A program made the position numbers and the translations under genes. From Bacillota bacterium (lineage in GTDB: Bacteria > Bacillota > JAAYKD01): a stretch of DNA of 64,000 nucleotides. Below, in pieces: positions 1 through 64,000 of this stretch (its first letter is position 1; each line of letters opens with the position of its first letter). The DNA lies in assembly GCA_963666425.2 (NCBI GenBank), contig OY762825.2, positions 1 through 64,000 of the forward strand, in the 5' to 3' direction. The notes under the pieces were generated by a model. It was not told where the DNA came from. It made no database searches and saw only the letters and a program-made list of their open reading frames with translations.

Positions 1-404
1 ATTTCGACTTAATAGACTTCAGTCAAAAAGATATTTTTGTTCGGCTGCGGCAATCCTATCTTTTGCAGCTTGAATTGCTGAAAAGGTATCCTAAGATTCT
101 CGAATTTAATCAGCTTTCTACCTCTGCCCATTCTGTTGAGATCAATCAAGCGCTTGAGGAAAGAACTGTAAAAAACCATTCGTCATGCTACAACAAGATA
201 TTTGATACGATAGATGAATCCAATTTCAGGCAAGGTCTTGATATAGAAAAGTGCAAACAATTTATTTTTTGGTCGAATGTAGGTTTTACGAATCAAATTT
301 TAGACGAGATCCTCCATGAAGAGAAATCCGAGTTTGACGATACGAAGATCGTTGCCAGGCTCGATGAATATCTTGAAGAACTCAGGAAAATTTTCTATCA
401 ATAA
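1..404 (+). CDS. 5'-truncated TetR/AcrR-family transcriptional regulator (C-terminal part)
   Basis: Frame is open from position 3 to the stop at 404. The sequence 'DIFVRLRQ...IDESNFRQGLDIEK...YLEELRKIFY' resembles the C-terminal domain of Firmicute TetR regulators; the HTH would lie before the window. Confidence 0.6.
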   Translation, partial: FDLIDFSQKDIFVRLRQSYLLQLELLKRYPKILEFNQLSTSAHSVEINQALEERTVKNHSSCYNKIFDTIDESNFRQGLDIEKCKQFIFWSNVGFTNQILDEILHEEKSEFDDTKIVARLDEYLEELRKIFYQ

Positions 405-603
405 ATAAGTCGGATAGAGGTAATTACAGCGATTAGGATTTTCTGTTCTTCCGTTACAGGCAGCGCACTGCAAGTCGCCTCTATTGTCTGCACTGTTGAC
501 CTTCTATGATGATTGAATCTGATAGCAATACAAGCCGACACATCAGATAGCGCAATCCTCACGTTATAATTGAAAATATCATCAGATGCTGCGGAGGTAA
601 AGA

Positions 604-1368
604 ATGAATGAAATAGAGAAGCCAATAATCGTTGAATTTCCTTTAAGAGGTGAGTGGCTAACTCCTAATACGCCAGGGAAAAGGATTCCCAGCCACGGAA
701 CGAACCGATTTGGAACTCGCTACGCTTATGATTTCTTACAAGTGGATTGGAAAAGAAAAGGTTGGCCCAGTTACCGCATCCACTGGCTGCAGTATCTTCT
801 ATTTGGAGTCGCTCTCCATCAGTGTTATTGTTGGGGGCAAGAGATATATGCTCCCTGCGATGGTATCATTGTTCAAGCTGCAGATGGATATCGGGAAAGA
901 ACCAGAGTGCATTTACTTGCGGATTTATTCGTTGCCATTAAGAATTCCCATAATCAAAATCCAAACAAAGACAAAATCCAGTCCATTACCGGCAATTACA
1001 TCATAATGCAATGTGGTAAGGAGATCTATGCTGGATTTGCCCATCTTCAAAAAGATTCGATTCGGGTTGCAATTGGGCAATATGTAAAAAAAGGTGATAT
1101 TTTAGCCAGAGTAGGGCATTCGGGCAACTCGTTTTTTCCGCATCTGCACTTTCAACTCATGGATCATTATGAAATTCTTTCAGCAAATGGTTTACCCTGC
1201 GCTTTTGAGCAGTACGAATCATACCAAAACGGCGCATGGCGCACCGTGCTAAATGGTATTCCTATGGATAAGGAGAGAATACGCTTTGTGCCAACACCCC
1301 CGTCCCCTTGGCACACGTCCCCTTGGCACACGAATCATACCAAAACGGCGCATGGCGCACCGTGCTAA
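604..1368 (+). CDS. M23-family metallopeptidase; C-terminus extended by repeat-derived residues
   Basis: RBS GGAGGT upstream; SHG..YAYD, GNYIIM, AHLQ, GHSGNS and PHLHFQ (HxH) motifs; tail VPTPPSPWH is encoded by the 25-bp repeat. Confidence 0.8.
   Translation: MNEIEKPIIVEFPLRGEWLTPNTPGKRIPSHGTNRFGTRYAYDFLQVDWKRKGWPSYRIHWLQYLLFGVALHQCYCWGQEIYAPCDGIIVQAADGYRERTRVHLLADLFVAIKNSHNQNPNKDKIQSITGNYIIMQCGKEIYAGFAHLQKDSIRVAIGQYVKKGDILARVGHSGNSFFPHLHFQLMDHYEILSANGLPCAFEQYESYQNGAWRTVLNGIPMDKERIRFVPTPPSPWHTSPWHTNHTKTAHGAPC
1287..1315 (-). repeat. Dispersed 25/29-bp repeat, single copy (C-rich strand on top)
   Basis: TGTGCCAACACCCCCGTCCCCTTGGCACA; 8-bp terminal inverted repeat TGTGCCAA/TTGGCACA. Confidence 0.95.
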
Positions 1369-1402
1369 ATGGTATTCCTATGGATAAGGAGAGAATACGC
1401 TT

Positions 1403-1431
1403 TGTGCCAACACCCCCGTCCCCTTGGCACA
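1403..1431 (-). repeat. Dispersed 25/29-bp repeat, single copy
   Basis: Identical to 1287-1315. Confidence 0.95.
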
Positions 1432-1449
1432 AGACAGATGAAAGGAAAT

Positions 1450-2301
1450 ATGATGAAGAAGAAAACACATTTTTTATTAGTAATAACAATATTACTTTTG
1501 ATTGTCATAGCAGCAGCAGGAGTGCTATCGCTAGATTTCAGCAAAAGTTATAAAATCACAAACCAATATGGCGATGTAGTAGAAATTTACGGTAACGGTA
1601 TTTATGCCCACGATTCTTTTTTCAAAGCACCAATCTCCATCGGGACCGATATGTGTATCCTTTTTGTTTTGGTACCTCTGTTTATTTCTGTTTATTTGCA
1701 GAATCTGAAGGAATCTAGCAACAAAGTAAAATTGAAACTGATGTCGTTATATGCTGTTGCGTTTTATTATGCAGCCAGTATTTCGCTTGGAGTAACATAT
1801 AATCAATTTCATTTACTCTATATCGCACTTTTCACTTGCTCGCTGTTCGGTATCTTTTCTGTCATGCGGGAATTGAAAATGGAAGCATTGAATTATACCG
1901 CTACCAAAGGTATGGGTGTCTTTCTAGTCATGACAGGGATCGCATTAATCGCTGCATGGATGCCTGATATTATCCCAACGCTGATTTCCGGCACAACACT
2001 ACCGCTGATTGAGGTTTACACAACCGAAATCACCTATGTGCTGGATATGGGCATCATAGGTCCGCTCTGCTTGGTATGTTTTTCTTTGCTCAAGAAAAAA
2101 GACAAACTTGGCATTGTTATTTTAGCTCCATTACTGCAAGCCTGTATCATCGTTGGTATTATGATGATTCCACAAACAATATGCCAAATTCTTTCTGGTT
2201 ATGAGCTGGTTTTACCTGTGATGATTACAAAATCAGGTTCCTTTGTACTGTTGGGTGGCTTTGCCTACTACTTTAATCGAAAGTTATATCAAGGGTTATG
2301 A
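1450..2301 (+). CDS. Polytopic membrane protein, unknown function
   Basis: ORF 1369..2301; likely start ATG 1450 after AAAGGA; about 8 hydrophobic segments. Confidence 0.7.
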   Translation: MMKKKTHFLLVITILLLIVIAAAGVLSLDFSKSYKITNQYGDVVEIYGNGIYAHDSFFKAPISIGTDMCILFVLVPLFISVYLQNLKESSNKVKLKLMSLYAVAFYYAASISLGVTYNQFHLLYIALFTCSLFGIFSVMRELKMEALNYTATKGMGVFLVMTGIALIAAWMPDIIPTLISGTTLPLIEVYTTEITYVLDMGIIGPLCLVCFSLLKKKDKLGIVILAPLLQACIIVGIMMIPQTICQILSGYELVLPVMITKSGSFVLLGGFAYYFNRKLYQGL

Positions 2302-2324
2302 GTTGCATTTTTCACTTTGTCTTT

Positions 2325-2373
2325 AAGGGGACTTTATTCACGAAATATTCCGTGAGTAAAGTCCCCTTCTTTT
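2325..2373 (+). terminator. Intrinsic terminator-like hairpin
   Basis: AAGGGGACTTTATTCACG / CGTGAGTAAAGTCCCCTT 18-bp stem (one G-T pair) followed by CTTTT, 24 nt after the stop. Confidence 0.7.
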
Positions 2374-2760
2374 GATGTAAGAGTTTTTGAAGGTACAACA
2401 AATAGAGCATGGCTCGCCTTTTTGTGCGGAATCGATCGCTGTAATCTTCACTTTAACGGGCTTGAGGATTTGAAAATTGCAAGGGATTATCTCTTCTGTT
2501 GTAATTACAACAGAAGAAACAAGCCAGGCATGATATACTACGATTGTCAAGTGAGTATCCATACAGTGATTGAAATGAATTTCGGCTCAGCTATGCTTAT
2601 GCTAAGCTTATTTCTCACACGGAATTTCTACGGTTCAAACGCATTTTATTGATGAGTATCCTGTTGCTCGGTTCAGCGCAATGATCGGAAAGAAAAATCC
2701 AGTTCTTCGCGTTCGTCATGATACAAAATTCTAATATAAAAAAAGGAAAGAGGGAGAGAA

Positions 2761-3063
2761 ATGAAAAACACACCAGCGTTTCGTGAGGCCAAGAAAAAGG
2801 TTCTTCGCAGATTGCAGCAGTTCGTACCGGTTGTGGAAAAAGTCCATGGCGGCAATCACCCGGAATTTCATCAAGTTCGTGCCATTTTTGATCGTATCAG
2901 TGAAAAGATAACAGCGGCAGCTGCCAGTCGGCCCGAGTTGGAGGAGGAATTTGCCAAGCTGCGTGAGATTACGGCGCACTACACCATCCCTGAAGATGTC
3001 TGCGAAACATACGAAGCTGTTTATCAGATGCTGGCAGAATTGGATCAGGCGTATCATGATTAA
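2761..3063 (+). CDS. Small iron-sulfur cluster repair (RIC/ScdA-like) di-iron protein
   Basis: KVHGGNHPE and YTIPEDVCETY...L.ELD motifs typical of the RIC hemerythrin-like domain; RBS AGGGAG. Confidence 0.7.
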   Translation: MKNTPAFREAKKKVLRRLQQFVPVVEKVHGGNHPEFHQVRAIFDRISEKITAAAASRPELEEEFAKLREITAHYTIPEDVCETYEAVYQMLAELDQAYHD

Positions 3064-3101
3064 ATCTCTACGATATGAAAACCAGAAACGGGTGAGATGA
3101 T

Positions 3102-4952
3102 GTGCAAAGGTTTATTTTAAGCAAGAAAAATGTCATAGCCCTGATTGAAGCAGTGTTAATTATCATTGCCTTTACCGGTGAATGGGGCTTTCACAATCCG
3201 GATTTATTTCTTTGGCCATTAATGATCGCTTCTGTGTTGGGGATCATCCCAATTGCCATACAAGCCTTTCAAGCATTAAAAGTCAAAGTCATCAGTATCG
3301 ATGTTTTAGTTACTGTCGCGGTGAGTGCAGCATTTTTCATTCAAAGCTATGAAGAATCCGCTATTGTGACCTTCTTATTCTTGTTTGGTGCTTTTCTCGA
3401 GCAGCGCACCTTGAATAAGACGCGTTCTGCGATTAAAGAATTGCTCGAAATGGCACCGGAAAATGCTTTGAAGCAGATGGCAAACGGCGAATTTGCAGAA
3501 GTAGAAGTAGATCAAGTTGAGGTAGGTGATATTCTGCTCGTGAAAACCGGTGCGAAAGTAGCGGTGGACGGTACCGTCTTAACGGGAGAAGCTTACATCA
3601 ATGAAGCAAGTATTACCGGTGAGTCGCTGCCGGTAAGTAAAAAGCAAGATTCTAGAGTTTTTGCCGGCACCATTTTAGAAAACGGAACCATTCAGATGAT
3701 TGCTGACCGGGTTGGCGAAGATACTACGTTTGGCAAGATTATCGAATTGGTTGAAGAAGCGCAGGATTCCAAATCAGAAGCCGAGCGTTTCATTGACAAA
3801 TTTTCGAGAAATTATACGCCCGTGGTTTTGCTGCTGGCGATGGTTGTTTTTCTCGTCTCGCGGAATCTTGAACTTGCGATTACAATTCTTGTGCTGGGAT
3901 GTCCGGGTGCCTTGGTAATCGGTGTACCTGTTTCAAATGTTGCCGGGATTGGCAATGGTGCCCGCTATGGCATTCTCTTAAAGGGCAGTGAAGTCATTCA
4001 CGATTTCAGCAGAGTCGATACCATGGTCTTTGATAAGACAGGAACGTTAACCAGCGGCAAGCCCAAAGTAGCCGATACAATAATCTATACAGTTGATTCC
4101 ATTCGGGTATTGGCTTACCTAGCCAATCTTGAAAAACAGTCGGATCACCCTTTGGCTAAGGCCGTTGTAGAATCAATCGGAGCCACGGATTTTTACCCTG
4201 TGGAAGAAACCGATGTGGTGAAAGGCAGCGGCATTATCGCCAAGGTTGATGGTCATCGGATCGCGGTTGGCAATCTCGCACTGATGCAGCGGGAAAGTGT
4301 ACAGTTCAATGAAAAAGCGAGCACGGATCTAGCGCGCTTGGAACAGAGCGGCAGCTCTCTTGTGCTGATGGCGGTGGATGGTGAATTAGCAGTTCTCATT
4401 GGCATTCGTGATCAGACTCGACCGGGTGTGAAAGCAGATCTTGAAAAGCTAAGGAAATTAGGTGTGAAAAAGCTGATCGTGCTTTCGGGAGACAACCAAG
4501 GCACCGTTGATTTGGTTGCGCGTGAGTTGGGCTTGACAGAAGCTCATGGTCACATGCTGCCGGAGGATAAATCGGCCTTTATTCAAAAGCTGCAGGCAGA
4601 AGGGCAGATTGTGGCCTTTGTGGGTGATGGTGTCAATGACAGTCCTTCTCTGGCTTTGGCACAAATTGGTATCGCGATGGGCAATGGCACGGATGTGGCG
4701 ATTGAAACCTCCGACGTAGTCCTGATGAACTCGGATTTCAGCCGCTTACCGCATGCCTTAGGCTTGACCAAAGCCATAGCGAAAAACATGCAGCAGAATA
4801 TTATCATCGCGGTTGGCGTTGTCCTATTCCTGCTTGCCAACGTTTTCTTCAGTGAATGGATGAACATGTCCATCGGTATGCTGGTCCATGAAGTCAGTAT
4901 CTTAGCTGTCATCTTAAATGGGATGAGGCTGCTTCGCTACCAAGTAGACTAA
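3102..4952 (+). CDS. Heavy-metal translocating P1B-type ATPase
   Basis: TGES, CPG, DKTGT, SDHP and GDGVND motifs; HEVS in the last TM; no N-terminal metal-binding domain. Confidence 0.95.
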   Translation: MQRFILSKKNVIALIEAVLIIIAFTGEWGFHNPDLFLWPLMIASVLGIIPIAIQAFQALKVKVISIDVLVTVAVSAAFFIQSYEESAIVTFLFLFGAFLEQRTLNKTRSAIKELLEMAPENALKQMANGEFAEVEVDQVEVGDILLVKTGAKVAVDGTVLTGEAYINEASITGESLPVSKKQDSRVFAGTILENGTIQMIADRVGEDTTFGKIIELVEEAQDSKSEAERFIDKFSRNYTPVVLLLAMVVFLVSRNLELAITILVLGCPGALVIGVPVSNVAGIGNGARYGILLKGSEVIHDFSRVDTMVFDKTGTLTSGKPKVADTIIYTVDSIRVLAYLANLEKQSDHPLAKAVVESIGATDFYPVEETDVVKGSGIIAKVDGHRIAVGNLALMQRESVQFNEKASTDLARLEQSGSSLVLMAVDGELAVLIGIRDQTRPGVKADLEKLRKLGVKKLIVLSGDNQGTVDLVARELGLTEAHGHMLPEDKSAFIQKLQAEGQIVAFVGDGVNDSPSLALAQIGIAMGNGTDVAIETSDVVLMNSDFSRLPHALGLTKAIAKNMQQNIIIAVGVVLFLLANVFFSEWMNMSIGMLVHEVSILAVILNGMRLLRYQVD

Positions 4953-4995
4953 CAATTCAAAATAGAAATAACCATGAGCAAGAAAGGAAAACAAA

Positions 4996-5229
4996 ATGCA
5001 AAAAGCAACGATTCAATTAGAAACATTAACTTGTCCGTCCTGTGCCTTGAAAATTGAGAGCGCAGTAAAATCACTGAATGGCGTGGAAAAAGAAAGTGTC
5101 AGCGTATCGTTTAACTCAAGTAAGGTGAAATTGGATTTTGATCAGGAAAAACTGAACATCGGAGAAATTGAGAAAGCGATTACCGTACTTGGCTATGAAG
5201 TCAAAAAATCTCAAGTAAAAGCGAAATAA
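4996..5229 (+). CDS. Heavy-metal-associated (HMA) domain protein / metallochaperone
   Basis: LTCPSC motif, 77 aa, directly after the P1B ATPase. Confidence 0.9.
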   Translation: MQKATIQLETLTCPSCALKIESAVKSLNGVEKESVSVSFNSSKVKLDFDQEKLNIGEIEKAITVLGYEVKKSQVKAK

Positions 5230-5245
5230 AAGTGTTCCGAAAACG

Positions 5246-5290
5246 ATCCCTGAGTCTGGATTTCTAAGTCTAGCTCAGGGATTTTCTTTT
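5246..5290 (+). terminator. Intrinsic terminator
   Basis: ATCCCTGAG...CTCAGGGAT stem followed by TTTCTTTT. Confidence 0.75.
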
Positions 5291-5338
5291 ATAATTTATA
5301 CTAAAAAATACACGAACCGAGCTAAAAAAATATTAAGC

Positions 5339-5368
5339 TTGATTTTTCACCATGAAAAGCGGTATAAT
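5339..5368 (+). promoter_or_regulatory. SigA-like promoter
   Basis: TTGATT-18nt-TATAAT upstream of the 5489 ORF. Confidence 0.5.
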
Positions 5369-5488
5369 TACATTAGGTGGTTAAGCGATAACAAAAACCA
5401 TAACAACATGGGAAAAGAATTGAATAAATAGCTTAATCCAACGATGAAGTGACTCTATTGTAGTTATTTCCCAAGGAGGACGGATCAT

Positions 5489-6403
5489 ATGAAATGGAAA
5501 GGCAGAGAAGAAAGCACTAATGTGGAAGACCGACGAGGGTCGGGTGGCATCTCCATGGGCGGTAAAGGGGCGCTTGGAGGAGGGCTCGGGATTATCGTCC
5601 TGATTATTTACCTGTTGTTTGGCGGAGATCTTGGTCAAATCATCAATCAACCTGGATTCACCGATACTTATAACCAACCTTCTCATCAACAAACAGCAGA
5701 AGAAGCGGAACTAGTGGATTTTGTTTCAGTTGTTTTGGCCGATACTGAAACTCTTTGGAATCAGTTATTAGCGATCGAAAATATAGATTATCAGGAACCG
5801 GTGTTGGTTTTGTACGCCGGTTATGTTCAATCTGCCTGTGGGACAACCGGAGCGTCAACCGGTCCGTTTTATTGTCCGGGAGATGAAAAAGTTTATATCG
5901 ATCTCAGCTTTTTTCAGGAGATGCAAGCCCAATTGGGTATCTCGGGAGATTTCGCCATTGCTTATGTCATCGCTCACGAAGTTGGACATCATGTGCAAAA
6001 CCAATTAGGGGTAATGGAGCAAATACAAGCAGCACAAGCGAATTTGAGCGAAGCAGAATATAATGAAATATCGGTCCGTTTAGAACTGCAAGCAGATTAT
6101 CTGGCTGGCGTTTGGGCACATTACGTTGCCGATTTGGACCTGTTGGAACAAGGAGATATTGAAGAAGCCTTGAATGCAGCAAGCGCTATCGGAGATGATC
6201 GGATACAAAAGCAAACGCAAGGTTATGTCGTGCCCGATAGCTTTACTCACGGCACCTCTGTTCAACGCGTAAAGTGGTTTACCATGGGTTATGAAGAAGG
6301 CGATTTGGATCTGTGGGACACCTTCACGATGCCCTATGAACAATTATCGCTGATGGGATACAGAAACAATGACTTTTTACTTTTTTCAATTATACAGCAA
6401 TAA
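5489..6403 (+). CDS. YpfJ-like neutral zinc metallopeptidase
   Basis: N-terminal R.S.NVEDRRG, GPFYCP, HEVGHHVQ (HExxH), ELQAD and FTHGTS motifs. Confidence 0.9.
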   Translation: MKWKGREESTNVEDRRGSGGISMGGKGALGGGLGIIVLIIYLLFGGDLGQIINQPGFTDTYNQPSHQQTAEEAELVDFVSVVLADTETLWNQLLAIENIDYQEPVLVLYAGYVQSACGTTGASTGPFYCPGDEKVYIDLSFFQEMQAQLGISGDFAIAYVIAHEVGHHVQNQLGVMEQIQAAQANLSEAEYNEISVRLELQADYLAGVWAHYVADLDLLEQGDIEEALNAASAIGDDRIQKQTQGYVVPDSFTHGTSVQRVKWFTMGYEEGDLDLWDTFTMPYEQLSLMGYRNNDFLLFSIIQQ

Positions 6404-6436
6404 TATGGCGTAAGACGAATTTTCTTAAGGAGAAAC

Positions 6437-6772
6437 GTGAATACATTAAAAAAGATGGCTCCGTATACACTGCTGTGTGCAGTTGCATTCAATATTTTAC
6501 CCTTGTTCGTTAATTCCACCGGTGGGTTTATGCTGAATCTGTTGGTGTTGTTCCCATCTCTTTGCTTTCTATCTTCTTTATTGTATGGCTTGAAACAAGG
6601 CTGGAATCTGCTCTATCCAATCATGATTGGTATACTTTTCATTCCAACGATTTCTCTTTTCTATAATCGTACTGCTTGGGTTTACTGTCTGGGTTATTCG
6701 CTCCTGTCCTTATTGGGTCTATATCTAGGGAAATCAATCAAGGTTCACAAAGACAGAAAGACTCATTCCTAG
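6437..6772 (+). CDS. Small 4-TM membrane protein (DUF2651-like)
   Basis: RBS AAGGAG, GTG start, four hydrophobic helices. Confidence 0.6.
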   Translation: MNTLKKMAPYTLLCAVAFNILPLFVNSTGGFMLNLLVLFPSLCFLSSLLYGLKQGWNLLYPIMIGILFIPTISLFYNRTAWVYCLGYSLLSLLGLYLGKSIKVHKDRKTHS

Positions 6773-7019
6773 AGATTTCGAGATTCTAGATCGGTTTAGA
6801 TTTGAATCAATTGAATTTTCGAAGATTGGGTGTTGAGCCGCCTGTTTCGTTTAGTACCTCCGGAAGTATAAGCCGGAAAGCAAAAAATAAGTAAATTGGG
6901 TGGGGCAAATGCCAAGATACCTAAAAAAGATCGTCGGAAAAATCCGACCTGGTTTCTTAGGGAATCCTCATAAAAGAAGTGTTCGGAAAGGTTTATTCCG
7001 TATCGTGTTGGGAATATGA

Positions 7020-7691
7020 CTAATTCTTCATTAATTGGGATTTTTGTTCGCTGCTGAATTTTTCCGTTGCGTATCTAAAAGCGATTTTTGGCATTACAGG
7101 TTTCCTTCTTGATAAATATTCATAAACCGCTTTGGCATCAGCCTGAGACAAAACCTTGAGCATCCAGCCATAACCCTTTAAGACGAGATAGTGAGAATCA
7201 TTCATTAAGAGATCGGAAATGAGAAAGGGATTAAAGCCATGATATTTTTGATGCTTAATAGGATAGATTAAGATCACAGCGGCGGCACGTCTGACACTAA
7301 AGTTAGGATGCTCCGTCCATTTTATGACGGATTTGAATAAATCATTGTTTTGGCTGAGCAGGTAGCCAAAGGCATGCGTGCAGAAATCATCGCAGTCATC
7401 CCAATCCGAGACATAACGCGTCAACCAGCCTTCAAAGACAGAAAAGGTGTTAGCGTCATAATAGTTTCTTACTCTATAGGCCCAATCATAGGCTATGATG
7501 CCTAACGCCCATTCTCGTTCGCTTAACAACTGCTCACAAAGTACTAACACAGGAGCAATGCTCTTATCCTCCAACTCCTTATATAGTGCGGAAGAGATCG
7601 CTCGGATATTGCCTGTTGTTATGTGATGATGGATCGATGCATTTTGGATTCTATTTCTTGCTTCCTTTACGATATCAAACATATTTGCCAC
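7020..7691 (-). CDS. DNA alkylation repair protein (AlkD-like HEAT-repeat)
   Basis: DWDDCD, W.....F.VRRAA, KGYGWMLK and FRYATEK motifs typical of the DNA_alkylation family. Confidence 0.8.
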   Translation of the reverse strand: MANMFDIVKEARNRIQNASIHHHITTGNIRAISSALYKELEDKSIAPVLVLCEQLLSEREWALGIIAYDWAYRVRNYYDANTFSVFEGWLTRYVSDWDDCDDFCTHAFGYLLSQNNDLFKSVIKWTEHPNFSVRRAAAVILIYPIKHQKYHGFNPFLISDLLMNDSHYLVLKGYGWMLKVLSQADAKAVYEYLSRRKPVMPKIAFRYATEKFSSEQKSQLMKN

Positions 7692-7729
7692 TGCTTTCTA
7701 TGTAATATACAATAACTTAGATCAAATGT

Positions 7730-7758
7730 ATCTTAGCATAATAGGAACAGATGTTCAA
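7730..7758 (-). promoter_or_regulatory. SigA promoter with overlapping LexA (SOS/Cheo) box
   Basis: Minus strand reads TTGAAC-17nt-TAAGAT with an extended TG; GAAC-agat-GTTC at 7745-7756 overlaps the -35. Confidence 0.7.
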
Positions 7759-7816
7759 GATCATACAGTGTTGATAGGATAACAAAGGAAATTCACTTAT
7801 GAAACAGCTGTTTTTC

Positions 7817-7844
7817 TTGAATAAGCTATAAAATCTGTTATAAT
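7817..7844 (+). promoter_or_regulatory. SigA-like promoter (extended -10)
   Basis: TTGAAT-16nt-TATAAT with TGn before the -10. Confidence 0.55.
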
Positions 7845-7915
7845 TATAACTGAAACATTTTTGAATTTGAGATTACAAGCTCTGATGAGATTTTTGATTT
7901 ACGAGGAGGGATAAA

Positions 7916-8467
7916 ATGAATTTACCAGCTGACAAATGCGGAGAATTAATCCAAACATTGAAAACTCGTTTTGAGAAGAATCGTTTTCGTCATGAAGGAC
8001 TTGGCTGGGCACAGGTAGAGGCGAAACTGGAAGCCAATCCCGATAAAATAGGATCACTGAACGAGATGGAAATCACCGGAGGTGAACCAGATGTGGTTGG
8101 GTTTGACGCGAAGACAGGTGAGTTTATTTTTTATGATTGCTCGGCGGAAAGTCCTGAAGGGCGCAGAAGTCTTTGCTATGACCATGAGGCTCTCGAGTCA
8201 AGGAAGGTAAATCGGCCAGAAAACAACGTGGTGGATCTGGCTGCTGCCATGGGTGTCGAATTGCTCACAGAAGAAGAATACCGCAGCCTGCAGAAATTTG
8301 CTGCGTACGACGCGAAAACCTCGAGCTGGCTGGCAACACCTCCGGGGATTAGAAAACTTGGCGGTGCTATCTTTGCCGATTTTCGTTACGGTATGGTTTT
8401 TGTCTATCACAATGGAGCGGATTCCTATTACTCCAGCAGAGGCTTCCGCTCTTCTTTGAGAGTCTAG
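7916..8467 (+). CDS. DUF4256-family protein
   Basis: EMEITGGEPDVV, CSAESP.GRRSLCYD, KTSSW and YHNGADSYY motifs; RBS GAGGAGG. Confidence 0.8.
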   Translation: MNLPADKCGELIQTLKTRFEKNRFRHEGLGWAQVEAKLEANPDKIGSLNEMEITGGEPDVVGFDAKTGEFIFYDCSAESPEGRRSLCYDHEALESRKVNRPENNVVDLAAAMGVELLTEEEYRSLQKFAAYDAKTSSWLATPPGIRKLGGAIFADFRYGMVFVYHNGADSYYSSRGFRSSLRV

Positions 8468-8497
8468 AGGTAGTATGGAAAAAGAGGGATTGAATCG

Positions 8498-9391
8498 ATG
8501 GATAGCAAGATAATCGAATTTTTAAGCAGCCCCGCATTACTTGAGCAAATTAGCGATATTACACGAATTGTTGATCCGCTGCAAAAAACGGTGACCGAGT
8601 ATAAAGATCGTGTGGCTATGATTGACGAAGCGCATTGTTTTGATTTCTGGGGCAAAAACAAAGCATGTGACAACTGCATTTCAATGAGAGGGTATAACGA
8701 TAATACTACCTATACAAAAATCGAATACACAAAAGATAAAACGTATATGGTTACAGCGGTTCCGTATAACATAGCCGACAGAAGAATTGTGATTGAGATG
8801 CTCAAAGACATTAGCAAAAGTGTTTTTCATGATTTGAGTGGTGATACTGTCATGCAACAGATTGGTATCCATACACTGATCGATAATATGAACAAGCTTG
8901 CTTTTCGCGATTCGTTAACCGGTCTTTATAATCGTCGATATATCATGGAAAAACTTCCGGTTGACTTACTGAACTCTGTTCTTTCAGCTACAGATTTGTC
9001 GATTATTATGGTGGATATCGATCACTTTAAAAAAGTAAACGATACTTATGGTCATATTGGCGGGGACTATACGCTGCAGCATGTCGCTGCAACATTATCC
9101 GGATGCCTGAAAAGAGCCAACGACTGGATTGCCAGATTTGGAGGAGAAGAATTTTTGATTTGCATGCCGGGAGCGAATCTTGAAGCAGCAAAAGCAACTG
9201 CGGAAGGTATGCGTGAGTCACTGGAAAAATCCTTGGTTCGATATCAGAATGCAGAATTCAACGTCACCGCCAGTTTTGGAATTAGCAATTTAAAATCAGT
9301 AGGACAGGTGAACGCCGAGGATTTAATCAAACAGGCAGATGAAAAACTATACTCAGCCAAAAACAATGGACGAAACAGAGTTGAGTTCTAA
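8498..9391 (+). CDS. Diguanylate cyclase (GGDEF) with Cys-containing PAS-like N-terminus
   Basis: DSLTGLYNRR, DIDHFKKVND and RFGGEEF; N-terminal C...W....C..C. Confidence 0.9.
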   Translation: MDSKIIEFLSSPALLEQISDITRIVDPLQKTVTEYKDRVAMIDEAHCFDFWGKNKACDNCISMRGYNDNTTYTKIEYTKDKTYMVTAVPYNIADRRIVIEMLKDISKSVFHDLSGDTVMQQIGIHTLIDNMNKLAFRDSLTGLYNRRYIMEKLPVDLLNSVLSATDLSIIMVDIDHFKKVNDTYGHIGGDYTLQHVAATLSGCLKRANDWIARFGGEEFLICMPGANLEAAKATAEGMRESLEKSLVRYQNAEFNVTASFGISNLKSVGQVNAEDLIKQADEKLYSAKNNGRNRVEF

Positions 9392-9444
9392 ATCAAAGTG
9401 ATTAAATTACTGCGGTGATTCGTATGGTAAAGGAGGAGAACGCG

Positions 9445-10149
9445 ATGAGCAGGCGACTAAGAATTGTTCTGATTACCTTCCTTGCCCTGATCATTTTAAT
9501 GACCAGTGCATTTTTTCTCTATGTATCCGATTATTACAGAGCGGATACGGCCGCGATTGCCGCGATTCAAAGCGAAGCCGCGCTGCGCGTACAAGATAAC
9601 CTGATCATCCTTTCACCCGATATACCCAGCGACACTGCCATGGTTTTTTATCCGGGTGCCAAGGTGGAATACACTGCTTATCTGCCGATCCTGGAAAAAA
9701 TCAGACAGAACTGTGGCATTACCTGCATTCTGGTCAAGATGCCATTTAATCTGGCTATTTTTGATACGAATGCCGCCGATCAAATCATTGAGCAATTCCC
9801 CGGCATCAAAAGTTGGTATCTGGGGGGTCACTCTATGGGTGGCGCCATGGCCAGTTCCTATGCTTCCAAGCATCAAAATGAGGTAACCGGGTTGATTTTA
9901 CTTGGCGCTTATCTCTATGGTGAGTTCCCAGCGGAAAACGCTCTGACCATTTACGGTACCTTCAATACCAGTATCGCAGAAAAGATCAACTATACCGAAA
10001 ATATCGTTGTCATCGAAGGCGGTAACCATGCTCAGTTCGGTAATTACGGCAAGCAAAAAGGAGACCCCGATGCAACGATTACCAGTGAAGCACAACAGAA
10101 CTTAGCTGTGGCAGCGATTCAGGAATTTTTGACGAAAAGGAGTGAATGA
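9445..10149 (+). CDS. Membrane-anchored alpha/beta hydrolase
   Basis: FYPGAKV, GHSMGG and GGNHAQFG; N-terminal TM; RBS AGGAGG before ATG 9445. Confidence 0.85.
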   Translation: MSRRLRIVLITFLALIILMTSAFFLYVSDYYRADTAAIAAIQSEAALRVQDNLIILSPDIPSDTAMVFYPGAKVEYTAYLPILEKIRQNCGITCILVKMPFNLAIFDTNAADQIIEQFPGIKSWYLGGHSMGGAMASSYASKHQNEVTGLILLGAYLYGEFPAENALTIYGTFNTSIAEKINYTENIVVIEGGNHAQFGNYGKQKGDPDATITSEAQQNLAVAAIQEFLTKRSE

Positions 10150-10152
10150 CGG

Positions 10153-10872
10153 ATGATTTACTATTTCTCGGGGACCGGAAACTCAAAGTGGGTTGCCGAA
10201 CAAATCGCGTTGAAAACAAATGATACTGCGGTCAATATGGTTGAACAGTCGCTCGTTTCATCAGTAGATCAGCAAACCATCGGTCTGGTTTTCCCGATCT
10301 ATGCCTGGGGTGCACCGGAATTAGTCCTGGAATTTGTCAAAAAACTGGTGGGCCAGCCTCTGTTCACCTTTGGAGTCTGCACCTGTGGTTCGGAAGCCGG
10401 CAACGCTATGGAAAAAGTGAGCGCTATTTTCCCTTTGAACAGCATGTATTCGCTGGCGATGCCCAGCAATTACGTGATGGGAGCGGCGGTAGAGAGCAGA
10501 GAAATCATCGTCGCGAAGATAGCCAAAGCCAAAGAAAAACTGAAAACGATTGCTGCTCAAATCGTTGCCCAACAAGCGGTCGTTGATGTGAACAAAGGAA
10601 AATCACCATGGGTTAAATCCACCTTGGCTAATCTTGGTTTCAACAGGTTTTCCCGCAGCACCAAACCTTTTTATGTCACAGAGAAATGTACCTCCTGCGG
10701 CCTCTGCGCCAAAAACTGTCCCGCCAATACCATCAGTATGATTGACGGCAAACCACATTGGGGAGAAAAATGCTACCAATGTACGGCTTGTATCAATCGC
10801 TGTCCGGTCAGTGCGATAGAATACGGCAAAGAAACCTCTACCAGAGGCAGATATGAATTCAGTGAACAATAA
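10153..10872 (+). CDS. EFR1-family flavodoxin-ferredoxin fusion
   Basis: YFSGTGNS N-terminus; two CxxCxxCxxxCP [4Fe-4S] motifs. Confidence 0.9.
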   Translation: MIYYFSGTGNSKWVAEQIALKTNDTAVNMVEQSLVSSVDQQTIGLVFPIYAWGAPELVLEFVKKLVGQPLFTFGVCTCGSEAGNAMEKVSAIFPLNSMYSLAMPSNYVMGAAVESREIIVAKIAKAKEKLKTIAAQIVAQQAVVDVNKGKSPWVKSTLANLGFNRFSRSTKPFYVTEKCTSCGLCAKNCPANTISMIDGKPHWGEKCYQCTACINRCPVSAIEYGKETSTRGRYEFSEQ

Positions 10873-10876
10873 ATCG

Positions 10877-10904
10877 GTGCCAGGGGGACGGGGGTGTTGG
10901 CACA
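10877..10904 (+). repeat. Dispersed repeat, single copy (1 mismatch)
   Basis: GTGCCAGGGGGACGGGGGTGTTGGCACA, 4 nt after the EFR1 stop. Confidence 0.95.
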
Positions 10905-11173
10905 ACCTGTTTTCAACTCTACTGTTTTCTGGCTTTGCTTTTCTCCTTTGATTGCTTGTCTGAAAACAGAAAGAATGAAAAATACCAAAAATGATATAAT
11001 CAACCAAACACAACACCACCTCTTACTATCATTAGCAAGATGGTGGTGTTGTATTGTGAGAGTGAATTGCTTTCATCAAAGCAAAATCCAGTGATCAGCG
11101 ATAAAAAGTAAGCGGAGCATCTGCAGCAAACCAAGCAGAGAAGCAGTTCACCAAAAAGAGTTTTATTTCCCGC

Positions 11174-11202
11174 TTGACTAATACCAAAAATGGTATTATA
11201 AT
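11174..11202 (+). promoter_or_regulatory. SigA promoter with palindromic operator in the spacer
   Basis: TTGACT-17nt-TATAAT; TAATACCA-aaaa-TGGTATTA inverted repeat at 11179-11198. Confidence 0.75.
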
Positions 11203-11229
11203 AATAAATAGTATTAATGGAGGTGCGTA

Positions 11230-11745
11230 ATGAATAAGATAAACGAGATGATGCTAAACCCAGTACGGATGAGAATTATCCAAACGCTGGCAGCAAAACA
11301 AACGATGACTGCAACAGAAATATGTGAAAAAATCAGTGATGTCCCTCGTACTACACTCTATCGTCATATTAAGATGCTGCTGGACAACGAAATTCTATTG
11401 GTTGTATCCGAACAAAAGATCAGAGGAAGTCTTGAAAGAACACTCGCTATTAATAGAGGAGAAATTATCAAGCATAACACGCTTGATAACGCCGCACAAA
11501 ATGCGTTTACTTTTTTAATGAATAAGTATGTACTCTTTCAAGACTATTTCACTGGAGAAAATCCAAATCCTGCCAAGGATAAGTTGTTTTTTAATAATAC
11601 AATCCTGATGACGACGGATGAGGAATTTGATCAATTCCTGGCGGAGTTAAGCAGTCTGCTTCGCAAGTATAGTTTTGAATTTACAGAAGGCAGAAAAGTG
11701 AGAGATATTTCAATTATATCTACCCCGGAGGAGAAGCATAAATGA
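11230..11745 (+). CDS. ArsR-like winged-HTH transcriptional regulator
   Basis: NPVRMRIIQ.L, DVPRTTLYRHI and RGSLER. Confidence 0.85.
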   Translation: MNKINEMMLNPVRMRIIQTLAAKQTMTATEICEKISDVPRTTLYRHIKMLLDNEILLVVSEQKIRGSLERTLAINRGEIIKHNTLDNAAQNAFTFLMNKYVLFQDYFTGENPNPAKDKLFFNNTILMTTDEEFDQFLAELSSLLRKYSFEFTEGRKVRDISIISTPEEKHK

Positions 11746-12755
11746 TGAAATCGAACTACACTACGGATGGTCAGCTGAAACAACAGAGAGGAAAGAAAAT
11801 AATGAAGGTCTTTGGAATAATTCTCGCCGTGATTGCAGTTTGTATGCTGATCGGCGCGATTTTGCACGCAACCTATTTTCAGAGTAAAAGGGATAAGATA
11901 GTGCCATATGGCCAGATGGTTGCAGTTTTTGATGGGCAAATGCATGTCTACAAAATGGGCAGCGGCAAAGATACCATCATCTTACTGCCCGGTTTAGGGA
12001 TTGGGCTCCCGTCTGCGGATTTTGGTCCCTTGATGCGGCGCTTAAGTGAGAAATATACAGTCGTCTGCGTTGAATACTTCGGTGTGGGCTTCAGCAGTCA
12101 AACGCAAAGGGCAAGGTCAAGTGAGAACTATGTGGAGGAAATTCGTACTGTGCTGAAAAATGCCGGCATAGAAGCTCCTTATATTTTCATGCCTCATTCG
12201 ATATCGAGTGTATATAGTGAATATTACGCTTCGAAATATCCCAATGAGGTGAAAGCCATCCTTTCTCTGGATGGAACCTCTACCGCTTATCTTGGAGATA
12301 AAATGCCGGATTTCGTCAAACCATTGCTTGAAGTAGCTAAGTTTCAGCAAGCCATCGGATTGACTTCGGTAGCGGCAGCAATGGTGACCAATAAAACCAG
12401 TTTGATCTCTAGTGGTTATACAGAAAAAGAGATTAACGACTTGATTACCTACGCCGGCTTTTCTGTGAACGATAATACCTTGCAGCAAATTGCAGCCACA
12501 GCCGATTGCATCACAGAGGCAAACGCACTAAGTTATCCGGAAAAGGTGCCATTCTTCAAGGTGATTTCCAAACAGACATATGAAACAAAAAACAGTCAAA
12601 TCAAGATTACACCGCAAGAATATCAGCAGCAGCATCTTGCGCGCCTCGGCAGTCAGGCAGAATATGAGATTCTAGACGGAAGCCATTTTATTTATCTCAA
12701 TAATGTGAACCGGATTGCAGAAATTGCAGAGAGGTTCTTGTCCAGCCAGAAATAA
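11742..12755 (+). CDS. Membrane-anchored alpha/beta hydrolase
   Basis: N-terminal TM, LPGLG, PHSIS nucleophile elbow, GSHFI; start may be 11802. Confidence 0.8.
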   Translation: MMKSNYTTDGQLKQQRGKKIMKVFGIILAVIAVCMLIGAILHATYFQSKRDKIVPYGQMVAVFDGQMHVYKMGSGKDTIILLPGLGIGLPSADFGPLMRRLSEKYTVVCVEYFGVGFSSQTQRARSSENYVEEIRTVLKNAGIEAPYIFMPHSISSVYSEYYASKYPNEVKAILSLDGTSTAYLGDKMPDFVKPLLEVAKFQQAIGLTSVAAAMVTNKTSLISSGYTEKEINDLITYAGFSVNDNTLQQIAATADCITEANALSYPEKVPFFKVISKQTYETKNSQIKITPQEYQQQHLARLGSQAEYEILDGSHFIYLNNVNRIAEIAERFLSSQK

Positions 12756-12831
12756 AGAAATTCACTATCTAGATAATGAACAGTGGCCGTATAAACATTC
12801 ATTCCGTGTTTTATTTGAACGAAACCGCAAT

Positions 12832-12882
12832 AAAGCAAGGCACTTACGCTGCAATTTGCTAAAGAGAGTGCCTTGTTTTTTT
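12832..12882 (+). terminator. Intrinsic terminator
   Basis: AAAGCAAGGCACT...AGTGCCTTGTTTT followed by a T run. Confidence 0.65.
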
Positions 12883-13076
12883 GCTCTAATTCGGGTATAG
12901 TATGTGTGGCAGAAAACCGCTTATCCGGCTTGCGATTTGCAGCCAGCTTCTGGCAGCGTAGTTTTATCGTTTCGTGGCAGACAATCTACTGAGACGAAGC
13001 ACCTGCCTGCGCATAGAGGATTCAATGCGGCCTTTGCTGGAAGCAAAAATACAAGAGAACAGATAGGATGATATAG

Positions 13077-14192
13077 ATGGAGAATTTATCGATAACAACT
13101 TTCCGTGATCTCTTGCTTGTTCTCGCCATTTTGCTGCTTGGCTTTCTTATTCTATTTGTCAAAAGAAACTTCGGCAAAAGACGATGGCTCGGGAGAATAG
13201 TAAAGACGACAGCCGTCTTGGCAATTCTATTTATGCTGTCAGTCATTGTTTTATTCCCTGATTTGGTAGCTGTCAAAAGTACAGGTGAGTATTCCTACGC
13301 CTCCTGCCGATTGGAATTGACAGACGAGTCACGCATGGAAGAATTTAAAAATGATGGCAGTTTCCGCAAATTGTCTTTGCTTGTTTATTATCCTAATGAG
13401 ATCAGTATCCAAAGGAATTCCTGCCCGCTCATTGTCTTTTCTCATGGCGGTATTTCTACGAACACAAGCAATCTATCGTTATTTCAGGAGCTGGCCAGCC
13501 ATGGTTATGTAGTTGTCAGCATTGACCACACCTATCACGCCTTAAGCACAGAAATTGATGCAAAGAAGATCTATATTGATGCAGAATATTTGCATGAAAT
13601 CAATACAGAAGACTCGCACACGGATATAGAAAATTCCTATGCTTGTTTTCAAAAATGGATGAAACTTCGCAGGGATGATATGAATTTTATAATCGATGAT
13701 ATGATTCAAAATTCCGTCAAAGAAAGCAACGCGTTCTATTCTCTGATCGATGCAAAACGGATTGGGACTGCCGGACATTCTCTTGGTGGTTCTGCTGCGC
13801 TTGGTGTTGCCAGACAACGCAGCGACGTGCAGGCAGTAATCGCGTTGGAGTCTCCTTTTTTGTGTGATATCACAGGCGTAAACGGAACTGAATTTCTCTG
13901 GAATCAAGAACCGTATTCCTGTGCGATTATGAATATTTACAGCGACAGTGGATACCCGCTGCTCGCAGCGGATCATAAATATGTTCAAAACAAAAAGTAT
14001 CAATATAATGATGAAAATGTGGAATATTACTATATTGAAGGCAGCAACCACTATTCATTGACCGATTTGGTGAGAAAATCGCCGCTTTTATCTGCTTTGC
14101 TGGGTGGCGGTTATGAAAAATCCGGATATGCCAGCTTAGAATTAATCAATCAAAAGAGCCTTTGCTTCTTTGATAAGTATTTATGCAGATGA
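13077..14192 (+). CDS. PAF-acetylhydrolase-like alpha/beta hydrolase
   Basis: PLIVFSHGG, ELASHGYVVVSIDH, GHSLGG and NHYSLTD; two N-terminal TMs. Confidence 0.85.
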   Translation: MENLSITTFRDLLLVLAILLLGFLILFVKRNFGKRRWLGRIVKTTAVLAILFMLSVIVLFPDLVAVKSTGEYSYASCRLELTDESRMEEFKNDGSFRKLSLLVYYPNEISIQRNSCPLIVFSHGGISTNTSNLSLFQELASHGYVVVSIDHTYHALSTEIDAKKIYIDAEYLHEINTEDSHTDIENSYACFQKWMKLRRDDMNFIIDDMIQNSVKESNAFYSLIDAKRIGTAGHSLGGSAALGVARQRSDVQAVIALESPFLCDITGVNGTEFLWNQEPYSCAIMNIYSDSGYPLLAADHKYVQNKKYQYNDENVEYYYIEGSNHYSLTDLVRKSPLLSALLGGGYEKSGYASLELINQKSLCFFDKYLCR

Positions 14193-14247
14193 TCAAAGTA
14201 AAACTAAACCTTGTTCTTTTGCGAAACAACCGGAGGAGGACGATCAG

Positions 14248-15093
14248 GTGAGACAAAATAAAACACTTAGAAAAATAATCTGGGCTTTCGGTTTACTGTT
14301 TTTTATTTTTCTACTGATAGGCTTCGTTAATTTCATACCTACTTTCCAATTAAAGACACAGGGAATGAACGTCTATTCCGGCAAGTGGATTGATATCTAT
14401 TATGAGCAAGAAAAAGCTGCAGCGCAAGATACATTTTTAATGGCAGATCAACGCGCCGGCGAATTAGCGGATTTATTAGGAATTACAGCAAAGCAAAATA
14501 TCGCCATATTCATTTATGATAACCAATCGACAATGCAGCAAAAAAAGTATGGATTTCTTGCTCCTCTGCTCGGTCTTGATTGGTATATCGGTGACAATAT
14601 TGGCACCAATGTAATCTTAACCTCTCCCGCCAATCCTGGCAAAGTGCATGATTATCAAACCGTTAAGAACGCTGTTTTGCATGAGATCGTTCATGCTTAT
14701 CATTCTGTTTTAAACAAAAACTTATCCTATTGGTTGGATAACGGCCTAGCGGGTTATCTTTCCGATCAGAAACCGGATCATTCACTCTGCAATGATTCGC
14801 TGCCGCCAACATTGGCACAAACGCAGGTAAGCGGCCGATTGGCGCCGCTCACATTCGCGAATTTTGGTGGATATGAATACTCCTATACCTATATCGAATA
14901 TCTTGTAAAAACTTATTCTTGGGCTAAAGTGAAAGAATTCATCAAGAGCGAAGATTACCAACTTGAATTTGGCAGCACGGAGCAGGCCGTCTATCAGGAC
15001 TGGTTAAGCTTTTTAAAAAGCAATTACACCAAGAGCCAAGGGGACGGGGGTATTGGCACATTATTACAACAAAGTAAATTACAAGTGAAATGA
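14248..15093 (+). CDS. Putative zinc metallopeptidase (peptidase MA-like); C-terminus repeat-derived
   Basis: HEIVH (HExxH), WLDNGLA; RBS GGAGGAGG before GTG 14248; tail SQGDGGIGT is encoded by the repeat. Confidence 0.7.
   Translation: MRQNKTLRKIIWAFGLLFFIFLLIGFVNFIPTFQLKTQGMNVYSGKWIDIYYEQEKAAAQDTFLMADQRAGELADLLGITAKQNIAIFIYDNQSTMQQKKYGFLAPLLGLDWYIGDNIGTNVILTSPANPGKVHDYQTVKNAVLHEIVHAYHSVLNKNLSYWLDNGLAGYLSDQKPDHSLCNDSLPPTLAQTQVSGRLAPLTFANFGGYEYSYTYIEYLVKTYSWAKVKEFIKSEDYQLEFGSTEQAVYQDWLSFLKSNYTKSQGDGGIGTLLQQSKLQVK
15036..15060 (+). repeat. Dispersed repeat, single copy inside ORF 3' end (1 mismatch)
   Basis: CCAAGGGGACGGGGGTATTGGCACA. Confidence 0.95.
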
Positions 15094-15157
15094 AGAACAT
15101 GATCTTGCTTCGAGGCTTCCTACGCTGTTTTTCATTTACCTTGAGGAGGAAACGAAA

Positions 15158-15550
15158 ATGGTGTTAAAATCAAGGACAGGAAGATGGATTCTATTTTTGA
15201 TTCTTTTGGCTGCGGTTATCTGCCTGCTTGGATATCTAAGAAATCCGAAGACAACTTTTTCGGGCAGCAAAACAGGCAACGATACCCAGTTTTTAGAGGA
15301 TTTTGATGTCTTGAATACCACCTTGAACAGCAGTATGCACCTAATGGTGGGAGATACCATTCAAACCAGGATCGTGATCGAGAAAGGCCGAGTGGAAGTT
15401 ATTGTCAAGAACGAAAAGGGGAGCATTGCTTATCAAAGCCAAGACATCGAAACCAGTGATTTTAGCTTTACTATTGAAGCAGCCGGTATTTATACTTTTT
15501 CGATTACAGGTGTAAACGCCAAGGGGAGTATCTATTTTACGAAATCATAA
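15158..15550 (+). CDS. Hypothetical exported/membrane-anchored beta-rich protein
   Basis: RBS GAGGAGG; N-terminal TM; 'GIYTFSITG..AKGS' resembles a PPC-like fold. Confidence 0.6.
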   Translation: MVLKSRTGRWILFLILLAAVICLLGYLRNPKTTFSGSKTGNDTQFLEDFDVLNTTLNSSMHLMVGDTIQTRIVIEKGRVEVIVKNEKGSIAYQSQDIETSDFSFTIEAAGIYTFSITGVNAKGSIYFTKS

Positions 15551-15793
15551 TCAGCTGAGAATTCTTATGCTATGAAAGACAAAGCCATGATGGTTGCTGA
15601 TCACGTCATATATGAATCTGATTGAGTGACCGGTCAGGTTTGATCCAAGGTCTGCTAGCTTTAGAATTTCAATACCTGCAGAATCAAACTCCCATTGTTC
15701 AGCCGAGAGCAGCCCTGCATAAAGCAGAATCTGCTGCAGCGATAAGTTAGCTGACGAGATCAAAACGTTGAATGAAAGCTGCGTGAGAATAAG

Positions 15794-16537
15794 ATGAATA
15801 TAGTGGAATACGGCAAAGGAAATAAAGAAGTCATTATTCTGCTGCATGGCGGTGGCTTATCCTGGTGGAATTACAGAGAAGCAGCTGAGCTGCTTCAGAG
15901 TAAATATCATGTAATACTTCCCATCCTAGATGGGCATGCCAATAGTTCGGCGGACTTTACCAGTATTGCGGCAAATGCAGAAGAAATAATCGCATATATC
16001 GACAGGTATTTAACTGGCTCCGTTCTGCTGATGGGCGGTCTTTCTTTGGGCGGCCAGATTTTAGTTGAGGTTCTTAGCCAAAGAAGCAATATTTGTCAGT
16101 ATGCAATTTTAGAAAGTACTTTAGTATTGCCAATGAAATTCACACAGGCTATGATCAGACCGGCATTCGGTATGAGCTACGGTTTAATCAAACAGAATTG
16201 GTTTGCCAGACTGCAATTCAAATCACTGAAAATCAAAGAGGATCTGTTTGACGAATATTACCGAGACACTTGTAAAATCAGCAAAGAAAATATGGTTTCG
16301 TTTTTAGAGGCTAATTCCAGCTATGATCTGAAGGAGAATCTGAAAAATACAGAAGCGAAAGCGGCGATTTTTGTTGGCAGCAAGGAACAAGCAATTATGA
16401 AATCATCTGCTCGGCAGCTGCACGAAGTAATCAAAAATAGTACTTTATCGATTCTGCCCGGCTACAGCCATGGTGAATTCAGCATCAATCATGCAAGTGA
16501 TTATGTCAGTCAGATTGAAAAATTGATCGCCAAATAA
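15794..16537 (+). CDS. Alpha/beta hydrolase
   Basis: LLHGGG, LDGH, GLSLGG and HGEFS. Confidence 0.85.
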   Translation: MNIVEYGKGNKEVIILLHGGGLSWWNYREAAELLQSKYHVILPILDGHANSSADFTSIAANAEEIIAYIDRYLTGSVLLMGGLSLGGQILVEVLSQRSNICQYAILESTLVLPMKFTQAMIRPAFGMSYGLIKQNWFARLQFKSLKIKEDLFDEYYRDTCKISKENMVSFLEANSSYDLKENLKNTEAKAAIFVGSKEQAIMKSSARQLHEVIKNSTLSILPGYSHGEFSINHASDYVSQIEKLIAK

Positions 16538-16649
16538 CTACCTGTTGCCTGATGTTTACTTCTGTTCAGCCTTGAGCTGGTTTTCTTTTAATTTTAAAAA
16601 GAATGATGCGGGTAATTTCAACAGAGAGAGCAAAAATGGGAGAGCAAAA

Positions 16650-17336
16650 ATGATTATTCAAAACAATATCCTCAAATATATCTTAAAAAATACCTATTTT
16701 ATCAATGGTACAGCCTATGCCGGCAAGTCTACCATGGTGAAGCTGTTGGCTGAAAAATATAATGGAATTCTGTGCAAAGAGAACTACCACGATGAATTGA
16801 TGGGTGCTATCGACGCCATAAATCAGCCGAATTTATCTTATTTTCAAACAATGTCAGGTTGGCAGGAATATATCAACCGCTCTCCGGAAGAATATGATGC
16901 CTGGATCATAGGTACGTCCAAGGAAGCCGCAGAGCTGGAAATCATCAAACTAATACAATTATCATTACAAAATAAGAAGATTTTTGTCGATACCAATATC
17001 CCGATTGAGCTTTTGAAGGAAATAGCAGACTATCATCATGTGGCATTTATGCTTGCACCACAGATTATGTCGGTGGAAAAATTCTTTGACAGAGAGGATC
17101 CTGAAAAGCAATTCTTGTATCGGAAGATTCAGGAAAGTGCAAACCCAGCGAAAACATTGGTGAATTTCAAGGCTTGTCTGGCGAAATTGAATAGCCAGGA
17201 GCATTATGATGAGTTTGCCCAAAGCGGCTATTTTACCTATGTACGGACAGAACAAAGCACGATTGCGCAGGCCCTTTCGGTGATTGAACAGCATTTCGGT
17301 CTGAGCCAGGGGGACGGGGGTGTTGGCACAATCTGA
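16650..17336 (+). CDS. P-loop nucleotide kinase-like protein; C-terminus repeat-derived
   Basis: GTAYAGKS Walker A; likely start ATG 16650; ends SQGDGGVGTI* within or just after the repeat. Confidence 0.7.
   Translation: MIIQNNILKYILKNTYFINGTAYAGKSTMVKLLAEKYNGILCKENYHDELMGAIDAINQPNLSYFQTMSGWQEYINRSPEEYDAWIIGTSKEAAELEIIKLIQLSLQNKKIFVDTNIPIELLKEIADYHHVAFMLAPQIMSVEKFFDREDPEKQFLYRKIQESANPAKTLVNFKACLAKLNSQEHYDEFAQSGYFTYVRTEQSTIAQALSVIEQHFGLSQGDGGVGTI
17306..17330 (+). repeat. Dispersed repeat, single copy inside ORF 3' end (1 mismatch)
   Basis: CCAGGGGGACGGGGGTGTTGGCACA. Confidence 0.95.
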
Positions 17337-17431
17337 TTGGCAAGGTATCCGACGATTGCGGGGGAAAGCAAAAACCACAATTAAGATAGATAAAATAGAC
17401 CAATATAGGGGATAACTGGAGGAGAAGACCG

Positions 17432-18445
17432 GTGCCGCTGGAAATAATCCGTAACGATATCACGAAAGTATCTGTGGATGCAATCGTCAATGCAGCCAAT
17501 TCATCTTTGCTTGGCGGTGGAGGGGTTGATGGAGCTATCCATCGTGCCGCCGGACCAGGATTGCTGGCAGAGTGTCAGCTGCTCGGCGGTTGTGAAGTAG
17601 GGAAAGCGAAAATTACCAAGGGGTATCAGCTGCCGGCGAAATATATCATTCATACGGTCGGACCGATTTGGCAGGGGGGCAACAACCACGAAGAACAGTT
17701 GCTGGCCGATTGTTACAGAAATTCTCTTGCTCTGGCAAAAGAGCATCAGCTCAAGAGTATTGCTTTTCCGCTGATCTCTTCCGGTGCTTTTGGCTATCCC
17801 AAGGAGAAAGCACTGCAGACGGCAACTTCCGTAATCGGAGAATTTCTTTTAACCGATGAAATGATGATTTTTCTTGTCGTGTTCGATCAGGCGTCATTCA
17901 TACTATCTGCGAAGCTGTTCGCCTCGATCACGCAGTATATCGATCAAAATTATGTCGCAGAGCGTGCTTTACGGCGCCGTCTGCGGCCTACAGAAGAGAG
18001 TTGCCTGCATGAATATGATTTGGATGATACTAGACAATTCTATGCGCCGGCACAATCACCGCTAAAAGATCGTAAAAGAAGCCTCGATGATCTCGTAGAG
18101 CATATCGATGAGACTTTTTCCCAAATGCTTTTACGCCTGATTTTAGAAAAAGAGATGACAGAGGCGGAGACATACAAAAAGGCGAACATAGACCGTAAAC
18201 ATTTCTTAAAAATCCGCAGTGATGCGAACTACAAACCGAGCAAACCAACTGCGATTGCCTTTGCCATTGCCTTACGGCTGAATCTGGATGAGACCAAAGA
18301 TCTTTTACTGAAAGCGGGGTTCGCTCTTTCCCCCAGCAGCAAATTTGATGTGATCATTCAGTATTTTCTTGAGGAAGGCAATTACAACATTTTTGAGATC
18401 AACGAAGCCTTGTTTGCTTTCCATCAAATTCTGCTGGGCGTGTAA
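17432..18445 (+). CDS. Macrodomain (O-acetyl-ADP-ribose deacetylase-like) fused to a putative HTH domain
   Basis: [29 protein letters not shown] and [12 protein letters not shown]; C-terminal '[14 protein letters not shown]....PSKPT' resembles an XRE-like helical domain. Confidence 0.85.
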
Positions 18446-18469
18446 TTGGGTTGGTAAATCGATGCAAAT

Positions 18470-18486
18470 GTCGCTTGTTATGCGAC
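18470..18486. promoter_or_regulatory. Palindromic putative operator GTCGC-N7-GCGAC
   Basis: Located between the macro-HTH stop and the vWA start. Confidence 0.5.
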
Positions 18487-18545
18487 CATACCGGAACAAC
18501 AAAATGTTATTCTAAAGCCAGACGAATGGATAGGAGGATAACAGG

Positions 18546-19202
18546 ATGAAAAAAGGTTTGACGGAACTGGTTTTTATTCTCGACAGAAGCGGTTCGATGA
18601 GCGGTCTCGAAGGGGACACGATTGGCGGCTATAATGCCATGCTGGCAAAGCAGAAAAAAGAACCGGGAGAGGCTGTTATCACAACGGTCTTATTTGATGA
18701 CAAGTATGAACTGCTGCATGATCGCATTAATCTGCGCGGTATCGCGCCGATCACCGACAAAATGTATTATGTCAGAGGCAGTACTGCCTTGCTGGATGCA
18801 GTTGGATTAACGATTCAGAAAATAAGCAAGGCGCAGAAACAAACGCTCCCGGATGAACGTGCCGAACGCGTGATGTTTGTGATTACAACCGATGGTATGG
18901 AAAATGCCAGCCGGGAATTCAGTTATGAAAAAGTGCATCAAATGATCGAAGATCAGAAAAACCAAGCAGGCTGGGAGTTTATCTTTTTGGGAGCGAACAT
19001 GGATGCAGCAGCAACCGCTAAGCGTTTTGGTATTGAAGAGAATAGAGCGACAAGTTATATGGCAGACAGTGAAGGCACTCTCTTGAATTTCGAAGTGATC
19101 AGCGACACCGTGAGTGAGCTGCGTTGTACACAAGCCATACCAAAAAATTGGAAAAAACGTGTTGATGAGGATTTCAAAAAACGCGGTGAAAAGAAAAATT
19201 AA
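18546..19202 (+). CDS. von Willebrand factor A (vWA) domain protein
   Basis: MIDAS DRSGSM, TALLDA and ITTDG.EN. Confidence 0.9.
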   Translation: MKKGLTELVFILDRSGSMSGLEGDTIGGYNAMLAKQKKEPGEAVITTVLFDDKYELLHDRINLRGIAPITDKMYYVRGSTALLDAVGLTIQKISKAQKQTLPDERAERVMFVITTDGMENASREFSYEKVHQMIEDQKNQAGWEFIFLGANMDAAATAKRFGIEENRATSYMADSEGTLLNFEVISDTVSELRCTQAIPKNWKKRVDEDFKKRGEKKN

Positions 19203-19231
19203 TTTGGTGTTGAAAACAGCGGCAGCGCAAG

Positions 19232-19273
19232 CAAGGTGCCTTACGATCCAGTTTCGTAGGGCACCTTGTTTTT
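19232..19273 (+). terminator. Intrinsic terminator
   Basis: CAAGGTGCCTTACGA / TCGTAGGGCACCTTG followed by TTTTT. Confidence 0.8.
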
Positions 19274-19698
19274 CTTATCTATTTTGTCAGAAGAGGTCAC
19301 AATATTTCGCATCGGATGCAGCATTTTATACCGAACTGTCACTTAATCTGCACAGGACTGCCATACAGCATCACGTGAAATTGCTTTTCCCCAAAAGGAT
19401 ATTCCTTAAACTGCTTAATAACAGAAGGTATTTGATTATGTTCTGTATAATTTAGGAAAGAATTATGGAAGAGATTATTACTGCTATCCCATTATCACAT
19501 TTCTCTTTATACAACAGAGTATGTATTTTTTACCTAGGCAGATTCAGCTGGTATAATCGTCTAGAGAACAGACGAGGAATAAATAGATACGCCTGGGATA
19601 CGGATGTGTTTTATAGCCTTCAAAGTAATCGGATGAATTTGTAATGTGAGCGATGACTGATCTGTTTTTTCGATTGATAGATTACGGGAGGCTTCAGC

Positions 19699-22026
19699 AT
19701 GAGATTAAAGAATAAAATCCTGTTAACAGTAATCCCCTTAATGGTTTTATTTGCTGTATTCGTAAATGTAGCATTCGGTTTGTTTTTCCAAAAGTATATT
19801 ACGCAACAAGAAGACAGCCAGATTAACACAGCAATGAATAGCCTAACCACTTATTTGAATGGAGAGATTACGCAAGGACGGGGAAGTGTTAATGATTGGG
19901 GTCATTGGGATGATACTTATCATTTCGTTGAAACAAGAAATGCCGAATATATCCGCTATAATTTAGCGGAAAGTACACTTGCCAACCTTAGCTTGAATTT
20001 TATGATTTTTATGAACAGTGCTGACGAGATCATCTACCAACAGTATTATGCGTTGGATGCAGGAAAATTCAGTCAATTTCCTCAGGATTTTCAGGTTACC
20101 AGTGATTTCATTTCTTTTGTGAAACTTGAGGAGGATGTCGCAAGTATTCTGAAGATTGGTGAGAATTATTATTTTATCTACTCGACTGATATCACTGATT
20201 CGGAAATGATAAAACCAGCGAATGGTAAACTGATTATTGGCAGAGGGATAGACGCTTCCATCATCGAGAATATCGAAACAATCACGGGTAATCAATTGAA
20301 TGCAATCAGCCCATTAGAGTGGGTTGAAAATAGTCCAATACAGAGTAACCCGACGATTTTAAGTAAAATCAATTCCGCTTCCGGTGAGACAATTGACATA
20401 AGACTGGCTGTGCCAAATGCATACCGAAGTCAGGACTCTATTCGGATGGATTTCGAGATGCCGAGAACCTTATATGTTTCTTCTATGAAAAATGTGTTTA
20501 ATTTTGCAGTATTAGATACCGTATTGTTCGCTATCGCTTGTTTCGTTGTGATTGTAATTTTCACAAATATCTTAACGAAACCATTTAAAGATTTACTGCA
20601 AGAAGTAAGTGCTATTGTTACAACAAAAAATGAATACCCTAAACTTGCCGAAATTGGCAATATCGAGTTTTTATATTTAAGGAAATCCATCAATAATCTC
20701 TTGACCAAAATTGAGGAGAACCAAGCAAGAATCACAAGCCTGGCTTTATTTGATCAATTAACAGGGATTCCCAATAGAATTTTGTTCAATGATCTATTGC
20801 TAAAAGAAATCAGTTTGTCAAGCAAGACCGGGAAAAAAATCGGCGTTGTTTTTCTCGATCTAGACAATTTCAAGTCAGTGAATGATACACTTGGCCATGA
20901 AATGGGTGATGAACTGATTCGGCAGGTTTCCGTAAGATTAGCTGATGCGGTTCATAAACAGGATACCGTAGCGCGCTTCGGCGGGGATGAATTCTTATTG
21001 ATCCTGAACAACCTGCAGGAAATTAATGATCTGCCAATAGTAATAGACAAGGTAATGACTGTTTTTCACCAGCCGTTTGTTTTAAATGGCATGGAATATT
21101 TCGTAACGTGCAGTGCCGGCGTTTCTGTATATCCAGAGGATGGCGGAGATTCCGATACTTTGGTGAAAAATGCTGATATTGCCATGTATAGCGCAAAAAA
21201 TGATGGTAAAAATACTTACTCATTTAGTTCGTTGATGATGAGAGACGATCTCTCCGAGAAAATTGAATTGACTAACTACTTGTATCGGGCTCAGGAACGT
21301 AACGAGTTGGAAATCTATTATCAGCCGCAAATTTCCGTTGCCAATCGAAAAATAGTCGGTTTTGAAGCATTGCTGCGTTGGAATCACCCTACCAAGGGAC
21401 AATTACTACCCAGGAAATTTATCCAGTTGGCTGAGCATACACGCTTAATTAATCCAATCGGTAAATGGGTTCTGGAAACTGTCTGTCAACAAAAAAAGCA
21501 TTGGACTGATCTGGGTTTTGATCAGATTCGCATTGCGGTCAATATGTCGCTGGTCCAATTTCTCGACCCGGAGTTATTGGATATGGTTAAGAACACTATT
21601 ATAGCGACAAAAATTGATCCGAGATCCATTGAAATAGAAATTACAGAAAGTATGGCTACGAATAAATCGATTAACATTGAACCGATCTTACATGCTCTGA
21701 AGGAGATTGGAATGTCCATCGCAATTGACGATTTTGGTACTGAATATTCCTCATTGGCAAGGCTGAAATACCTTTCAATTGATCGAATTAAAATGGATAT
21801 GCAATTTGTGCATAGTATTTCCGTCAGTGACAAAGATGATGCAATTGCTAAGATCATCATTCAGTTAGCGAAAAATTTGAATTTAAATGTGATAGCGGAA
21901 GGAATTGAAACTGAAAACCAAATGAATTTCCTGTCGATGAATGCCTGTGATGAAGTACAAGGCTACTATTATTATCGGCCAATGAAAGCGGAGGATGCGG
22001 AAAAGCTTTTATTGGAGCAAAGATGA
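19699..22026 (+). CDS. CHASE4-HAMP-GGDEF-EAL c-di-GMP cyclase/phosphodiesterase
   Basis: DWGHWDDTY (CHASE4), two TMs, RFGGDEF, EALLRW and DDFGTEYSSL. Confidence 0.9.
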   Translation: MRLKNKILLTVIPLMVLFAVFVNVAFGLFFQKYITQQEDSQINTAMNSLTTYLNGEITQGRGSVNDWGHWDDTYHFVETRNAEYIRYNLAESTLANLSLNFMIFMNSADEIIYQQYYALDAGKFSQFPQDFQVTSDFISFVKLEEDVASILKIGENYYFIYSTDITDSEMIKPANGKLIIGRGIDASIIENIETITGNQLNAISPLEWVENSPIQSNPTILSKINSASGETIDIRLAVPNAYRSQDSIRMDFEMPRTLYVSSMKNVFNFAVLDTVLFAIACFVVIVIFTNILTKPFKDLLQEVSAIVTTKNEYPKLAEIGNIEFLYLRKSINNLLTKIEENQARITSLALFDQLTGIPNRILFNDLLLKEISLSSKTGKKIGVVFLDLDNFKSVNDTLGHEMGDELIRQVSVRLADAVHKQDTVARFGGDEFLLILNNLQEINDLPIVIDKVMTVFHQPFVLNGMEYFVTCSAGVSVYPEDGGDSDTLVKNADIAMYSAKNDGKNTYSFSSLMMRDDLSEKIELTNYLYRAQERNELEIYYQPQISVANRKIVGFEALLRWNHPTKGQLLPRKFIQLAEHTRLINPIGKWVLETVCQQKKHWTDLGFDQIRIAVNMSLVQFLDPELLDMVKNTIIATKIDPRSIEIEITESMATNKSINIEPILHALKEIGMSIAIDDFGTEYSSLARLKYLSIDRIKMDMQFVHSISVSDKDDAIAKIIIQLAKNLNLNVIAEGIETENQMNFLSMNACDEVQGYYYYRPMKAEDAEKLLLEQR

Positions 22027-22233
22027 TAACAAACAAGTAAAATACTGCAACGGAAGATCGACAGTAACAATGTCAGCGTCAAAGAGCAGAAGGAATTGGA
22101 TTATGTCATGTATAATTTAAGTAGAACAAGGTAAAAGAATAAAATGGAGTAGCTAACGCAATCGAAAGCGGATCGTGCGCGGTTGGAAATTCAAAACTTC
22201 AGCCACCCTACGAACCAATCAAAGAGGTAAAAA

Positions 22234-23100
22234 ATGATGTCGGAAAAACCAGTGATCGCGTTACTTTATGATTTTGATAAGACACTTTGTACCAAAGATA
22301 TGCAGGAGTACAGCTTTATCCCCGAGATAAATATGGAACCTGCTGCTTTTTGGCATGAATCGAATGGCTTAGCGAAAGATCAGAAGATGGATCGTATTCT
22401 GGCTTCGATGTACCTAATGCTGCAAAAAGCAAAGAAAGCCGGTGAACCGGTTTGTCGGGATAACTTTGTCACCTTCGGCAATGCTTTACAGTTTTTCCCG
22501 GGGGTGGAGAATTGGTTTGACCGCATTAATCGCCTGGGGGAAAGCATGCAGATGACGGTAGAGCATTACATCATTTCTTCGGGTTTACACGAAATTATCG
22601 AGGGCTCCAGCATCTATCCGTATTTCCGCGAAGTGTTTGCCAGCGAATATTATTATGACGAAAACGGCAATGCTTGCTGGCCAAAAAACATGGTCAATTA
22701 TACCACCAAGACGCAGTTTTTGTATCGTGTCAACAAGGGTGTGCTCGATGTCTCCAATGATGACGATTTAAATAAGTTTACGGCACAGGAAGAACGAGCC
22801 GTACCTTTCCGTAATATGATTTATATCGGTGATGGCTTAACAGATGTGCCCTGCATGCATTTGGTCAAGGAAAACGGCGGCTATTCGATTGCCGTATATC
22901 AGGCGGGGGGAAGAGAAGCAGTGGAAGAACTGCTGATGCATGAACGAGTCAATTTTCTTGTTCCGGCAGATTACTCCGAACAAACTGAGCTGGATGAAAT
23001 TGTACAGAATATCATTCGCACCATGGCAATGGTGGATGGTTTAAAACGAAAGAATCAGGAGCAATTGACCCAGATCCGCTCGATACCGGGTGTAGAATAG
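22234..23100 (+). CDS. HAD-superfamily hydrolase
   Basis: YDFDKTL, IISSG and YIGDG.TD motifs. Confidence 0.85.
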   Translation: MMSEKPVIALLYDFDKTLCTKDMQEYSFIPEINMEPAAFWHESNGLAKDQKMDRILASMYLMLQKAKKAGEPVCRDNFVTFGNALQFFPGVENWFDRINRLGESMQMTVEHYIISSGLHEIIEGSSIYPYFREVFASEYYYDENGNACWPKNMVNYTTKTQFLYRVNKGVLDVSNDDDLNKFTAQEERAVPFRNMIYIGDGLTDVPCMHLVKENGGYSIAVYQAGGREAVEELLMHERVNFLVPADYSEQTELDEIVQNIIRTMAMVDGLKRKNQEQLTQIRSIPGVE

Positions 23101-23111
23101 AGGAGATAGCG

Positions 23112-24509
23112 ATGAAGATCAACAAAGCATGGCAGACGATGATGGAAGAGCGATATCGGATTGATTTTAAGCAAGTTGCGGCAGTCATCCAGGGATTGCC
23201 GATTAGTGGCTTTTTGAAAGACACCGAAGGGCGTTATCAAATTGTCAGCAACATGTCTTTTTATTTTGAATTTGAAGATGAGCAGTATGTACTGGGAAAA
23301 ACCGATCTGGAAATTGGTTTTGACTCGGCTTCAGCGCAGCTTTTTTTTGAGGATGACCAGAGAATCGTTTCCGGAAAACCGGGGAGACGTTATATCAAAG
23401 AGATGCTCTTAAAAGGGAAGCAGTATTTTTTTGAAGTGGTCAAAAATCCCGCCGTTGATGAAACCGGTGCCATCATTGGCATAGTGGGTCTGATCAATGA
23501 TGTCACCGAACGACAGTCGGAAGAGCGTTGGAAACAGAACCAAATTGATATGATGGACACACTGACCGAGATCAACAAACTATTACTGAAGATCCATAAA
23601 GACGATACGTTCCTGGCTGATATCTTAAGATTAATTGCCGGTTATACGCAAGCCGATCAGGTCTCGATTTTTGAGTTTGCTCCTGAGGGTCATGCCGTTG
23701 TCAATTATGAATACTGCGCCCCTGGTCTGCAGCCCCACACTGCACCGCAAGAGATATTTCAGCCGTCACAAGCACCCGATTGGCTGCAGCATCTGCAAAA
23801 AAATGAAATCATTCAGATTGATCAACCTGAATCTCTTCGGGAAGACCGCCCGAGCGAATATCAAATGCTGAAAGCACAAAAGATTGAGAGGCTTTTTATA
23901 GCTCCGATCATCTCTTCTTACCAAACAAACAGTAATTTAGTTGCTTTCCTGAGAGTGAATAATCCCCGTAACTCCTATAACAATGTGCATTTCATGGAGC
24001 ACTTGGCATTTGGTCTTTCGATTGCCTATGATAATTATCGTGAGTTTTATCAAATTCAGAAATTGAGCACCTATGATTTGGCAACCAATGTTCTAAATCG
24101 GAACCAGTATATTCATTATGTACAGCATTTTTCTGCCGAAGGGATTCGTCAATTGGCTTGTATTTATGCGGATGTCAATGGCTTGCATGAGTATAATAAT
24201 CAATTCGGACATATCAAGGGAGACGAAATGCTGAGTCGGGTGGCGCGTTTATTGAATCAACATTTTCGGGAAGAAAAAGTGTTTCGCGCCGGTGGGGATG
24301 AATTTGTCATTATAGCGGAGAACAAAACCGAAGAATCGCTCAAAAAGGCGATCGAAGCTTTTGAGGCCGAACTGAAGCAATCCGATGTTTCTGTGGCTTT
24401 GGGGATGGAGTATCGCAGCGAAGGGTTCAATATTGAAGAAATGCTGAAAGCGGCAGATACCAATATGTATGACAATAAATTCCGGTATTACAGCGAAAAA
24501 CAGAATTGA
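23112..24509 (+). CDS. PAS-GAF-GGDEF diguanylate cyclase
   Basis: KDTEGRY...GIVGLINDVTE (PAS/PAC), GAF-like middle, DVNGLHEYNN and RAGGDEF. Confidence 0.85.
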   Translation: MKINKAWQTMMEERYRIDFKQVAAVIQGLPISGFLKDTEGRYQIVSNMSFYFEFEDEQYVLGKTDLEIGFDSASAQLFFEDDQRIVSGKPGRRYIKEMLLKGKQYFFEVVKNPAVDETGAIIGIVGLINDVTERQSEERWKQNQIDMMDTLTEINKLLLKIHKDDTFLADILRLIAGYTQADQVSIFEFAPEGHAVVNYEYCAPGLQPHTAPQEIFQPSQAPDWLQHLQKNEIIQIDQPESLREDRPSEYQMLKAQKIERLFIAPIISSYQTNSNLVAFLRVNNPRNSYNNVHFMEHLAFGLSIAYDNYREFYQIQKLSTYDLATNVLNRNQYIHYVQHFSAEGIRQLACIYADVNGLHEYNNQFGHIKGDEMLSRVARLLNQHFREEKVFRAGGDEFVIIAENKTEESLKKAIEAFEAELKQSDVSVALGMEYRSEGFNIEEMLKAADTNMYDNKFRYYSEKQN

Positions 24510-24592
24510 ACATTTTCTGCAGTGAGCAGAAAAAATGGAAAATTGAGCAGCTGGCATAACCCTTGCATCTGTAACTTTTTTGGGAGGATCCT

Positions 24593-25744
24593 ATGAAATT
24601 ACTGCACCTGGCTGATCTGCATCTAGGTAAGCGGGTCAGTGAATTCGATCTGATCGAAGACCAACGCGATATCCTGCAGCAAATTCTGCAGATCGTTGAG
24701 CGGGAACAACCGGAAATCATCCTGATTGCCGGTGATCTCTATGATAAAAGCCAACCATCGATTGATGCAGTGGAACTGATGGACGAATTCCTCACCGCTT
24801 TGATCGCACTTGGCCGACAGGTTTTTCTGATCAGCGGCAATCACGATTCGCCGGAACGCTTGGGGTTCGGCAGCCGGATCCTGCAGAAAAATCATCTTTA
24901 TATCGCCGGCGTTTTTAACGGCCGGCTGGATCATTATGTACTGACAGATGAATACGGGCCGCTCAACATTTACTTATTGCCCTATTTAAAACCAGCGCTG
25001 GCCAGGCCTTATTTCGAAACCAGAATTGAGACCTATGACGACGCAGTTCGCGCGGTATTGGCAGCGAGCCAAATTGACCCGCAGGAACGCAATGTGCTGT
25101 TGGCACATCAGTTTGTCACGGGCGGATTGCTGGCGCCGCAGCGCTCCGATTCGGAGAACATCTCAGTGGGTGGGTTAGATCAGATTGGAGCGGAGCACTT
25201 TGAGGGTTTCGATTACGTCGCCTTAGGGCATCTGCATGGGCCGCAGCAAATCCTGCGGGAGAGCATTCGTTATGCCGGGTCTCCATTGAAGTATTCTTTT
25301 TCGGAAGCACGGCAGCGCAAATCAATCACCTTGCTCGAACTGCAACAGAAAGGTAGCCTGACTCTGCGCCAGATTTTGCTGCAGCCCTTGCATGATATGC
25401 GGGAGATCAAGGGACCGCTCGGCGAATTGCTGAAAATTGGCAAAAGTGATGGGCACGGCGCGCAGGATTACCTGCATGTCACTCTGACAGATGAAGAAGC
25501 ACTTTATGATGCCATCGGGCAGCTGCGCCAGGTCTACCCCAATCTAATGATACTGGATTTTGATAATCAGCGTACGCGCAGCACGGCGGCCATCGCAGTC
25601 AGCAGTGCGGCAGAAGTCACTTTAAAAACTCCGCTGAGCTTGTTTGCGGAATTTTATCAATTACAGAATAACCAAGACTTAACCACGCAGCAGCTGCAGC
25701 TCATGGAGAAGATCTTTCGTCAGGCAGGAGGTGAGTCTGTATGA
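24593..25744 (+). CDS. sbcD: Nuclease SbcCD subunit D
   Basis: DLHLG, AGDLYD, GNHD, ALGHLH and YAGSPLKYSFSE. Confidence 0.95.
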   Translation: MKLLHLADLHLGKRVSEFDLIEDQRDILQQILQIVEREQPEIILIAGDLYDKSQPSIDAVELMDEFLTALIALGRQVFLISGNHDSPERLGFGSRILQKNHLYIAGVFNGRLDHYVLTDEYGPLNIYLLPYLKPALARPYFETRIETYDDAVRAVLAASQIDPQERNVLLAHQFVTGGLLAPQRSDSENISVGGLDQIGAEHFEGFDYVALGHLHGPQQILRESIRYAGSPLKYSFSEARQRKSITLLELQQKGSLTLRQILLQPLHDMREIKGPLGELLKIGKSDGHGAQDYLHVTLTDEEALYDAIGQLRQVYPNLMILDFDNQRTRSTAAIAVSSAAEVTLKTPLSLFAEFYQLQNNQDLTTQQLQLMEKIFRQAGGESV

Positions 25745-28700
25745 GACCGCTCAAAGTGGTCATGTGCGCTTTTGGGCCGTATGCTGCCAGAACGGAACTC
25801 GATTTGCAGGCTTTTGGCGGGCAAGGCCTTTTTTTAATCAGCGGTGACACCGGTGCCGGTAAAACCACGGTTTTTGATGCGATTGCTTTTGCTTTATTCG
25901 GAGAAGCCAGCGGTTCTACCCGCAGTGTGGATTCTCTGCGCAGCGATTTTGCTGAAGCCGACTGCAAGACCTATGTGGAATTGCTCTTTTTACATAAAGG
26001 AAAAACATATACCATCAGCCGCAATCCCAGCTATTTACGTCCGAAAAAGAATAAAAGCGGCTTTACGACAGAAAATACAGATGCGGTGCTCACTATGCCG
26101 GATGGTGGTGTGATTGCAGGAGCCAAAGAGGTCACCGCAAAAATCACTGATTTATTGGGTGTCAACTATAAACAATTCAAACAAATCGCCATGATCGCCC
26201 AAGGTGAATTTTTGCAGCTCTTACTGGCCGACAGCAGAGCACGCGGAGAGATTTTTCGGCGAGTCTTCAACACAGAAGTATTTCAGGCTGCTCAGGAACT
26301 GCTAAAGGATCAAGAAAAAGCGGCTAGGCGGAATTGCGAGAGTAACCAGCAAAGTACTTTGCAGTATATGACAGGTATTCTCGTAGCCGAGGAGCCGGAA
26401 AACCAACCGCTGGCAGAGCTGCTGACAAGACAGGACGTCTACAGTGCGGCGGAGGTATTGCTCTTACTGCAGGAACAAAATGCCCGTGACGCGCTGCTGC
26501 AAGAGGAATTGCTGCAAGCGAGCAGACAAAACGAACAAGCTTTGGCCTGGTTGATCGCTCAAAGAACCGAGGCTGAATTCATCAATCAGGCATTTTTAGA
26601 GCTGCGCCAGGCAGAAGCGCGCCAGGCAGAGTTTGCGGCCGAGGAGACCGATATATTACTGCGCAGGGATGAATTGTTGGTGGCTGAGCAAGCTCTCCGC
26701 CTGGTGCGGCCATTGCAGCTGGATTTCCTGCGGGAAGAAAAGCTCTCGGCAGATTTAAAGCGGAGCATAGAAGAGCTGACTGCAGTTGTGGCAAGTCAAT
26801 TGATAGAAACGGAACGCTTGCGGCAAATTCACCAGACAGAAAAGAGCAGGGAACCACAGCGAGAGCAATTGACGGCCGCTTTGGATCAGCTGGAAAAAAC
26901 ATTGCCGCAATATGATGCGGTAAGTAAACTTAGATTTAAAATGCAGCAGATCACTGCAAATAAGAAGCAAATCCAAGAAAATTCGCAGCAACTCCAGCAA
27001 TACCAGGAGAGTGCGCTCAAACAAAAAATCGCTTTCCGGGCTGAATTGGAACAATTGTCATCGGTGGAAATCGAACTGGCGCGCTGCGAACAAGAAACAC
27101 GGCTGCTGCAAAACAGAGAAGAGGATTTGCTGCAGCTGCAAATGAAATTAGCAAAATTGCAGGTCCTGCAAGCAGAATCTACGCAGCTGCAGCAGCAGTA
27201 TCTGGCGGCAGAAAAGTTCTTTCAGGGAACGGATGCCGAATATAATCAAAAAGCGAGCGCTTTTTTTCGGGAACAGGCAGGAATTCTGGCGGCTGCTTTA
27301 GAGGACGGCAAGGCTTGTCCTGTTTGCGGCTCTCTCCAGCATCCACAAAAAGCAGTGGCTTCTCAAGAAGCGCCCAGTGAAGCGGAATTGAATCAAGCGA
27401 AACAAAAAAGTCAAAACAGCCGCGATAAAATGCAGACAGCCAGCGAAACAGCGGCTGCGAAACGGACCGAAATACAGTCACTGCAGGAATTCCTGCTGCA
27501 GGACGTTCAACGCTGTTTGGCAGAAAAAGCGGATTTTCTGCCAAACGAACAGCTTCGGGAGCAAATCGGCTTGGTACTGACGGAATGCCGAGAACAGAAA
27601 TCGAAAAATCAAGAGCTGAGGCTGCGTTTGCAAAAAGCGGTCGAACGCAAAGCACTGTGTCAGAAAAATCTAACGCTGTTGGAAGAAACCAGCTCGGAAA
27701 ATACAGCGCGTTTAGCAGAAAATGAGCAATTGCAGCAGGGGTTCGCTACCGAATTAGCCGCTATCTCCGGAGAATTGAGCGTCATGCAGGCTGCTCTTAC
27801 ATTTGCTTCCCGTGAGCAGGCAGAAGCCAAAGCAGTCCTTTGGCGGCAGGAAGCGATTCAGCTCAAAACCGCGCTGCAGACAGCAGAAAATTGCTTCAAT
27901 CAGGCACAAGCAGAACTGCAGAGTCAGCAGGCATTGCTGGCTGATCAAAGAATCCGAGCCGTAACGGCACAAGCGCAGAGTGCAGAAACCGCAGCGGCTT
28001 ACCAAAAGAAACTGGCGGAGTGCGGTTTTGCCGACGAACAGAGCTTTCAGCGAGCCCTGCGGACAGAAGCAGAAATCAAAGCAATTCGAGAAAGCATTGA
28101 GCTCTATCAGAACGAGCGAAAGCATCTTCAACTTGAATTGCTCCGGCTGTCGCAAGCTACCAAAGGTAAAGCGAAACAAGATCTCAGTGCCTTGGAACGA
28201 GAAAAAGCAGCTTTGAGCCTGCAAAAAAACGTAATCGACAGCAAAGTAAAAACGATCATGACGCGTTTTGGTATTAATCAGACCGCAGCGATGGCCTTAT
28301 CGAGAGCGCTGCAGGCGCAGCAGGCATACCAGGCGGAATACTTATTGATCTCAGATCTTTCGAAAACGGCAAACGGCAATCTGATTGGCAAACAGAAAGT
28401 AGCGTTTGAGCAGTACGTACAGATTGCTTATTTCAATCAGATTTTAACAGAAGCGAATAAAAGACTGCGCCTGATGTCCGGCAGCCGCTTTGAATTATTC
28501 CGTAGTGAAGAGAGCGGCAATTTACATGCGCTGTCGGGTTTGGAAATTGATGTTTTGGATCACTATACCGGCAAATTACGCTCGGTAAAATCCTTATCCG
28601 GCGGAGAGTCTTTCAAGGCTTCCTTGGCATTGGCTTTGGGCTTATCCGATGTGGTGCAGAGTTATGCCGGCGGCGTGGAAATTGACACGTTGTTTATTGA

Positions 28701-28884
28701 TGAGGGTTTCGGTGCGTTGGATGCGGAATCGTTGGAACAGGCGATTCAAACGCTGAACAACCTGGCGCTGGGCAACCGTTTAGTCGGTATTATTTCTCAT
28801 GTCAGCGAATTGAAAGATCGGATCGATCAGCAAATCATCATTAAAAAAAGTCATGCCGGCAGCAGCCTCAGCATCAAATGCTGA
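25741..28884 (+). CDS. sbcC: Nuclease SbcCD subunit C (SMC-family ATPase)
   Basis: GDTGAGKT, coiled coils, CPVC zinc hook, LSGGE and LFIDEGFG; ATGA overlap with sbcD. Confidence 0.95.
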   Translation: MRPLKVVMCAFGPYAARTELDLQAFGGQGLFLISGDTGAGKTTVFDAIAFALFGEASGSTRSVDSLRSDFAEADCKTYVELLFLHKGKTYTISRNPSYLRPKKNKSGFTTENTDAVLTMPDGGVIAGAKEVTAKITDLLGVNYKQFKQIAMIAQGEFLQLLLADSRARGEIFRRVFNTEVFQAAQELLKDQEKAARRNCESNQQSTLQYMTGILVAEEPENQPLAELLTRQDVYSAAEVLLLLQEQNARDALLQEELLQASRQNEQALAWLIAQRTEAEFINQAFLELRQAEARQAEFAAEETDILLRRDELLVAEQALRLVRPLQLDFLREEKLSADLKRSIEELTAVVASQLIETERLRQIHQTEKSREPQREQLTAALDQLEKTLPQYDAVSKLRFKMQQITANKKQIQENSQQLQQYQESALKQKIAFRAELEQLSSVEIELARCEQETRLLQNREEDLLQLQMKLAKLQVLQAESTQLQQQYLAAEKFFQGTDAEYNQKASAFFREQAGILAAALEDGKACPVCGSLQHPQKAVASQEAPSEAELNQAKQKSQNSRDKMQTASETAAAKRTEIQSLQEFLLQDVQRCLAEKADFLPNEQLREQIGLVLTECREQKSKNQELRLRLQKAVERKALCQKNLTLLEETSSENTARLAENEQLQQGFATELAAISGELSVMQAALTFASREQAEAKAVLWRQEAIQLKTALQTAENCFNQAQAELQSQQALLADQRIRAVTAQAQSAETAAAYQKKLAECGFADEQSFQRALRTEAEIKAIRESIELYQNERKHLQLELLRLSQATKGKAKQDLSALEREKAALSLQKNVIDSKVKTIMTRFGINQTAAMALSRALQAQQAYQAEYLLISDLSKTANGNLIGKQKVAFEQYVQIAYFNQILTEANKRLRLMSGSRFELFRSEESGNLHALSGLEIDVLDHYTGKLRSVKSLSGGESFKASLALALGLSDVVQSYAGGVEIDTLFIDEGFGALDAESLEQAIQTLNNLALGNRLVGIISHVSELKDRIDQQIIIKKSHAGSSLSIKC

Positions 28885-29085
28885 GGGAGGAACAGGCTAT
28901 ATTGATGTGCACATCGCCGGTCTGTTCCGGATAATTCGATGTCTCAGCAAGGATAGCATCTGCTGAGATTGTCTATTTTACTGTTTACCATTCGCCGAGC
29001 ATTCCAGAGAGTGGATAATCGCAGGCTCGAAAATTTATCACTACGTCAATCATTACAATTTACTGATGAAATCGGAGGTTCTCAG

Positions 29086-30396
29086 ATGGATCAATTCGAC
29101 TGGCAAGCATACCAGAAAAAAGTGCAGTGGTTTTGTCAAAGCCGCTTTGGTATGTTTATTCATTGGGGTCTCTATGCCATACCCGCCCGCGGCGAATGGG
29201 TGCGCAGCGAAGAACGTCTGACTCTGGCGGAATACCAACCCTATTTGGCAGAATTCAACGCAGATCAATTCGACGCAGCTACTTGGGCAAAGGCAGCCAA
29301 AGCGGCAGGGATGCAGTATGCTGTACTGACCGCCAAGCATCACGATGGCTTTTGCCTGTTTGACAGTGCGCTGACCGATTATAAATCCAGCAACACACCT
29401 TGCGGCAGGGATATCGTGCGTGAGTTTTTGCAGGCTTTCCGGGCGGAGGGTCTGCGGGTTGGTCTTTATTATTCACTCATTGATTGGCAGCATCCTGATT
29501 ATCCGCATTACGGTGATTTGCATCATCCTATGCGGGATAACCCGGCTTTCCAAACTGTCAAACATGATTTCAATCGTTATTTAACCTACATGCATGCTCA
29601 AGTAGAGGAACTATGCAAAAACTACGGTAAAATTGATCTCTTTTGGTTTGATTTTTCTTACGGCGATCTGCGCGGAGAAGCTTGGAAAGCGACGGAATTG
29701 GTGCGCATGATCCGCTCTTATCAACCGGATGTGCTGATCGATAACCGTCTGGAAGTCAGTGGGGAAGGTTTTGGTTCACTGATCAGCCGAGAGCCAAGTG
29801 CCTATTGCGGTGATTTTGTCAGCCCGGAGCAGATTATCCCGCCGCAGGGCATCGTGAACCAAGCGGGGGCAGCGGTACCCTGGGAAGCTTGTGTCACCAT
29901 GAACAATCATTGGGGTTACACGCAACAGGATAAACATTTCAAATCGAGCAAAATGCTGATTCAGAAATTAGTAGAATGTGTCAGTAAGAATGGCAATCTG
30001 CTTTGCAATGTGGGGCCTAACGCCAGAGGAGTAATTCCGGCGGAGTCCTTGGCTATTTTAGCCGAGGTCGGATCTTGGATGCAGAGAAATTCAGCCTCCA
30101 TCTACGGCTGCGGCGCAGCCGGATTGCCCAAGCACGAATATGGGAGAATCACCGCCAAAGGCAACAAGCTGTATTTTCATTTTACGGAAGCGGCGATCGG
30201 TTATCTGCCGCTGCCGGGTCTCTGTCTTGAGGATATTCAGAAAATCCGCCTGCTGGCAGACGGCAGTGAATTGCAGCCGATTCGTAATTGGGTGACCAAC
30301 AATTACGCGGATGTGATATTTGTTTCGTTCGGTGACGATCCCAATTTGCCGGAATCTGTGGATACCGTCATTGAAGTTGAATTGAAAAGCAGATAA
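29086..30396 (+). CDS. Alpha-L-fucosidase (GH29)
   Basis: FGMFIHWG, TAKHHDGF, WFDF and NGNLLCNVGP; RBS GGAGG before ATG 29086. Confidence 0.9.
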   Translation: MDQFDWQAYQKKVQWFCQSRFGMFIHWGLYAIPARGEWVRSEERLTLAEYQPYLAEFNADQFDAATWAKAAKAAGMQYAVLTAKHHDGFCLFDSALTDYKSSNTPCGRDIVREFLQAFRAEGLRVGLYYSLIDWQHPDYPHYGDLHHPMRDNPAFQTVKHDFNRYLTYMHAQVEELCKNYGKIDLFWFDFSYGDLRGEAWKATELVRMIRSYQPDVLIDNRLEVSGEGFGSLISREPSAYCGDFVSPEQIIPPQGIVNQAGAAVPWEACVTMNNHWGYTQQDKHFKSSKMLIQKLVECVSKNGNLLCNVGPNARGVIPAESLAILAEVGSWMQRNSASIYGCGAAGLPKHEYGRITAKGNKLYFHFTEAAIGYLPLPGLCLEDIQKIRLLADGSELQPIRNWVTNNYADVIFVSFGDDPNLPESVDTVIEVELKSR

Positions 30397-30418
30397 TTGT
30401 AGATTTTTTGTTAACACA

Positions 30419-30446
30419 GAAGGGATTCTTTCTCGCTATATAGAAG
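30419..30446 (+). promoter_or_regulatory. Possible SigH-type promoter of ftsZ
   Basis: GAAGGGATT...GAAG with 22 nt between motif starts, the same spacing as the other AGGA..GAAT sites in the window. Confidence 0.35.
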
Positions 30447-30650
30447 TTATAAAAATGCTATGATTGTGTAGCTATAGAAAGAAGTAAGAAGACTGCAGGA
30501 CGAGCGATCACTGTCTGGCTCTGAGTCGGATAACAATGGTTTGCTATTTTTAGTTGTAGTGCGACCTCACAGTGATATCGTAAGGATAACGAGGAGAAAT
30601 AAGCTGCTCGGAACCGATGCGGGATATTTTTAGAGACTGAAGGCAGAGGA

Positions 30651-31754
30651 GTGTTAACAATGTTGGAAGCTCAATTTGATATGCATGAAATTACAAAAAT
30701 AAAAGTTGTCGGTGTAGGCGGCGGTGGCAGCAATGCCGTGGATCGCATGATTTCTGCCGGCTTAAAAGGGGTAGAGTTCATTGCCATCAATACCGACGGA
30801 CAGGTTTTGTCGCATTCCTTGGCCGATCAGAAATTACAGATCGGCTTAAAGCTGACCCATGGTCAGGGTGCAGGCGGCAATCCGGAAATCGGTTTTCAGG
30901 CAGCTGAAGAAAGCCGCGATGAAATTCAGCGCGTTCTCAAAGGTGCCGATATGGTCTTCATTACTGCCGGGATGGGCGGCGGCACAGGAACCGGTGCTGC
31001 ATCTGTTGTAGCGGAAGTATCGAAAGATATGGGTGCTTTAACGATCGGGGTGGTCACCAAACCGTTTGCTTTTGAAGGCCGTCGCCGCGCCACGCAGGCC
31101 GAAGCCGGTGTCAGCCACTTAAGAGAAAAAGTGGATGCGCTGATTACGATTCCCAATGAACGGCTGATCAAAGTGATTGATAAAAAAACCTCGCTGCTGG
31201 ATGCTTTTAAGATGGTGGATGAAGTGCTGCGCCAGGGTGTTCAGGGGATCTCTGAATTGATTATCGTACCTGCCATTATCAACCTCGACTTTGCCGATGT
31301 TTCCACTATTATGCGCAACTCCGGTTCCGCCATTATGGGGATCGGTTATGGTCAGGGAGAAGGGCGCGCCACGGAAGCTGCCAAGATGGCTATTTCTTCA
31401 CCGCTGCTGGAAATGTCCATCCAAGGTGCCAGAGGCGTTCTTCTGGATATCGCCGGTGGTCCTGATTTTACCTTATTTGAAACGGATGAAGCCGCCGCCA
31501 TCATCGCTGAAGCGGCAGATCCGGAAGCGAATATTATTTGGGGTGCCCGCATTGAAGAAAAATTAAAAGATCAGGTCCGGATTACGGTGGTTGCCACCGG
31601 CTTTGATCAGTCGATGCCCAAGACTCCTTATTTTGATAAGAACAGTCGGATTGAAGTACAGACCCAAAAAGGGTTTGCTGCAAAAAATGTCGTACCAAAA
31701 ATGGAGGATGCACTGGCTAACTTGAGTGTGCCACCCTTCCTGCAAAAGAAATAA
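30651..31754 (+). CDS. ftsZ: Cell division protein FtsZ
   Basis: [16 protein letters not shown] tubulin signature, NLDFAD, C-terminal VPPFL. Confidence 0.99.
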
Positions 31755-31773
31755 TTGCTGCTTAAAAATTAAA

Positions 31774-31810
31774 AAAAATTCCTCGGGCTGTCAGGCTGCG
31801 GGGAATTTTT
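31774..31810 (+). terminator. Intrinsic terminator after ftsZ
   Basis: AAAATTCCTCG...CGGGGAATTTTT. Confidence 0.7.
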
Positions 31811-31911
31811 AGTTTGGTGTTGGAACTTATTTTCATGCAAAAAAGGAATTGAAGCGAGGGGTGTCGTATTTAAAAAGGGTACAAGTGCTTCTTTGGAGAG
31901 GGGGAACAGAG

Positions 31912-32379
31912 ATGAATTGTCCGTTTTGTAATACAGCAGACAGCAAGGTGATCGACTCCCGCCCGATAGAAGAAGGGACCGCCATCCGGCGACGCAGGGA
32001 ATGTATTCGTTGCCTCAGGCGGTTTACCACGTATGAGAAAGTAGAAGAAATGGCCATGGTGGTAGTGAAGCGGGATGGCGGTCGAGAAGTCTTTGATCGC
32101 AATAAAATCTTAAACGGCTTGCTGAAGGCATGTGAGAAGCGCTGTATCCCCATGGATACACTCAACGAAATGGTCAATGATATTGAACTGGAACTGCGCA
32201 ATTCACTCAAACAGGAAATTTCCAGCCGCGTAATCGGCGAAGCAGTGATGCGTCGCCTGAAAGAAGTAGATTCGGTCGCTTATGTGCGGTTTGCCTCAGT
32301 TTACCGCCATTTTGAGGATATTGATCATTTTATCCTAGAGTTGGAAAAATTAAGCGGTGAAAAGAAAACGGAAGTATAG
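31912..32379 (+). CDS. nrdR: Transcriptional repressor NrdR
   Basis: CPFC, IRRRREC..C..RFTTYE, ATP cone, AYVRFASVY. Confidence 0.97.
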   Translation: MNCPFCNTADSKVIDSRPIEEGTAIRRRRECIRCLRRFTTYEKVEEMAMVVVKRDGGREVFDRNKILNGLLKACEKRCIPMDTLNEMVNDIELELRNSLKQEISSRVIGEAVMRRLKEVDSVAYVRFASVYRHFEDIDHFILELEKLSGEKKTEV

Positions 32380-32389
32380 CGGTGATTGA

Positions 32390-33670
32390 GTGATGAAGAA
32401 AACACACAAAACCCTTTCGCCCAAGAGACGGTTAGCCAGGAAACGCCGCCGTTTCGCTCTGAAAGTTTTTATCTGCTTGTTGACAGCTGTTGGACTCCTT
32501 TTTCTCATCCGGGGCGGTATCACACTTTACCGCAGTTTTAATCTGAAAATGATGCGCAGCGAACAATTCAGTGAAACAAAACTGATCGTCTCGCATCCAA
32601 CCGAAGGCGTCATTTTGCGTGATGAAACGGTTGTAGTATCACCTTACAGCGGTAAATGGCAGGCTCTGTGCGCAGAAGGCAGCAACCTTACCGCAACTGG
32701 GCAGGCAGCAGAGATTTACGATTATGCTGCCATGCGTAAGTATGAGGATGCCTTGCAGAAAATAACAGAAAATCGGCTCAACGATTTGAATAGCTTCCAG
32801 TCCAAAACAGATTATTATACGAAAACAATGCAGGAAGTTGATACAGACATTGCCAATTTAGAAAAGCAAAAATCATCCGATAAGGTCAAGAATGATGCGG
32901 ATGCGGTCAGTCGGCTCGAAAAGCAAATTGAAACCTTACAGGCAAATAAACTGACCCTACAGGCAGAGAAAGACGCACTATCGGACAATCAGGCAACCTG
33001 GGATGCCGAAGAAGATCTGATCCAAACGGCCCTTAAAAAGGATGCTAAGATTATTACAACCCCATATGAAGGCATTGTCAGTTTTCTCTGTGATGGATAT
33101 GAAGGATTGCTAACCACAACCAGTGTCGGTTCGATCACTTTGCAGGATCTGAAATCTTTTCAGAAGGCATCCGTAGTGCTGCATCAAACGAAAGAGGAAA
33201 TTACAGCGGGGTATCCGTTGTTTAAAGTGATCAAAACACCATGGTATTGGTGCACAGCTTATGATAAGAATTATGGGCTGCAATTGCAGGTGGGAGATAC
33301 AGTCGCACTGCTTTCGTCTCTGGGCAATCAAATTAATGCCACAGTGAACAGCATTGAGCAACTGGAAACAGCAGCGATCGTCACATATCGCTTTGATCAG
33401 CTGCTGCCGGAGACGCTTTCCGATCGTTTCCAGAGCATGGAGCTGATTGAAGCTCATGCAACAGGTTATGATTTGCCTTCAGATACTATTGTCAGCAAAG
33501 GCAAAATTAAAGGCGTCTATTGTGTGGAAAACGGTGTTGTTACCTTTCAAGCGGTAGAAGTATTGCAGGAACGAGATGCACGAGCCTATGTAACCGGCTT
33601 GAGCGGGACAAAAGAAATTATTCTCAATCCACGTTTCGCAATAGAAGGGATTCTGGTAAGTGGTGAATAA
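32390..33670 (+). CDS. HlyD-like membrane-fusion/coiled-coil protein (clostridial gene upstream of yggS)
   Basis: Basic N-terminus, single TM, GVILRDE, coiled coil, GIVSF..DGYE; position before yggS-sepF. Confidence 0.7.
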   Translation: MMKKTHKTLSPKRRLARKRRRFALKVFICLLTAVGLLFLIRGGITLYRSFNLKMMRSEQFSETKLIVSHPTEGVILRDETVVVSPYSGKWQALCAEGSNLTATGQAAEIYDYAAMRKYEDALQKITENRLNDLNSFQSKTDYYTKTMQEVDTDIANLEKQKSSDKVKNDADAVSRLEKQIETLQANKLTLQAEKDALSDNQATWDAEEDLIQTALKKDAKIITTPYEGIVSFLCDGYEGLLTTTSVGSITLQDLKSFQKASVVLHQTKEEITAGYPLFKVIKTPWYWCTAYDKNYGLQLQVGDTVALLSSLGNQINATVNSIEQLETAAIVTYRFDQLLPETLSDRFQSMELIEAHATGYDLPSDTIVSKGKIKGVYCVENGVVTFQAVEVLQERDARAYVTGLSGTKEIILNPRFAIEGILVSGE

Positions 33671-34358
33671 CTTGAGTAGTATACAAGAAAACGCAGATCA
33701 AATTCGAGCGGAAATTCAGGCCGCATGCCGCAGGGTGAATCGTGCTACCAGTGCCGTTACGCTGATCGCAGTCAGCAAAACAGTCGGTCCGGAGGCAGTA
33801 CAGCAAGCAATTGAGGCTGATTTGACGCATTTTGGTGAGAATAAAGCACAAGAATTCGTCAGTAAAGCGGCGGCTTTTCCTGATGCACATTGGCATTTTA
33901 TCGGACATTTACAAACCAATAAGGTCAAGGAGATTGTACATCGGGCGGAATTGATTCATTCGCTCGATCGCTTGGATCTGGCAGTGGAAATTCAGAAACG
34001 CGCCGGCAGCGACCGGGTGCATTGCCTGCTGGAAGTGAATGTCGCAGAAGAAAGCAGTAAATTCGGTTTGAAAATGGATGAGGTTGTGCCGTTTTGCCAC
34101 AGTTTAAGTCAGTTTCCTGTTATTGTGGTAGATGGATTGATGACCATTGCTCCTGCTGCCGGTTCGCCGGAGGAAATTCGCTCGGTGTTCCGCTGCCTAA
34201 GGCAGAAAAGAGAAGAATTGCAGGCTCTGCAGTTGGCACAAATCCCGTCTTTATGGCTATCGATGGGGATGACCAACGATTATCCGATTGCGATTGAAGA
34301 GGGAGCAGATTTTATCCGCATTGGCACCGGTATTTTTGGCAAACGTTTTTATCAATAG
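33660..34358 (+). CDS. yggS: PLP homeostasis protein YggS/YlmE
   Basis: AVSKT, FGEN, WHFIGHLQTNK, LSMGMT.D and RIGTGIFG. Confidence 0.95.
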   Translation: MVNNLSSIQENADQIRAEIQAACRRVNRATSAVTLIAVSKTVGPEAVQQAIEADLTHFGENKAQEFVSKAAAFPDAHWHFIGHLQTNKVKEIVHRAELIHSLDRLDLAVEIQKRAGSDRVHCLLEVNVAEESSKFGLKMDEVVPFCHSLSQFPVIVVDGLMTIAPAAGSPEEIRSVFRCLRQKREELQALQLAQIPSLWLSMGMTNDYPIAIEEGADFIRIGTGIFGKRFYQ

Positions 34359-34380
34359 ACAAAGGAAAGGAATGATTTGA

Positions 34381-34968
34381 ATGGCTGGCATCTTAAGTAA
34401 ATTCTGGAATATGATCGGGCTGGGTGATGAAGAGGAATTGGAGGACGACTTCGATGAGGAAAGCGAAGTGACAGCCCCGATTGCGCAACCGTTGGAGAAA
34501 AAATCGGAAGGCGTCAGGATTTTGAGTAAGACGGGGAATCCTGTGCATACACCACCTGTCAGCAATGGCAATTCCGGCAGTAATCCATCCACCGGCAATA
34601 GCGCTCCAGTCAATAACGTGGTTTCCATGCCACCGAAAGGAAATACGATGATGAACGGTAATGAAAACTCCCGCCTGGTCGTCTATGCTCCCAATCGTTT
34701 TGAGGAAGTACAGGTTTTAGTCGATCATATGAAAGCAGATCGGCCGGTGATTGTATCCTTGGAAGGTCTGGACGGTGATCTGGCTCGTTCGATGTTGGAT
34801 TTCATTTGCGGTGCGACCTATGCTTTAGAAGGCAGTATGCAAAAAGTAAGCGGTAACATTTTCCTGGTAGCTCCCAGAGATGTGGATGTTTCCTCGAATT
34901 TAAAGGAAGCCTTACTGGCGCGTGATTCCCTGGTCCGCAAACACGATGATAAAGGAGAAATGTCATGA
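34381..34968 (+). CDS. sepF: Cell division protein SepF
   Basis: DFICGATYALEG..QKV...IFLVAP. Confidence 0.93.
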   Translation: MAGILSKFWNMIGLGDEEELEDDFDEESEVTAPIAQPLEKKSEGVRILSKTGNPVHTPPVSNGNSGSNPSTGNSAPVNNVVSMPPKGNTMMNGNENSRLVVYAPNRFEEVQVLVDHMKADRPVIVSLEGLDGDLARSMLDFICGATYALEGSMQKVSGNIFLVAPRDVDVSSNLKEALLARDSLVRKHDDKGEMS

Positions 34969-35222
34969 TCGGCAGCGTGCTCTCAACCTTGATCGAAGTG
35001 ACGAAATGGTGCATATTGGTCCGGTTGTTTGCCAGCTTATTTTGGCACGCTCAAAAACCAGACTGGCTGCTGACGCTGGAAAGATGGACGGAGCCTCTGT
35101 TGGAACCTTTTCGCCGTATCCTGAAACCAATTGAATTCGGCAACGGCTACATTGATATTTCACCGGTGATTTTATTCTTTGTGCTCAGCTTGCTGCAGGG
35201 CGCCGTATCTTGGCTGTTCTAA
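34965..35222 (+). CDS. yggT: YggT/YlmG membrane protein
   Basis: TEPLL.PFRR and IDISP. Confidence 0.9.
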   Translation: MIGSVLSTLIEVTKWCILVRLFASLFWHAQKPDWLLTLERWTEPLLEPFRRILKPIEFGNGYIDISPVILFFVLSLLQGAVSWLF

Positions 35223-35263
35223 TACGCTTTCAGGTTCATCGATGAAAAAAAGGAGGAATTCCC

Positions 35264-35746
35264 ATGCTGAGTCCAATGGATATTCACAATAAAGAATTTA
35301 AAAAAGCACTGCGCGGTTATGATGAAACCGAAGTGGATGCATTTTTAGATGAAGTGATCCAGAATTTTGAAAGCCTCTACCGTGAAAACACGGCTTTAAA
35401 AGAGAAGCTTTCCGAAAGCAGTGAACGAGTAGACGGCTTCCGGGGCATGGAAGATACCTTAAAAAAATCAATTGTGGTGGCACAGGAAGCGGGAGACTCT
35501 TTAAAAATGAATGCCAGGCGCGAAGGAGAGTTGATCGTCCGCGAAGCCGAGATCAAAGCCAACAAGATCATTGACGAAGCAATGAACCGAGCGCAGAAAT
35601 TAATAGCGGAGCATGACGCCGTGCGGAAAGATGCAGTTGTCTGCCGAGCACGCTTAAAAACAGTGCTGCAAGCGCAGCTGGAATTACTGGAAAGCGCCGA
35701 ATGGCAATTTCCCATGAATGATGAAATCAAACAAATCAAATCATAA
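35264..35746 (+). CDS. divIVA: DivIVA
   Basis: LSPMDIHNKEF...LRGYD..EVD.FLD plus coiled coil. Confidence 0.95.
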   Translation: MLSPMDIHNKEFKKALRGYDETEVDAFLDEVIQNFESLYRENTALKEKLSESSERVDGFRGMEDTLKKSIVVAQEAGDSLKMNARREGELIVREAEIKANKIIDEAMNRAQKLIAEHDAVRKDAVVCRARLKTVLQAQLELLESAEWQFPMNDEIKQIKS

Positions 35747-35820
35747 AAGCAACGGGATTGACAGTAACCAATCCGCAGATTGCGCTTTTTAAATTTCTCT
35801 CTGAAAGGTGTCGAACAATT

Positions 35821-36510
35821 TTGGCTGAAAAAGTAATCGGTATTATCGGCGGTATGGGACCGGAAGCCACCGCAGATCTCTATTTAAAAATCATTCACAA
35901 TACACCGGCTGACATCGACCAACAGCATATGCATGTCTTGATTGACGGCAATACTAAAATTCCGGATCGGACGGCCGCCATCATGCACGACGGAGAAGAT
36001 CCAGCTCCCTTTATCGCCGAAGCCGGCCGCAATCTCTTCCGCGCCGGCGCTGATTATTTGGCGATTTCCTGCAATACAGCGCATTATTTTTACGATGCGG
36101 TGCAAGCGGCAGTACCGATTCCGGTACTGCATATGCCGAAAATTTGCCTCGAGTATATCCAAGAGAAATATCCCAATTTAACCTGCTGCGGACTCTTAGC
36201 CACCAGTGCCACGATTGAAACTGGCTTATACCAGAGTTTAGCAGAGAAGGTTGGCTTGGAAATGCTGCATTCCGTACCGGAAATTCAAGAAAATCTTGTG
36301 ATGGCAGGCATTCGCAATATCAAAGCCGGCCGCAAAGAAGAAGGCGGCAAATTGCTGAAAGCGGCAGCTGATGCATTGATCGAACGCGGTGCGGAAGTGA
36401 TCATTGCCGGCTGTACAGAGATTCCCTTGGTTTTACAAAACGGGTCCATCCGTGTTCCCGTTGTGGATCCAACTCTGACTATGGCACTGAAAATTATTGA
36501 ATTGAGATAA
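35821..36510 (+). CDS. Aspartate/glutamate-type amino-acid racemase
   Basis: GIIGGMGP.AT, IPDRT, CNTAH and GCTE catalytic cysteines; likely TTG start after GAAAGGTG. Confidence 0.9.
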   Translation: MAEKVIGIIGGMGPEATADLYLKIIHNTPADIDQQHMHVLIDGNTKIPDRTAAIMHDGEDPAPFIAEAGRNLFRAGADYLAISCNTAHYFYDAVQAAVPIPVLHMPKICLEYIQEKYPNLTCCGLLATSATIETGLYQSLAEKVGLEMLHSVPEIQENLVMAGIRNIKAGRKEEGGKLLKAAADALIERGAEVIIAGCTEIPLVLQNGSIRVPVVDPTLTMALKIIELR

Positions 36511-36596
36511 TTTACCAATCAAATCTTGCTCACAATTTCCCCGGTATTCTCCGGGGATTCTCTTTTTATTCATATGGGTTTTTCGGAGGAGTTCAA

Positions 36597-37061
36597 ATGG
36601 ATTTGCTGATTGCCTTGGTTATTTTGCTTAGTGACTTTCTCAGCAAACAATGGGTTATGGCAAACCTTGTTTACGCAGCAGCAACCCGCTTTTTACCGGG
36701 TCTGCTGCAGTTTCGTTATGTCTGGAACACCGGAGCAGCTTTCAGTATTCTGACCGGTCAGCGCTGGTTTCTTGTGGTCTTAGCATCACTGGCTGCTGCC
36801 GCATTGCTGCTGTTTCGCAGAAAAATCACCGGTGACGACCGACTGATGCGTGTAATCTGGGGTTTGGTTTTTGGGGGTACGGTTGGTAATTTGATCGATC
36901 GAATCCGTTTTGGCTATGTGATCGATTTTCTAGAATTCGATTTCATCACCTTTCCGGTGTTTAATCTCGCTGACTCTGCTCTGGTGCTCGGTATGGGGCT
37001 CTATCTTGGCCTGACTGTCTATGAGATCTATAAGGAGGGTAAAACAAATGGAGCTGCCTGA
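36597..37061 (+). CDS. lspA: Lipoprotein signal peptidase II
   Basis: NTGAAF, GNLIDR, VIDF and VFNLAD. Confidence 0.96.
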   Translation: MDLLIALVILLSDFLSKQWVMANLVYAAATRFLPGLLQFRYVWNTGAAFSILTGQRWFLVVLASLAAAALLLFRRKITGDDRLMRVIWGLVFGGTVGNLIDRIRFGYVIDFLEFDFITFPVFNLADSALVLGMGLYLGLTVYEIYKEGKTNGAA

Positions 37062-38058
37062 TCAAGAAACAGACGAAAGAGAAGTTCTGCATTTTGTCGT
37101 TCCCACAGAAGCACGGGGAGAACGCTTGGATAAGTGGCTGACAGCTATGACGGACATGACACGTTCTCATATTCAGTTGTTGTTAAAAGAAGAACTGGTG
37201 ACGGTGAATGATCTGGTAAAGCCCGCTCGGACCGTTCTCAAAGGCGGCGAAGAGGTTTTACTGATCCTTCCCGAACCGGAGCCATTGGAATTGCTGGCGG
37301 AAGACATTCCGCTCGCAATTGTTTACGAAGACGATGAATTATTGGTAATCAATAAGCAAAGGAATTTAGTGGTACATCCCGCTGTGGGAAATTGGACTGG
37401 CACCTTGGTAAATGGCTTATTGGCTCATTGCAAAGTCTGGCCTGGCATCAATGGCACCATGCGGCCAGGTATCGTGCACCGATTGGACAAGGATACCAGC
37501 GGATTGCTGGTGGTTGCCAAGACGGAATTGGCGCAGAATTCGCTCAGCCAACAAATCAAAGACAGAACGGCCAAGCGCATGTATTTGGCTTTAACCTGGG
37601 CTAATTTTAAAGAAGAAAGCGGTATGATCAACGCTCCCATTGGCCGCCACCCGCTGAATCGATTGAAAATGGCGGTAGTAGCCAGCGGCAGACAAGCACA
37701 GACAGCTTATACCGTTCTGCAGCATTTCCCGCAAATGGATTTTCTCAAAGTGCAGTTGCTAACCGGCAGAACGCATCAGATCAGAGTCCATATGGCTTAT
37801 GCGCACCATCCAGTAGTGGCTGATCCGCTCTATTCCACCAAGGAGCAGCATTGGGGTCTAGAGGCGCAGGCCTTGCATGCCTATCGGCTCGGTTTCTTTC
37901 ATCCGCGCTCGAATGAATGGATGGAATTTACCGCCGCACCGCCGCAGGACTTTCAAAACGTTTTAAGAAAATTAGGCAGACCTTGGGTGGAAGGAGGAGA
38001 AGAAGATGCCAAACTCGACTTTATTATTGGACGAGATACAAATCCGACGAATCATTAA
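37048..38058 (+). CDS. rluD: RluD-like 23S rRNA pseudouridine synthase
   Basis: S4 domain (RLDK.L), HRLDKDTSG and TGRTHQIRVH. Confidence 0.93.
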   Translation: MELPDQETDEREVLHFVVPTEARGERLDKWLTAMTDMTRSHIQLLLKEELVTVNDLVKPARTVLKGGEEVLLILPEPEPLELLAEDIPLAIVYEDDELLVINKQRNLVVHPAVGNWTGTLVNGLLAHCKVWPGINGTMRPGIVHRLDKDTSGLLVVAKTELAQNSLSQQIKDRTAKRMYLALTWANFKEESGMINAPIGRHPLNRLKMAVVASGRQAQTAYTVLQHFPQMDFLKVQLLTGRTHQIRVHMAYAHHPVVADPLYSTKEQHWGLEAQALHAYRLGFFHPRSNEWMEFTAAPPQDFQNVLRKLGRPWVEGGEEDAKLDFIIGRDTNPTNH

Positions 38059-38539
38059 TCGCCTGGCACACGAAATTATCGAGAAAAACGGCGGCTGTAT
38101 GAATTTGGTTTTTGTCGGCATAAAGCGGCGCGGTCTTCCTCTGGCTCAACGTTTGGCTCAGGTGATGGAGAGTGTTGAGGGGATTCAGGTAGCCTGTTAT
38201 GAAATTGATATTACACCTTATCGCGATGATCATAAAAAACAACCACTGCAGGATTTCGAGTTCGCTGCTGCCGAGATCACCGGCAAAACCGTCGTTTTGG
38301 TGGATGATGTACTGCATACCGGCAGAACGGTCCGGGCTGCGTTGGACGGTGTGATGAAGTGGGGCAGACCGGAACGCATTCAATTAGCCGTGCTGATCGA
38401 TCGGGGCCATCGGGAATTACCCATCAGACCGGATTTTGTCGGCAAAAACATCCCAACCTCTAAATTAGAAAATATCGAAGTGGAAATCATGGAGATTGAC
38501 GGCAAAGACCAGGTGACCTTGAGTAAACCAAGCGATTAG
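38006..38539 (+). CDS. pyrR: PyrR regulator / uracil phosphoribosyltransferase
   Basis: RLAHEIIE, DIT.YRDD, VDDVL.TGRT.RAA and DRGHRELPIRPD.VGKN. Confidence 0.96.
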   Translation: MPNSTLLLDEIQIRRIINRLAHEIIEKNGGCMNLVFVGIKRRGLPLAQRLAQVMESVEGIQVACYEIDITPYRDDHKKQPLQDFEFAAAEITGKTVVLVDDVLHTGRTVRAALDGVMKWGRPERIQLAVLIDRGHRELPIRPDFVGKNIPTSKLENIEVEIMEIDGKDQVTLSKPSD

Positions 38540-38665
38540 TTGACACTGGGAGCAGCCGCGGAACGGTCAGGACCATTGCCTGCCACATAATTTTCAGTCT
38601 GCAACAGCCTCCGGTTACCTAACATACCCATTGCTGTAACTTCATTTTGGAAAGGAGGTATTCTT

Positions 38666-40405
38666 TTGGCTTTGGAAGGTTTGTCGATCCGTGCTTTAAC
38701 GGAAGAACTCAATGCAAAATTGGCCGATGCACGGGTTGACCGCATCTATCAGCATAGTACAACCGAAATGACTTTAGAGCTGCGCGCGCTCAAGGTTTCT
38801 TATAAATTGCTCTTATCCATTCATCCCCAGTTTGCCCGCGTGCAATTCAGCGACACGAAACGAAAAAACCCCCAATCGCCGCCCGCTTTTTGCCAATTGA
38901 TCCGCAAAAAATTGGAAGGCGCTCACATCATCGAAATCAAGCAGCCCAAGTATGAACGGCTGATTCGCTTTACCTTTGCCGCCATGGACGAGTTGGGCAA
39001 TCCGATCAAACTCTATTTGATGTGCGAGCTGATGGGAAAAAATAGCAATCTGATCCTGCTCAATCAGGAACTGAAAATCCTTGATGCCATCAAGCATGTT
39101 TCCTCCGATCAGAATCGCTACCGTGAAATCCTGCCCGGCCGCATTTATCTCACACCTCCTGAACAGACGAAACAACCGCCGGAAGCCTGGCAGCCTCCCA
39201 CAACGGATGAGGAACTGTCTCTCTCGGTTTTGGATTGGCTGCGCCGCCATTTGGATGGTGTCGGTCCGGCTACGCTGAAACTGCTGCTGCAGGCGGCGGC
39301 AATCGATCCCGATCGGCTGAGTGCTTTTCTGCAGCCACAGGATTGGCAGCATCTGCAGTCCTTAAGCCAAAAAGCCATGGCAGAACGACAGCCCGGCATG
39401 CTCTATCTGTCCGGTTCGATGCTTGCCCCCAATCTCAGCGCAGTCGCTTTTTCGCAAAACAGCGCCGACGGCTGCTGGCTGAGCGCTTCGCAGGCAATTG
39501 ACCTTTTTTATGATCATGCCGACCAGGAATTAAAGCTTAATTTGCTGCGCACCCGCGTCACTTCGGTCGTGCAGGCAGCTTTCAGCAAAGCGCAGCGTAA
39601 GTTGAGCGGATTACAGGAAGATTTACAAGCCGGCAAAGACGCAGATCAATATCGCCTCTGGGGTGAATTGCTCAAGAACGCGCCGGATCCGGGTTATAAA
39701 AGCGCCGAGATTCGGGTCATCAATTATTACGATGAAAACTTGGCGGAATTAGCGATTCCCCTCGATCATAAACTCTCATTGGCGCAGAATGCGCAGAAGT
39801 ATTTTAAGCATTACAGCAAAGCCCGTAAGGGTGAAAAAGTGATCCTCGAACAAATCAACCTGATCACTCTGGAGATAGAGTACCTGACTTCGGTACTTTC
39901 CGCCGCTAAGCAAACCGGGGAAACAGGTGTGCTGACGGAGATCATTGAGGAATTGATGGAGCAGGGATTCCTGGCACGCGAGCGTCAGCCGGGCAATCAA
40001 AAGAAGAAACCAAAGCAACCGACCGTGGCGCCTTTGCGCCTGCTGATTCAGGGCATACCCGTTTCTGTTGGACGCAATAACCTACAGAACGATTATTTGA
40101 CGATGGAGCTGGCTGCTGCCAATGACTGGTGGCTGCATAGTAAGGGTATCCCCGGTTCGCATGTGGTGATTCATCAGGCGAAACCAAAAGCAGCTGTGCT
40201 GGAAAAGGCCGCTGCACTGGCCGCCTGGTTCAGTCAGGCGCGCAGCAGCAGTTATGTGGAAGTAGATTATACTCAGCGGCGTTATGTCAAGAAATTTAAA
40301 GCAGCCCGTCCCGGCTCGGTTCACTATACGCAGCAAAAAACAATTTCTGTGGCTCCGCTCTCTCCCGAACAGCTTGCGGTGGAATCTGACACTGAAATTG
40401 GATAA
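38666..40405 (+). CDS. rqcH: RqcH / NFACT (FbpA) ribosome quality-control protein
   Basis: MALEG, ELMGKNSNLIL, NAQKYFK.Y.K, VGRNN.QND, H....PGSHV and VDYT. Confidence 0.93.
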   Translation: MALEGLSIRALTEELNAKLADARVDRIYQHSTTEMTLELRALKVSYKLLLSIHPQFARVQFSDTKRKNPQSPPAFCQLIRKKLEGAHIIEIKQPKYERLIRFTFAAMDELGNPIKLYLMCELMGKNSNLILLNQELKILDAIKHVSSDQNRYREILPGRIYLTPPEQTKQPPEAWQPPTTDEELSLSVLDWLRRHLDGVGPATLKLLLQAAAIDPDRLSAFLQPQDWQHLQSLSQKAMAERQPGMLYLSGSMLAPNLSAVAFSQNSADGCWLSASQAIDLFYDHADQELKLNLLRTRVTSVVQAAFSKAQRKLSGLQEDLQAGKDADQYRLWGELLKNAPDPGYKSAEIRVINYYDENLAELAIPLDHKLSLAQNAQKYFKHYSKARKGEKVILEQINLITLEIEYLTSVLSAAKQTGETGVLTEIIEELMEQGFLARERQPGNQKKKPKQPTVAPLRLLIQGIPVSVGRNNLQNDYLTMELAAANDWWLHSKGIPGSHVVIHQAKPKAAVLEKAAALAAWFSQARSSSYVEVDYTQRRYVKKFKAARPGSVHYTQQKTISVAPLSPEQLAVESDTEIG

Positions 40406-40489
40406 ACCTCAGCATCTGGAGAGAAATACAGAAAGGAGATTGCCCTCTCCTTGTGGAATATTTATCTATTACAGGTATGGAGGATTAAG

Positions 40490-41371
40490 ATGCTGGTAAG
40501 TATGACTGGTTTTGGCCGCAGTGAATCCAAAGAGGGCGTGCGGAAATTAAGTATTGAGCTCAAGTCGGTCAACAATCGTTTCTTAGATATTTCGCTGCGC
40601 TGTCCGCGGGATTTGAATAGTTTGGAAGAAAAAATCCGTCAGACGATCTCCGGTTTTGCCAAGCGTGGGCGCATCGATTGTTCTGTTTCGTATCAATACA
40701 GCGGCGAGGACGCTTATGAAGTTCAGGTCAACCTACCTTTGGCTTTAGCCTATCAAAAAGGAGTCACCGCCTTAGCGGAAACCACCGGCTTACAGGAAAC
40801 GGTCACACTGTCACAGCTGCTGACTCTGCCGGATGTGGTTCATGTTGAGCGCCACAGTGAAGAAGTGGATGTCATCTGGCAGGAATTAGAGCCTTTGCTG
40901 CGCCAGGCACTGAGTGAGTTTGCAGCGATGCGCGCGCAGGAAGGGCTGCGTTTGGAGGAGGATTTCCGGCTGCGTCTGACATTGATCCAAACGATGTCAC
41001 AAAGCATTCTGGAAAGAGCCCCCTTGGTTGTGGCGGAATACAGTAAAAAGCTGCAAGCCAAAATGCTGGAACTGTTGAACGGTGTGCAGGTGGAAGAGAC
41101 CAGGCTGCTGACTGAAGTGGCTATGATGGCGAACCGCAGCGATATCACCGAAGAACTGGTTCGTTTGGCCAGCCATGTGCAGCAATTTTATCAGCTATTG
41201 GATGACAAGACAGAACCGGTCGGCAGAAAGTTGGATTTTTTGCTGCAAGAAATGAATCGTGAAGTCAATACCATCGGCTCCAAGGCGAGTGATTATGAAA
41301 TCGGGAAAACCGTAGTCAGCCTGAAAGCGGAGCTGGAGAAAATGCGGGAGCAAATTCAAAACATAGAGTAA
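40490..41371 (+). CDS. yicC: YicC/YloC endoribonuclease
   Basis: SMTGFG, KSVNNRF and GRKLDFLLQEMNREVNTIGSK. Confidence 0.95.
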   Translation: MLVSMTGFGRSESKEGVRKLSIELKSVNNRFLDISLRCPRDLNSLEEKIRQTISGFAKRGRIDCSVSYQYSGEDAYEVQVNLPLALAYQKGVTALAETTGLQETVTLSQLLTLPDVVHVERHSEEVDVIWQELEPLLRQALSEFAAMRAQEGLRLEEDFRLRLTLIQTMSQSILERAPLVVAEYSKKLQAKMLELLNGVQVEETRLLTEVAMMANRSDITEELVRLASHVQQFYQLLDDKTEPVGRKLDFLLQEMNREVNTIGSKASDYEIGKTVVSLKAELEKMREQIQNIE

Positions 41372-41392
41372 AATGCCGGTGGAGGGTTTTTT

Positions 41393-41680
41393 ATGAGTGA
41401 AAACAGTATGGTGAATATTGGCTTTGGTAATTTTGTATCGACCGGAAAGATTATTGCAATTGTCAGTCCGGAATCGAACCCGATTAAGCGTATTGTTCAC
41501 GAAGCCAGAGAAAAAGGCATGGTGATTGATGCGACTTATGGCAGGCGAACCCGCGCCGTTGTCATCACCGACAGCGATCATATTATTCTTTCGGCAGTCC
41601 AACCAGAAACAATTGCCAATCGTCTGGATGCCAAAGAAGAGCGAGAAGAAGATGACGAAGAGAGGATACCTGCAAAATGA
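41393..41680 (+). CDS. remA: RemA (DUF370) regulator
   Basis: [18 protein letters not shown] and SAVQPET. Confidence 0.95.
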
Positions 41681-42303
41681 AGCGTGGTGTTTTATTAGTC
41701 CTTTCTGCTCCATCCGGTGCCGGAAAAGACACTGTTTGTGAAGCTTTACTCAAGGAATTGCCCGATTTAATTTATTCCGTTTCTGCCACAACACGCCCAA
41801 AACGCCATTATGAAGTCGAAGGCGAAAGCTATTTCTTTATGAAACGCGCAGAATTCGAAGAAAAACTGGCTGAGGGTGGTTTCTTGGAACACGCAGATTA
41901 TTTAGGACATCTCTATGGCACACCGCGGGCTTTTGTGGAAAAACAGATTGAAGGCGGCAAATCGGTCATTCTCAAGATCGAAACAAAGGGAGCTGCAAAA
42001 GTAATGGAGACGGTGCACGACGGCGTCTTTATTTTCTTGGTTCCACCGACTTTTGATGATTTGGCCAAACGTTTAAACCATCGCGCCTCTGAATCCATCG
42101 AAGAAATTCAGAAAAGGCTGCAAAAAGCCAAAGATGAGCTGGCGACCGGTCAGAAGTATGAATATGTTGTTGTCAACGATACGGTGGCGCATGCGGTCGA
42201 GCAGATCAAAGCGATTCTTTTATCGGAACAACTCAGATGGCACAATATGTGCGACCTAGAGATATTTTCGCATGCCAATCCCATCCCCCAATGTAATGAT
42301 TAG
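41677..42303 (+). CDS. gmk: Guanylate kinase
   Basis: APSGAGK, SATTR.KR..E and YGTP. Confidence 0.96.
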
Positions 42304-42312
42304 ATAGGAGTA

Positions 42313-42558
42313 ATGAAAATGAGCCGAATCCCTTCTGATGAAATTTATAAACATGCCGACTGTAAGTATACCGCCTGCATCATCACAGCCAAGCGAGCCA
42401 GAGAACTGCAGAACGAGCAACCGAAAGATTCTACCAACAAGCCGCTGCTGCAAGCTTATGATGAATTAATGGATGGGGAATTGACTTATCGTCGCATGAG
42501 TCCCGAAGAATTAGCTGCGGCAGAAGCCAGCAAAGGAAAAGACGAAGCGTCACTCTAA
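42313..42558 (+). CDS. rpoZ: RNA polymerase omega subunit
   Basis: KY......AKRAREL and KPL..A..E; follows gmk. Confidence 0.88.
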   Translation: MKMSRIPSDEIYKHADCKYTACIITAKRARELQNEQPKDSTNKPLLQAYDELMDGELTYRRMSPEELAAAEASKGKDEASL

Positions 42559-42635
42559 AGACGCTCTCAAGAGCGCTCAGCCGATGCAGCTGAAACAAAT
42601 GCAGAACAAGACAGCAAAGCAGTTGTTTTATAGAC

Positions 42636-42671
42636 AAAAAAAAGCAGGGGAGTGATCCTCTGCTTTTTTTT
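42636..42671. terminator. Bidirectional intrinsic terminator
   Basis: A8-GCAGGGG...CCTCTGC-T8 between convergent rpoZ and comB. Confidence 0.85.
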
Positions 42672-42683
42672 ATTGATCAACAG

Positions 42684-43379
42684 TTAGTTCACGGTGGCCT
42701 TTTCCACATAACTGCAACCGTCAGCATCCTGCAGTACCTTTAAGGCAAAGGGAAAGCTGTCGAATGCGGTGGCCATATAAAAATCCTGCGGCGGCGAAAA
42801 AGTAATGTTCTCCGGCTTAAAAAAGCGAGCGCCGGTACCACTGCGCAGGATTTCGATGGCAGCCTGCTGATCATAAGCACGGTTTTCCAATAAGCTTTGC
42901 ATATATTCGGCGCAGAAGGTGTCTTCCTCTGTGGGGTGCAGGTTTTCCTGTCCCATACAGACCAGGCTGACCTGTGCCGGATTTTGCCGACGGATATAGT
43001 CTACATTAGCTTTGGCGTTGGTCAAAGCGCCGACCAAGATTTCTTCTGCCAAAACAGCGGCACCGATGCCTTGCGTACCGGCACTGGTGCAGTGGATTAA
43101 GGTTTTGCCTTGCAGATCCTGCAGACTGATTTCATAAGGTGAATTACCAAAATCGAAGCCCGGCATTTTTCTGGAATGACGTTCGCCAGCTAAGAGCCAG
43201 TCGGGATGCGCTGCTTTCAAAGCCAAAGCATCTTCGATGGCGGCCACAGGGTAGATACGGCTGATCCCCTGACGGAATGCCTGACATTCAACGGTATAGG
43301 CGCGGAATACATCAATGATCACGACAATGCCTTTTGCTTGCGCCGCACCCGCGGTCAATTGTAAAATCTCAATCTTCAT
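42684..43379 (-). CDS. comB: 2-phosphosulfolactate phosphatase family protein
   Basis: VIIDVFRA, LAGER, FDFGNSP, TSAGT and ED..CA. Confidence 0.9.
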   Translation of the reverse strand: MKIEILQLTAGAAQAKGIVVIIDVFRAYTVECQAFRQGISRIYPVAAIEDALALKAAHPDWLLAGERHSRKMPGFDFGNSPYEISLQDLQGKTLIHCTSAGTQGIGAAVLAEEILVGALTNAKANVDYIRRQNPAQVSLVCMGQENLHPTEEDTFCAEYMQSLLENRAYDQQAAIEILRSGTGARFFKPENITFSPPQDFYMATAFDSFPFALKVLQDADGCSYVEKATVN

Positions 43380-43441
43380 GCTGCTGCCTCCTGTTAACCC
43401 GGTTAAAAATGTCTATACCGGATTGATTATTTTGTCCTACT

Positions 43442-43575
43442 ATTCTGGAAAAAAGAGAGAAATCCTGCCTTGCTTTCAATACAAAAATCATTCTTATGCT
43501 TCCTTTGCTGTCAAACATGAAAAATAAGCGATTCTTTAGAAGCAGCAGCAGGAAAATTGCGCAGAGATTGAGAAT
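43442..43575. promoter_or_regulatory. Divergent SigH-like promoters (comB on -, tilS on +)
   Basis: Minus strand GCAGGATTT...GAAT at 43468-43442; plus strand GCAGGAAAA...GAAT at 43548-43575. Confidence 0.45.
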
Positions 43576-43603
43576 TATAGTTGTATTTGGAGTGTGAAGA
43601 ACA

Positions 43604-44983
43604 ATGATCCAAAGAATCAGAGCAATTATCGAGACAAATCAATTATTCAATAAGGGAGAGAGGCTGCTGATTGGCGTATCGGGTGGCCCTGACTCCCTTT
43701 TTCTGCTTCTCGTTCTGCATGCTTTAGCCACGGATTTTCAATGGCAGCTTGCCGTCGCTCATCTCAATCATGGCCTGCGCGGGCAGGAAGCCTGTGAAGA
43801 AGAGGCATTCGTGCAGCAATGGGCAGAAAAATTAGGGCTGCCTTTTTTTCATCAGCGTACAGATATTCGGGCGTTGGCTCAAGTCAGAAAACTGGGGGAA
43901 GAGGAAGCCGGCCGTTTTGCCCGTTATACTTTCTTTCAGAAAGCGGCAGCCGAATTTCAGGCTACCGCGCTTGTTCTGGGCCATCAGGCAGACGATCAAG
44001 TGGAGAATTTTTTTCTGAGACTGCTGCGCGGCAGCGGCTCGGTTGGTTTATCGGCAATGCCAATCACGCGGCCGCTGACAGATCAGCTCCGCCTGGTTCG
44101 CCCCTTAGTTTCGATCAGCCACGCCGAAATCATCGCCTGGCTGGAAGCACATCAGATCGTCTATTGTCTGGATCCCTCCAACAACAGCAATGCCTATCAG
44201 CGTAACCAAATCCGCCATCATTTGTTTGGGCAACTGCGAGAAATCGCACCTGCTTTTGAACCGCACATTCTGCATACGCAGGAACTGTTGGCGGCAGATG
44301 AAGCCTACTTACAGGGTGCCATGGAGCAGGCTGCGGCGGCGTTGCCACAGGATCCTTTTGGCTTCTGCTCGATGGCGACAGCGGATTATTTGCGGATGTC
44401 TCCGGTTTTGCGTTCGCGCTGGCTGCGGCAGCAATTTTTTCTGCTCAAGCAAGGAGAAGAAAATCTGCAGTATCAGCATCATCAGGAAATTGAACGGCAG
44501 ATCAGAGCAAAAACCAGTGCTTGGCAATATTCCCTGCCGGGAAAAGTAATTTTCCGACTCAGCTGCGGCAGATTATTTCTGCTGCCAGCCGAGACAGTGC
44601 CGGTGCAGCTGGAGCGAACCTACACGCTGCCGCCGACAGACCAGTGGCCCTGCAGCAGGAGTCTTGCTGGCTGCGGCACACTCTTCTTTGCTTCTCTGCC
44701 GGCAGCCATGCGTAAGCAAGCCGGTGTGCTGGGTGAACAGGCCTTACAGCAGTCCTTCCATTTACGCAATTGGCGAAAGGGAGATCGGATCGCGCTGTCG
44801 AATGGTGGTCATAAGAGCGTGGCTGACTTCTGGCAGGAAAACTCTATCCCACTGCCCTGGCGCTTTCGATATCCGTTGTTTTTGCTGGGGGAGACGATTG
44901 TTTTTATTCCCGGTCTTTATACAGCGCTTGCTCTGCAGCCACAGCAGGCAGAAAAGCAAGTTTATCGCATTCTCCTGCAATAG
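43604..44983 (+). CDS. tilS: tRNA(Ile)-lysidine synthetase
   Basis: SGGPDS PP-loop, HLNHGLR, R.ARY, H..DDQ.E, DPSN and RNQIR. Confidence 0.96.
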   Translation: MIQRIRAIIETNQLFNKGERLLIGVSGGPDSLFLLLVLHALATDFQWQLAVAHLNHGLRGQEACEEEAFVQQWAEKLGLPFFHQRTDIRALAQVRKLGEEEAGRFARYTFFQKAAAEFQATALVLGHQADDQVENFFLRLLRGSGSVGLSAMPITRPLTDQLRLVRPLVSISHAEIIAWLEAHQIVYCLDPSNNSNAYQRNQIRHHLFGQLREIAPAFEPHILHTQELLAADEAYLQGAMEQAAAALPQDPFGFCSMATADYLRMSPVLRSRWLRQQFFLLKQGEENLQYQHHQEIERQIRAKTSAWQYSLPGKVIFRLSCGRLFLLPAETVPVQLERTYTLPPTDQWPCSRSLAGCGTLFFASLPAAMRKQAGVLGEQALQQSFHLRNWRKGDRIALSNGGHKSVADFWQENSIPLPWRFRYPLFLLGETIVFIPGLYTALALQPQQAEKQVYRILLQ

Positions 44984-45090
44984 ACATAAAATTGTTAAGA
45001 ATAAGCACTTATCAGAATGAAGAAATTATGTTACAATAATATATTACAGGTGTAATACCGTCTCGGGAGTGAGAGGAAAGGAAAAATCCT

Positions 45091-45645
45091 ATGAATTTAG
45101 AGAACAACATCGAGCGTGTTTATCTTAGTGCTGAGACTTTGGCGGCAAAAGTAGAGGAAATTGGCAAGCAAGTCAGCAGCTTTTACGCGCCGGATGACGA
45201 ATTGGTAGTGGTCGGCGTTTTGAACGGGTCTTTTTGCTTTATGGCGGATCTGGTAAGGAAAATCCAGCAGCCTGTAACCGTGGAATTTTTCGGCTGCTCC
45301 AGTTATGGTAAAAGCACAGAAACCAGTGGCAATCTGAAGATCACCAAAGATCTGGATCATGATATCAACGGTAAAAATGTCTTGATAGTGGAAGATATTA
45401 TTGATTCCGGCTTGACACTGTTCCGTATGAAAGCCCTGCTGAGCAAAAGAAATCCCAAATCGATCCGGGTCGCGGTACTCTTGGATAAACCCAACCGCCG
45501 CAAAGTAGAGATCACGGGCGATTTCACCGGTTTTGAAATTGAAGATTACTTTGTCGTCGGGTATGGTTTGGACTATGCGGACAAATATAGAAATCTGCCT
45601 TACATTGGCATTTTAAAACCGCAGGCGTATGCACTGCAAAGTTAA
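45091..45645 (+). CDS. hpt: Hypoxanthine phosphoribosyltransferase
   Basis: VEDIIDSGLTL and FVVGYGLD...YRNL. Confidence 0.96.
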   Translation: MNLENNIERVYLSAETLAAKVEEIGKQVSSFYAPDDELVVVGVLNGSFCFMADLVRKIQQPVTVEFFGCSSYGKSTETSGNLKITKDLDHDINGKNVLIVEDIIDSGLTLFRMKALLSKRNPKSIRVAVLLDKPNRRKVEITGDFTGFEIEDYFVVGYGLDYADKYRNLPYIGILKPQAYALQS

Positions 45646-45687
45646 CCAACAGAGCAAACGATTTTTGATATTGAGAGGAGTATCCAT

Positions 45688-47538
45688 TTGAAAAAGTTAT
45701 TGCGTTCAGCACCGCTTTATTTGCTGATCATCCTAATTGCCGTCGCCGTTTTGAATTTCTTCATGACAGAACAGACGCAGCCGTTGGCACTGGAATATAA
45801 TACTTTCCGGGAGTATCTGAGCAACGGTCAAATCAGCGCAGTCGTCCAGACAGCTCAGGAAATCAACGGCAGCTTAACTGACGGCAGTACGTTTACCACC
45901 GTAATACCGGAAGCGGACGAAGAAGTGGTCAATAAGCTGATTTTAGAGAATACCGTCAAATATCAAGTGAAACTGCCGCCAGAAACACCCTGGTGGACCG
46001 GTTTGCTCAATACCTTATTTATGTTCGGCTTATTCATTGCTTTCTATTACTTCTTTATGCAGCAAAATAATGGCGGTGGCAATAAAGTGATGTCGTTCGG
46101 CCGCAGCCGTGCCAAACTGCAGCAAGGCGGCGCCAAGCAGATCACCTTTAAAGATGTCGCCGGTTACGAAGAGGTGAAGGAAGAACTGCAGGAAATCGTA
46201 GAATTCCTGCGGCAGCCAAAACGCTTTGTCGATATGGGTGCCCGTATCCCCAAAGGAGTCCTGCTCTATGGCCCACCGGGAACCGGTAAAACCTGGATGG
46301 CCAAAGCAGTAGCCGGGGAAGCAGGAGTTCCTTTCTTCAGCATCAGCGGCTCCGATTTTGTTGAAATGTTTGTTGGTGTTGGTGCCTCGCGTGTGCGTGA
46401 TTTATTCGAAACCGCCAAAAAGAGCGCTCCCTGTATTGTTTTCATCGATGAAATTGATGCGGTTGGCCGACAAAGAGGCGCCGGTCTGGGCGGTGGACAC
46501 GATGAACGTGAGCAGACACTCAATCAGCTGCTGGTGGAGATGGATGGTTTTGAAGCCAACGATGGTATCATCATCCTTGCCGCTACCAACCGTCCCGATA
46601 TTCTCGACCCTGCTTTGCTGCGCCCGGGCCGTTTTGACCGCCAGGTCGCCGTGGATCGCCCCGATGTCAGTGAAAGAGAAGCGGTTCTGCAGGTGCATGT
46701 GCGCAACAAACCATTGGCGGAAGGCATTAATTTAAAAATCATCGCGCGCTCGACGCCGGGTTTCACCCCGGCTGATTTGGAGAACTTAGTCAACGAAGCC
46801 GCTCTGCTGGCAGCCAGACGGGATAAAACGAAAATAGAAATGTCTGATATGGAAGAAGCCATCAATCGTGTGATTGCCGGGCCGGCCAAAAAATCACGGC
46901 TGATGAGTGAAAAAGAAAAGAAACTCAGCGCTTATCACGAAGCGGGACACGCCATTGTAGCGCATTATTTGACGGATTTTGATCCGGTACATATGGTGAC
47001 TATCGTTCCCCGCGGACGGGCGGGCGGCTTTACTTCCGTGGTACCGGAAGAAGACCGCTATTATGTCACAAAGAAAGATATTTATAACTCCATCGCCTAT
47101 GCCTTAGGCGGACGCGTGGCAGAAAGCATGGTCTTTGGCGAAGTATCGACCGGAGCCAGCAATGATTTGGAGCGCGTGACCGATATGGCGCATCGTTTGG
47201 TGACGGAATATGGCATGAGTGAAAAGCTCGGACCGATGACCTTCGGCAATAAACAGCACGAAGTCTTCCTCGGCAGGGATCTCTCTCAGGGAAGAACTTA
47301 TAGTGAAGAAGTAGCCGCTGTCATCGATGAGGAAGTGCGTTTGGTGGTGGATTCCTGTTACAAACAGGCGACCGCACTGTTGCAGCTGCATCGGGCGAAA
47401 CTGGATCTGCTGGCGGAAACCTTAATGGAAAAAGAAACCGTCAAGGGTGAGGAACTGAACGCTTTGTTTGCTCAGATCGCTGCTCTAACCGAGAACGGCC
47501 TCAAGACAGCACAGGGAGAGGATGAAACAATTGAATAA
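45688..47538 (+). CDS. ftsH: ATP-dependent zinc metalloprotease FtsH
   Basis: Two TMs, [24 protein letters not shown] and HEAGH. Confidence 0.99.
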
Positions 47539-48163
47539 CTTGCTTGATCTCACGGTCAACGATTTTTTACAGGAACTGTCATCTGATTCACCTGCTCCCG
47601 GTGGTGGTTCCGTCTCCGCTTTTGCCATAGCCATGGCAGCTTCTTTGACTGAAATGGTCGCAAATCTGACCTTAGGCAGAAAGAAATACGCCGAGGTTAG
47701 CGCAGAAATGACGGAATTGCTGGCGTTGGCAGCGAAGCATGCCTTAGCAGCCAGACATTTGGTAGATTTAGACAGCGAAGCCTACACGCAGGTCATGCAG
47801 GCTTATCAGCTGCCCAAAGAGACAGCGGCAGAGAAAAGCGCGCGTCGTGCAGCGATTTTAGCTGCCACCCGAAATGCCATCGAGGTACCCAAACAAACCG
47901 CCTCACTCGCTTATGAAGTCATGAAACTGGTGCAGGTTGCTTTAGCCAAAGGCAACAGCAACACGGCCAGTGACGGTCTGGTCGCTTCCTATTTGGCATT
48001 AGCGGGCTGTAAAGGAGCGATTGCCAATATCAGGATCAATCTGACCGGGTTGAAAGAGCCTGAGGAAGCGGCGGAGTATGATCAGTTTTGTCAGGATCTG
48101 CTGGTAAAAATGGAAGCGTTGGCACTGCAGGCAGAAATCCGAGCGAAACCTACCTTAGGCTAA
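47522..48163 (+). CDS. Cyclodeaminase/cyclohydrolase (FTCD C-terminal / FchA family)
   Basis: S.SPAPGGGS, MVANLT, D..AY, GN.N..SD and NIRINL. Confidence 0.9.
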   Translation: MKQLNNLLDLTVNDFLQELSSDSPAPGGGSVSAFAIAMAASLTEMVANLTLGRKKYAEVSAEMTELLALAAKHALAARHLVDLDSEAYTQVMQAYQLPKETAAEKSARRAAILAATRNAIEVPKQTASLAYEVMKLVQVALAKGNSNTASDGLVASYLALAGCKGAIANIRINLTGLKEPEEAAEYDQFCQDLLVKMEALALQAEIRAKPTLG

Positions 48164-48208
48164 CGCGAATTCAGTAATAGGAAAATCCTCACTAAAGGAG
48201 AGCATAAG

Positions 48209-49924
48209 ATGAAAATGTCAAAAATGTTCGGCCGGACGATCCGCGAAGTTCCTGCCGAAGCCGAGATAGACAGCCATAAACTCCTGCTGCGGGCAGGATT
48301 AGTCCGAAAAATGGCCTCCGGTATCTATCAATATGATCCACTGGCCTGGCGCTCGATGAAAAAGATTCAGGAGATCCTCCGCTCGGAGATGGATGGCGTG
48401 GGGGCGCAGGAAATCAATATGCCCCTGGCGCAGCCGGCCGAATTGTGGCAGGAATCGGGGCGTTGGTATAGTGTCGGTCCCGAAATGGCCCGCTTTAAAG
48501 ACCGCAGCGGCCGCGATATGGTCTTGGCCATCACGCATGAGGAAGCCGTTACGGATCTGGTGCGCAACGAAATTAACAGTTATAAGCAATTGCCACTGGC
48601 TTTGTATCAAATCCAGATGAAGTTTCGCGATGAAGCCCGCCCGCGCGCCGGTTTGATTCGGGTGCGTGAGTTTTATATGAAGGACGCCTATAGCTTTCAT
48701 CAATCGGAAGCAGATCTGGATGCTTATTATGAAGTAATGACGCAAGCCTATTTCCGTATTTTCCATCGCGCGGGTTTGGATGTGATTACTGTCAAATCGG
48801 ACAATGGCAATATCGGCGGTAAAGTCTCGCATGAGTATATGTATGTTACTCCCATAGGCGAAGACAGCCTGATTTTATGTGACCAGTGCAATTATGCCGC
48901 CAATCAGGAAGTTGCCGAGACTCAAAGCTGGGTAAACTCTCCGGCAGAAATGCTGCCTTTGGAGGAAGTATTTACGCCAGGCAGCAAAACGATTGCTCAA
49001 GTAGCCGCTTATCTGCAAGCCGAAGCGCAGGATTGTCTGAAAGCACTCTTCTATGTATCCAAAGGGCAATTGATCATGATTGCCATCCGCGGCGACTTGG
49101 AACTCAATGAATTGAAGCTGAAGAAAATTCTGGATGATGCCAATGTCCGTTTGGCCAATGAAGATGAAGTGAGCCGGGCAGGAATCGTAGCCGGATACGC
49201 TTCACCCATCGGTTATGAAGGCAGAATTTTAGTGGACGCTTCCATTGTGGCAGGTAAAAACTGGATCGCCGGTGCCAATAAAGCAGAACATCATCTGCGC
49301 AATGTCAATCTTGACCGTGATTTCAAGGCCGAAGGACCATATGATTTGGTTTCAGTCAAAGCCGGAGCGCTTTGCCCCGTTTGCGGCGGCTCTTTGCGGG
49401 AAGCGCGTGGCGTGGAGGTTGGCAATATCTTTAAACTGGGTACCAAGTATTCTTCCTCCATGAAAGCGACATTCTTAGATGAAAACGGAGAAAATCTGCC
49501 TTTGGTGATGGGCTGTTACGGCATCGGTTTAGGACGTTTGCTTTCCTGCACCATAGAAGAACATCATGATGCAGCCGGGATTATCTGGCCGATGACCGTC
49601 GCTCCTTATCACGTCTATTTATGTTCTGTCGGTGGCAATGATGATGTAGTGGCCAAAGCGGATCAACTCTATCAGGAAATGCAGGATGCCGGGATCGAAG
49701 TTTTATATGATGACCGCGATCTGCGCCCCGGGGTGAAATTTAACGATGCGGACTTGATTGGTCTGCCGATTCGTGTGATTGTTTCCGCTCGCAGCTTAGC
49801 TGCCGAGCAGGTAGAACTGAAAGAGCGCAAAAAACAGGAAGCAGTTAAATTGTCCTTGCAGGAAGCAATTCCCTTCATTCAGAATTTGATTCAAACTGAA
49901 TTGACCGCCTGGAAAAATCAATAA
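48209..49924 (+). CDS. proS: Proline--tRNA ligase (with INS editing domain)
   Basis: WQESGRW, THEE, KFRDEARPR, REF.MKDAYSF, GNIFKLG and MGCYGIG. Confidence 0.98.
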   Translation: MKMSKMFGRTIREVPAEAEIDSHKLLLRAGLVRKMASGIYQYDPLAWRSMKKIQEILRSEMDGVGAQEINMPLAQPAELWQESGRWYSVGPEMARFKDRSGRDMVLAITHEEAVTDLVRNEINSYKQLPLALYQIQMKFRDEARPRAGLIRVREFYMKDAYSFHQSEADLDAYYEVMTQAYFRIFHRAGLDVITVKSDNGNIGGKVSHEYMYVTPIGEDSLILCDQCNYAANQEVAETQSWVNSPAEMLPLEEVFTPGSKTIAQVAAYLQAEAQDCLKALFYVSKGQLIMIAIRGDLELNELKLKKILDDANVRLANEDEVSRAGIVAGYASPIGYEGRILVDASIVAGKNWIAGANKAEHHLRNVNLDRDFKAEGPYDLVSVKAGALCPVCGGSLREARGVEVGNIFKLGTKYSSSMKATFLDENGENLPLVMGCYGIGLGRLLSCTIEEHHDAAGIIWPMTVAPYHVYLCSVGGNDDVVAKADQLYQEMQDAGIEVLYDDRDLRPGVKFNDADLIGLPIRVIVSARSLAAEQVELKERKKQEAVKLSLQEAIPFIQNLIQTELTAWKNQ

Positions 49925-49932
49925 CAAGCATC

Positions 49933-49975
49933 AAATTGCGTGATTCTTTCCATAGGAGATGAATCACGCAATTTT
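49933..49975 (+). terminator. Intrinsic terminator after proS
   Basis: AAATTGCGTGATTC / GAATCACGCAATTT 14-bp stem. Confidence 0.8.
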
Positions 49976-50172
49976 ACATAGGTTTTATTATTTTCCTCTT
50001 GTTCTCTGAATTTGTTTGGGTGTATAATGAAACCATGGAGAAATCCCATACTTGCCAGAGGAGCGTAAGGAATCAACGCCATTCGCTCCGGAAGAAGAGG
50101 AAACTTGACCGAACCAGCAGATGGTTTATCGGTATGAAAGTAATAGAGATCGAAAGAGGAAGGAGTCTAGCG

Positions 50173-51921
<1,749 letters not shown>

Positions 51922-51932
51922 AAAATAAGAAC

Positions 51933-51994
51933 GAGCCAAGGGGACGGGGGTGTTGGCACATACTAATGTGCCAACACCCCCGTCCCCTTGGCTC
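51933..51994. repeat. Inverted doublet of the dispersed repeat (perfect ~28-bp hairpin)
   Basis: GAG+repeat(51936-51960), TACTAA, reverse-complement repeat (51967-51991)+CTC; lies between convergent pyk and crcB. Confidence 0.97.
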
Positions 51995-52001
51995 CCTTGG
52001 T

Positions 52002-52373
52002 TCAGAATGACCTGACCATTGCTTCAGCACCGGCAACCGATAGGATGCACAAAGTAACACTTAAACCAATATAGATTAAAGCGCTGAAAGTCTGTCCGTT
52101 TTGAAAAAGCTGATGAGATTCTAGTGAAAAAGTAGAAAATGTGGTGAAACCACCGCACAAGCCTACTTTCAGAAATAAAATCATATGCTCATCGACATGG
52201 CTGGACTTCGCTGCGGTAGCTGCAATGAGACCGATGACAAACGAACCGGTGATGTTGATGATTAAAGTCGTGATCGGCAAGTTCATTTGAGATTTGATTG
52301 GCATCTGACTGAGCAGATAGCGGAAGATTGAACCCAAAAAGCCTCCGATGCCAACAAAGAAACAATTCAGCAT
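52002..52373 (-). CDS. crcB: Fluoride efflux channel CrcB/FluC
   Basis: GGFLGS.FRY, NITGSF and GGFTTFSTFS.E. Confidence 0.96.
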   Translation of the reverse strand: MLNCFFVGIGGFLGSIFRYLLSQMPIKSQMNLPITTLIINITGSFVIGLIAATAAKSSHVDEHMILFLKVGLCGGFTTFSTFSLESHQLFQNGQTFSALIYIGLSVTLCILSVAGAEAMVRSF

Positions 52374-52555
52374 AGTGATCTCCTTTATTTTTGTTGCTTA
52401 TGGGAGTAATGAATTCTCATTTTGCTAGCTTAACATTTTTCGAAAACAAAGTCAATTCAAAACTGACTGCACCGCATCAATACGTTTCGTATGCAAAACC
52501 GAAAATAAAAGGGATCTCTGCTCGAAGAGAAGAATTGGAATAAATGAAATAAAAA

Positions 52556-52584
52556 TGTGCCAACACCCCCGTCCCCTTGGCACA
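52556..52584 (-). repeat. Dispersed repeat, single 29-bp copy
   Basis: TGTGCCAACACCCCCGTCCCCTTGGCACA. Confidence 0.95.
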
Positions 52585-52808
52585 GGGAACAAATTGAGGA
52601 ATTCTACGACTAACTAATATAACTTCTGCATCAGGTTGATAGGGAGCTGTCTGGCGTGAGGGAAAGGACGGATTTTCCAATTGGGGAGAAGAAAGGATGA
52701 TTTTATGAAACGCTTGGTTTTTTGGTTAGGCATGGACGATCGAATCAATGCCGTTTTGCATCAGCAGAGCCACGGTGGCGGGGGATTTTACTTAAAACAG
52801 GTGTCGAA

Positions 52809-53501
52809 ATGAAGAAGATTGCGATAATCCCGGTCTACAATGAGCAGAATAATATCATACAGGTGATGAATGATCTGAAGACGAATGCTCCTGATTTCGA
52901 TACTGTGATCATTAATGACGGATCAACCGATCATACGATTGAAGCGTGCAGGGGACATGGCTTCAATGTGATCAGTCTGCCAAGCAATGCGGGAATCGGT
53001 GCCAGTGTGCAGACAGGATATATTTATGCCTTGGAGAAAGGGTACGATATTGCTGTGCAATTTGATGGTGATGGGCAGCATGAAGCCAAGTTCTTAGGAA
53101 AATTGTATGATACAATGATTAGAACAGAGAGTGACATGGTCATTGGCTCCAGGTATCTCGCGAAGCAAGGTTTCCAATCCACAGCAATGAGAAGAATCGG
53201 CATTCGATTTTTGTCAAGCCTGATTAGAATTTTATATCGACAGAAAATAAGGGATGTTACCTCGGGACAGCGAATGGTCAATAGAAAAGTCATGGCTTTT
53301 TTTGCCGAATATTACCCTTATGATTATCCTGAACCGGAGACATTAGCTTTATGTATGCGGGAGAGATTTAAAGTGACAGAAGTGCCTGTCATCATGCGCT
53401 CTCGAAAAGATGGAAATTCTTCGATTGGCATCAGACAATCGGTTTATTATATGCTGAAGGTCAGTTTTTTTATTCTGGTTGGTTATTTTAAACAGTCCTA
53501 G
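52809..53501 (+). CDS. GT2 glycosyltransferase (DPM1-like, polyprenol-P-sugar synthase type)
   Basis: IIPVYNE, INDGSTD, QFDGDGQH, GSRY, D.TSG.R and YPEPE. Confidence 0.9.
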   Translation: MKKIAIIPVYNEQNNIIQVMNDLKTNAPDFDTVIINDGSTDHTIEACRGHGFNVISLPSNAGIGASVQTGYIYALEKGYDIAVQFDGDGQHEAKFLGKLYDTMIRTESDMVIGSRYLAKQGFQSTAMRRIGIRFLSSLIRILYRQKIRDVTSGQRMVNRKVMAFFAEYYPYDYPEPETLALCMRERFKVTEVPVIMRSRKDGNSSIGIRQSVYYMLKVSFFILVGYFKQS

Positions 53502-53543
53502 TAAACAAGAGAAGCCGCGAAGCGAAGAAGGAATAGGTGCAAA

Positions 53544-55397
53544 ATGAAGTCCTTCACAAATAGAATATCTGGATTTATTGTTTGGGTTTTATTTTCTTGC
53601 ACGTTGATTTACGCATCGATTTTTTTAAATTGGCAGCAAGAAAATCAGCAAAACAAGTTAACTGTAGTGATCTTTCTGATCATCGTTTTAATCCTGATAG
53701 CTGTGATCTGGCTGGTTCAGAATAGAAAAAAGGCAGGAACGGCAACCCTGACGCTCATGCAGGCACGTCCATCGTCTTTTCTGTTCGCGGGTCTCTTCAG
53801 TTTACTGGTTGGGTTTTTTTTCTTTGGCAAAACGTTTTTATATGAAGAAACCGGTTATTGGCTTTCTTTGGATCGTCTTCGTTATTTTCTTCTGCTTTGT
53901 ATCCCCATTTATGTCTACCTCCTATTCACTTTTACTATGCTCGATCGATTTAAATCGGTCATCGCGGAGCAGCCAAAGGAACCGGTGAGGCAGAAGGATA
54001 AGCTGAACTTAAAAACACATTACCTCTTGCTTTGGGTCCTGCAAATTGCCTTGCTTGGGGTTTATTTCTATGCCTTCTATCCAGGCAATATGTCTTATGA
54101 TACCTATAATCAGGTAAGTCAGCTGAAGGGTTTGATTCCCTTTAATACCTGGCATCCGATTGGCCACACGCTGCTGATTGGTTTATTACTGAAGATTTGG
54201 GATAATTACGCTGCGATTACCATTTTTCAGATACTCGTTTTTGCATCTGTTACTTCCGCCTTTTATGTCACTCTGTTGCGCAATCGAGTCAAATGGCAGA
54301 TCATTTATCTTCTAGCCGTCACCTTAAGTGCGATTCCATCTACCGGTATCAATGTAGTCACCCAATGGAAAGATATCCCTTTTACGGTCGGCCTATTGTG
54401 GGGCACGCTGATTCTGTTTAAAATGAGCCTGGAGAAGGCTTATTTCAGTAAGTTCAGTCACGGCGTTGAGTTTCTCTTCTGTTTGCTGACCGTCTCGTTG
54501 TTTCGTTATAACGGTATTCTTGCCTTCCTTGGTCTGTTGCTTTTTGCTTTCGTCTATGTAATAAAAAGCCATAACAAAATTCAGATTCGAAATTATACCC
54601 TATCGGCTTTGCTGATTATGACGGTTTTTTTTACGATCAACAGTGTGATTCCTGCTCGATTAAGTGCTGATCTGAATCCAGCGGGAATGAAACTGCGTCC
54701 GATCTATCAAGGTCTGGCTGCCGTTTATGCGAAGGGAGGAGAAGAAGACCTTAGCCCTGCCAGCTGCGCTTTGATCGAGTCTGTCTGCAGTCAAGAGCAG
54801 CTGGAGGATTATTACAATCCTTATTTTGCGGATATTATCTCGAACAATGTTCCTGATTTTTTGATCAACCTATCAGCAATTGATACCGCAGACGCCTTAA
54901 AAATGTATATTGAAGCTCTGCTTGTTCATCCGGAAGTGGTGATCGCGGATAAGTTGAATCTGGCAATTACGATGTGGTCGGTTACGAGCGACCAATTCAG
55001 TTACAATAACGCCTATACGACGGCGATTGAACCGGAAATGCAAAAGGTATTTGGCGTGACCAGAACCGGTAATGATTTAACAGAGGTGATTGAAAAAATA
55101 GCCGGAGCTACATTTCAAGAGAATTACTTTATCAATACGCTGATTTGGCGGCCGGGATTTTATCTGGCCTTGGAATTTATCCTGATGTTTTATTTAATCA
55201 TCAGAAGAGATAAAAGACTCAGCTTAATGATACCCTTGATTTGTAATGGTTTGATCGTTTTTTTGACGATGCCTGCTCAGGATTATCGCTATCTTTGGTT
55301 TATTGCGCTGCTTTTTCCATTTTTGGTTTTGGCCTGCAGTGTTCCATTACCAGAGGAAAAAATAGAGGATAGGAAAGGGAGAGATGTGCTTGGTTAA
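53544..55397 (+). CDS. Polytopic membrane protein, GT-C-like (DUF6020-like)
   Basis: More than 10 TMs; YPG.MSYD, WHP..HT, WKD.PF, FRYNG and DYRY. Confidence 0.65.
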   Translation: MKSFTNRISGFIVWVLFSCTLIYASIFLNWQQENQQNKLTVVIFLIIVLILIAVIWLVQNRKKAGTATLTLMQARPSSFLFAGLFSLLVGFFFFGKTFLYEETGYWLSLDRLRYFLLLCIPIYVYLLFTFTMLDRFKSVIAEQPKEPVRQKDKLNLKTHYLLLWVLQIALLGVYFYAFYPGNMSYDTYNQVSQLKGLIPFNTWHPIGHTLLIGLLLKIWDNYAAITIFQILVFASVTSAFYVTLLRNRVKWQIIYLLAVTLSAIPSTGINVVTQWKDIPFTVGLLWGTLILFKMSLEKAYFSKFSHGVEFLFCLLTVSLFRYNGILAFLGLLLFAFVYVIKSHNKIQIRNYTLSALLIMTVFFTINSVIPARLSADLNPAGMKLRPIYQGLAAVYAKGGEEDLSPASCALIESVCSQEQLEDYYNPYFADIISNNVPDFLINLSAIDTADALKMYIEALLVHPEVVIADKLNLAITMWSVTSDQFSYNNAYTTAIEPEMQKVFGVTRTGNDLTEVIEKIAGATFQENYFINTLIWRPGFYLALEFILMFYLIIRRDKRLSLMIPLICNGLIVFLTMPAQDYRYLWFIALLFPFLVLACSVPLPEEKIEDRKGRDVLG

Positions 55398-55731
55398 TTT
55401 CATTGCCTATATTTTTTTCACTGTGTTGGGACTTTTTATGATGAAATTTTCGGGTCACCCCATGCAGTTCAGCTTCAAGGATGGGTTCTTCAATTTTAAC
55501 ATCGGCAGCAAAATGTTTCTGGCGCTGATCTTTTATGTGACAAGTTTTTTGTTATGGACAGGCATCGTAGCCAAAAACGATTTAAGCTTTATCGTGCCAT
55601 TTTCTTCGGCAATTGTGAACGTGCTGGCTGTTGGCTTGGGAATTTTCTTTTTTCACGAAACAATGAATGTCTACAAGACAATTGGGATTATTCTGGCCAT
55701 TTTAGGGGTTATCCTGATGAATTATAAGTAG
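55384..55731 (+). CDS. Small EamA/SMR-like 4-TM protein (ArnE/ArnF-like flippase candidate)
   Basis: 115 aa, LS...P and FFHE......GI.L...GV. Confidence 0.65.
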   Translation: MCLVNFIAYIFFTVLGLFMMKFSGHPMQFSFKDGFFNFNIGSKMFLALIFYVTSFLLWTGIVAKNDLSFIVPFSSAIVNVLAVGLGIFFFHETMNVYKTIGIILAILGVILMNYK

Positions 55732-55744
55732 AAATCAAGATAAA

Positions 55745-55806
55745 GCCAAGGGGACGGGGGTGTTGGCACAAACTATTTGTGCCAACACCCCCGTCCCCTT
55801 GGCACA
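55745..55806. repeat. Inverted doublet of the dispersed repeat
   Basis: Repeat 55746-55770, AACTATT, reverse-complement repeat 55778-55802(+CACA). Confidence 0.97.
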
Positions 55807-55821
55807 TTCTTTTTAAAGTCG

Positions 55822-55849
55822 AAAGGAATCTCATTGGCAAGAGAGGAAT
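55822..55849 (+). promoter_or_regulatory. Possible SigH-type promoter
   Basis: AAAGGAATC...GAAT, 22 nt between motif starts. Confidence 0.35.
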
Positions 55850-55952
55850 TTAAGTGCAAAGCTACAATCTACTAGTATTTTGATGAAAATTACTGAATCA
55901 GGCGATTGCTGATCAAATAGAAATAAAGCAGAGGAGCGAAAGGAGTGTTGTT

Positions 55953-58760
55953 ATGATACAACGCAGCACAGAAACAAAGCAAAGCTTTCTGTTGGAAGGC
56001 TTGAATAGAAAGCAAACTCGGCTATTGGTGATTGTCTTCATTGCTGTTATTTTTGCACTCAGCGGTCTTTATTTACGTTTTGCTTGGCAGCGTTATGAGA
56101 ACATCGCCTCATCGGAAGCGGTTATGTTGGCGCAGTCGCTGGTTACCTTAATACACTCCGAGGAGATTGCCGAACTATCCGGCAGCCTGGCGGATTTGGA
56201 AAAGCCAGCCTACAGAATGCTCAAAAGCAGCTTGATGCAACTGGTGAATACGACGAATCCAATTCATTTTGCTTATCTGATGCAAGAGCAGGCAGGCAGC
56301 ATTGTCATTCTGATGGACTCGGAATCACCCATCTCAGCCGATTTTTCACCGCCTGGACAAATCTATGAAGAAGCGGATGAAAGCTACCGGGAAGCTTTTC
56401 GCACAGGTAAGACGGTATTAACCGATCCGATCATCGATCGCTGGGGAACCTGGATCAGCGCTCTGGTTCCGATCAAAGATCGGCTTGACAATTCTGTCAT
56501 AGCCGCTTTTGGCATAGATTATGCCGCTTCAGAGTGGTATGCAGACTTGTGGAAGCAAATGATCCCCGACGCGATGATTGTTGCTTGCCTCCTGCTGCTT
56601 TTGCTGGCTTTGCTGCGTTCGAGGACACAGCAACTGGTTCTCACGCAGCTAAGTGAGAAATTGTCTTTTGATGAAAACTTCTACCACAGTGTGTTTGATC
56701 AGGCTCCGATTGGAATTGCCATTGTCAATGATAAGAGCTTTGTTATTCAATCGGAGTTTGGGTCGATGAATATCAATCCAATGTTCGAACATATTCTTGG
56801 CAGGACAAGTCAAGATTTAGGTAGGATAAAATGGACCGAGATCACGCATCCGGAAGACCTTGATAGCGATCTCAGTAAATTTGAACAATTTAAAAATGGT
56901 GTCATCAATGGCTATTCTTTAGAAAAGCGTTTCTTAAAGCCGGATGGTTCGAGCCTGTGGACAAATATCCACATCTCTCATCTCTTTGGAAACCATGATA
57001 AGCACTCAAAACACCTTTGTTTGCTGGAGGATATCAGTGCTCGCAAGTTAATAGAGAAGTCGCTCTTGGAAAGTGAACGCAGCAAATCGGTTTTGATTTC
57101 GAATTTGCCGGGCATGGCTTACCGCTGTAAATATGATCGCAGCTGGACAATGCTGTTTGTATCTCCCGGTTGTATTCCGTTAACCGGCTATCTACCGGAA
57201 AGCCTGGTGAACAACAGAGATTTATCCTTTAATGATCTGATCACGCCCGAATATCGCGAACCGCTTTGGCAAGAATGGCAGCGGACACTTATCGCGAGAC
57301 TGCCATTCAAGTATGAATATGAAATTACGGCTGCTAACGGAGAACGTAAATGGGTAATGGAGTTAGCGGAAGGAATTTATAACGAACAGGATGAAGTGGA
57401 AACACTGGAGGGCATTATTCTCGATATCTCAGACCGCAAAGCAATGGAGAATCATCTTAGATATAGTAATGAACATGATAGCTGGACTGGGTTATACAAT
57501 CGTGCTTACTTAGAAAATCTTTTACGAAACGATGCAAAAGCCCATAAAGCAGAGAAGAGAGCGCTCGTTGGTGTCAACCTGAGTACTGTGCAGCAGCTGA
57601 GCATGATCTATGGCTTCTATTACAGTCAAGAATTAATCAAAAAGGTCACCGAAGCAATGACTTTGCTGTGCAATGATCAATGCCAGCTTTTCAATACCTA
57701 TGTCAATCGGTTTATTTTCTATATCAAGGGTTATGAAGATAAGAACAGTTTAGTCGCTTTTAGCAATGTTGTTGTACAGGTGTTGGAATCGGTGTTTGCC
57801 ATTGAAAGAATTGGCGGTGGCATTGGAATAGTGGAAATAGACTCAAACAACGAGCAGGATCCGGACCGGATTCTGAAAGACTTGCTGATTGCATCTGAAA
57901 AAGCGTTTACTGTGATTGACCGTGATTTTGCTTTCTGCTTTTATGATGCGGAAATGGAAGCGCAGATTAACCGAGAAGAAACGATACGGCGGGAACTTGT
58001 GCAAATTGCCGCCGAGGAGAGACTGCAAAGATTATATCTGCAATTTCAACCGATTTTCGACCTAAAGACGAATCGCATCTGCGGCTTTGAAGCTTTGGCT
58101 CGCTTAAACAGCGAAAACCTGGGAAGTGTTCCTCCCATGGAATTCATCGCGATCGCCGAGAAAAACAAACTGATCATTCCTTTGGGTAACCAAATCATTC
58201 GGCAAGCGTTTCACTTTCTCAATCGACTGAAAGAAAATGGATATAACAATATCGACGTGTCCATCAACATTTCCGCCATTCAATTGCTGCGCAGTGATTT
58301 TGTGGAACGTTTATTCGAGCTGGTTGAGACAATGCAAGTAAACCCTGCCAATATCTGTATTGAGATTACAGAATCGATTTTTGTTTCGAGTTATCAGGCA
58401 GTCAACCAGGTGCTTGCTCAATTGAAGGCGATTGGCATGAGTATTGCGATTGATGATTTTGGAATTGAGTACTCATCTCTTGCCCGGGAACGTGAATTAA
58501 ATATCAACTGTCTGAAAATTGATAAATATTTTATTGATAAACTCCTCCTGTTAAAAGAAGAGGAAGCCATTACAGCCGATATTATCTCTATGGCACATCG
58601 CTTGGGTCACATTGTGATAGCCGAAGGAGTAGAATACGAAAAACAGCGACAGTATTTAAAAAAACACGGCTGCGATAAAATACAGGGTTATCTGATTGCG
58701 AAGCCATTGGATGAAGACGTGGCGATGGCGCTGCTCCACCAACAAGTCAGTCAAGGTTGA
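55953..58760 (+). CDS. Membrane sensor-PAS-PAS-degenerate GGDEF-EAL phosphodiesterase
   Basis: Two TMs, THPED and PAS motifs, GGDEF position reads YVNRF, EALARL and DDFG.EYSSL. Confidence 0.88.
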   Translation: MIQRSTETKQSFLLEGLNRKQTRLLVIVFIAVIFALSGLYLRFAWQRYENIASSEAVMLAQSLVTLIHSEEIAELSGSLADLEKPAYRMLKSSLMQLVNTTNPIHFAYLMQEQAGSIVILMDSESPISADFSPPGQIYEEADESYREAFRTGKTVLTDPIIDRWGTWISALVPIKDRLDNSVIAAFGIDYAASEWYADLWKQMIPDAMIVACLLLLLLALLRSRTQQLVLTQLSEKLSFDENFYHSVFDQAPIGIAIVNDKSFVIQSEFGSMNINPMFEHILGRTSQDLGRIKWTEITHPEDLDSDLSKFEQFKNGVINGYSLEKRFLKPDGSSLWTNIHISHLFGNHDKHSKHLCLLEDISARKLIEKSLLESERSKSVLISNLPGMAYRCKYDRSWTMLFVSPGCIPLTGYLPESLVNNRDLSFNDLITPEYREPLWQEWQRTLIARLPFKYEYEITAANGERKWVMELAEGIYNEQDEVETLEGIILDISDRKAMENHLRYSNEHDSWTGLYNRAYLENLLRNDAKAHKAEKRALVGVNLSTVQQLSMIYGFYYSQELIKKVTEAMTLLCNDQCQLFNTYVNRFIFYIKGYEDKNSLVAFSNVVVQVLESVFAIERIGGGIGIVEIDSNNEQDPDRILKDLLIASEKAFTVIDRDFAFCFYDAEMEAQINREETIRRELVQIAAEERLQRLYLQFQPIFDLKTNRICGFEALARLNSENLGSVPPMEFIAIAEKNKLIIPLGNQIIRQAFHFLNRLKENGYNNIDVSINISAIQLLRSDFVERLFELVETMQVNPANICIEITESIFVSSYQAVNQVLAQLKAIGMSIAIDDFGIEYSSLARERELNINCLKIDKYFIDKLLLLKEEEAITADIISMAHRLGHIVIAEGVEYEKQRQYLKKHGCDKIQGYLIAKPLDEDVAMALLHQQVSQG

Positions 58761-58790
58761 CGATACGAAACCGGTAAAGAGGTTACCCGC

Positions 58791-59981
58791 ATGACGAAAC
58801 AAGACTCTCATGGAAAATTACAAAAGCGAACTTTATGGCTCTGCTTTATTGCTTATATGCTGGTCTACACGGGCAGGCTGAACCTTTCGATTGCTTCGCC
58901 GCTGCTGCAAAATGGCGGTTTCCTCAACAAAGAGCAAATTGGCGTCCTGGGCAGTGTTTTCTTCTTTATTTATGCGGCGGGACGGATTATCAACGGCAAT
59001 ATTGGCGATCGAATTGCACCTAAACCGTTTCTTGCCTTTGGTATGTTTGCTTCTGCTCTCTGTAATTTGGCTATCGCAACGCTGCCGCCGATCTGGTGCA
59101 TGTATGTCCTGTGGGGCTGCAATGGTTTGTTTCAATCCATGCTTTGGGGTGCGGCGTTACGCAATGTCTCCCTGACCTACCCGTTGAAAGCCAAAGCTGA
59201 GCAGGCAGCCATGATTTTATCCGCATCGGTTGGTGTAGGTAATCTGCTGGCGATTGTTCTGGCCACCGGCATGGCGCAAATCAGCCTGCGCATGATCTTC
59301 TTTGTTCCGGGACTATTGATGCTGGTGATGAGCTTACTGCTCTTGCTCTTTTTGCCAAACAACAGGGCAGAGCAGAGTGCAGAAGTCAAGACAAGCTTTT
59401 CTTGTCTGCGCAATCCGAATTTGCTGAAAATGTTGCTGCCGGCGGCCATGCATGGCGTGGTAAAGGAAAACCTGACCTTGTGGACTCCGCTGCTGCTGAT
59501 GGATTTGTATCAATTGGATTTTTATAAAGTGAAGTATTATATTTTCCTGATGCCGCTGGCTACTTTGCTGGGGCGTATGTTGTTTCCTGTCTGGTATAAA
59601 CTGTGCAAAAACAACGAAACAAAGACACTGGTGAGCGCCTTTTTAGTTTGCATCGTCGCGCTGTTCCCGTTTCTCTTGTTGACACCGCCGATTTGGCTGA
59701 CCGGTATTCTTTTGGCTGTGGTCTGTATCTGCACTTCGGTGATCAATGCGGAATTGATGTCCGTTTATCCAATCAATTTTCAAAAAAGCAATCAGGTATC
59801 GACCGTATCGGGAATCTTGGACTGCGCCACTTACATTGGCTCCGCACTAGGCAGTGCAGCTTTTGGCTTCTTGATTATCGCCTCCGGTTACACTGCCATG
59901 ATCACCGTGTGGATTGTGCTGTGTATCTTGTCGGTCGGTATCTTATACCCTGTCAAATACGTAAAACTTAAATCCGCCTAA
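58791..59981 (+). CDS. MFS transporter (GlpT/UhpT-like)
   Basis: About 12 TMs; Y.GR.N.SIA, G.IGDR and NG.FQS..W. Confidence 0.85.
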   Translation: MTKQDSHGKLQKRTLWLCFIAYMLVYTGRLNLSIASPLLQNGGFLNKEQIGVLGSVFFFIYAAGRIINGNIGDRIAPKPFLAFGMFASALCNLAIATLPPIWCMYVLWGCNGLFQSMLWGAALRNVSLTYPLKAKAEQAAMILSASVGVGNLLAIVLATGMAQISLRMIFFVPGLLMLVMSLLLLLFLPNNRAEQSAEVKTSFSCLRNPNLLKMLLPAAMHGVVKENLTLWTPLLLMDLYQLDFYKVKYYIFLMPLATLLGRMLFPVWYKLCKNNETKTLVSAFLVCIVALFPFLLLTPPIWLTGILLAVVCICTSVINAELMSVYPINFQKSNQVSTVSGILDCATYIGSALGSAAFGFLIIASGYTAMITVWIVLCILSVGILYPVKYVKLKSA

Positions 59982-59983
59982 AC

Positions 59984-60045
59984 ATGTACCAAGGGGACGG
60001 GGGTGTTGGCACAACTGTGCCAACACCCCCGTCCCCTTGGTACAT
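59984..60045. repeat. Inverted doublet of the dispersed repeat (perfect 30-bp arms)
   Basis: ATGTA+repeat(59989-60013), AC, reverse-complement repeat (60016-60040)+TACAT. Confidence 0.97.
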
Positions 60046-60152
60046 CCTGATCGGGAACATTCGGTTCGATTTTTCGTCTATCTTTTGTGATGCTTTAGTG
60101 CTAGAATACTCTTCGAGCATATATCAAGGCAATGACATGAAAGGACATCAAA

Positions 60153-61331
60153 ATGAATGTTCGAAAATTGAAATTCATAGTACTGTGTCTAACAACAATG
60201 CTGCTGTTGAGCGGCTGCAGTTTGTTCGGGAATGTAAAGCTGCCGCCCGCTGCTCCTCCAGGAAATGGTGAGCCGGAAGAATCGCCCGACCCCGTTCCAA
60301 CACCGAAACCAACAGAAACAACAGATGAAGTGAGAGCGAAGGCAATCTTGCAGAATATGACGCGGCAGGAAAAGATTGGTCAATTGTTTTTCGTCCGCTT
60401 AAGAAAAGATCAGGCATTTGAGGATATAAAAAACTATCATTTAGGTGGATTAATCTTGGTGGGGAATGACTTCGTCAACGAAAACAAGACAAGTATTAAA
60501 AATCTAATAACAAGTTATCAAACCGCCGCGTCAATACCAATGCTGATTGGAGTGGATGAAGAGGGCGGAACGGTCAATCGGCTCAGTATGTATCTGGCAT
60601 TTCGAGGGGTTCCATTTCATTCGCCAATGGATTTATACAACGAAGGTGGTTTTGCCTTAATCCGCAGTGATACCTTGGAGAAAGCGGAACTGTTACTGAG
60701 CCTTGGCATTAATGTAAACCTGGCTCCGGTTTGCGATGTTTCCACCGATCCAAATGATTTTATCTATGCGCGTTCTTTTGGCAAAGATGCTGCAGCGACT
60801 TCAGCCTATGTGAAAGCTGTCGTTGAAGTGATGGCAGAGAACAAGTTAGGCTGCGCTTTAAAGCATTTTCCTGGTTATGGCAACAATTCGGATACGCACA
60901 CAGGTGCAGCATTGGATGAGAGAGCGTATCAGACTTTTATCACCAGTGATTTTCTGCCCTTTGAGGCAGGCATCAAAGCGGGTGCGGGCAGTATCATGGT
61001 CAGTCATAATATTATCACGAGTGTGGATCAGGAACATCCAGCCTCTCTCTCTGCCGCGATCCATGAAATTTTGAGAAAAGATTTGGGTTTTACCGGGGTT
61101 GTGATGACCGATGATTTAAGTATGGATGCCATTAAGGGATACACAGGAGTCAGTGAGGCTGCGGTCCTGGCGATTCAGGCGGGCAATGATCTCTTGATTG
61201 CCACAAACTTTGAACAACAGATCCCCGCTGTTCTGGCTGCCGTTGAGCAGGGAACCATCTCTGAGAGCAGAATCGATGAATCGGTTATAAGAATCCTGGA
61301 ATGGAAACTCGCTCTCGGTGTGATCAAATAA
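60153..61331 (+). CDS. GH3 beta-N-acetylhexosaminidase (NagZ-like) lipoprotein
   Basis: Lipobox LLSGC, Pro-rich linker, DEEGG, APVCD, RSF, KHFPGYG...DTH and MTDDLSM. Confidence 0.9.
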   Translation: MNVRKLKFIVLCLTTMLLLSGCSLFGNVKLPPAAPPGNGEPEESPDPVPTPKPTETTDEVRAKAILQNMTRQEKIGQLFFVRLRKDQAFEDIKNYHLGGLILVGNDFVNENKTSIKNLITSYQTAASIPMLIGVDEEGGTVNRLSMYLAFRGVPFHSPMDLYNEGGFALIRSDTLEKAELLLSLGINVNLAPVCDVSTDPNDFIYARSFGKDAAATSAYVKAVVEVMAENKLGCALKHFPGYGNNSDTHTGAALDERAYQTFITSDFLPFEAGIKAGAGSIMVSHNIITSVDQEHPASLSAAIHEILRKDLGFTGVVMTDDLSMDAIKGYTGVSEAAVLAIQAGNDLLIATNFEQQIPAVLAAVEQGTISESRIDESVIRILEWKLALGVIK

Positions 61332-61339
61332 TACAAAAG

Positions 61340-61401
61340 TGTACCAAGGGGACGGGGGTGTTGGCACAAGTGTGTGCCAACACCCCCGTCCCCTTGGTAC
61401 A
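61340..61401. repeat. Inverted doublet of the dispersed repeat (perfect 29-bp arms)
   Basis: TGTA+repeat(61344-61368), AGTG, reverse-complement repeat (61373-61397)+TACA. Confidence 0.97.
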
Positions 61402-61523
61402 TTGGGCAAAACGATAAACCATCGCTCCCTACCGTGTGATTTTAGGCGTAAATGAAGGTAATCATAATTTGATGTGGAATTTGGCAACATAAAATATAAG
61501 ATAATGATACGAGGAGAGTACTT

Positions 61524-62006
61524 ATGAAAACATTAATAATTTATACATCGTTTCATCACAGCAATACAGAAAAGGTTGCACTTGCTATGGCGAAAGTGCT
61601 TGGGGCAGATACCGTGAAATCCAAAGACTTCAAAAAAGGAAAAATCAGCAAGTATGATACAATTGGGATCGGTTCTGGAATCTATGGAGGAAAAATTAAA
61701 AAGGATATAGCAGAAATAATAGATAGTGTTAATTGGGAAAACAAGAATGTTTTTGTATTTTCGACCAGTGGATGGGGGAGTATCAAGTATAACGATAGTA
61801 TGACCAGTATGCTGGAAAAGAAAAAGGCAAAAGTAATCGGGAGTTTTACCTGTAAGGGATTTGATACCTTTGGCATTCTTAAATTTTTCGGTGGAATAGC
61901 AAAAGGGCATCCGAATGCAGAAGACATCGAAAATGCGCAGAATTTTGCCCGAAATCTAATCGAGGCCAAGGGGACGGGGGTTGTGGCGCCAAACATTCTG
62001 TCTTAA
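61524..62006 (+). CDS. Flavodoxin-family protein; C-terminus repeat-derived
   Basis: Y.S.HH.NT.KVA, GSGIY, FSTSG and KGHP; tail AKGTGVVAP comes from the degenerate repeat. Confidence 0.88.
   Translation: MKTLIIYTSFHHSNTEKVALAMAKVLGADTVKSKDFKKGKISKYDTIGIGSGIYGGKIKKDIAEIIDSVNWENKNVFVFSTSGWGSIKYNDSMTSMLEKKKAKVIGSFTCKGFDTFGILKFFGGIAKGHPNAEDIENAQNFARNLIEAKGTGVVAPNILS
61966..61990 (+). repeat. Degenerate dispersed repeat inside ORF 3' end
   Basis: CCAAGGGGACGGGGGT matches the first 16 nt exactly, then TGTGGCGCC diverges. Confidence 0.85.
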
Positions 62007-62124
62007 CGATTTTGTCAAAGAACGAAACTTAAAAAGTCATGCGAAAGAATGCAGGAATCGGATGAATCAATGCCGCCGTCCCTGTGGATCCATATTTAGC
62101 ACGAAAATGATAATTGCAAATTGT

Positions 62125-62175
62125 AAAAAAGGTGCTTGGTTCGCTGCATGATGTAACGAATCAAACACCTCTTTT
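62125..62175. terminator. Terminator-like hairpin between convergent genes
   Basis: AAAAAAGGTGCTTGGTTCG...CGAATCAAACACCTCTTTT. Confidence 0.6.
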
Positions 62176-62316
62176 ATATTTCAGATTGATTGAACAGGAT
62201 TCCCTACGCTCTAATAATAACAATTTCAAAAAGAAAAGGAATTTTATTGCTTAATACACAAAGAATCAGAGCCTATCATATCTTATCACAATAGGAGAAC
62301 GCTTTTTTAGGGCTGT

Positions 62317-63087
62317 TTACCCGCATTCTATACTGATCTGATTAAATAATCTAAGTAGGTATTCAATTGAAGTTTTCTTTTTTTCCTCGCCTGACTTGTC
62401 TAGGATGATTCTGCCTTGATGCAGCATGATTAGGCGATTACCGTATTCTGTCGCGTATCTCAGATTATGCGTCACCATGATCGTCGTGATACCCTTACTG
62501 CGTACGATTTTATCCGTCAATTCCATGATGATTTCCGCGGTTTTGGGGTCTAGTGATGCAGTGTGCTCGTCTAAAATTAAAAACTCAATCGGTGTGATGG
62601 TCGACATCAAAAGTGCCATCGCTTGACGCTGACCGCCGGACAGCGAACCGACCATCACATCCAGCTTATCTTCTAACCCGAGTCCGAGCTGCCGCAGGTT
62701 TTCACGGTAATACTCGATCCGCTTATTATTTGTGCCAAGACCGAGGTCGAACGGTTGTCCCTTATTGTCTGCCAGGGACATGTTTTCTAAAATCGTCATC
62801 TCTGAACACGTACCCATTGCGGGGTTTTGATACACCCTGCCAATACGCTGATAGCGCTTGAAATCTTTCATTTGCGTGATGTCTGTTTCACCAATCAATG
62901 TTTTTCCCGAATCGATTTCGATACAGCCGCAAATAATGTTGAGCATCGAAGTCTTGCCGCTTCCGTTCGAGCCAATTACGGACACAAATTCTCCGTCTTT
63001 GATCGCGAGATTGAAGTCTATAAAAAGACAGGTTTCGTTGATCGTGCCTGGGTTGTAGATTTTTGAGATACTGGTCAGATTAAGCAC
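62317..63087 (-). CDS. ABC transporter ATP-binding subunit (putative aromatic amino-acid uptake family)
   Basis: GSNGSGKT, LSGGQRQ, LDEHTASLDP and VTH; probable GTG start at 63087. Confidence 0.92.
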   Translation of the reverse strand: MLNLTSISKIYNPGTINETCLFIDFNLAIKDGEFVSVIGSNGSGKTSMLNIICGCIEIDSGKTLIGETDITQMKDFKRYQRIGRVYQNPAMGTCSEMTILENMSLADNKGQPFDLGLGTNNKRIEYYRENLRQLGLGLEDKLDVMVGSLSGGQRQAMALLMSTITPIEFLILDEHTASLDPKTAEIIMELTDKIVRSKGITTIMVTHNLRYATEYGNRLIMLHQGRIILDKSGEEKKKTSIEYLLRLFNQISIECG

Positions 63088-63958
63088 GATTCTTCCCCCT
63101 TGAATGCCGTTCTTGCCCAATGATCAGAATGATTAAAAACAGGGCTGCGGTCACAAGTTTCATGTCTGTTGCAGCAAGTCCGCAGGCAATTGCGATTGCT
63201 ACACAGGCCTTGTATAAGATACTCCCAATAATCACCGCGCTTGTTGGTTTAACCTTGGGCATACGCTGAAATAGATTGATTCCTATGATGACCGACGCGA
63301 GACCGATGACTACGGTTCCGGTACCCATTGAGATTTCGAAAAAACGCTGTTGCTGTGCCATGACACTTCCGCTCAGCGCGACTAGCGCATTGGCTATAAC
63401 GAGACCCAGAATCTTTATCGTGCCCTTGTCCTTTGCGAGTGAGGTGACAACCGTTGAATTGTCACCCACCGCACGCAGCAAATAACCAGATTTTGTTTTT
63501 AAGTAGCAATCTAATAGGAATTTAGCAAGCAGTACAACGATGCAGATAATCATCAGCGTTTTATAGGGTGCGAGTAGGCCGGAAAATATCTGATCAACAA
63601 ATCTATTTTTGAAGATGGTTGTCATGCTGAAGATCGGCACATTCGCCTTACCCGCAATATGCAGATTAATTGAATACAGCGCGGTCATCGTGATGATTCC
63701 CGAGAGTAAATCGCGGACCTTTAGTTTAACATGGATCAGCCCGGTAACAAAACCCGCTGCGCCACCCGCAGCAAAAGCGACCATCATCGCGAGGATGGGA
63801 TTGCACCCGTTTGCTATGAGGTTTACCGTTACCGCAGCACCCAGGGGATACGTTCCGTCGACGCTCAGGTCAGGGAAGTCTAAAATTTTGTAGGTGATGT
63901 AGACGCCGATTCCAATAATCGCATATATCATTCCCTGTTCCAGTATGCCAATTAACAT
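63080..63958 (-). CDS. ABC transporter permease
   Basis: LDFPDLSVDG..PLG, LYSINL, LRAVGDN and GLASVIIG; ATG 63958 after GAGGT. Confidence 0.9.
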   Translation of the reverse strand: MLIGILEQGMIYAIIGIGVYITYKILDFPDLSVDGTYPLGAAVTVNLIANGCNPILAMMVAFAAGGAAGFVTGLIHVKLKVRDLLSGIITMTALYSINLHIAGKANVPIFSMTTIFKNRFVDQIFSGLLAPYKTLMIICIVVLLAKFLLDCYLKTKSGYLLRAVGDNSTVVTSLAKDKGTIKILGLVIANALVALSGSVMAQQQRFFEISMGTGTVVIGLASVIIGINLFQRMPKVKPTSAVIIGSILYKACVAIAIACGLAATDMKLVTAALFLIILIIGQERHSRGKNRA

Positions 63959-64000
63959 AGCCACTGCTACCTCAATCCATAAACCAAACCAAATCACAAT

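Follow-up and report, generated by a model that had tools for sequence, protein, structure and literature searches.

A dispersed family of 25-base repeats

The 64-kb stretch of DNA from an uncultured Bacillota bacterium analysed here (the window) carries a 25-base repeat. Small palindromic repeats have long been known in other bacteria, and this one looks like a new family of them. On balance, we lean towards the reading that these are lineage-specific, dispersed short palindromic repeats of the REP/BIME (REPIN-like) kind. The REP/REPIN-like architecture proposed in an initial annotation of this DNA was borne out, in that a short, near-identical unit occurs both singly and in inverted doublets, sits at gene 3′ ends and is inserted into gene ends.

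Copies were sought with the 25-mer on both strands at up to three mismatches, followed by a second scan at up to eight substitutions. The first scan returned 14 matches, 11 exact and three with one mismatch (10880, 15036 and 17306), and no such match was found in any of 100 dinucleotide-preserving shuffles. The second added a copy at 61966 with four mismatches, as well as an eight-mismatch match at 62063 that is at chance level, 20 shuffled windows having given 0–1 such matches each. This census of 15 copies agrees with the initial annotation in every position and adds the strands. Seven copies are singlets (1287, 1403 and 52556 on the − strand; 10880, 15036, 17306 and 61966 on the + strand) and eight are paired (51936+/51967−, 55746+/55778−, 59989+/60016− and 61344+/61373−). 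The family is bimodal by divergence, with no copies in the 64-kb window carrying two to three or five to seven mismatches. With 14/15 copies at one mismatch or fewer and none in shuffled sequence, this is a genuine, homogeneous family. The copies at 10880 and 17306, two of the three that have one mismatch, share an A4G change, which indicates a subfamily rather than separate decay events. Because 1287 and 1403 lie within one perfect direct repeat and hence are not independent, we count 10 independent sites, named A to J along the window.

The conserved unit consists of the 25-mer and a variable head flank of 3–4 nt, each unit starting TG(TG/TA) and ending CA. A full 29-nt form with 8-bp arms, given for the family in the initial annotation, holds for only 4/15 copies (1287, 1403, 52556 and 55778), in which TGTG precedes the 25-mer; the letters preceding the other 11 are NGAG, TGTA, GGTG or AAAG. 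The unit's own palindrome is weak, since outside these four copies the arms around the 13-nt G-rich loop shrink to 4–7 bp.

Inverted doublets form long, perfect hairpins

The eight paired units make up four inverted doublets, all with the same tail-inward geometry (4/4) and with spacers of 2, 4, 6 and 7 nt between the 25-mers. Their arms are perfectly complementary over 28–30 nt, head flank included, and they fold as perfect 28–29 bp hairpins of about −40 kcal/mol (DNA folding −39 to −42; z −11 to −14). Doublet E (51933–51994), two exact units with tails inward, forms a 29-bp perfect hairpin with a 4-nt loop (−41.7 kcal/mol, z −13.4) between the convergent genes pyk (stop at 51921, 11 nt off) and crcB (stop at 52002, 7 nt off). 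Doublet G (55745–55803; 28-bp perfect hairpin, 3-nt loop, −40.2 kcal/mol, z −14.1) lies 13 nt past the stop of an EamA-like gene (55384–55731). Doublet H (59984–60045), with 30-nt perfectly complementary arms and a 2-nt spacer (−39.4 kcal/mol, z −12.2), begins 2 nt past the stop of an MFS transporter gene (58791–59981), and doublet I (61340–61401; 29-nt perfectly complementary arms, 4-nt spacer, −40.8 kcal/mol, z −11.5) is 8 nt past that of a NagZ-like gene (60153–61331).

Exact units are more frequent in doublets (8/8) than among singlets (3/7; Fisher P = 0.026), a pattern of exact doublets and decayed singlets as in the REPIN model, where doublets replicate. Both spacers and head flanks vary among the doublets, so no doublet is simply a copy of another. 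Units on their own fold poorly: 2/6 singlet contexts beat 95% of shuffles and the rest do not, which makes recognition of a one-unit hairpin doubtful.

Copies lie at, and within, the 3′ ends of genes

Nine of the 10 independent sites lie at a stop codon, in a zone from −85 to +15 nt that makes up 9.6% of the window (binomial P = 6e-9). The sole site away from any stop codon is site F (52556–52584, − strand), an exact singlet of the 29-nt form located where crcB and a glycosyltransferase gene diverge. For the doublets, the gap from stop codon to hairpin is 2–13 nt; the singlet at site B (10877–10904, + strand; one mismatch, A4G) follows 4 nt past the TAA of an EFR1-family ferredoxin gene (10153–10872).

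Four copies extend into the 3′ ends of ORFs (sites A, C, D and J). The unit at site A (1287–1315, − strand; 29-nt form with an exact 25-mer) falls in the last codons of an M23 peptidase ORF (604–1368), and 6/6 non-self homologues stop 0–3 residues past ...IRF, before the repeat-coded VPTPPSPWH. The one-mismatch singlet at site C (15036–15060, + strand), within the 3′ end of a Peptidase_MA-like ORF (14170–15093), codes for SQGDGGIGT, and 8/8 non-self homologues terminate upstream of this tail. At site D (17306–17330, + strand), the A4G singlet, the same variant as at 10880, provides the last 9–10 codons of ORF 16650–17336; 7/7 non-self homologues stop 1–3 residues past HFxL, where the window protein adds SQGDGGVGTI. 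Since the homologues at these three sites stop before the repeat-coded tail, at least three copies are clearly insertions into pre-existing gene ends that displaced the native stop. The degenerate singlet at site J (61966–61990, + strand; four mismatches) codes for (A)KGTGVVAP within the 3′ end of a flavodoxin ORF (61524–62006). There, homology to 150 representatives ends at about query residue 145–150 of 160, which is consistent with insertion into a gene end.

No target direct repeat was seen in the flanks of any copy, which fits HUH-type rather than DDE-type insertion. We consider it unlikely that the family represents a minimal MITE, in which the unit would be the terminal inverted repeat of a DDE-type IS, the doublets two ends with the interior deleted and the singlets solo ends, all mobilised by a full-length IS elsewhere. 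Many IS ends read TG...CA, as do the outer ends of doublets H and I and, in their first and last letters, the units themselves, and the copies are dispersed and near-identical. However, neither singlets nor doublets have a target-site duplication, the head flanks vary (GAG, TGTG, TGTA, AAAG), the 2–7 nt spacers leave no interior and the window holds no IS. Records of 72,556 plasmids and 50,697 phages likewise gave no exact match to the repeat.

Placement at gene ends could also reflect a non-mobile host cis-element. It might bind a protein, or it might be a conserved 3′-end hairpin that stabilises mRNA or replaces a terminator; recombination or gene conversion, together with selection, would have spread the copies and maintained their uniformity. 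The nine sites at stop codons fit such a role, and the doublets stand in for the ordinary 17-bp hairpin that follows pyk in the nearest relative (L001, Pyk 75% identical). It is also favoured by the near-uniformity of 14/15 copies (at most one mismatch) in spite of insertions old enough for fixation in several strains, and E. coli REPs are reported as 3′UTR regulators in the abstract of 10.64898/2026.03.23.713779. A function does not, however, explain one 25-mer at 10 unrelated loci and inside four ORFs. No sense-strand T-tract follows the doublets (0/4), singlets cannot form a long hairpin, and the repeat matched no Rfam family at gathering score. In addition, 19 consecutive intergenic gaps of the core block are copy-free although terminators are needed there too. 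We regard this possibility as fairly improbable.

The family is clustered within the window and apparently lineage-specific

The copies are not randomly placed, with P = 0.011 for the run of 19 empty gaps and P = 0.0045 for the empty stretch of 34.6 kb. The initial annotation had described 17.33–51.93 kb as empty and as holding the core genes; there is indeed no copy from 17331 to 51935, but not all genes there are core, 17.4–24.5 kb being low in GC and non-housekeeping. The further proposal that the family is confined to accessory DNA holds in part. Copy-bearing flanks are lower in GC (0.38–0.46 vs 0.45–0.51), and homologues 65–76% identical to the M23 peptidase gene beside one copy occur in very distant taxa, methanogenic archaea among them. 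Against strict confinement, and within this one window, the 17.4–24.5 kb segment resembles the copy-bearing flanks and offers four free intergenic gaps yet has no copy, and the first doublet stands directly 3′ of the core gene pyk.

Given this uneven spread, we consider it most improbable that the repeat serves in DNA uptake as an over-represented signal that a competence receptor would recognise. Such a signal would be a short, exactly conserved motif in both orientations and in inverted pairs just past genes, as here, and the uptake sequences of Neisseria and Haemophilus are often paired as terminators. Yet uptake sequences spread through core genes, whereas the core block here is empty, and exact conservation over 25 nt far exceeds the known cores of 9–12 nt. 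We know of no sequence-specific DNA uptake in Bacillota.

Beyond the window, the exact 25-mer was absent from 185,579 reference species genomes, and no repeat at up to six substitutions was found at 80 pyk-anchored related loci (0/80). No repeat family was seen in 21.7 kb of L001 either. From the reference genomes, pyk-anchored loci, plasmids and phages, the repeat appears lineage-specific.

Relationship to known repeats and a possible mode of spread

The closest known systems are the REP/BIME/REPIN repeats with RAYT (TnpA-REP) Y1 HUH enzymes of E. coli, Pseudomonas and Stenotrophomonas, as presented in PMC3733652, PMC3116915 and PMC6006769. Like these, the present family has short (25–29 nt), near-identical dispersed units, found singly and as inverted dimers that include tight ones (1–5 bp apart in PMC3733652). 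In both, copies stand at the 3′ ends of genes, now and then inserted into the end of an ORF, and leave no target duplication; singlets are less well conserved than doublets, and the sequence is restricted to a species or lineage. The unit differs in its weak own palindrome and in having no GTAG/GTRG tag at its end, the feature by which RAYT-associated REPs are defined; its CGTC is internal rather than terminal. Its host is also of a phylum absent from the GTAG/CGTC surveys consulted. Group 1 RAYTs occur also in Clostridia according to PMC5581495, and another paper maps Group 1 onto one of its own subclasses.

PMC3733652 also describes ‘TIR’ repeat families that lack GTAG and are linked to TIRYT genes, which are RAYT-like. 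The TIRs of TIRtrons (TIRYT, TnpA-Y1 subclass 2.1), compared by description from PMC3733652 and PMC6006769, are likewise moderately abundant and form dimers or clusters like REPs. Many share a G-rich GGGGWSAS, which the unit here approaches with GGGGACGG (7/8 positions), an imperfect match that could be chance in a G-rich 25-mer. Their defining feature is copies flanking a TIRYT gene. The CGTC-tagged REPs (Rickettsia RPE-like; PMC3733652) are also short palindromes with no known dedicated transposase, and CGTC is present in our unit, a 15-nt partial copy (1316–1330) starting exactly there. In those REPs, however, the tag is terminal and precedes an 8–9 bp stem, a 4–5 nt loop and a CCA tail, whereas here it is mid-unit.

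Under the REP-like reading, the repeat probably spread by means of an enzyme that acts in trans on single-stranded DNA, would be encoded at another place in the genome and would recognise the repeat in its folded single-stranded form. Among candidates, a Y1 HUH transposase (RAYT/TIRYT type) is the likeliest and would leave no target duplication. Insertions may survive only where harm is slight, at the 3′ ends of genes that are poorly packed and in many cases acquired horizontally. The repeat is probably tolerated or used as a 3′-end hairpin; transcribed doublet hairpins would probably form a barrier at the 3′ end, stabilising mRNA or substituting for a terminator, a role that has been described for E. 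coli REPs.

Gene exchange and strain alleles

The repeats had further been proposed as possible mediators of gene capture or exchange, for which we find no support. In such a system, the folded doublets would act as attC-like sites that bound cassettes of one to three genes captured and exchanged by a site-specific recombinase. Hairpin repeats at the 3′ ends of successive co-oriented genes do recall integron attC sites and Vibrio cholerae repeats: from 51.9 to 62.0 kb they delimit blocks that contain one to three genes each, and crcB is the only gene there that is not on the + strand. The lower GC of the flank genes and the patchy, horizontal-transfer-like distribution of the M23 peptidase gene point the same way. 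But attC sites need extrahelical bases, and the doublet stems are perfect; singlets and intra-ORF copies make no sense as cassette boundaries, and 9.5 kb of flank DNA (1.4–10.9 kb) is copy-free. No transposase, integrase or other recombinase was found in the 64 kb (61 ORFs against NCBIfam, 26 against Pfam). In other taxa, homologues of the neighbouring genes lack the repeat, which therefore did not move together with these genes, and the other strains seen have unchanged gene content at sites A, C, D and J. We consider cassette exchange very unlikely; the sole rearrangement observed is a local duplication (15 nt and 116 bp), and none of the near-identical strains listed differs in the three comparable intragenic insertions (C, D and J), the site J tail being the same in three strains. 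No recent transposition event was seen among these strains.

An assembly or chimera artefact has a negligible probability. Some library artefacts can create perfect palindromes, and nothing specific favours one here; the repeat-coded protein tails recur in independently assembled contigs of other origin (including ones of 1.48 Mb, 24.7 kb and 14.3 kb) whose proteins carry a few strain-specific substitutions elsewhere.

Site A, read from proteins at least 99% identical on other contigs (near-identical strains), has three allelic states: the repeat alone, the repeat with a 15-nt partial copy, and these with a 116-bp tandem duplication. The partial copy (1316–1330, − strand) is a tandem re-copy of the unit's head end, its + strand start being the internal CGTC; it is present in alleles P0512 and P0511 and missing from P0391. 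The duplication appears in the window as a 102-nt perfect direct repeat (1214–1315 and 1330–1431, spanning 1214–1431) with a 116-nt period, each arm ending in a full unit. The second unit (1403–1431, − strand), a duplicate of 1287–1315, is followed at a distance of 7 nt by the likely ATG (1438) of the next gene. This duplication is strain-specific, with P0391 and P0512 lacking it, and small tandem duplications, different from strain to strain, mark the site A copy as a hot spot. As a point against the REP-like reading, this sole polymorphism, being a local duplication, is one that replication slippage could yield without a dedicated enzyme.

A sharply conserved repeat unit forms perfect hairpins as inverted doublets

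Mismatch-tolerant rescans of the window returned every copy coordinate of the initial annotation. At ≤3 mismatches the 25-mer has 14 copies, 11 exact and three with one mismatch, and it had no match in 100 dinucleotide-preserving shuffles. Extending the scan of both strands to ≤8 substitutions added the copy at 61966, which carries four mismatches, and a single eight-mismatch match at 62063, a level also reached in shuffled sequence; there were no further degenerate copies at ≤7 mismatches on either strand of the window. Copies lie on both strands. Four inverted pairs, here called doublets, account for eight copies: E (51936/51967), G (55746/55778), H (59989/60016) and I (61344/61373). The 1287 and 1403 copies are not independent of each other, as both belong to a perfect direct repeat of 102 nt that recurs with a period of 116 nt; this leaves 10 independent sites in the window: this pair (site A), the four doublets and the singlets at 10880 (B), 15036 (C), 17306 (D), 52556 (F) and 61966 (J).

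Each unit runs from a head, a flank followed by CCAAGG, to a GGCACA tail. The conserved part is the 25-mer itself, and the four bases that precede it vary (TGTG in four copies, NGAG in five, TGTA in four, GGTG and AAAG in one each). Because of this variation, the 29-nt form with 8-bp terminal inverted arms that had been described for the family holds for the 4 of 15 copies with the TGTG flank and for none of the others. Single units fold weakly as DNA (−2.8 to −7.1 kcal/mol), and in two of six singlet contexts the fold is stronger than in 95% of shuffles. The doublets are alike in geometry in all four cases, with GGCACA tails facing inward, CCAAGG heads facing outward and 2–7 nt between the 25-mers. 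Their arms are perfectly complementary over 28–30 nt, the variable head flank included, and spacers and head flanks differ from one doublet to the next. Fold prediction gave stems of 28–29 bp with zero unpaired bases, at −39.4 to −41.7 kcal/mol (z −11.5 to −14.1). Units in doublets are exact in 8 of 8 cases versus 3 of 7 for singlets (P = 0.026), and two singlets have an A4G variant in common.

Pieces of the unit also occur apart from full copies. Its 8-mers turn up at 52 scattered places in the window, nine of them inside a 15-nt partial copy at 1316–1330; the shuffle mean is 29. This partial copy, beside the site A unit, is one of three extra head-end pieces; the others are a CCAAG two bases ahead of the copy at 15036 and a CCTTGG three bases past a doublet, at 51991. 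The window-wide frequency of CCAAG is about one per 940 nt on each strand. A decayed long-spacer doublet at 61966/62063 was considered and rejected, as the fold of 61950–62110 was no better than shuffles (z −0.17). An A-rich similarity of 18 nt, found ahead of doublets E and G and of site J, was likewise set aside as probably compositional; the flank at site J is conserved flavodoxin coding sequence.

An intrinsic (Rho-independent) terminator is a G+C-rich hairpin followed by a T-tract, and a terminator scan of 50000–64000 found a sense-strand T-tract after none of the four doublets; doublet G was the only one scored, on the − strand only. The MITE of a DDE transposon has terminal inverted repeats with a target-site duplication; here, the 40-nt flanks of every singlet and doublet contained no flanking direct repeat or target-site duplication. 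Rfam models had no match at the gathering score across the window, and at E ≤ 1 the interval 51900–52800 drew only sub-threshold microRNA-precursor models over the doublet E hairpin, which we take as generic hairpin matches. A tRNA/tmRNA search returned none.

The repeat is placed at gene ends and was inserted into at least three of them

Measured from a stop codon, nine of the 10 sites fall in the interval −85 to +15 nt, a zone that covers 9.6% of the window (binomial P = 6e-9). The distance from the stop of the preceding + strand gene is 2–13 nt for the doublets and for the singlet at 10880, and doublet E ends 7 nt short of the stop of convergent crcB. The sole site away from stop codons, 52556, lies between divergent crcB and a glycosyltransferase gene. 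The fluoride exporter gene crcB (52002–52373, − strand) has a 348-nt leader (52374–52721) that contains this singlet, and no fluoride riboswitch was detectable in the leader even at E ≤ 1. We also considered a sigma-54 promoter: the unit's tail, TTGGCACA, resembles the −24 consensus, but every copy has a different sequence at the place expected for a −12 element, and we rejected this candidate.

At four sites (A, C, D and J) the repeat enters the end of an ORF, and we compared these ORFs with homologues chosen from the top of each match list. For site D (ORF 16650–17336; 5691 matches, eight aligned), all seven aligned non-self homologues, 61–69% identical, end 1–3 residues past a conserved HFxL, after which the window protein adds the repeat-encoded SQGDGGVGTI. 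For site C (ORF 14170–15093; 427 matches, nine aligned), 8 of 8 aligned non-self homologues end before the window protein's 20-residue tail, which starts KSQGDGGIGT. The M23 peptidase ORF at site A (604–1368; 1514 matches, seven aligned) gave the same picture: six of six aligned non-self homologues end 0–3 residues past ...IRF, where the window protein continues with VPTPPSPWH. As the homologues end before the repeat-coded tails, the repeat is not ancestral to these genes; it entered pre-existing genes at, or immediately ahead of, their stop codons. At site J the repeat begins at codon 148 of a flavodoxin ORF (61524–62006), and the matches of the best 150 representatives end at about residue 145–150 of 160; since the homologues' own tails vary by 4–12 residues, this site is consistent with insertion. 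For annotation, the repeat thus puts spurious-looking tails of 9–20 residues (SQGDGGVGT, VPTPPSPWH) on unrelated proteins. Separately, the longest-ORF start of the P-loop-like protein at site D (ORF 16545–17336) is over-extended, its real start being M36 at position 16650.

The family is confined to one lineage and unstable at one site

We searched for the family in other genomes. The exact 25-mer, with R allowed at two positions, had no match in 185,579 species genomes (one genome each). Pyk peptide patterns found 255 matching stretches, 128 of which code for a relative; 80 loci were retained, and none of them has a copy at ≤6 substitutions. When 61 window proteins were compared with these loci by tblastn, the rows reported came from two of them. 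One (L001, 21.7 kb) has tilS-hpt-ftsH-fchA-proS-pyk in common with the window and shares no gene downstream of pyk, where it carries an ordinary 17-bp hairpin; the other (L002, 10.6 kb) has pyk only. A comparable repeat family was found in neither. L001, the nearest relative, also has two extra ORFs (6285–7172 and 9026–9985) that the window lacks, inside a ftsH-fchA-proS-pyk block that is otherwise in synteny. A 74-nt doublet query found no match in plasmid and phage collections (blastn 'distant' mode). Judged by these genome searches, the 25-mer family reads as lineage-specific. In the literature text available to search, four 13-nt pieces of the repeat matched only unrelated items (a qPCR viral array, pig GUSB and a Streptomyces sigma-E regulon). 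With the 13-mers absent from relevant literature and the 25-mer absent from reference genomes, the family itself appears undescribed; the kind of repeat is well known.

For the proteins of these repeat-bearing ORFs, the protein collection includes versions at least 99% identical, encoded on other contigs (1.48 Mb, 24.7 kb, 14.3 kb and smaller). All of these versions carry identical repeat-coded tails at sites C, D and J, so these insertions predate the strain split; no filled/empty polymorphism was seen among them. An exact look-up of five spurious repeat-spanning ORFs, as a view of the doublets across strains, found all five absent from the collection. Site A has three allelic states among strain proteins: the repeat alone (P0391), the repeat with the 15-nt partial copy, which is in frame and encodes TSPWH (P0512), and the window form (P0511), with repeat, partial copy and a 116-bp tandem duplication. 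The partial copy starts exactly at the internal CGTC of the unit, and no microhomology was found at its junction. These states show that local instability is ongoing at one copy; they do not demonstrate transposition or gene exchange, and the gene capture or exchange raised as a possibility in the initial annotation is not supported.

A bolder reading would make the doublets folded recombination sites that bound cassettes of one to three horizontally acquired genes, an integron-like capture system in Bacillota with its recombinase or HUH enzyme elsewhere in the 2.9-Mb genome, and would explain the singlets and the site A duplications as scars of aborted reactions starting from the internal CGTC. 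Integron attC sites are imperfect palindromes with extrahelical bases and sit beside an intI tyrosine recombinase. The doublet stems differ from them in having no unpaired base, and the 64-kb window contains no recombinase or Y1_Tnp-like ORF. We regard this reading as very improbable.

The repeat resembles REP elements in behavior and differs from them in sequence

Nearly all work on REP/REPIN-type repeats and the domesticated transposases that go with them concerns Proteobacteria and a small number of other phyla. The survey text available to us reports REPs in Proteobacteria, Cyanobacteria, Chloroflexi, PVC, Chlorobi, Bacteroidetes, Spirochaetes and Thermotogae, with no Bacillota family among those listed (PMC3733652). 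There, a terminal tag, either GTAG or CGTC, defines a REP, and dimers 1–5 bp apart are described (PMC3733652). GTAG-type units are self-folding imperfect palindromes of 20–40 nt. They carry the tag (GTRG/GYAG) at the stem-loop foot (PMC3733652, PMC6006769). The present family is like them in its extragenic 3'-end copies (9 of 10 sites at stops) and in occurring as singlets and four inverted doublets; it differs in that a terminal GTAG/GTRG is present in 0 of its 15 copies, a count made within 64 kb. As to folding of the single unit, 8-bp arms occur in 4 of 15 copies, and 2 of 6 singlet contexts fold well. CGTC-type units, as excerpted from the same survey, have a terminal CGTC, an 8–9 bp stem starting from A-T pairs, a 4–5 nt loop and a CCA tail (PMC3733652). 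Here CGTC lies inside the loop, at positions 15–18 of the 29-nt unit on the C-rich strand. The repeat thus cannot be filed in either tagged superfamily, though it works like a REP or TIR repeat.

TIR repeats offer a lead. In TIRtrons, non-REP inverted repeats lie on both sides of a RAYT-like TIRYT gene, which encodes a Y1 HUH protein with a C-terminal HTH, as its terminal inverted repeats; these repeats have GGGGWSAS in common and sometimes make up moderately abundant, dimer-forming families (PMC3733652). TIRYTs are equated with subclass 2.1 (PMC6006769). Group 1 RAYTs are noted in Clostridia as well (PMC5581495), and clusters of stem-loop repeats in Clostridium genomes generally (PMC2267715). 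The unit's GGGGACGG matches GGGGWSAS at 7 of 8 positions, a likeness we treat as a lead, and the window holds no TIRYT gene.

The best-supported explanation is a REP/BIME-like (REPIN-like) non-autonomous repeat. This reading draws on the near-identity of many copies, the singlet and doublet states, the perfect doublet hairpins, the placement at 3' ends, the insertion into gene ends and the lack of target duplications, together with the exactness of doublet units relative to singlets and the A4G variant common to two singlets. Weighing against it are the missing GTAG tag, the weak single-unit folds, and the lack of a linked enzyme or an observed recent insertion. Under the REP/BIME-like explanation, copying would fall to a single-strand DNA enzyme of the Y1 HUH class acting in trans, harmful insertions would be lost by purifying selection, and the transcribed hairpins could act as 3'-end barriers.

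Sharp conservation, perfect hairpins, demonstrable insertions at stop codons and one three-state locus make this a clean case in an uncultured Bacillota. The family would be a convenient handle on the identity of the enzyme that moves repeats of this kind in Gram-positive hosts, with the poorly understood TIRYT, or subclass 2.1 Y1, proteins as candidates. It could also help to ask whether the hairpins shape mRNA 3' ends, and the repeats might be of use in strain typing. Should it prove an ordinary REP, it would be a useful catalogue entry and not a discovery.

Copies are missing from a block of housekeeping genes

The initial annotation held the repeat to be confined to accessory DNA. Of 43 intergenic gaps of at least 20 nt, 10 are occupied. 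The probability of a run of 19 empty gaps is then 0.011, and that of a 34.6-kb stretch free of copies, for 10 sites placed uniformly, is 0.0045. Gap occupancy is 10/24 versus 0/19 (Fisher P = 0.0011, for a split chosen post hoc). A chance origin of the copy-free stretch is thus unlikely. DNA uptake sequences (DUS/USS) show an even, dense spread through core genomes, coding regions included, from which the absence of any copy in this core block differs. Between 24 and 52 kb the GC content is 0.45–0.51 and housekeeping genes are tightly packed (sbcCD, ftsZ, nrdR, sepF, divIVA, lspA, rluD, pyrR, rqcH, gmk, tilS, hpt, ftsH, proS and pyk); GC in the flanks is 0.38–0.46. Within this block, between sbcC and ftsZ, lies an alpha-L-fucosidase gene (28969–30396; Pfam E 5.6e-90).

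The M23 peptidase of site A has a strikingly patchy taxon spread of the kind seen with horizontal transfer: its homologues at 65–76% identity come from Lacrimispora, Desulfosporosinus, Sporosarcina and Cytobacillus and, in the same range, from the archaea Methanocorpusculum, Methanimicrococcus and Methanogenium. For Pyk, identity is 75% and 62% to proteins of two uncultured Bacillota/Clostridia MAGs and ≤52% to all else found. Homologues in such distant taxa, unlike those of Pyk, fit horizontal acquisition of at least this flank gene. The longest-ORF start of pyk (49999–51921) is over-extended, with homology beginning at residue 59. The non-random gap, the lower-GC flanks and the M23 gene thus bear out part of the accessory-DNA claim. 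Other parts of the window do not follow it: the low-GC, non-housekeeping interval 17.4–24.5 kb has four free gaps and no copy, 1.4–10.9 kb has no copy, and doublet E, the first of the doublets, lies directly 3' of pyk. A simpler reading, drawn from one window, would have insertions survive wherever there is intergenic space and tolerance for them.

The low-GC flanks have further features of their own. ORF 2761–3063 (100 aa) matches only the C-terminal ~43 positions of RIC/ScdA (profile 159–201 of 216) and is probably a gene fragment of this iron-sulfur repair di-iron protein; a heavy-metal P-type ATPase gene (3102–4952) follows just downstream. All four c-di-GMP turnover proteins of the 64 kb are encoded in these flanks: GGDEF (8498–9391), GGDEF-EAL (19699–22026), degenerate GGDEF (23112–24509) and PAS-GGDEF-EAL (55953–58760). 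Finally, a 38-nt direct repeat, 84% identical and ending in TGTATAATTTA, lies at 19417–19454 and 22082–22119, upstream of the GGDEF-EAL gene and of a HAD-like gene (22234–23100), and may be a common promoter or operator.
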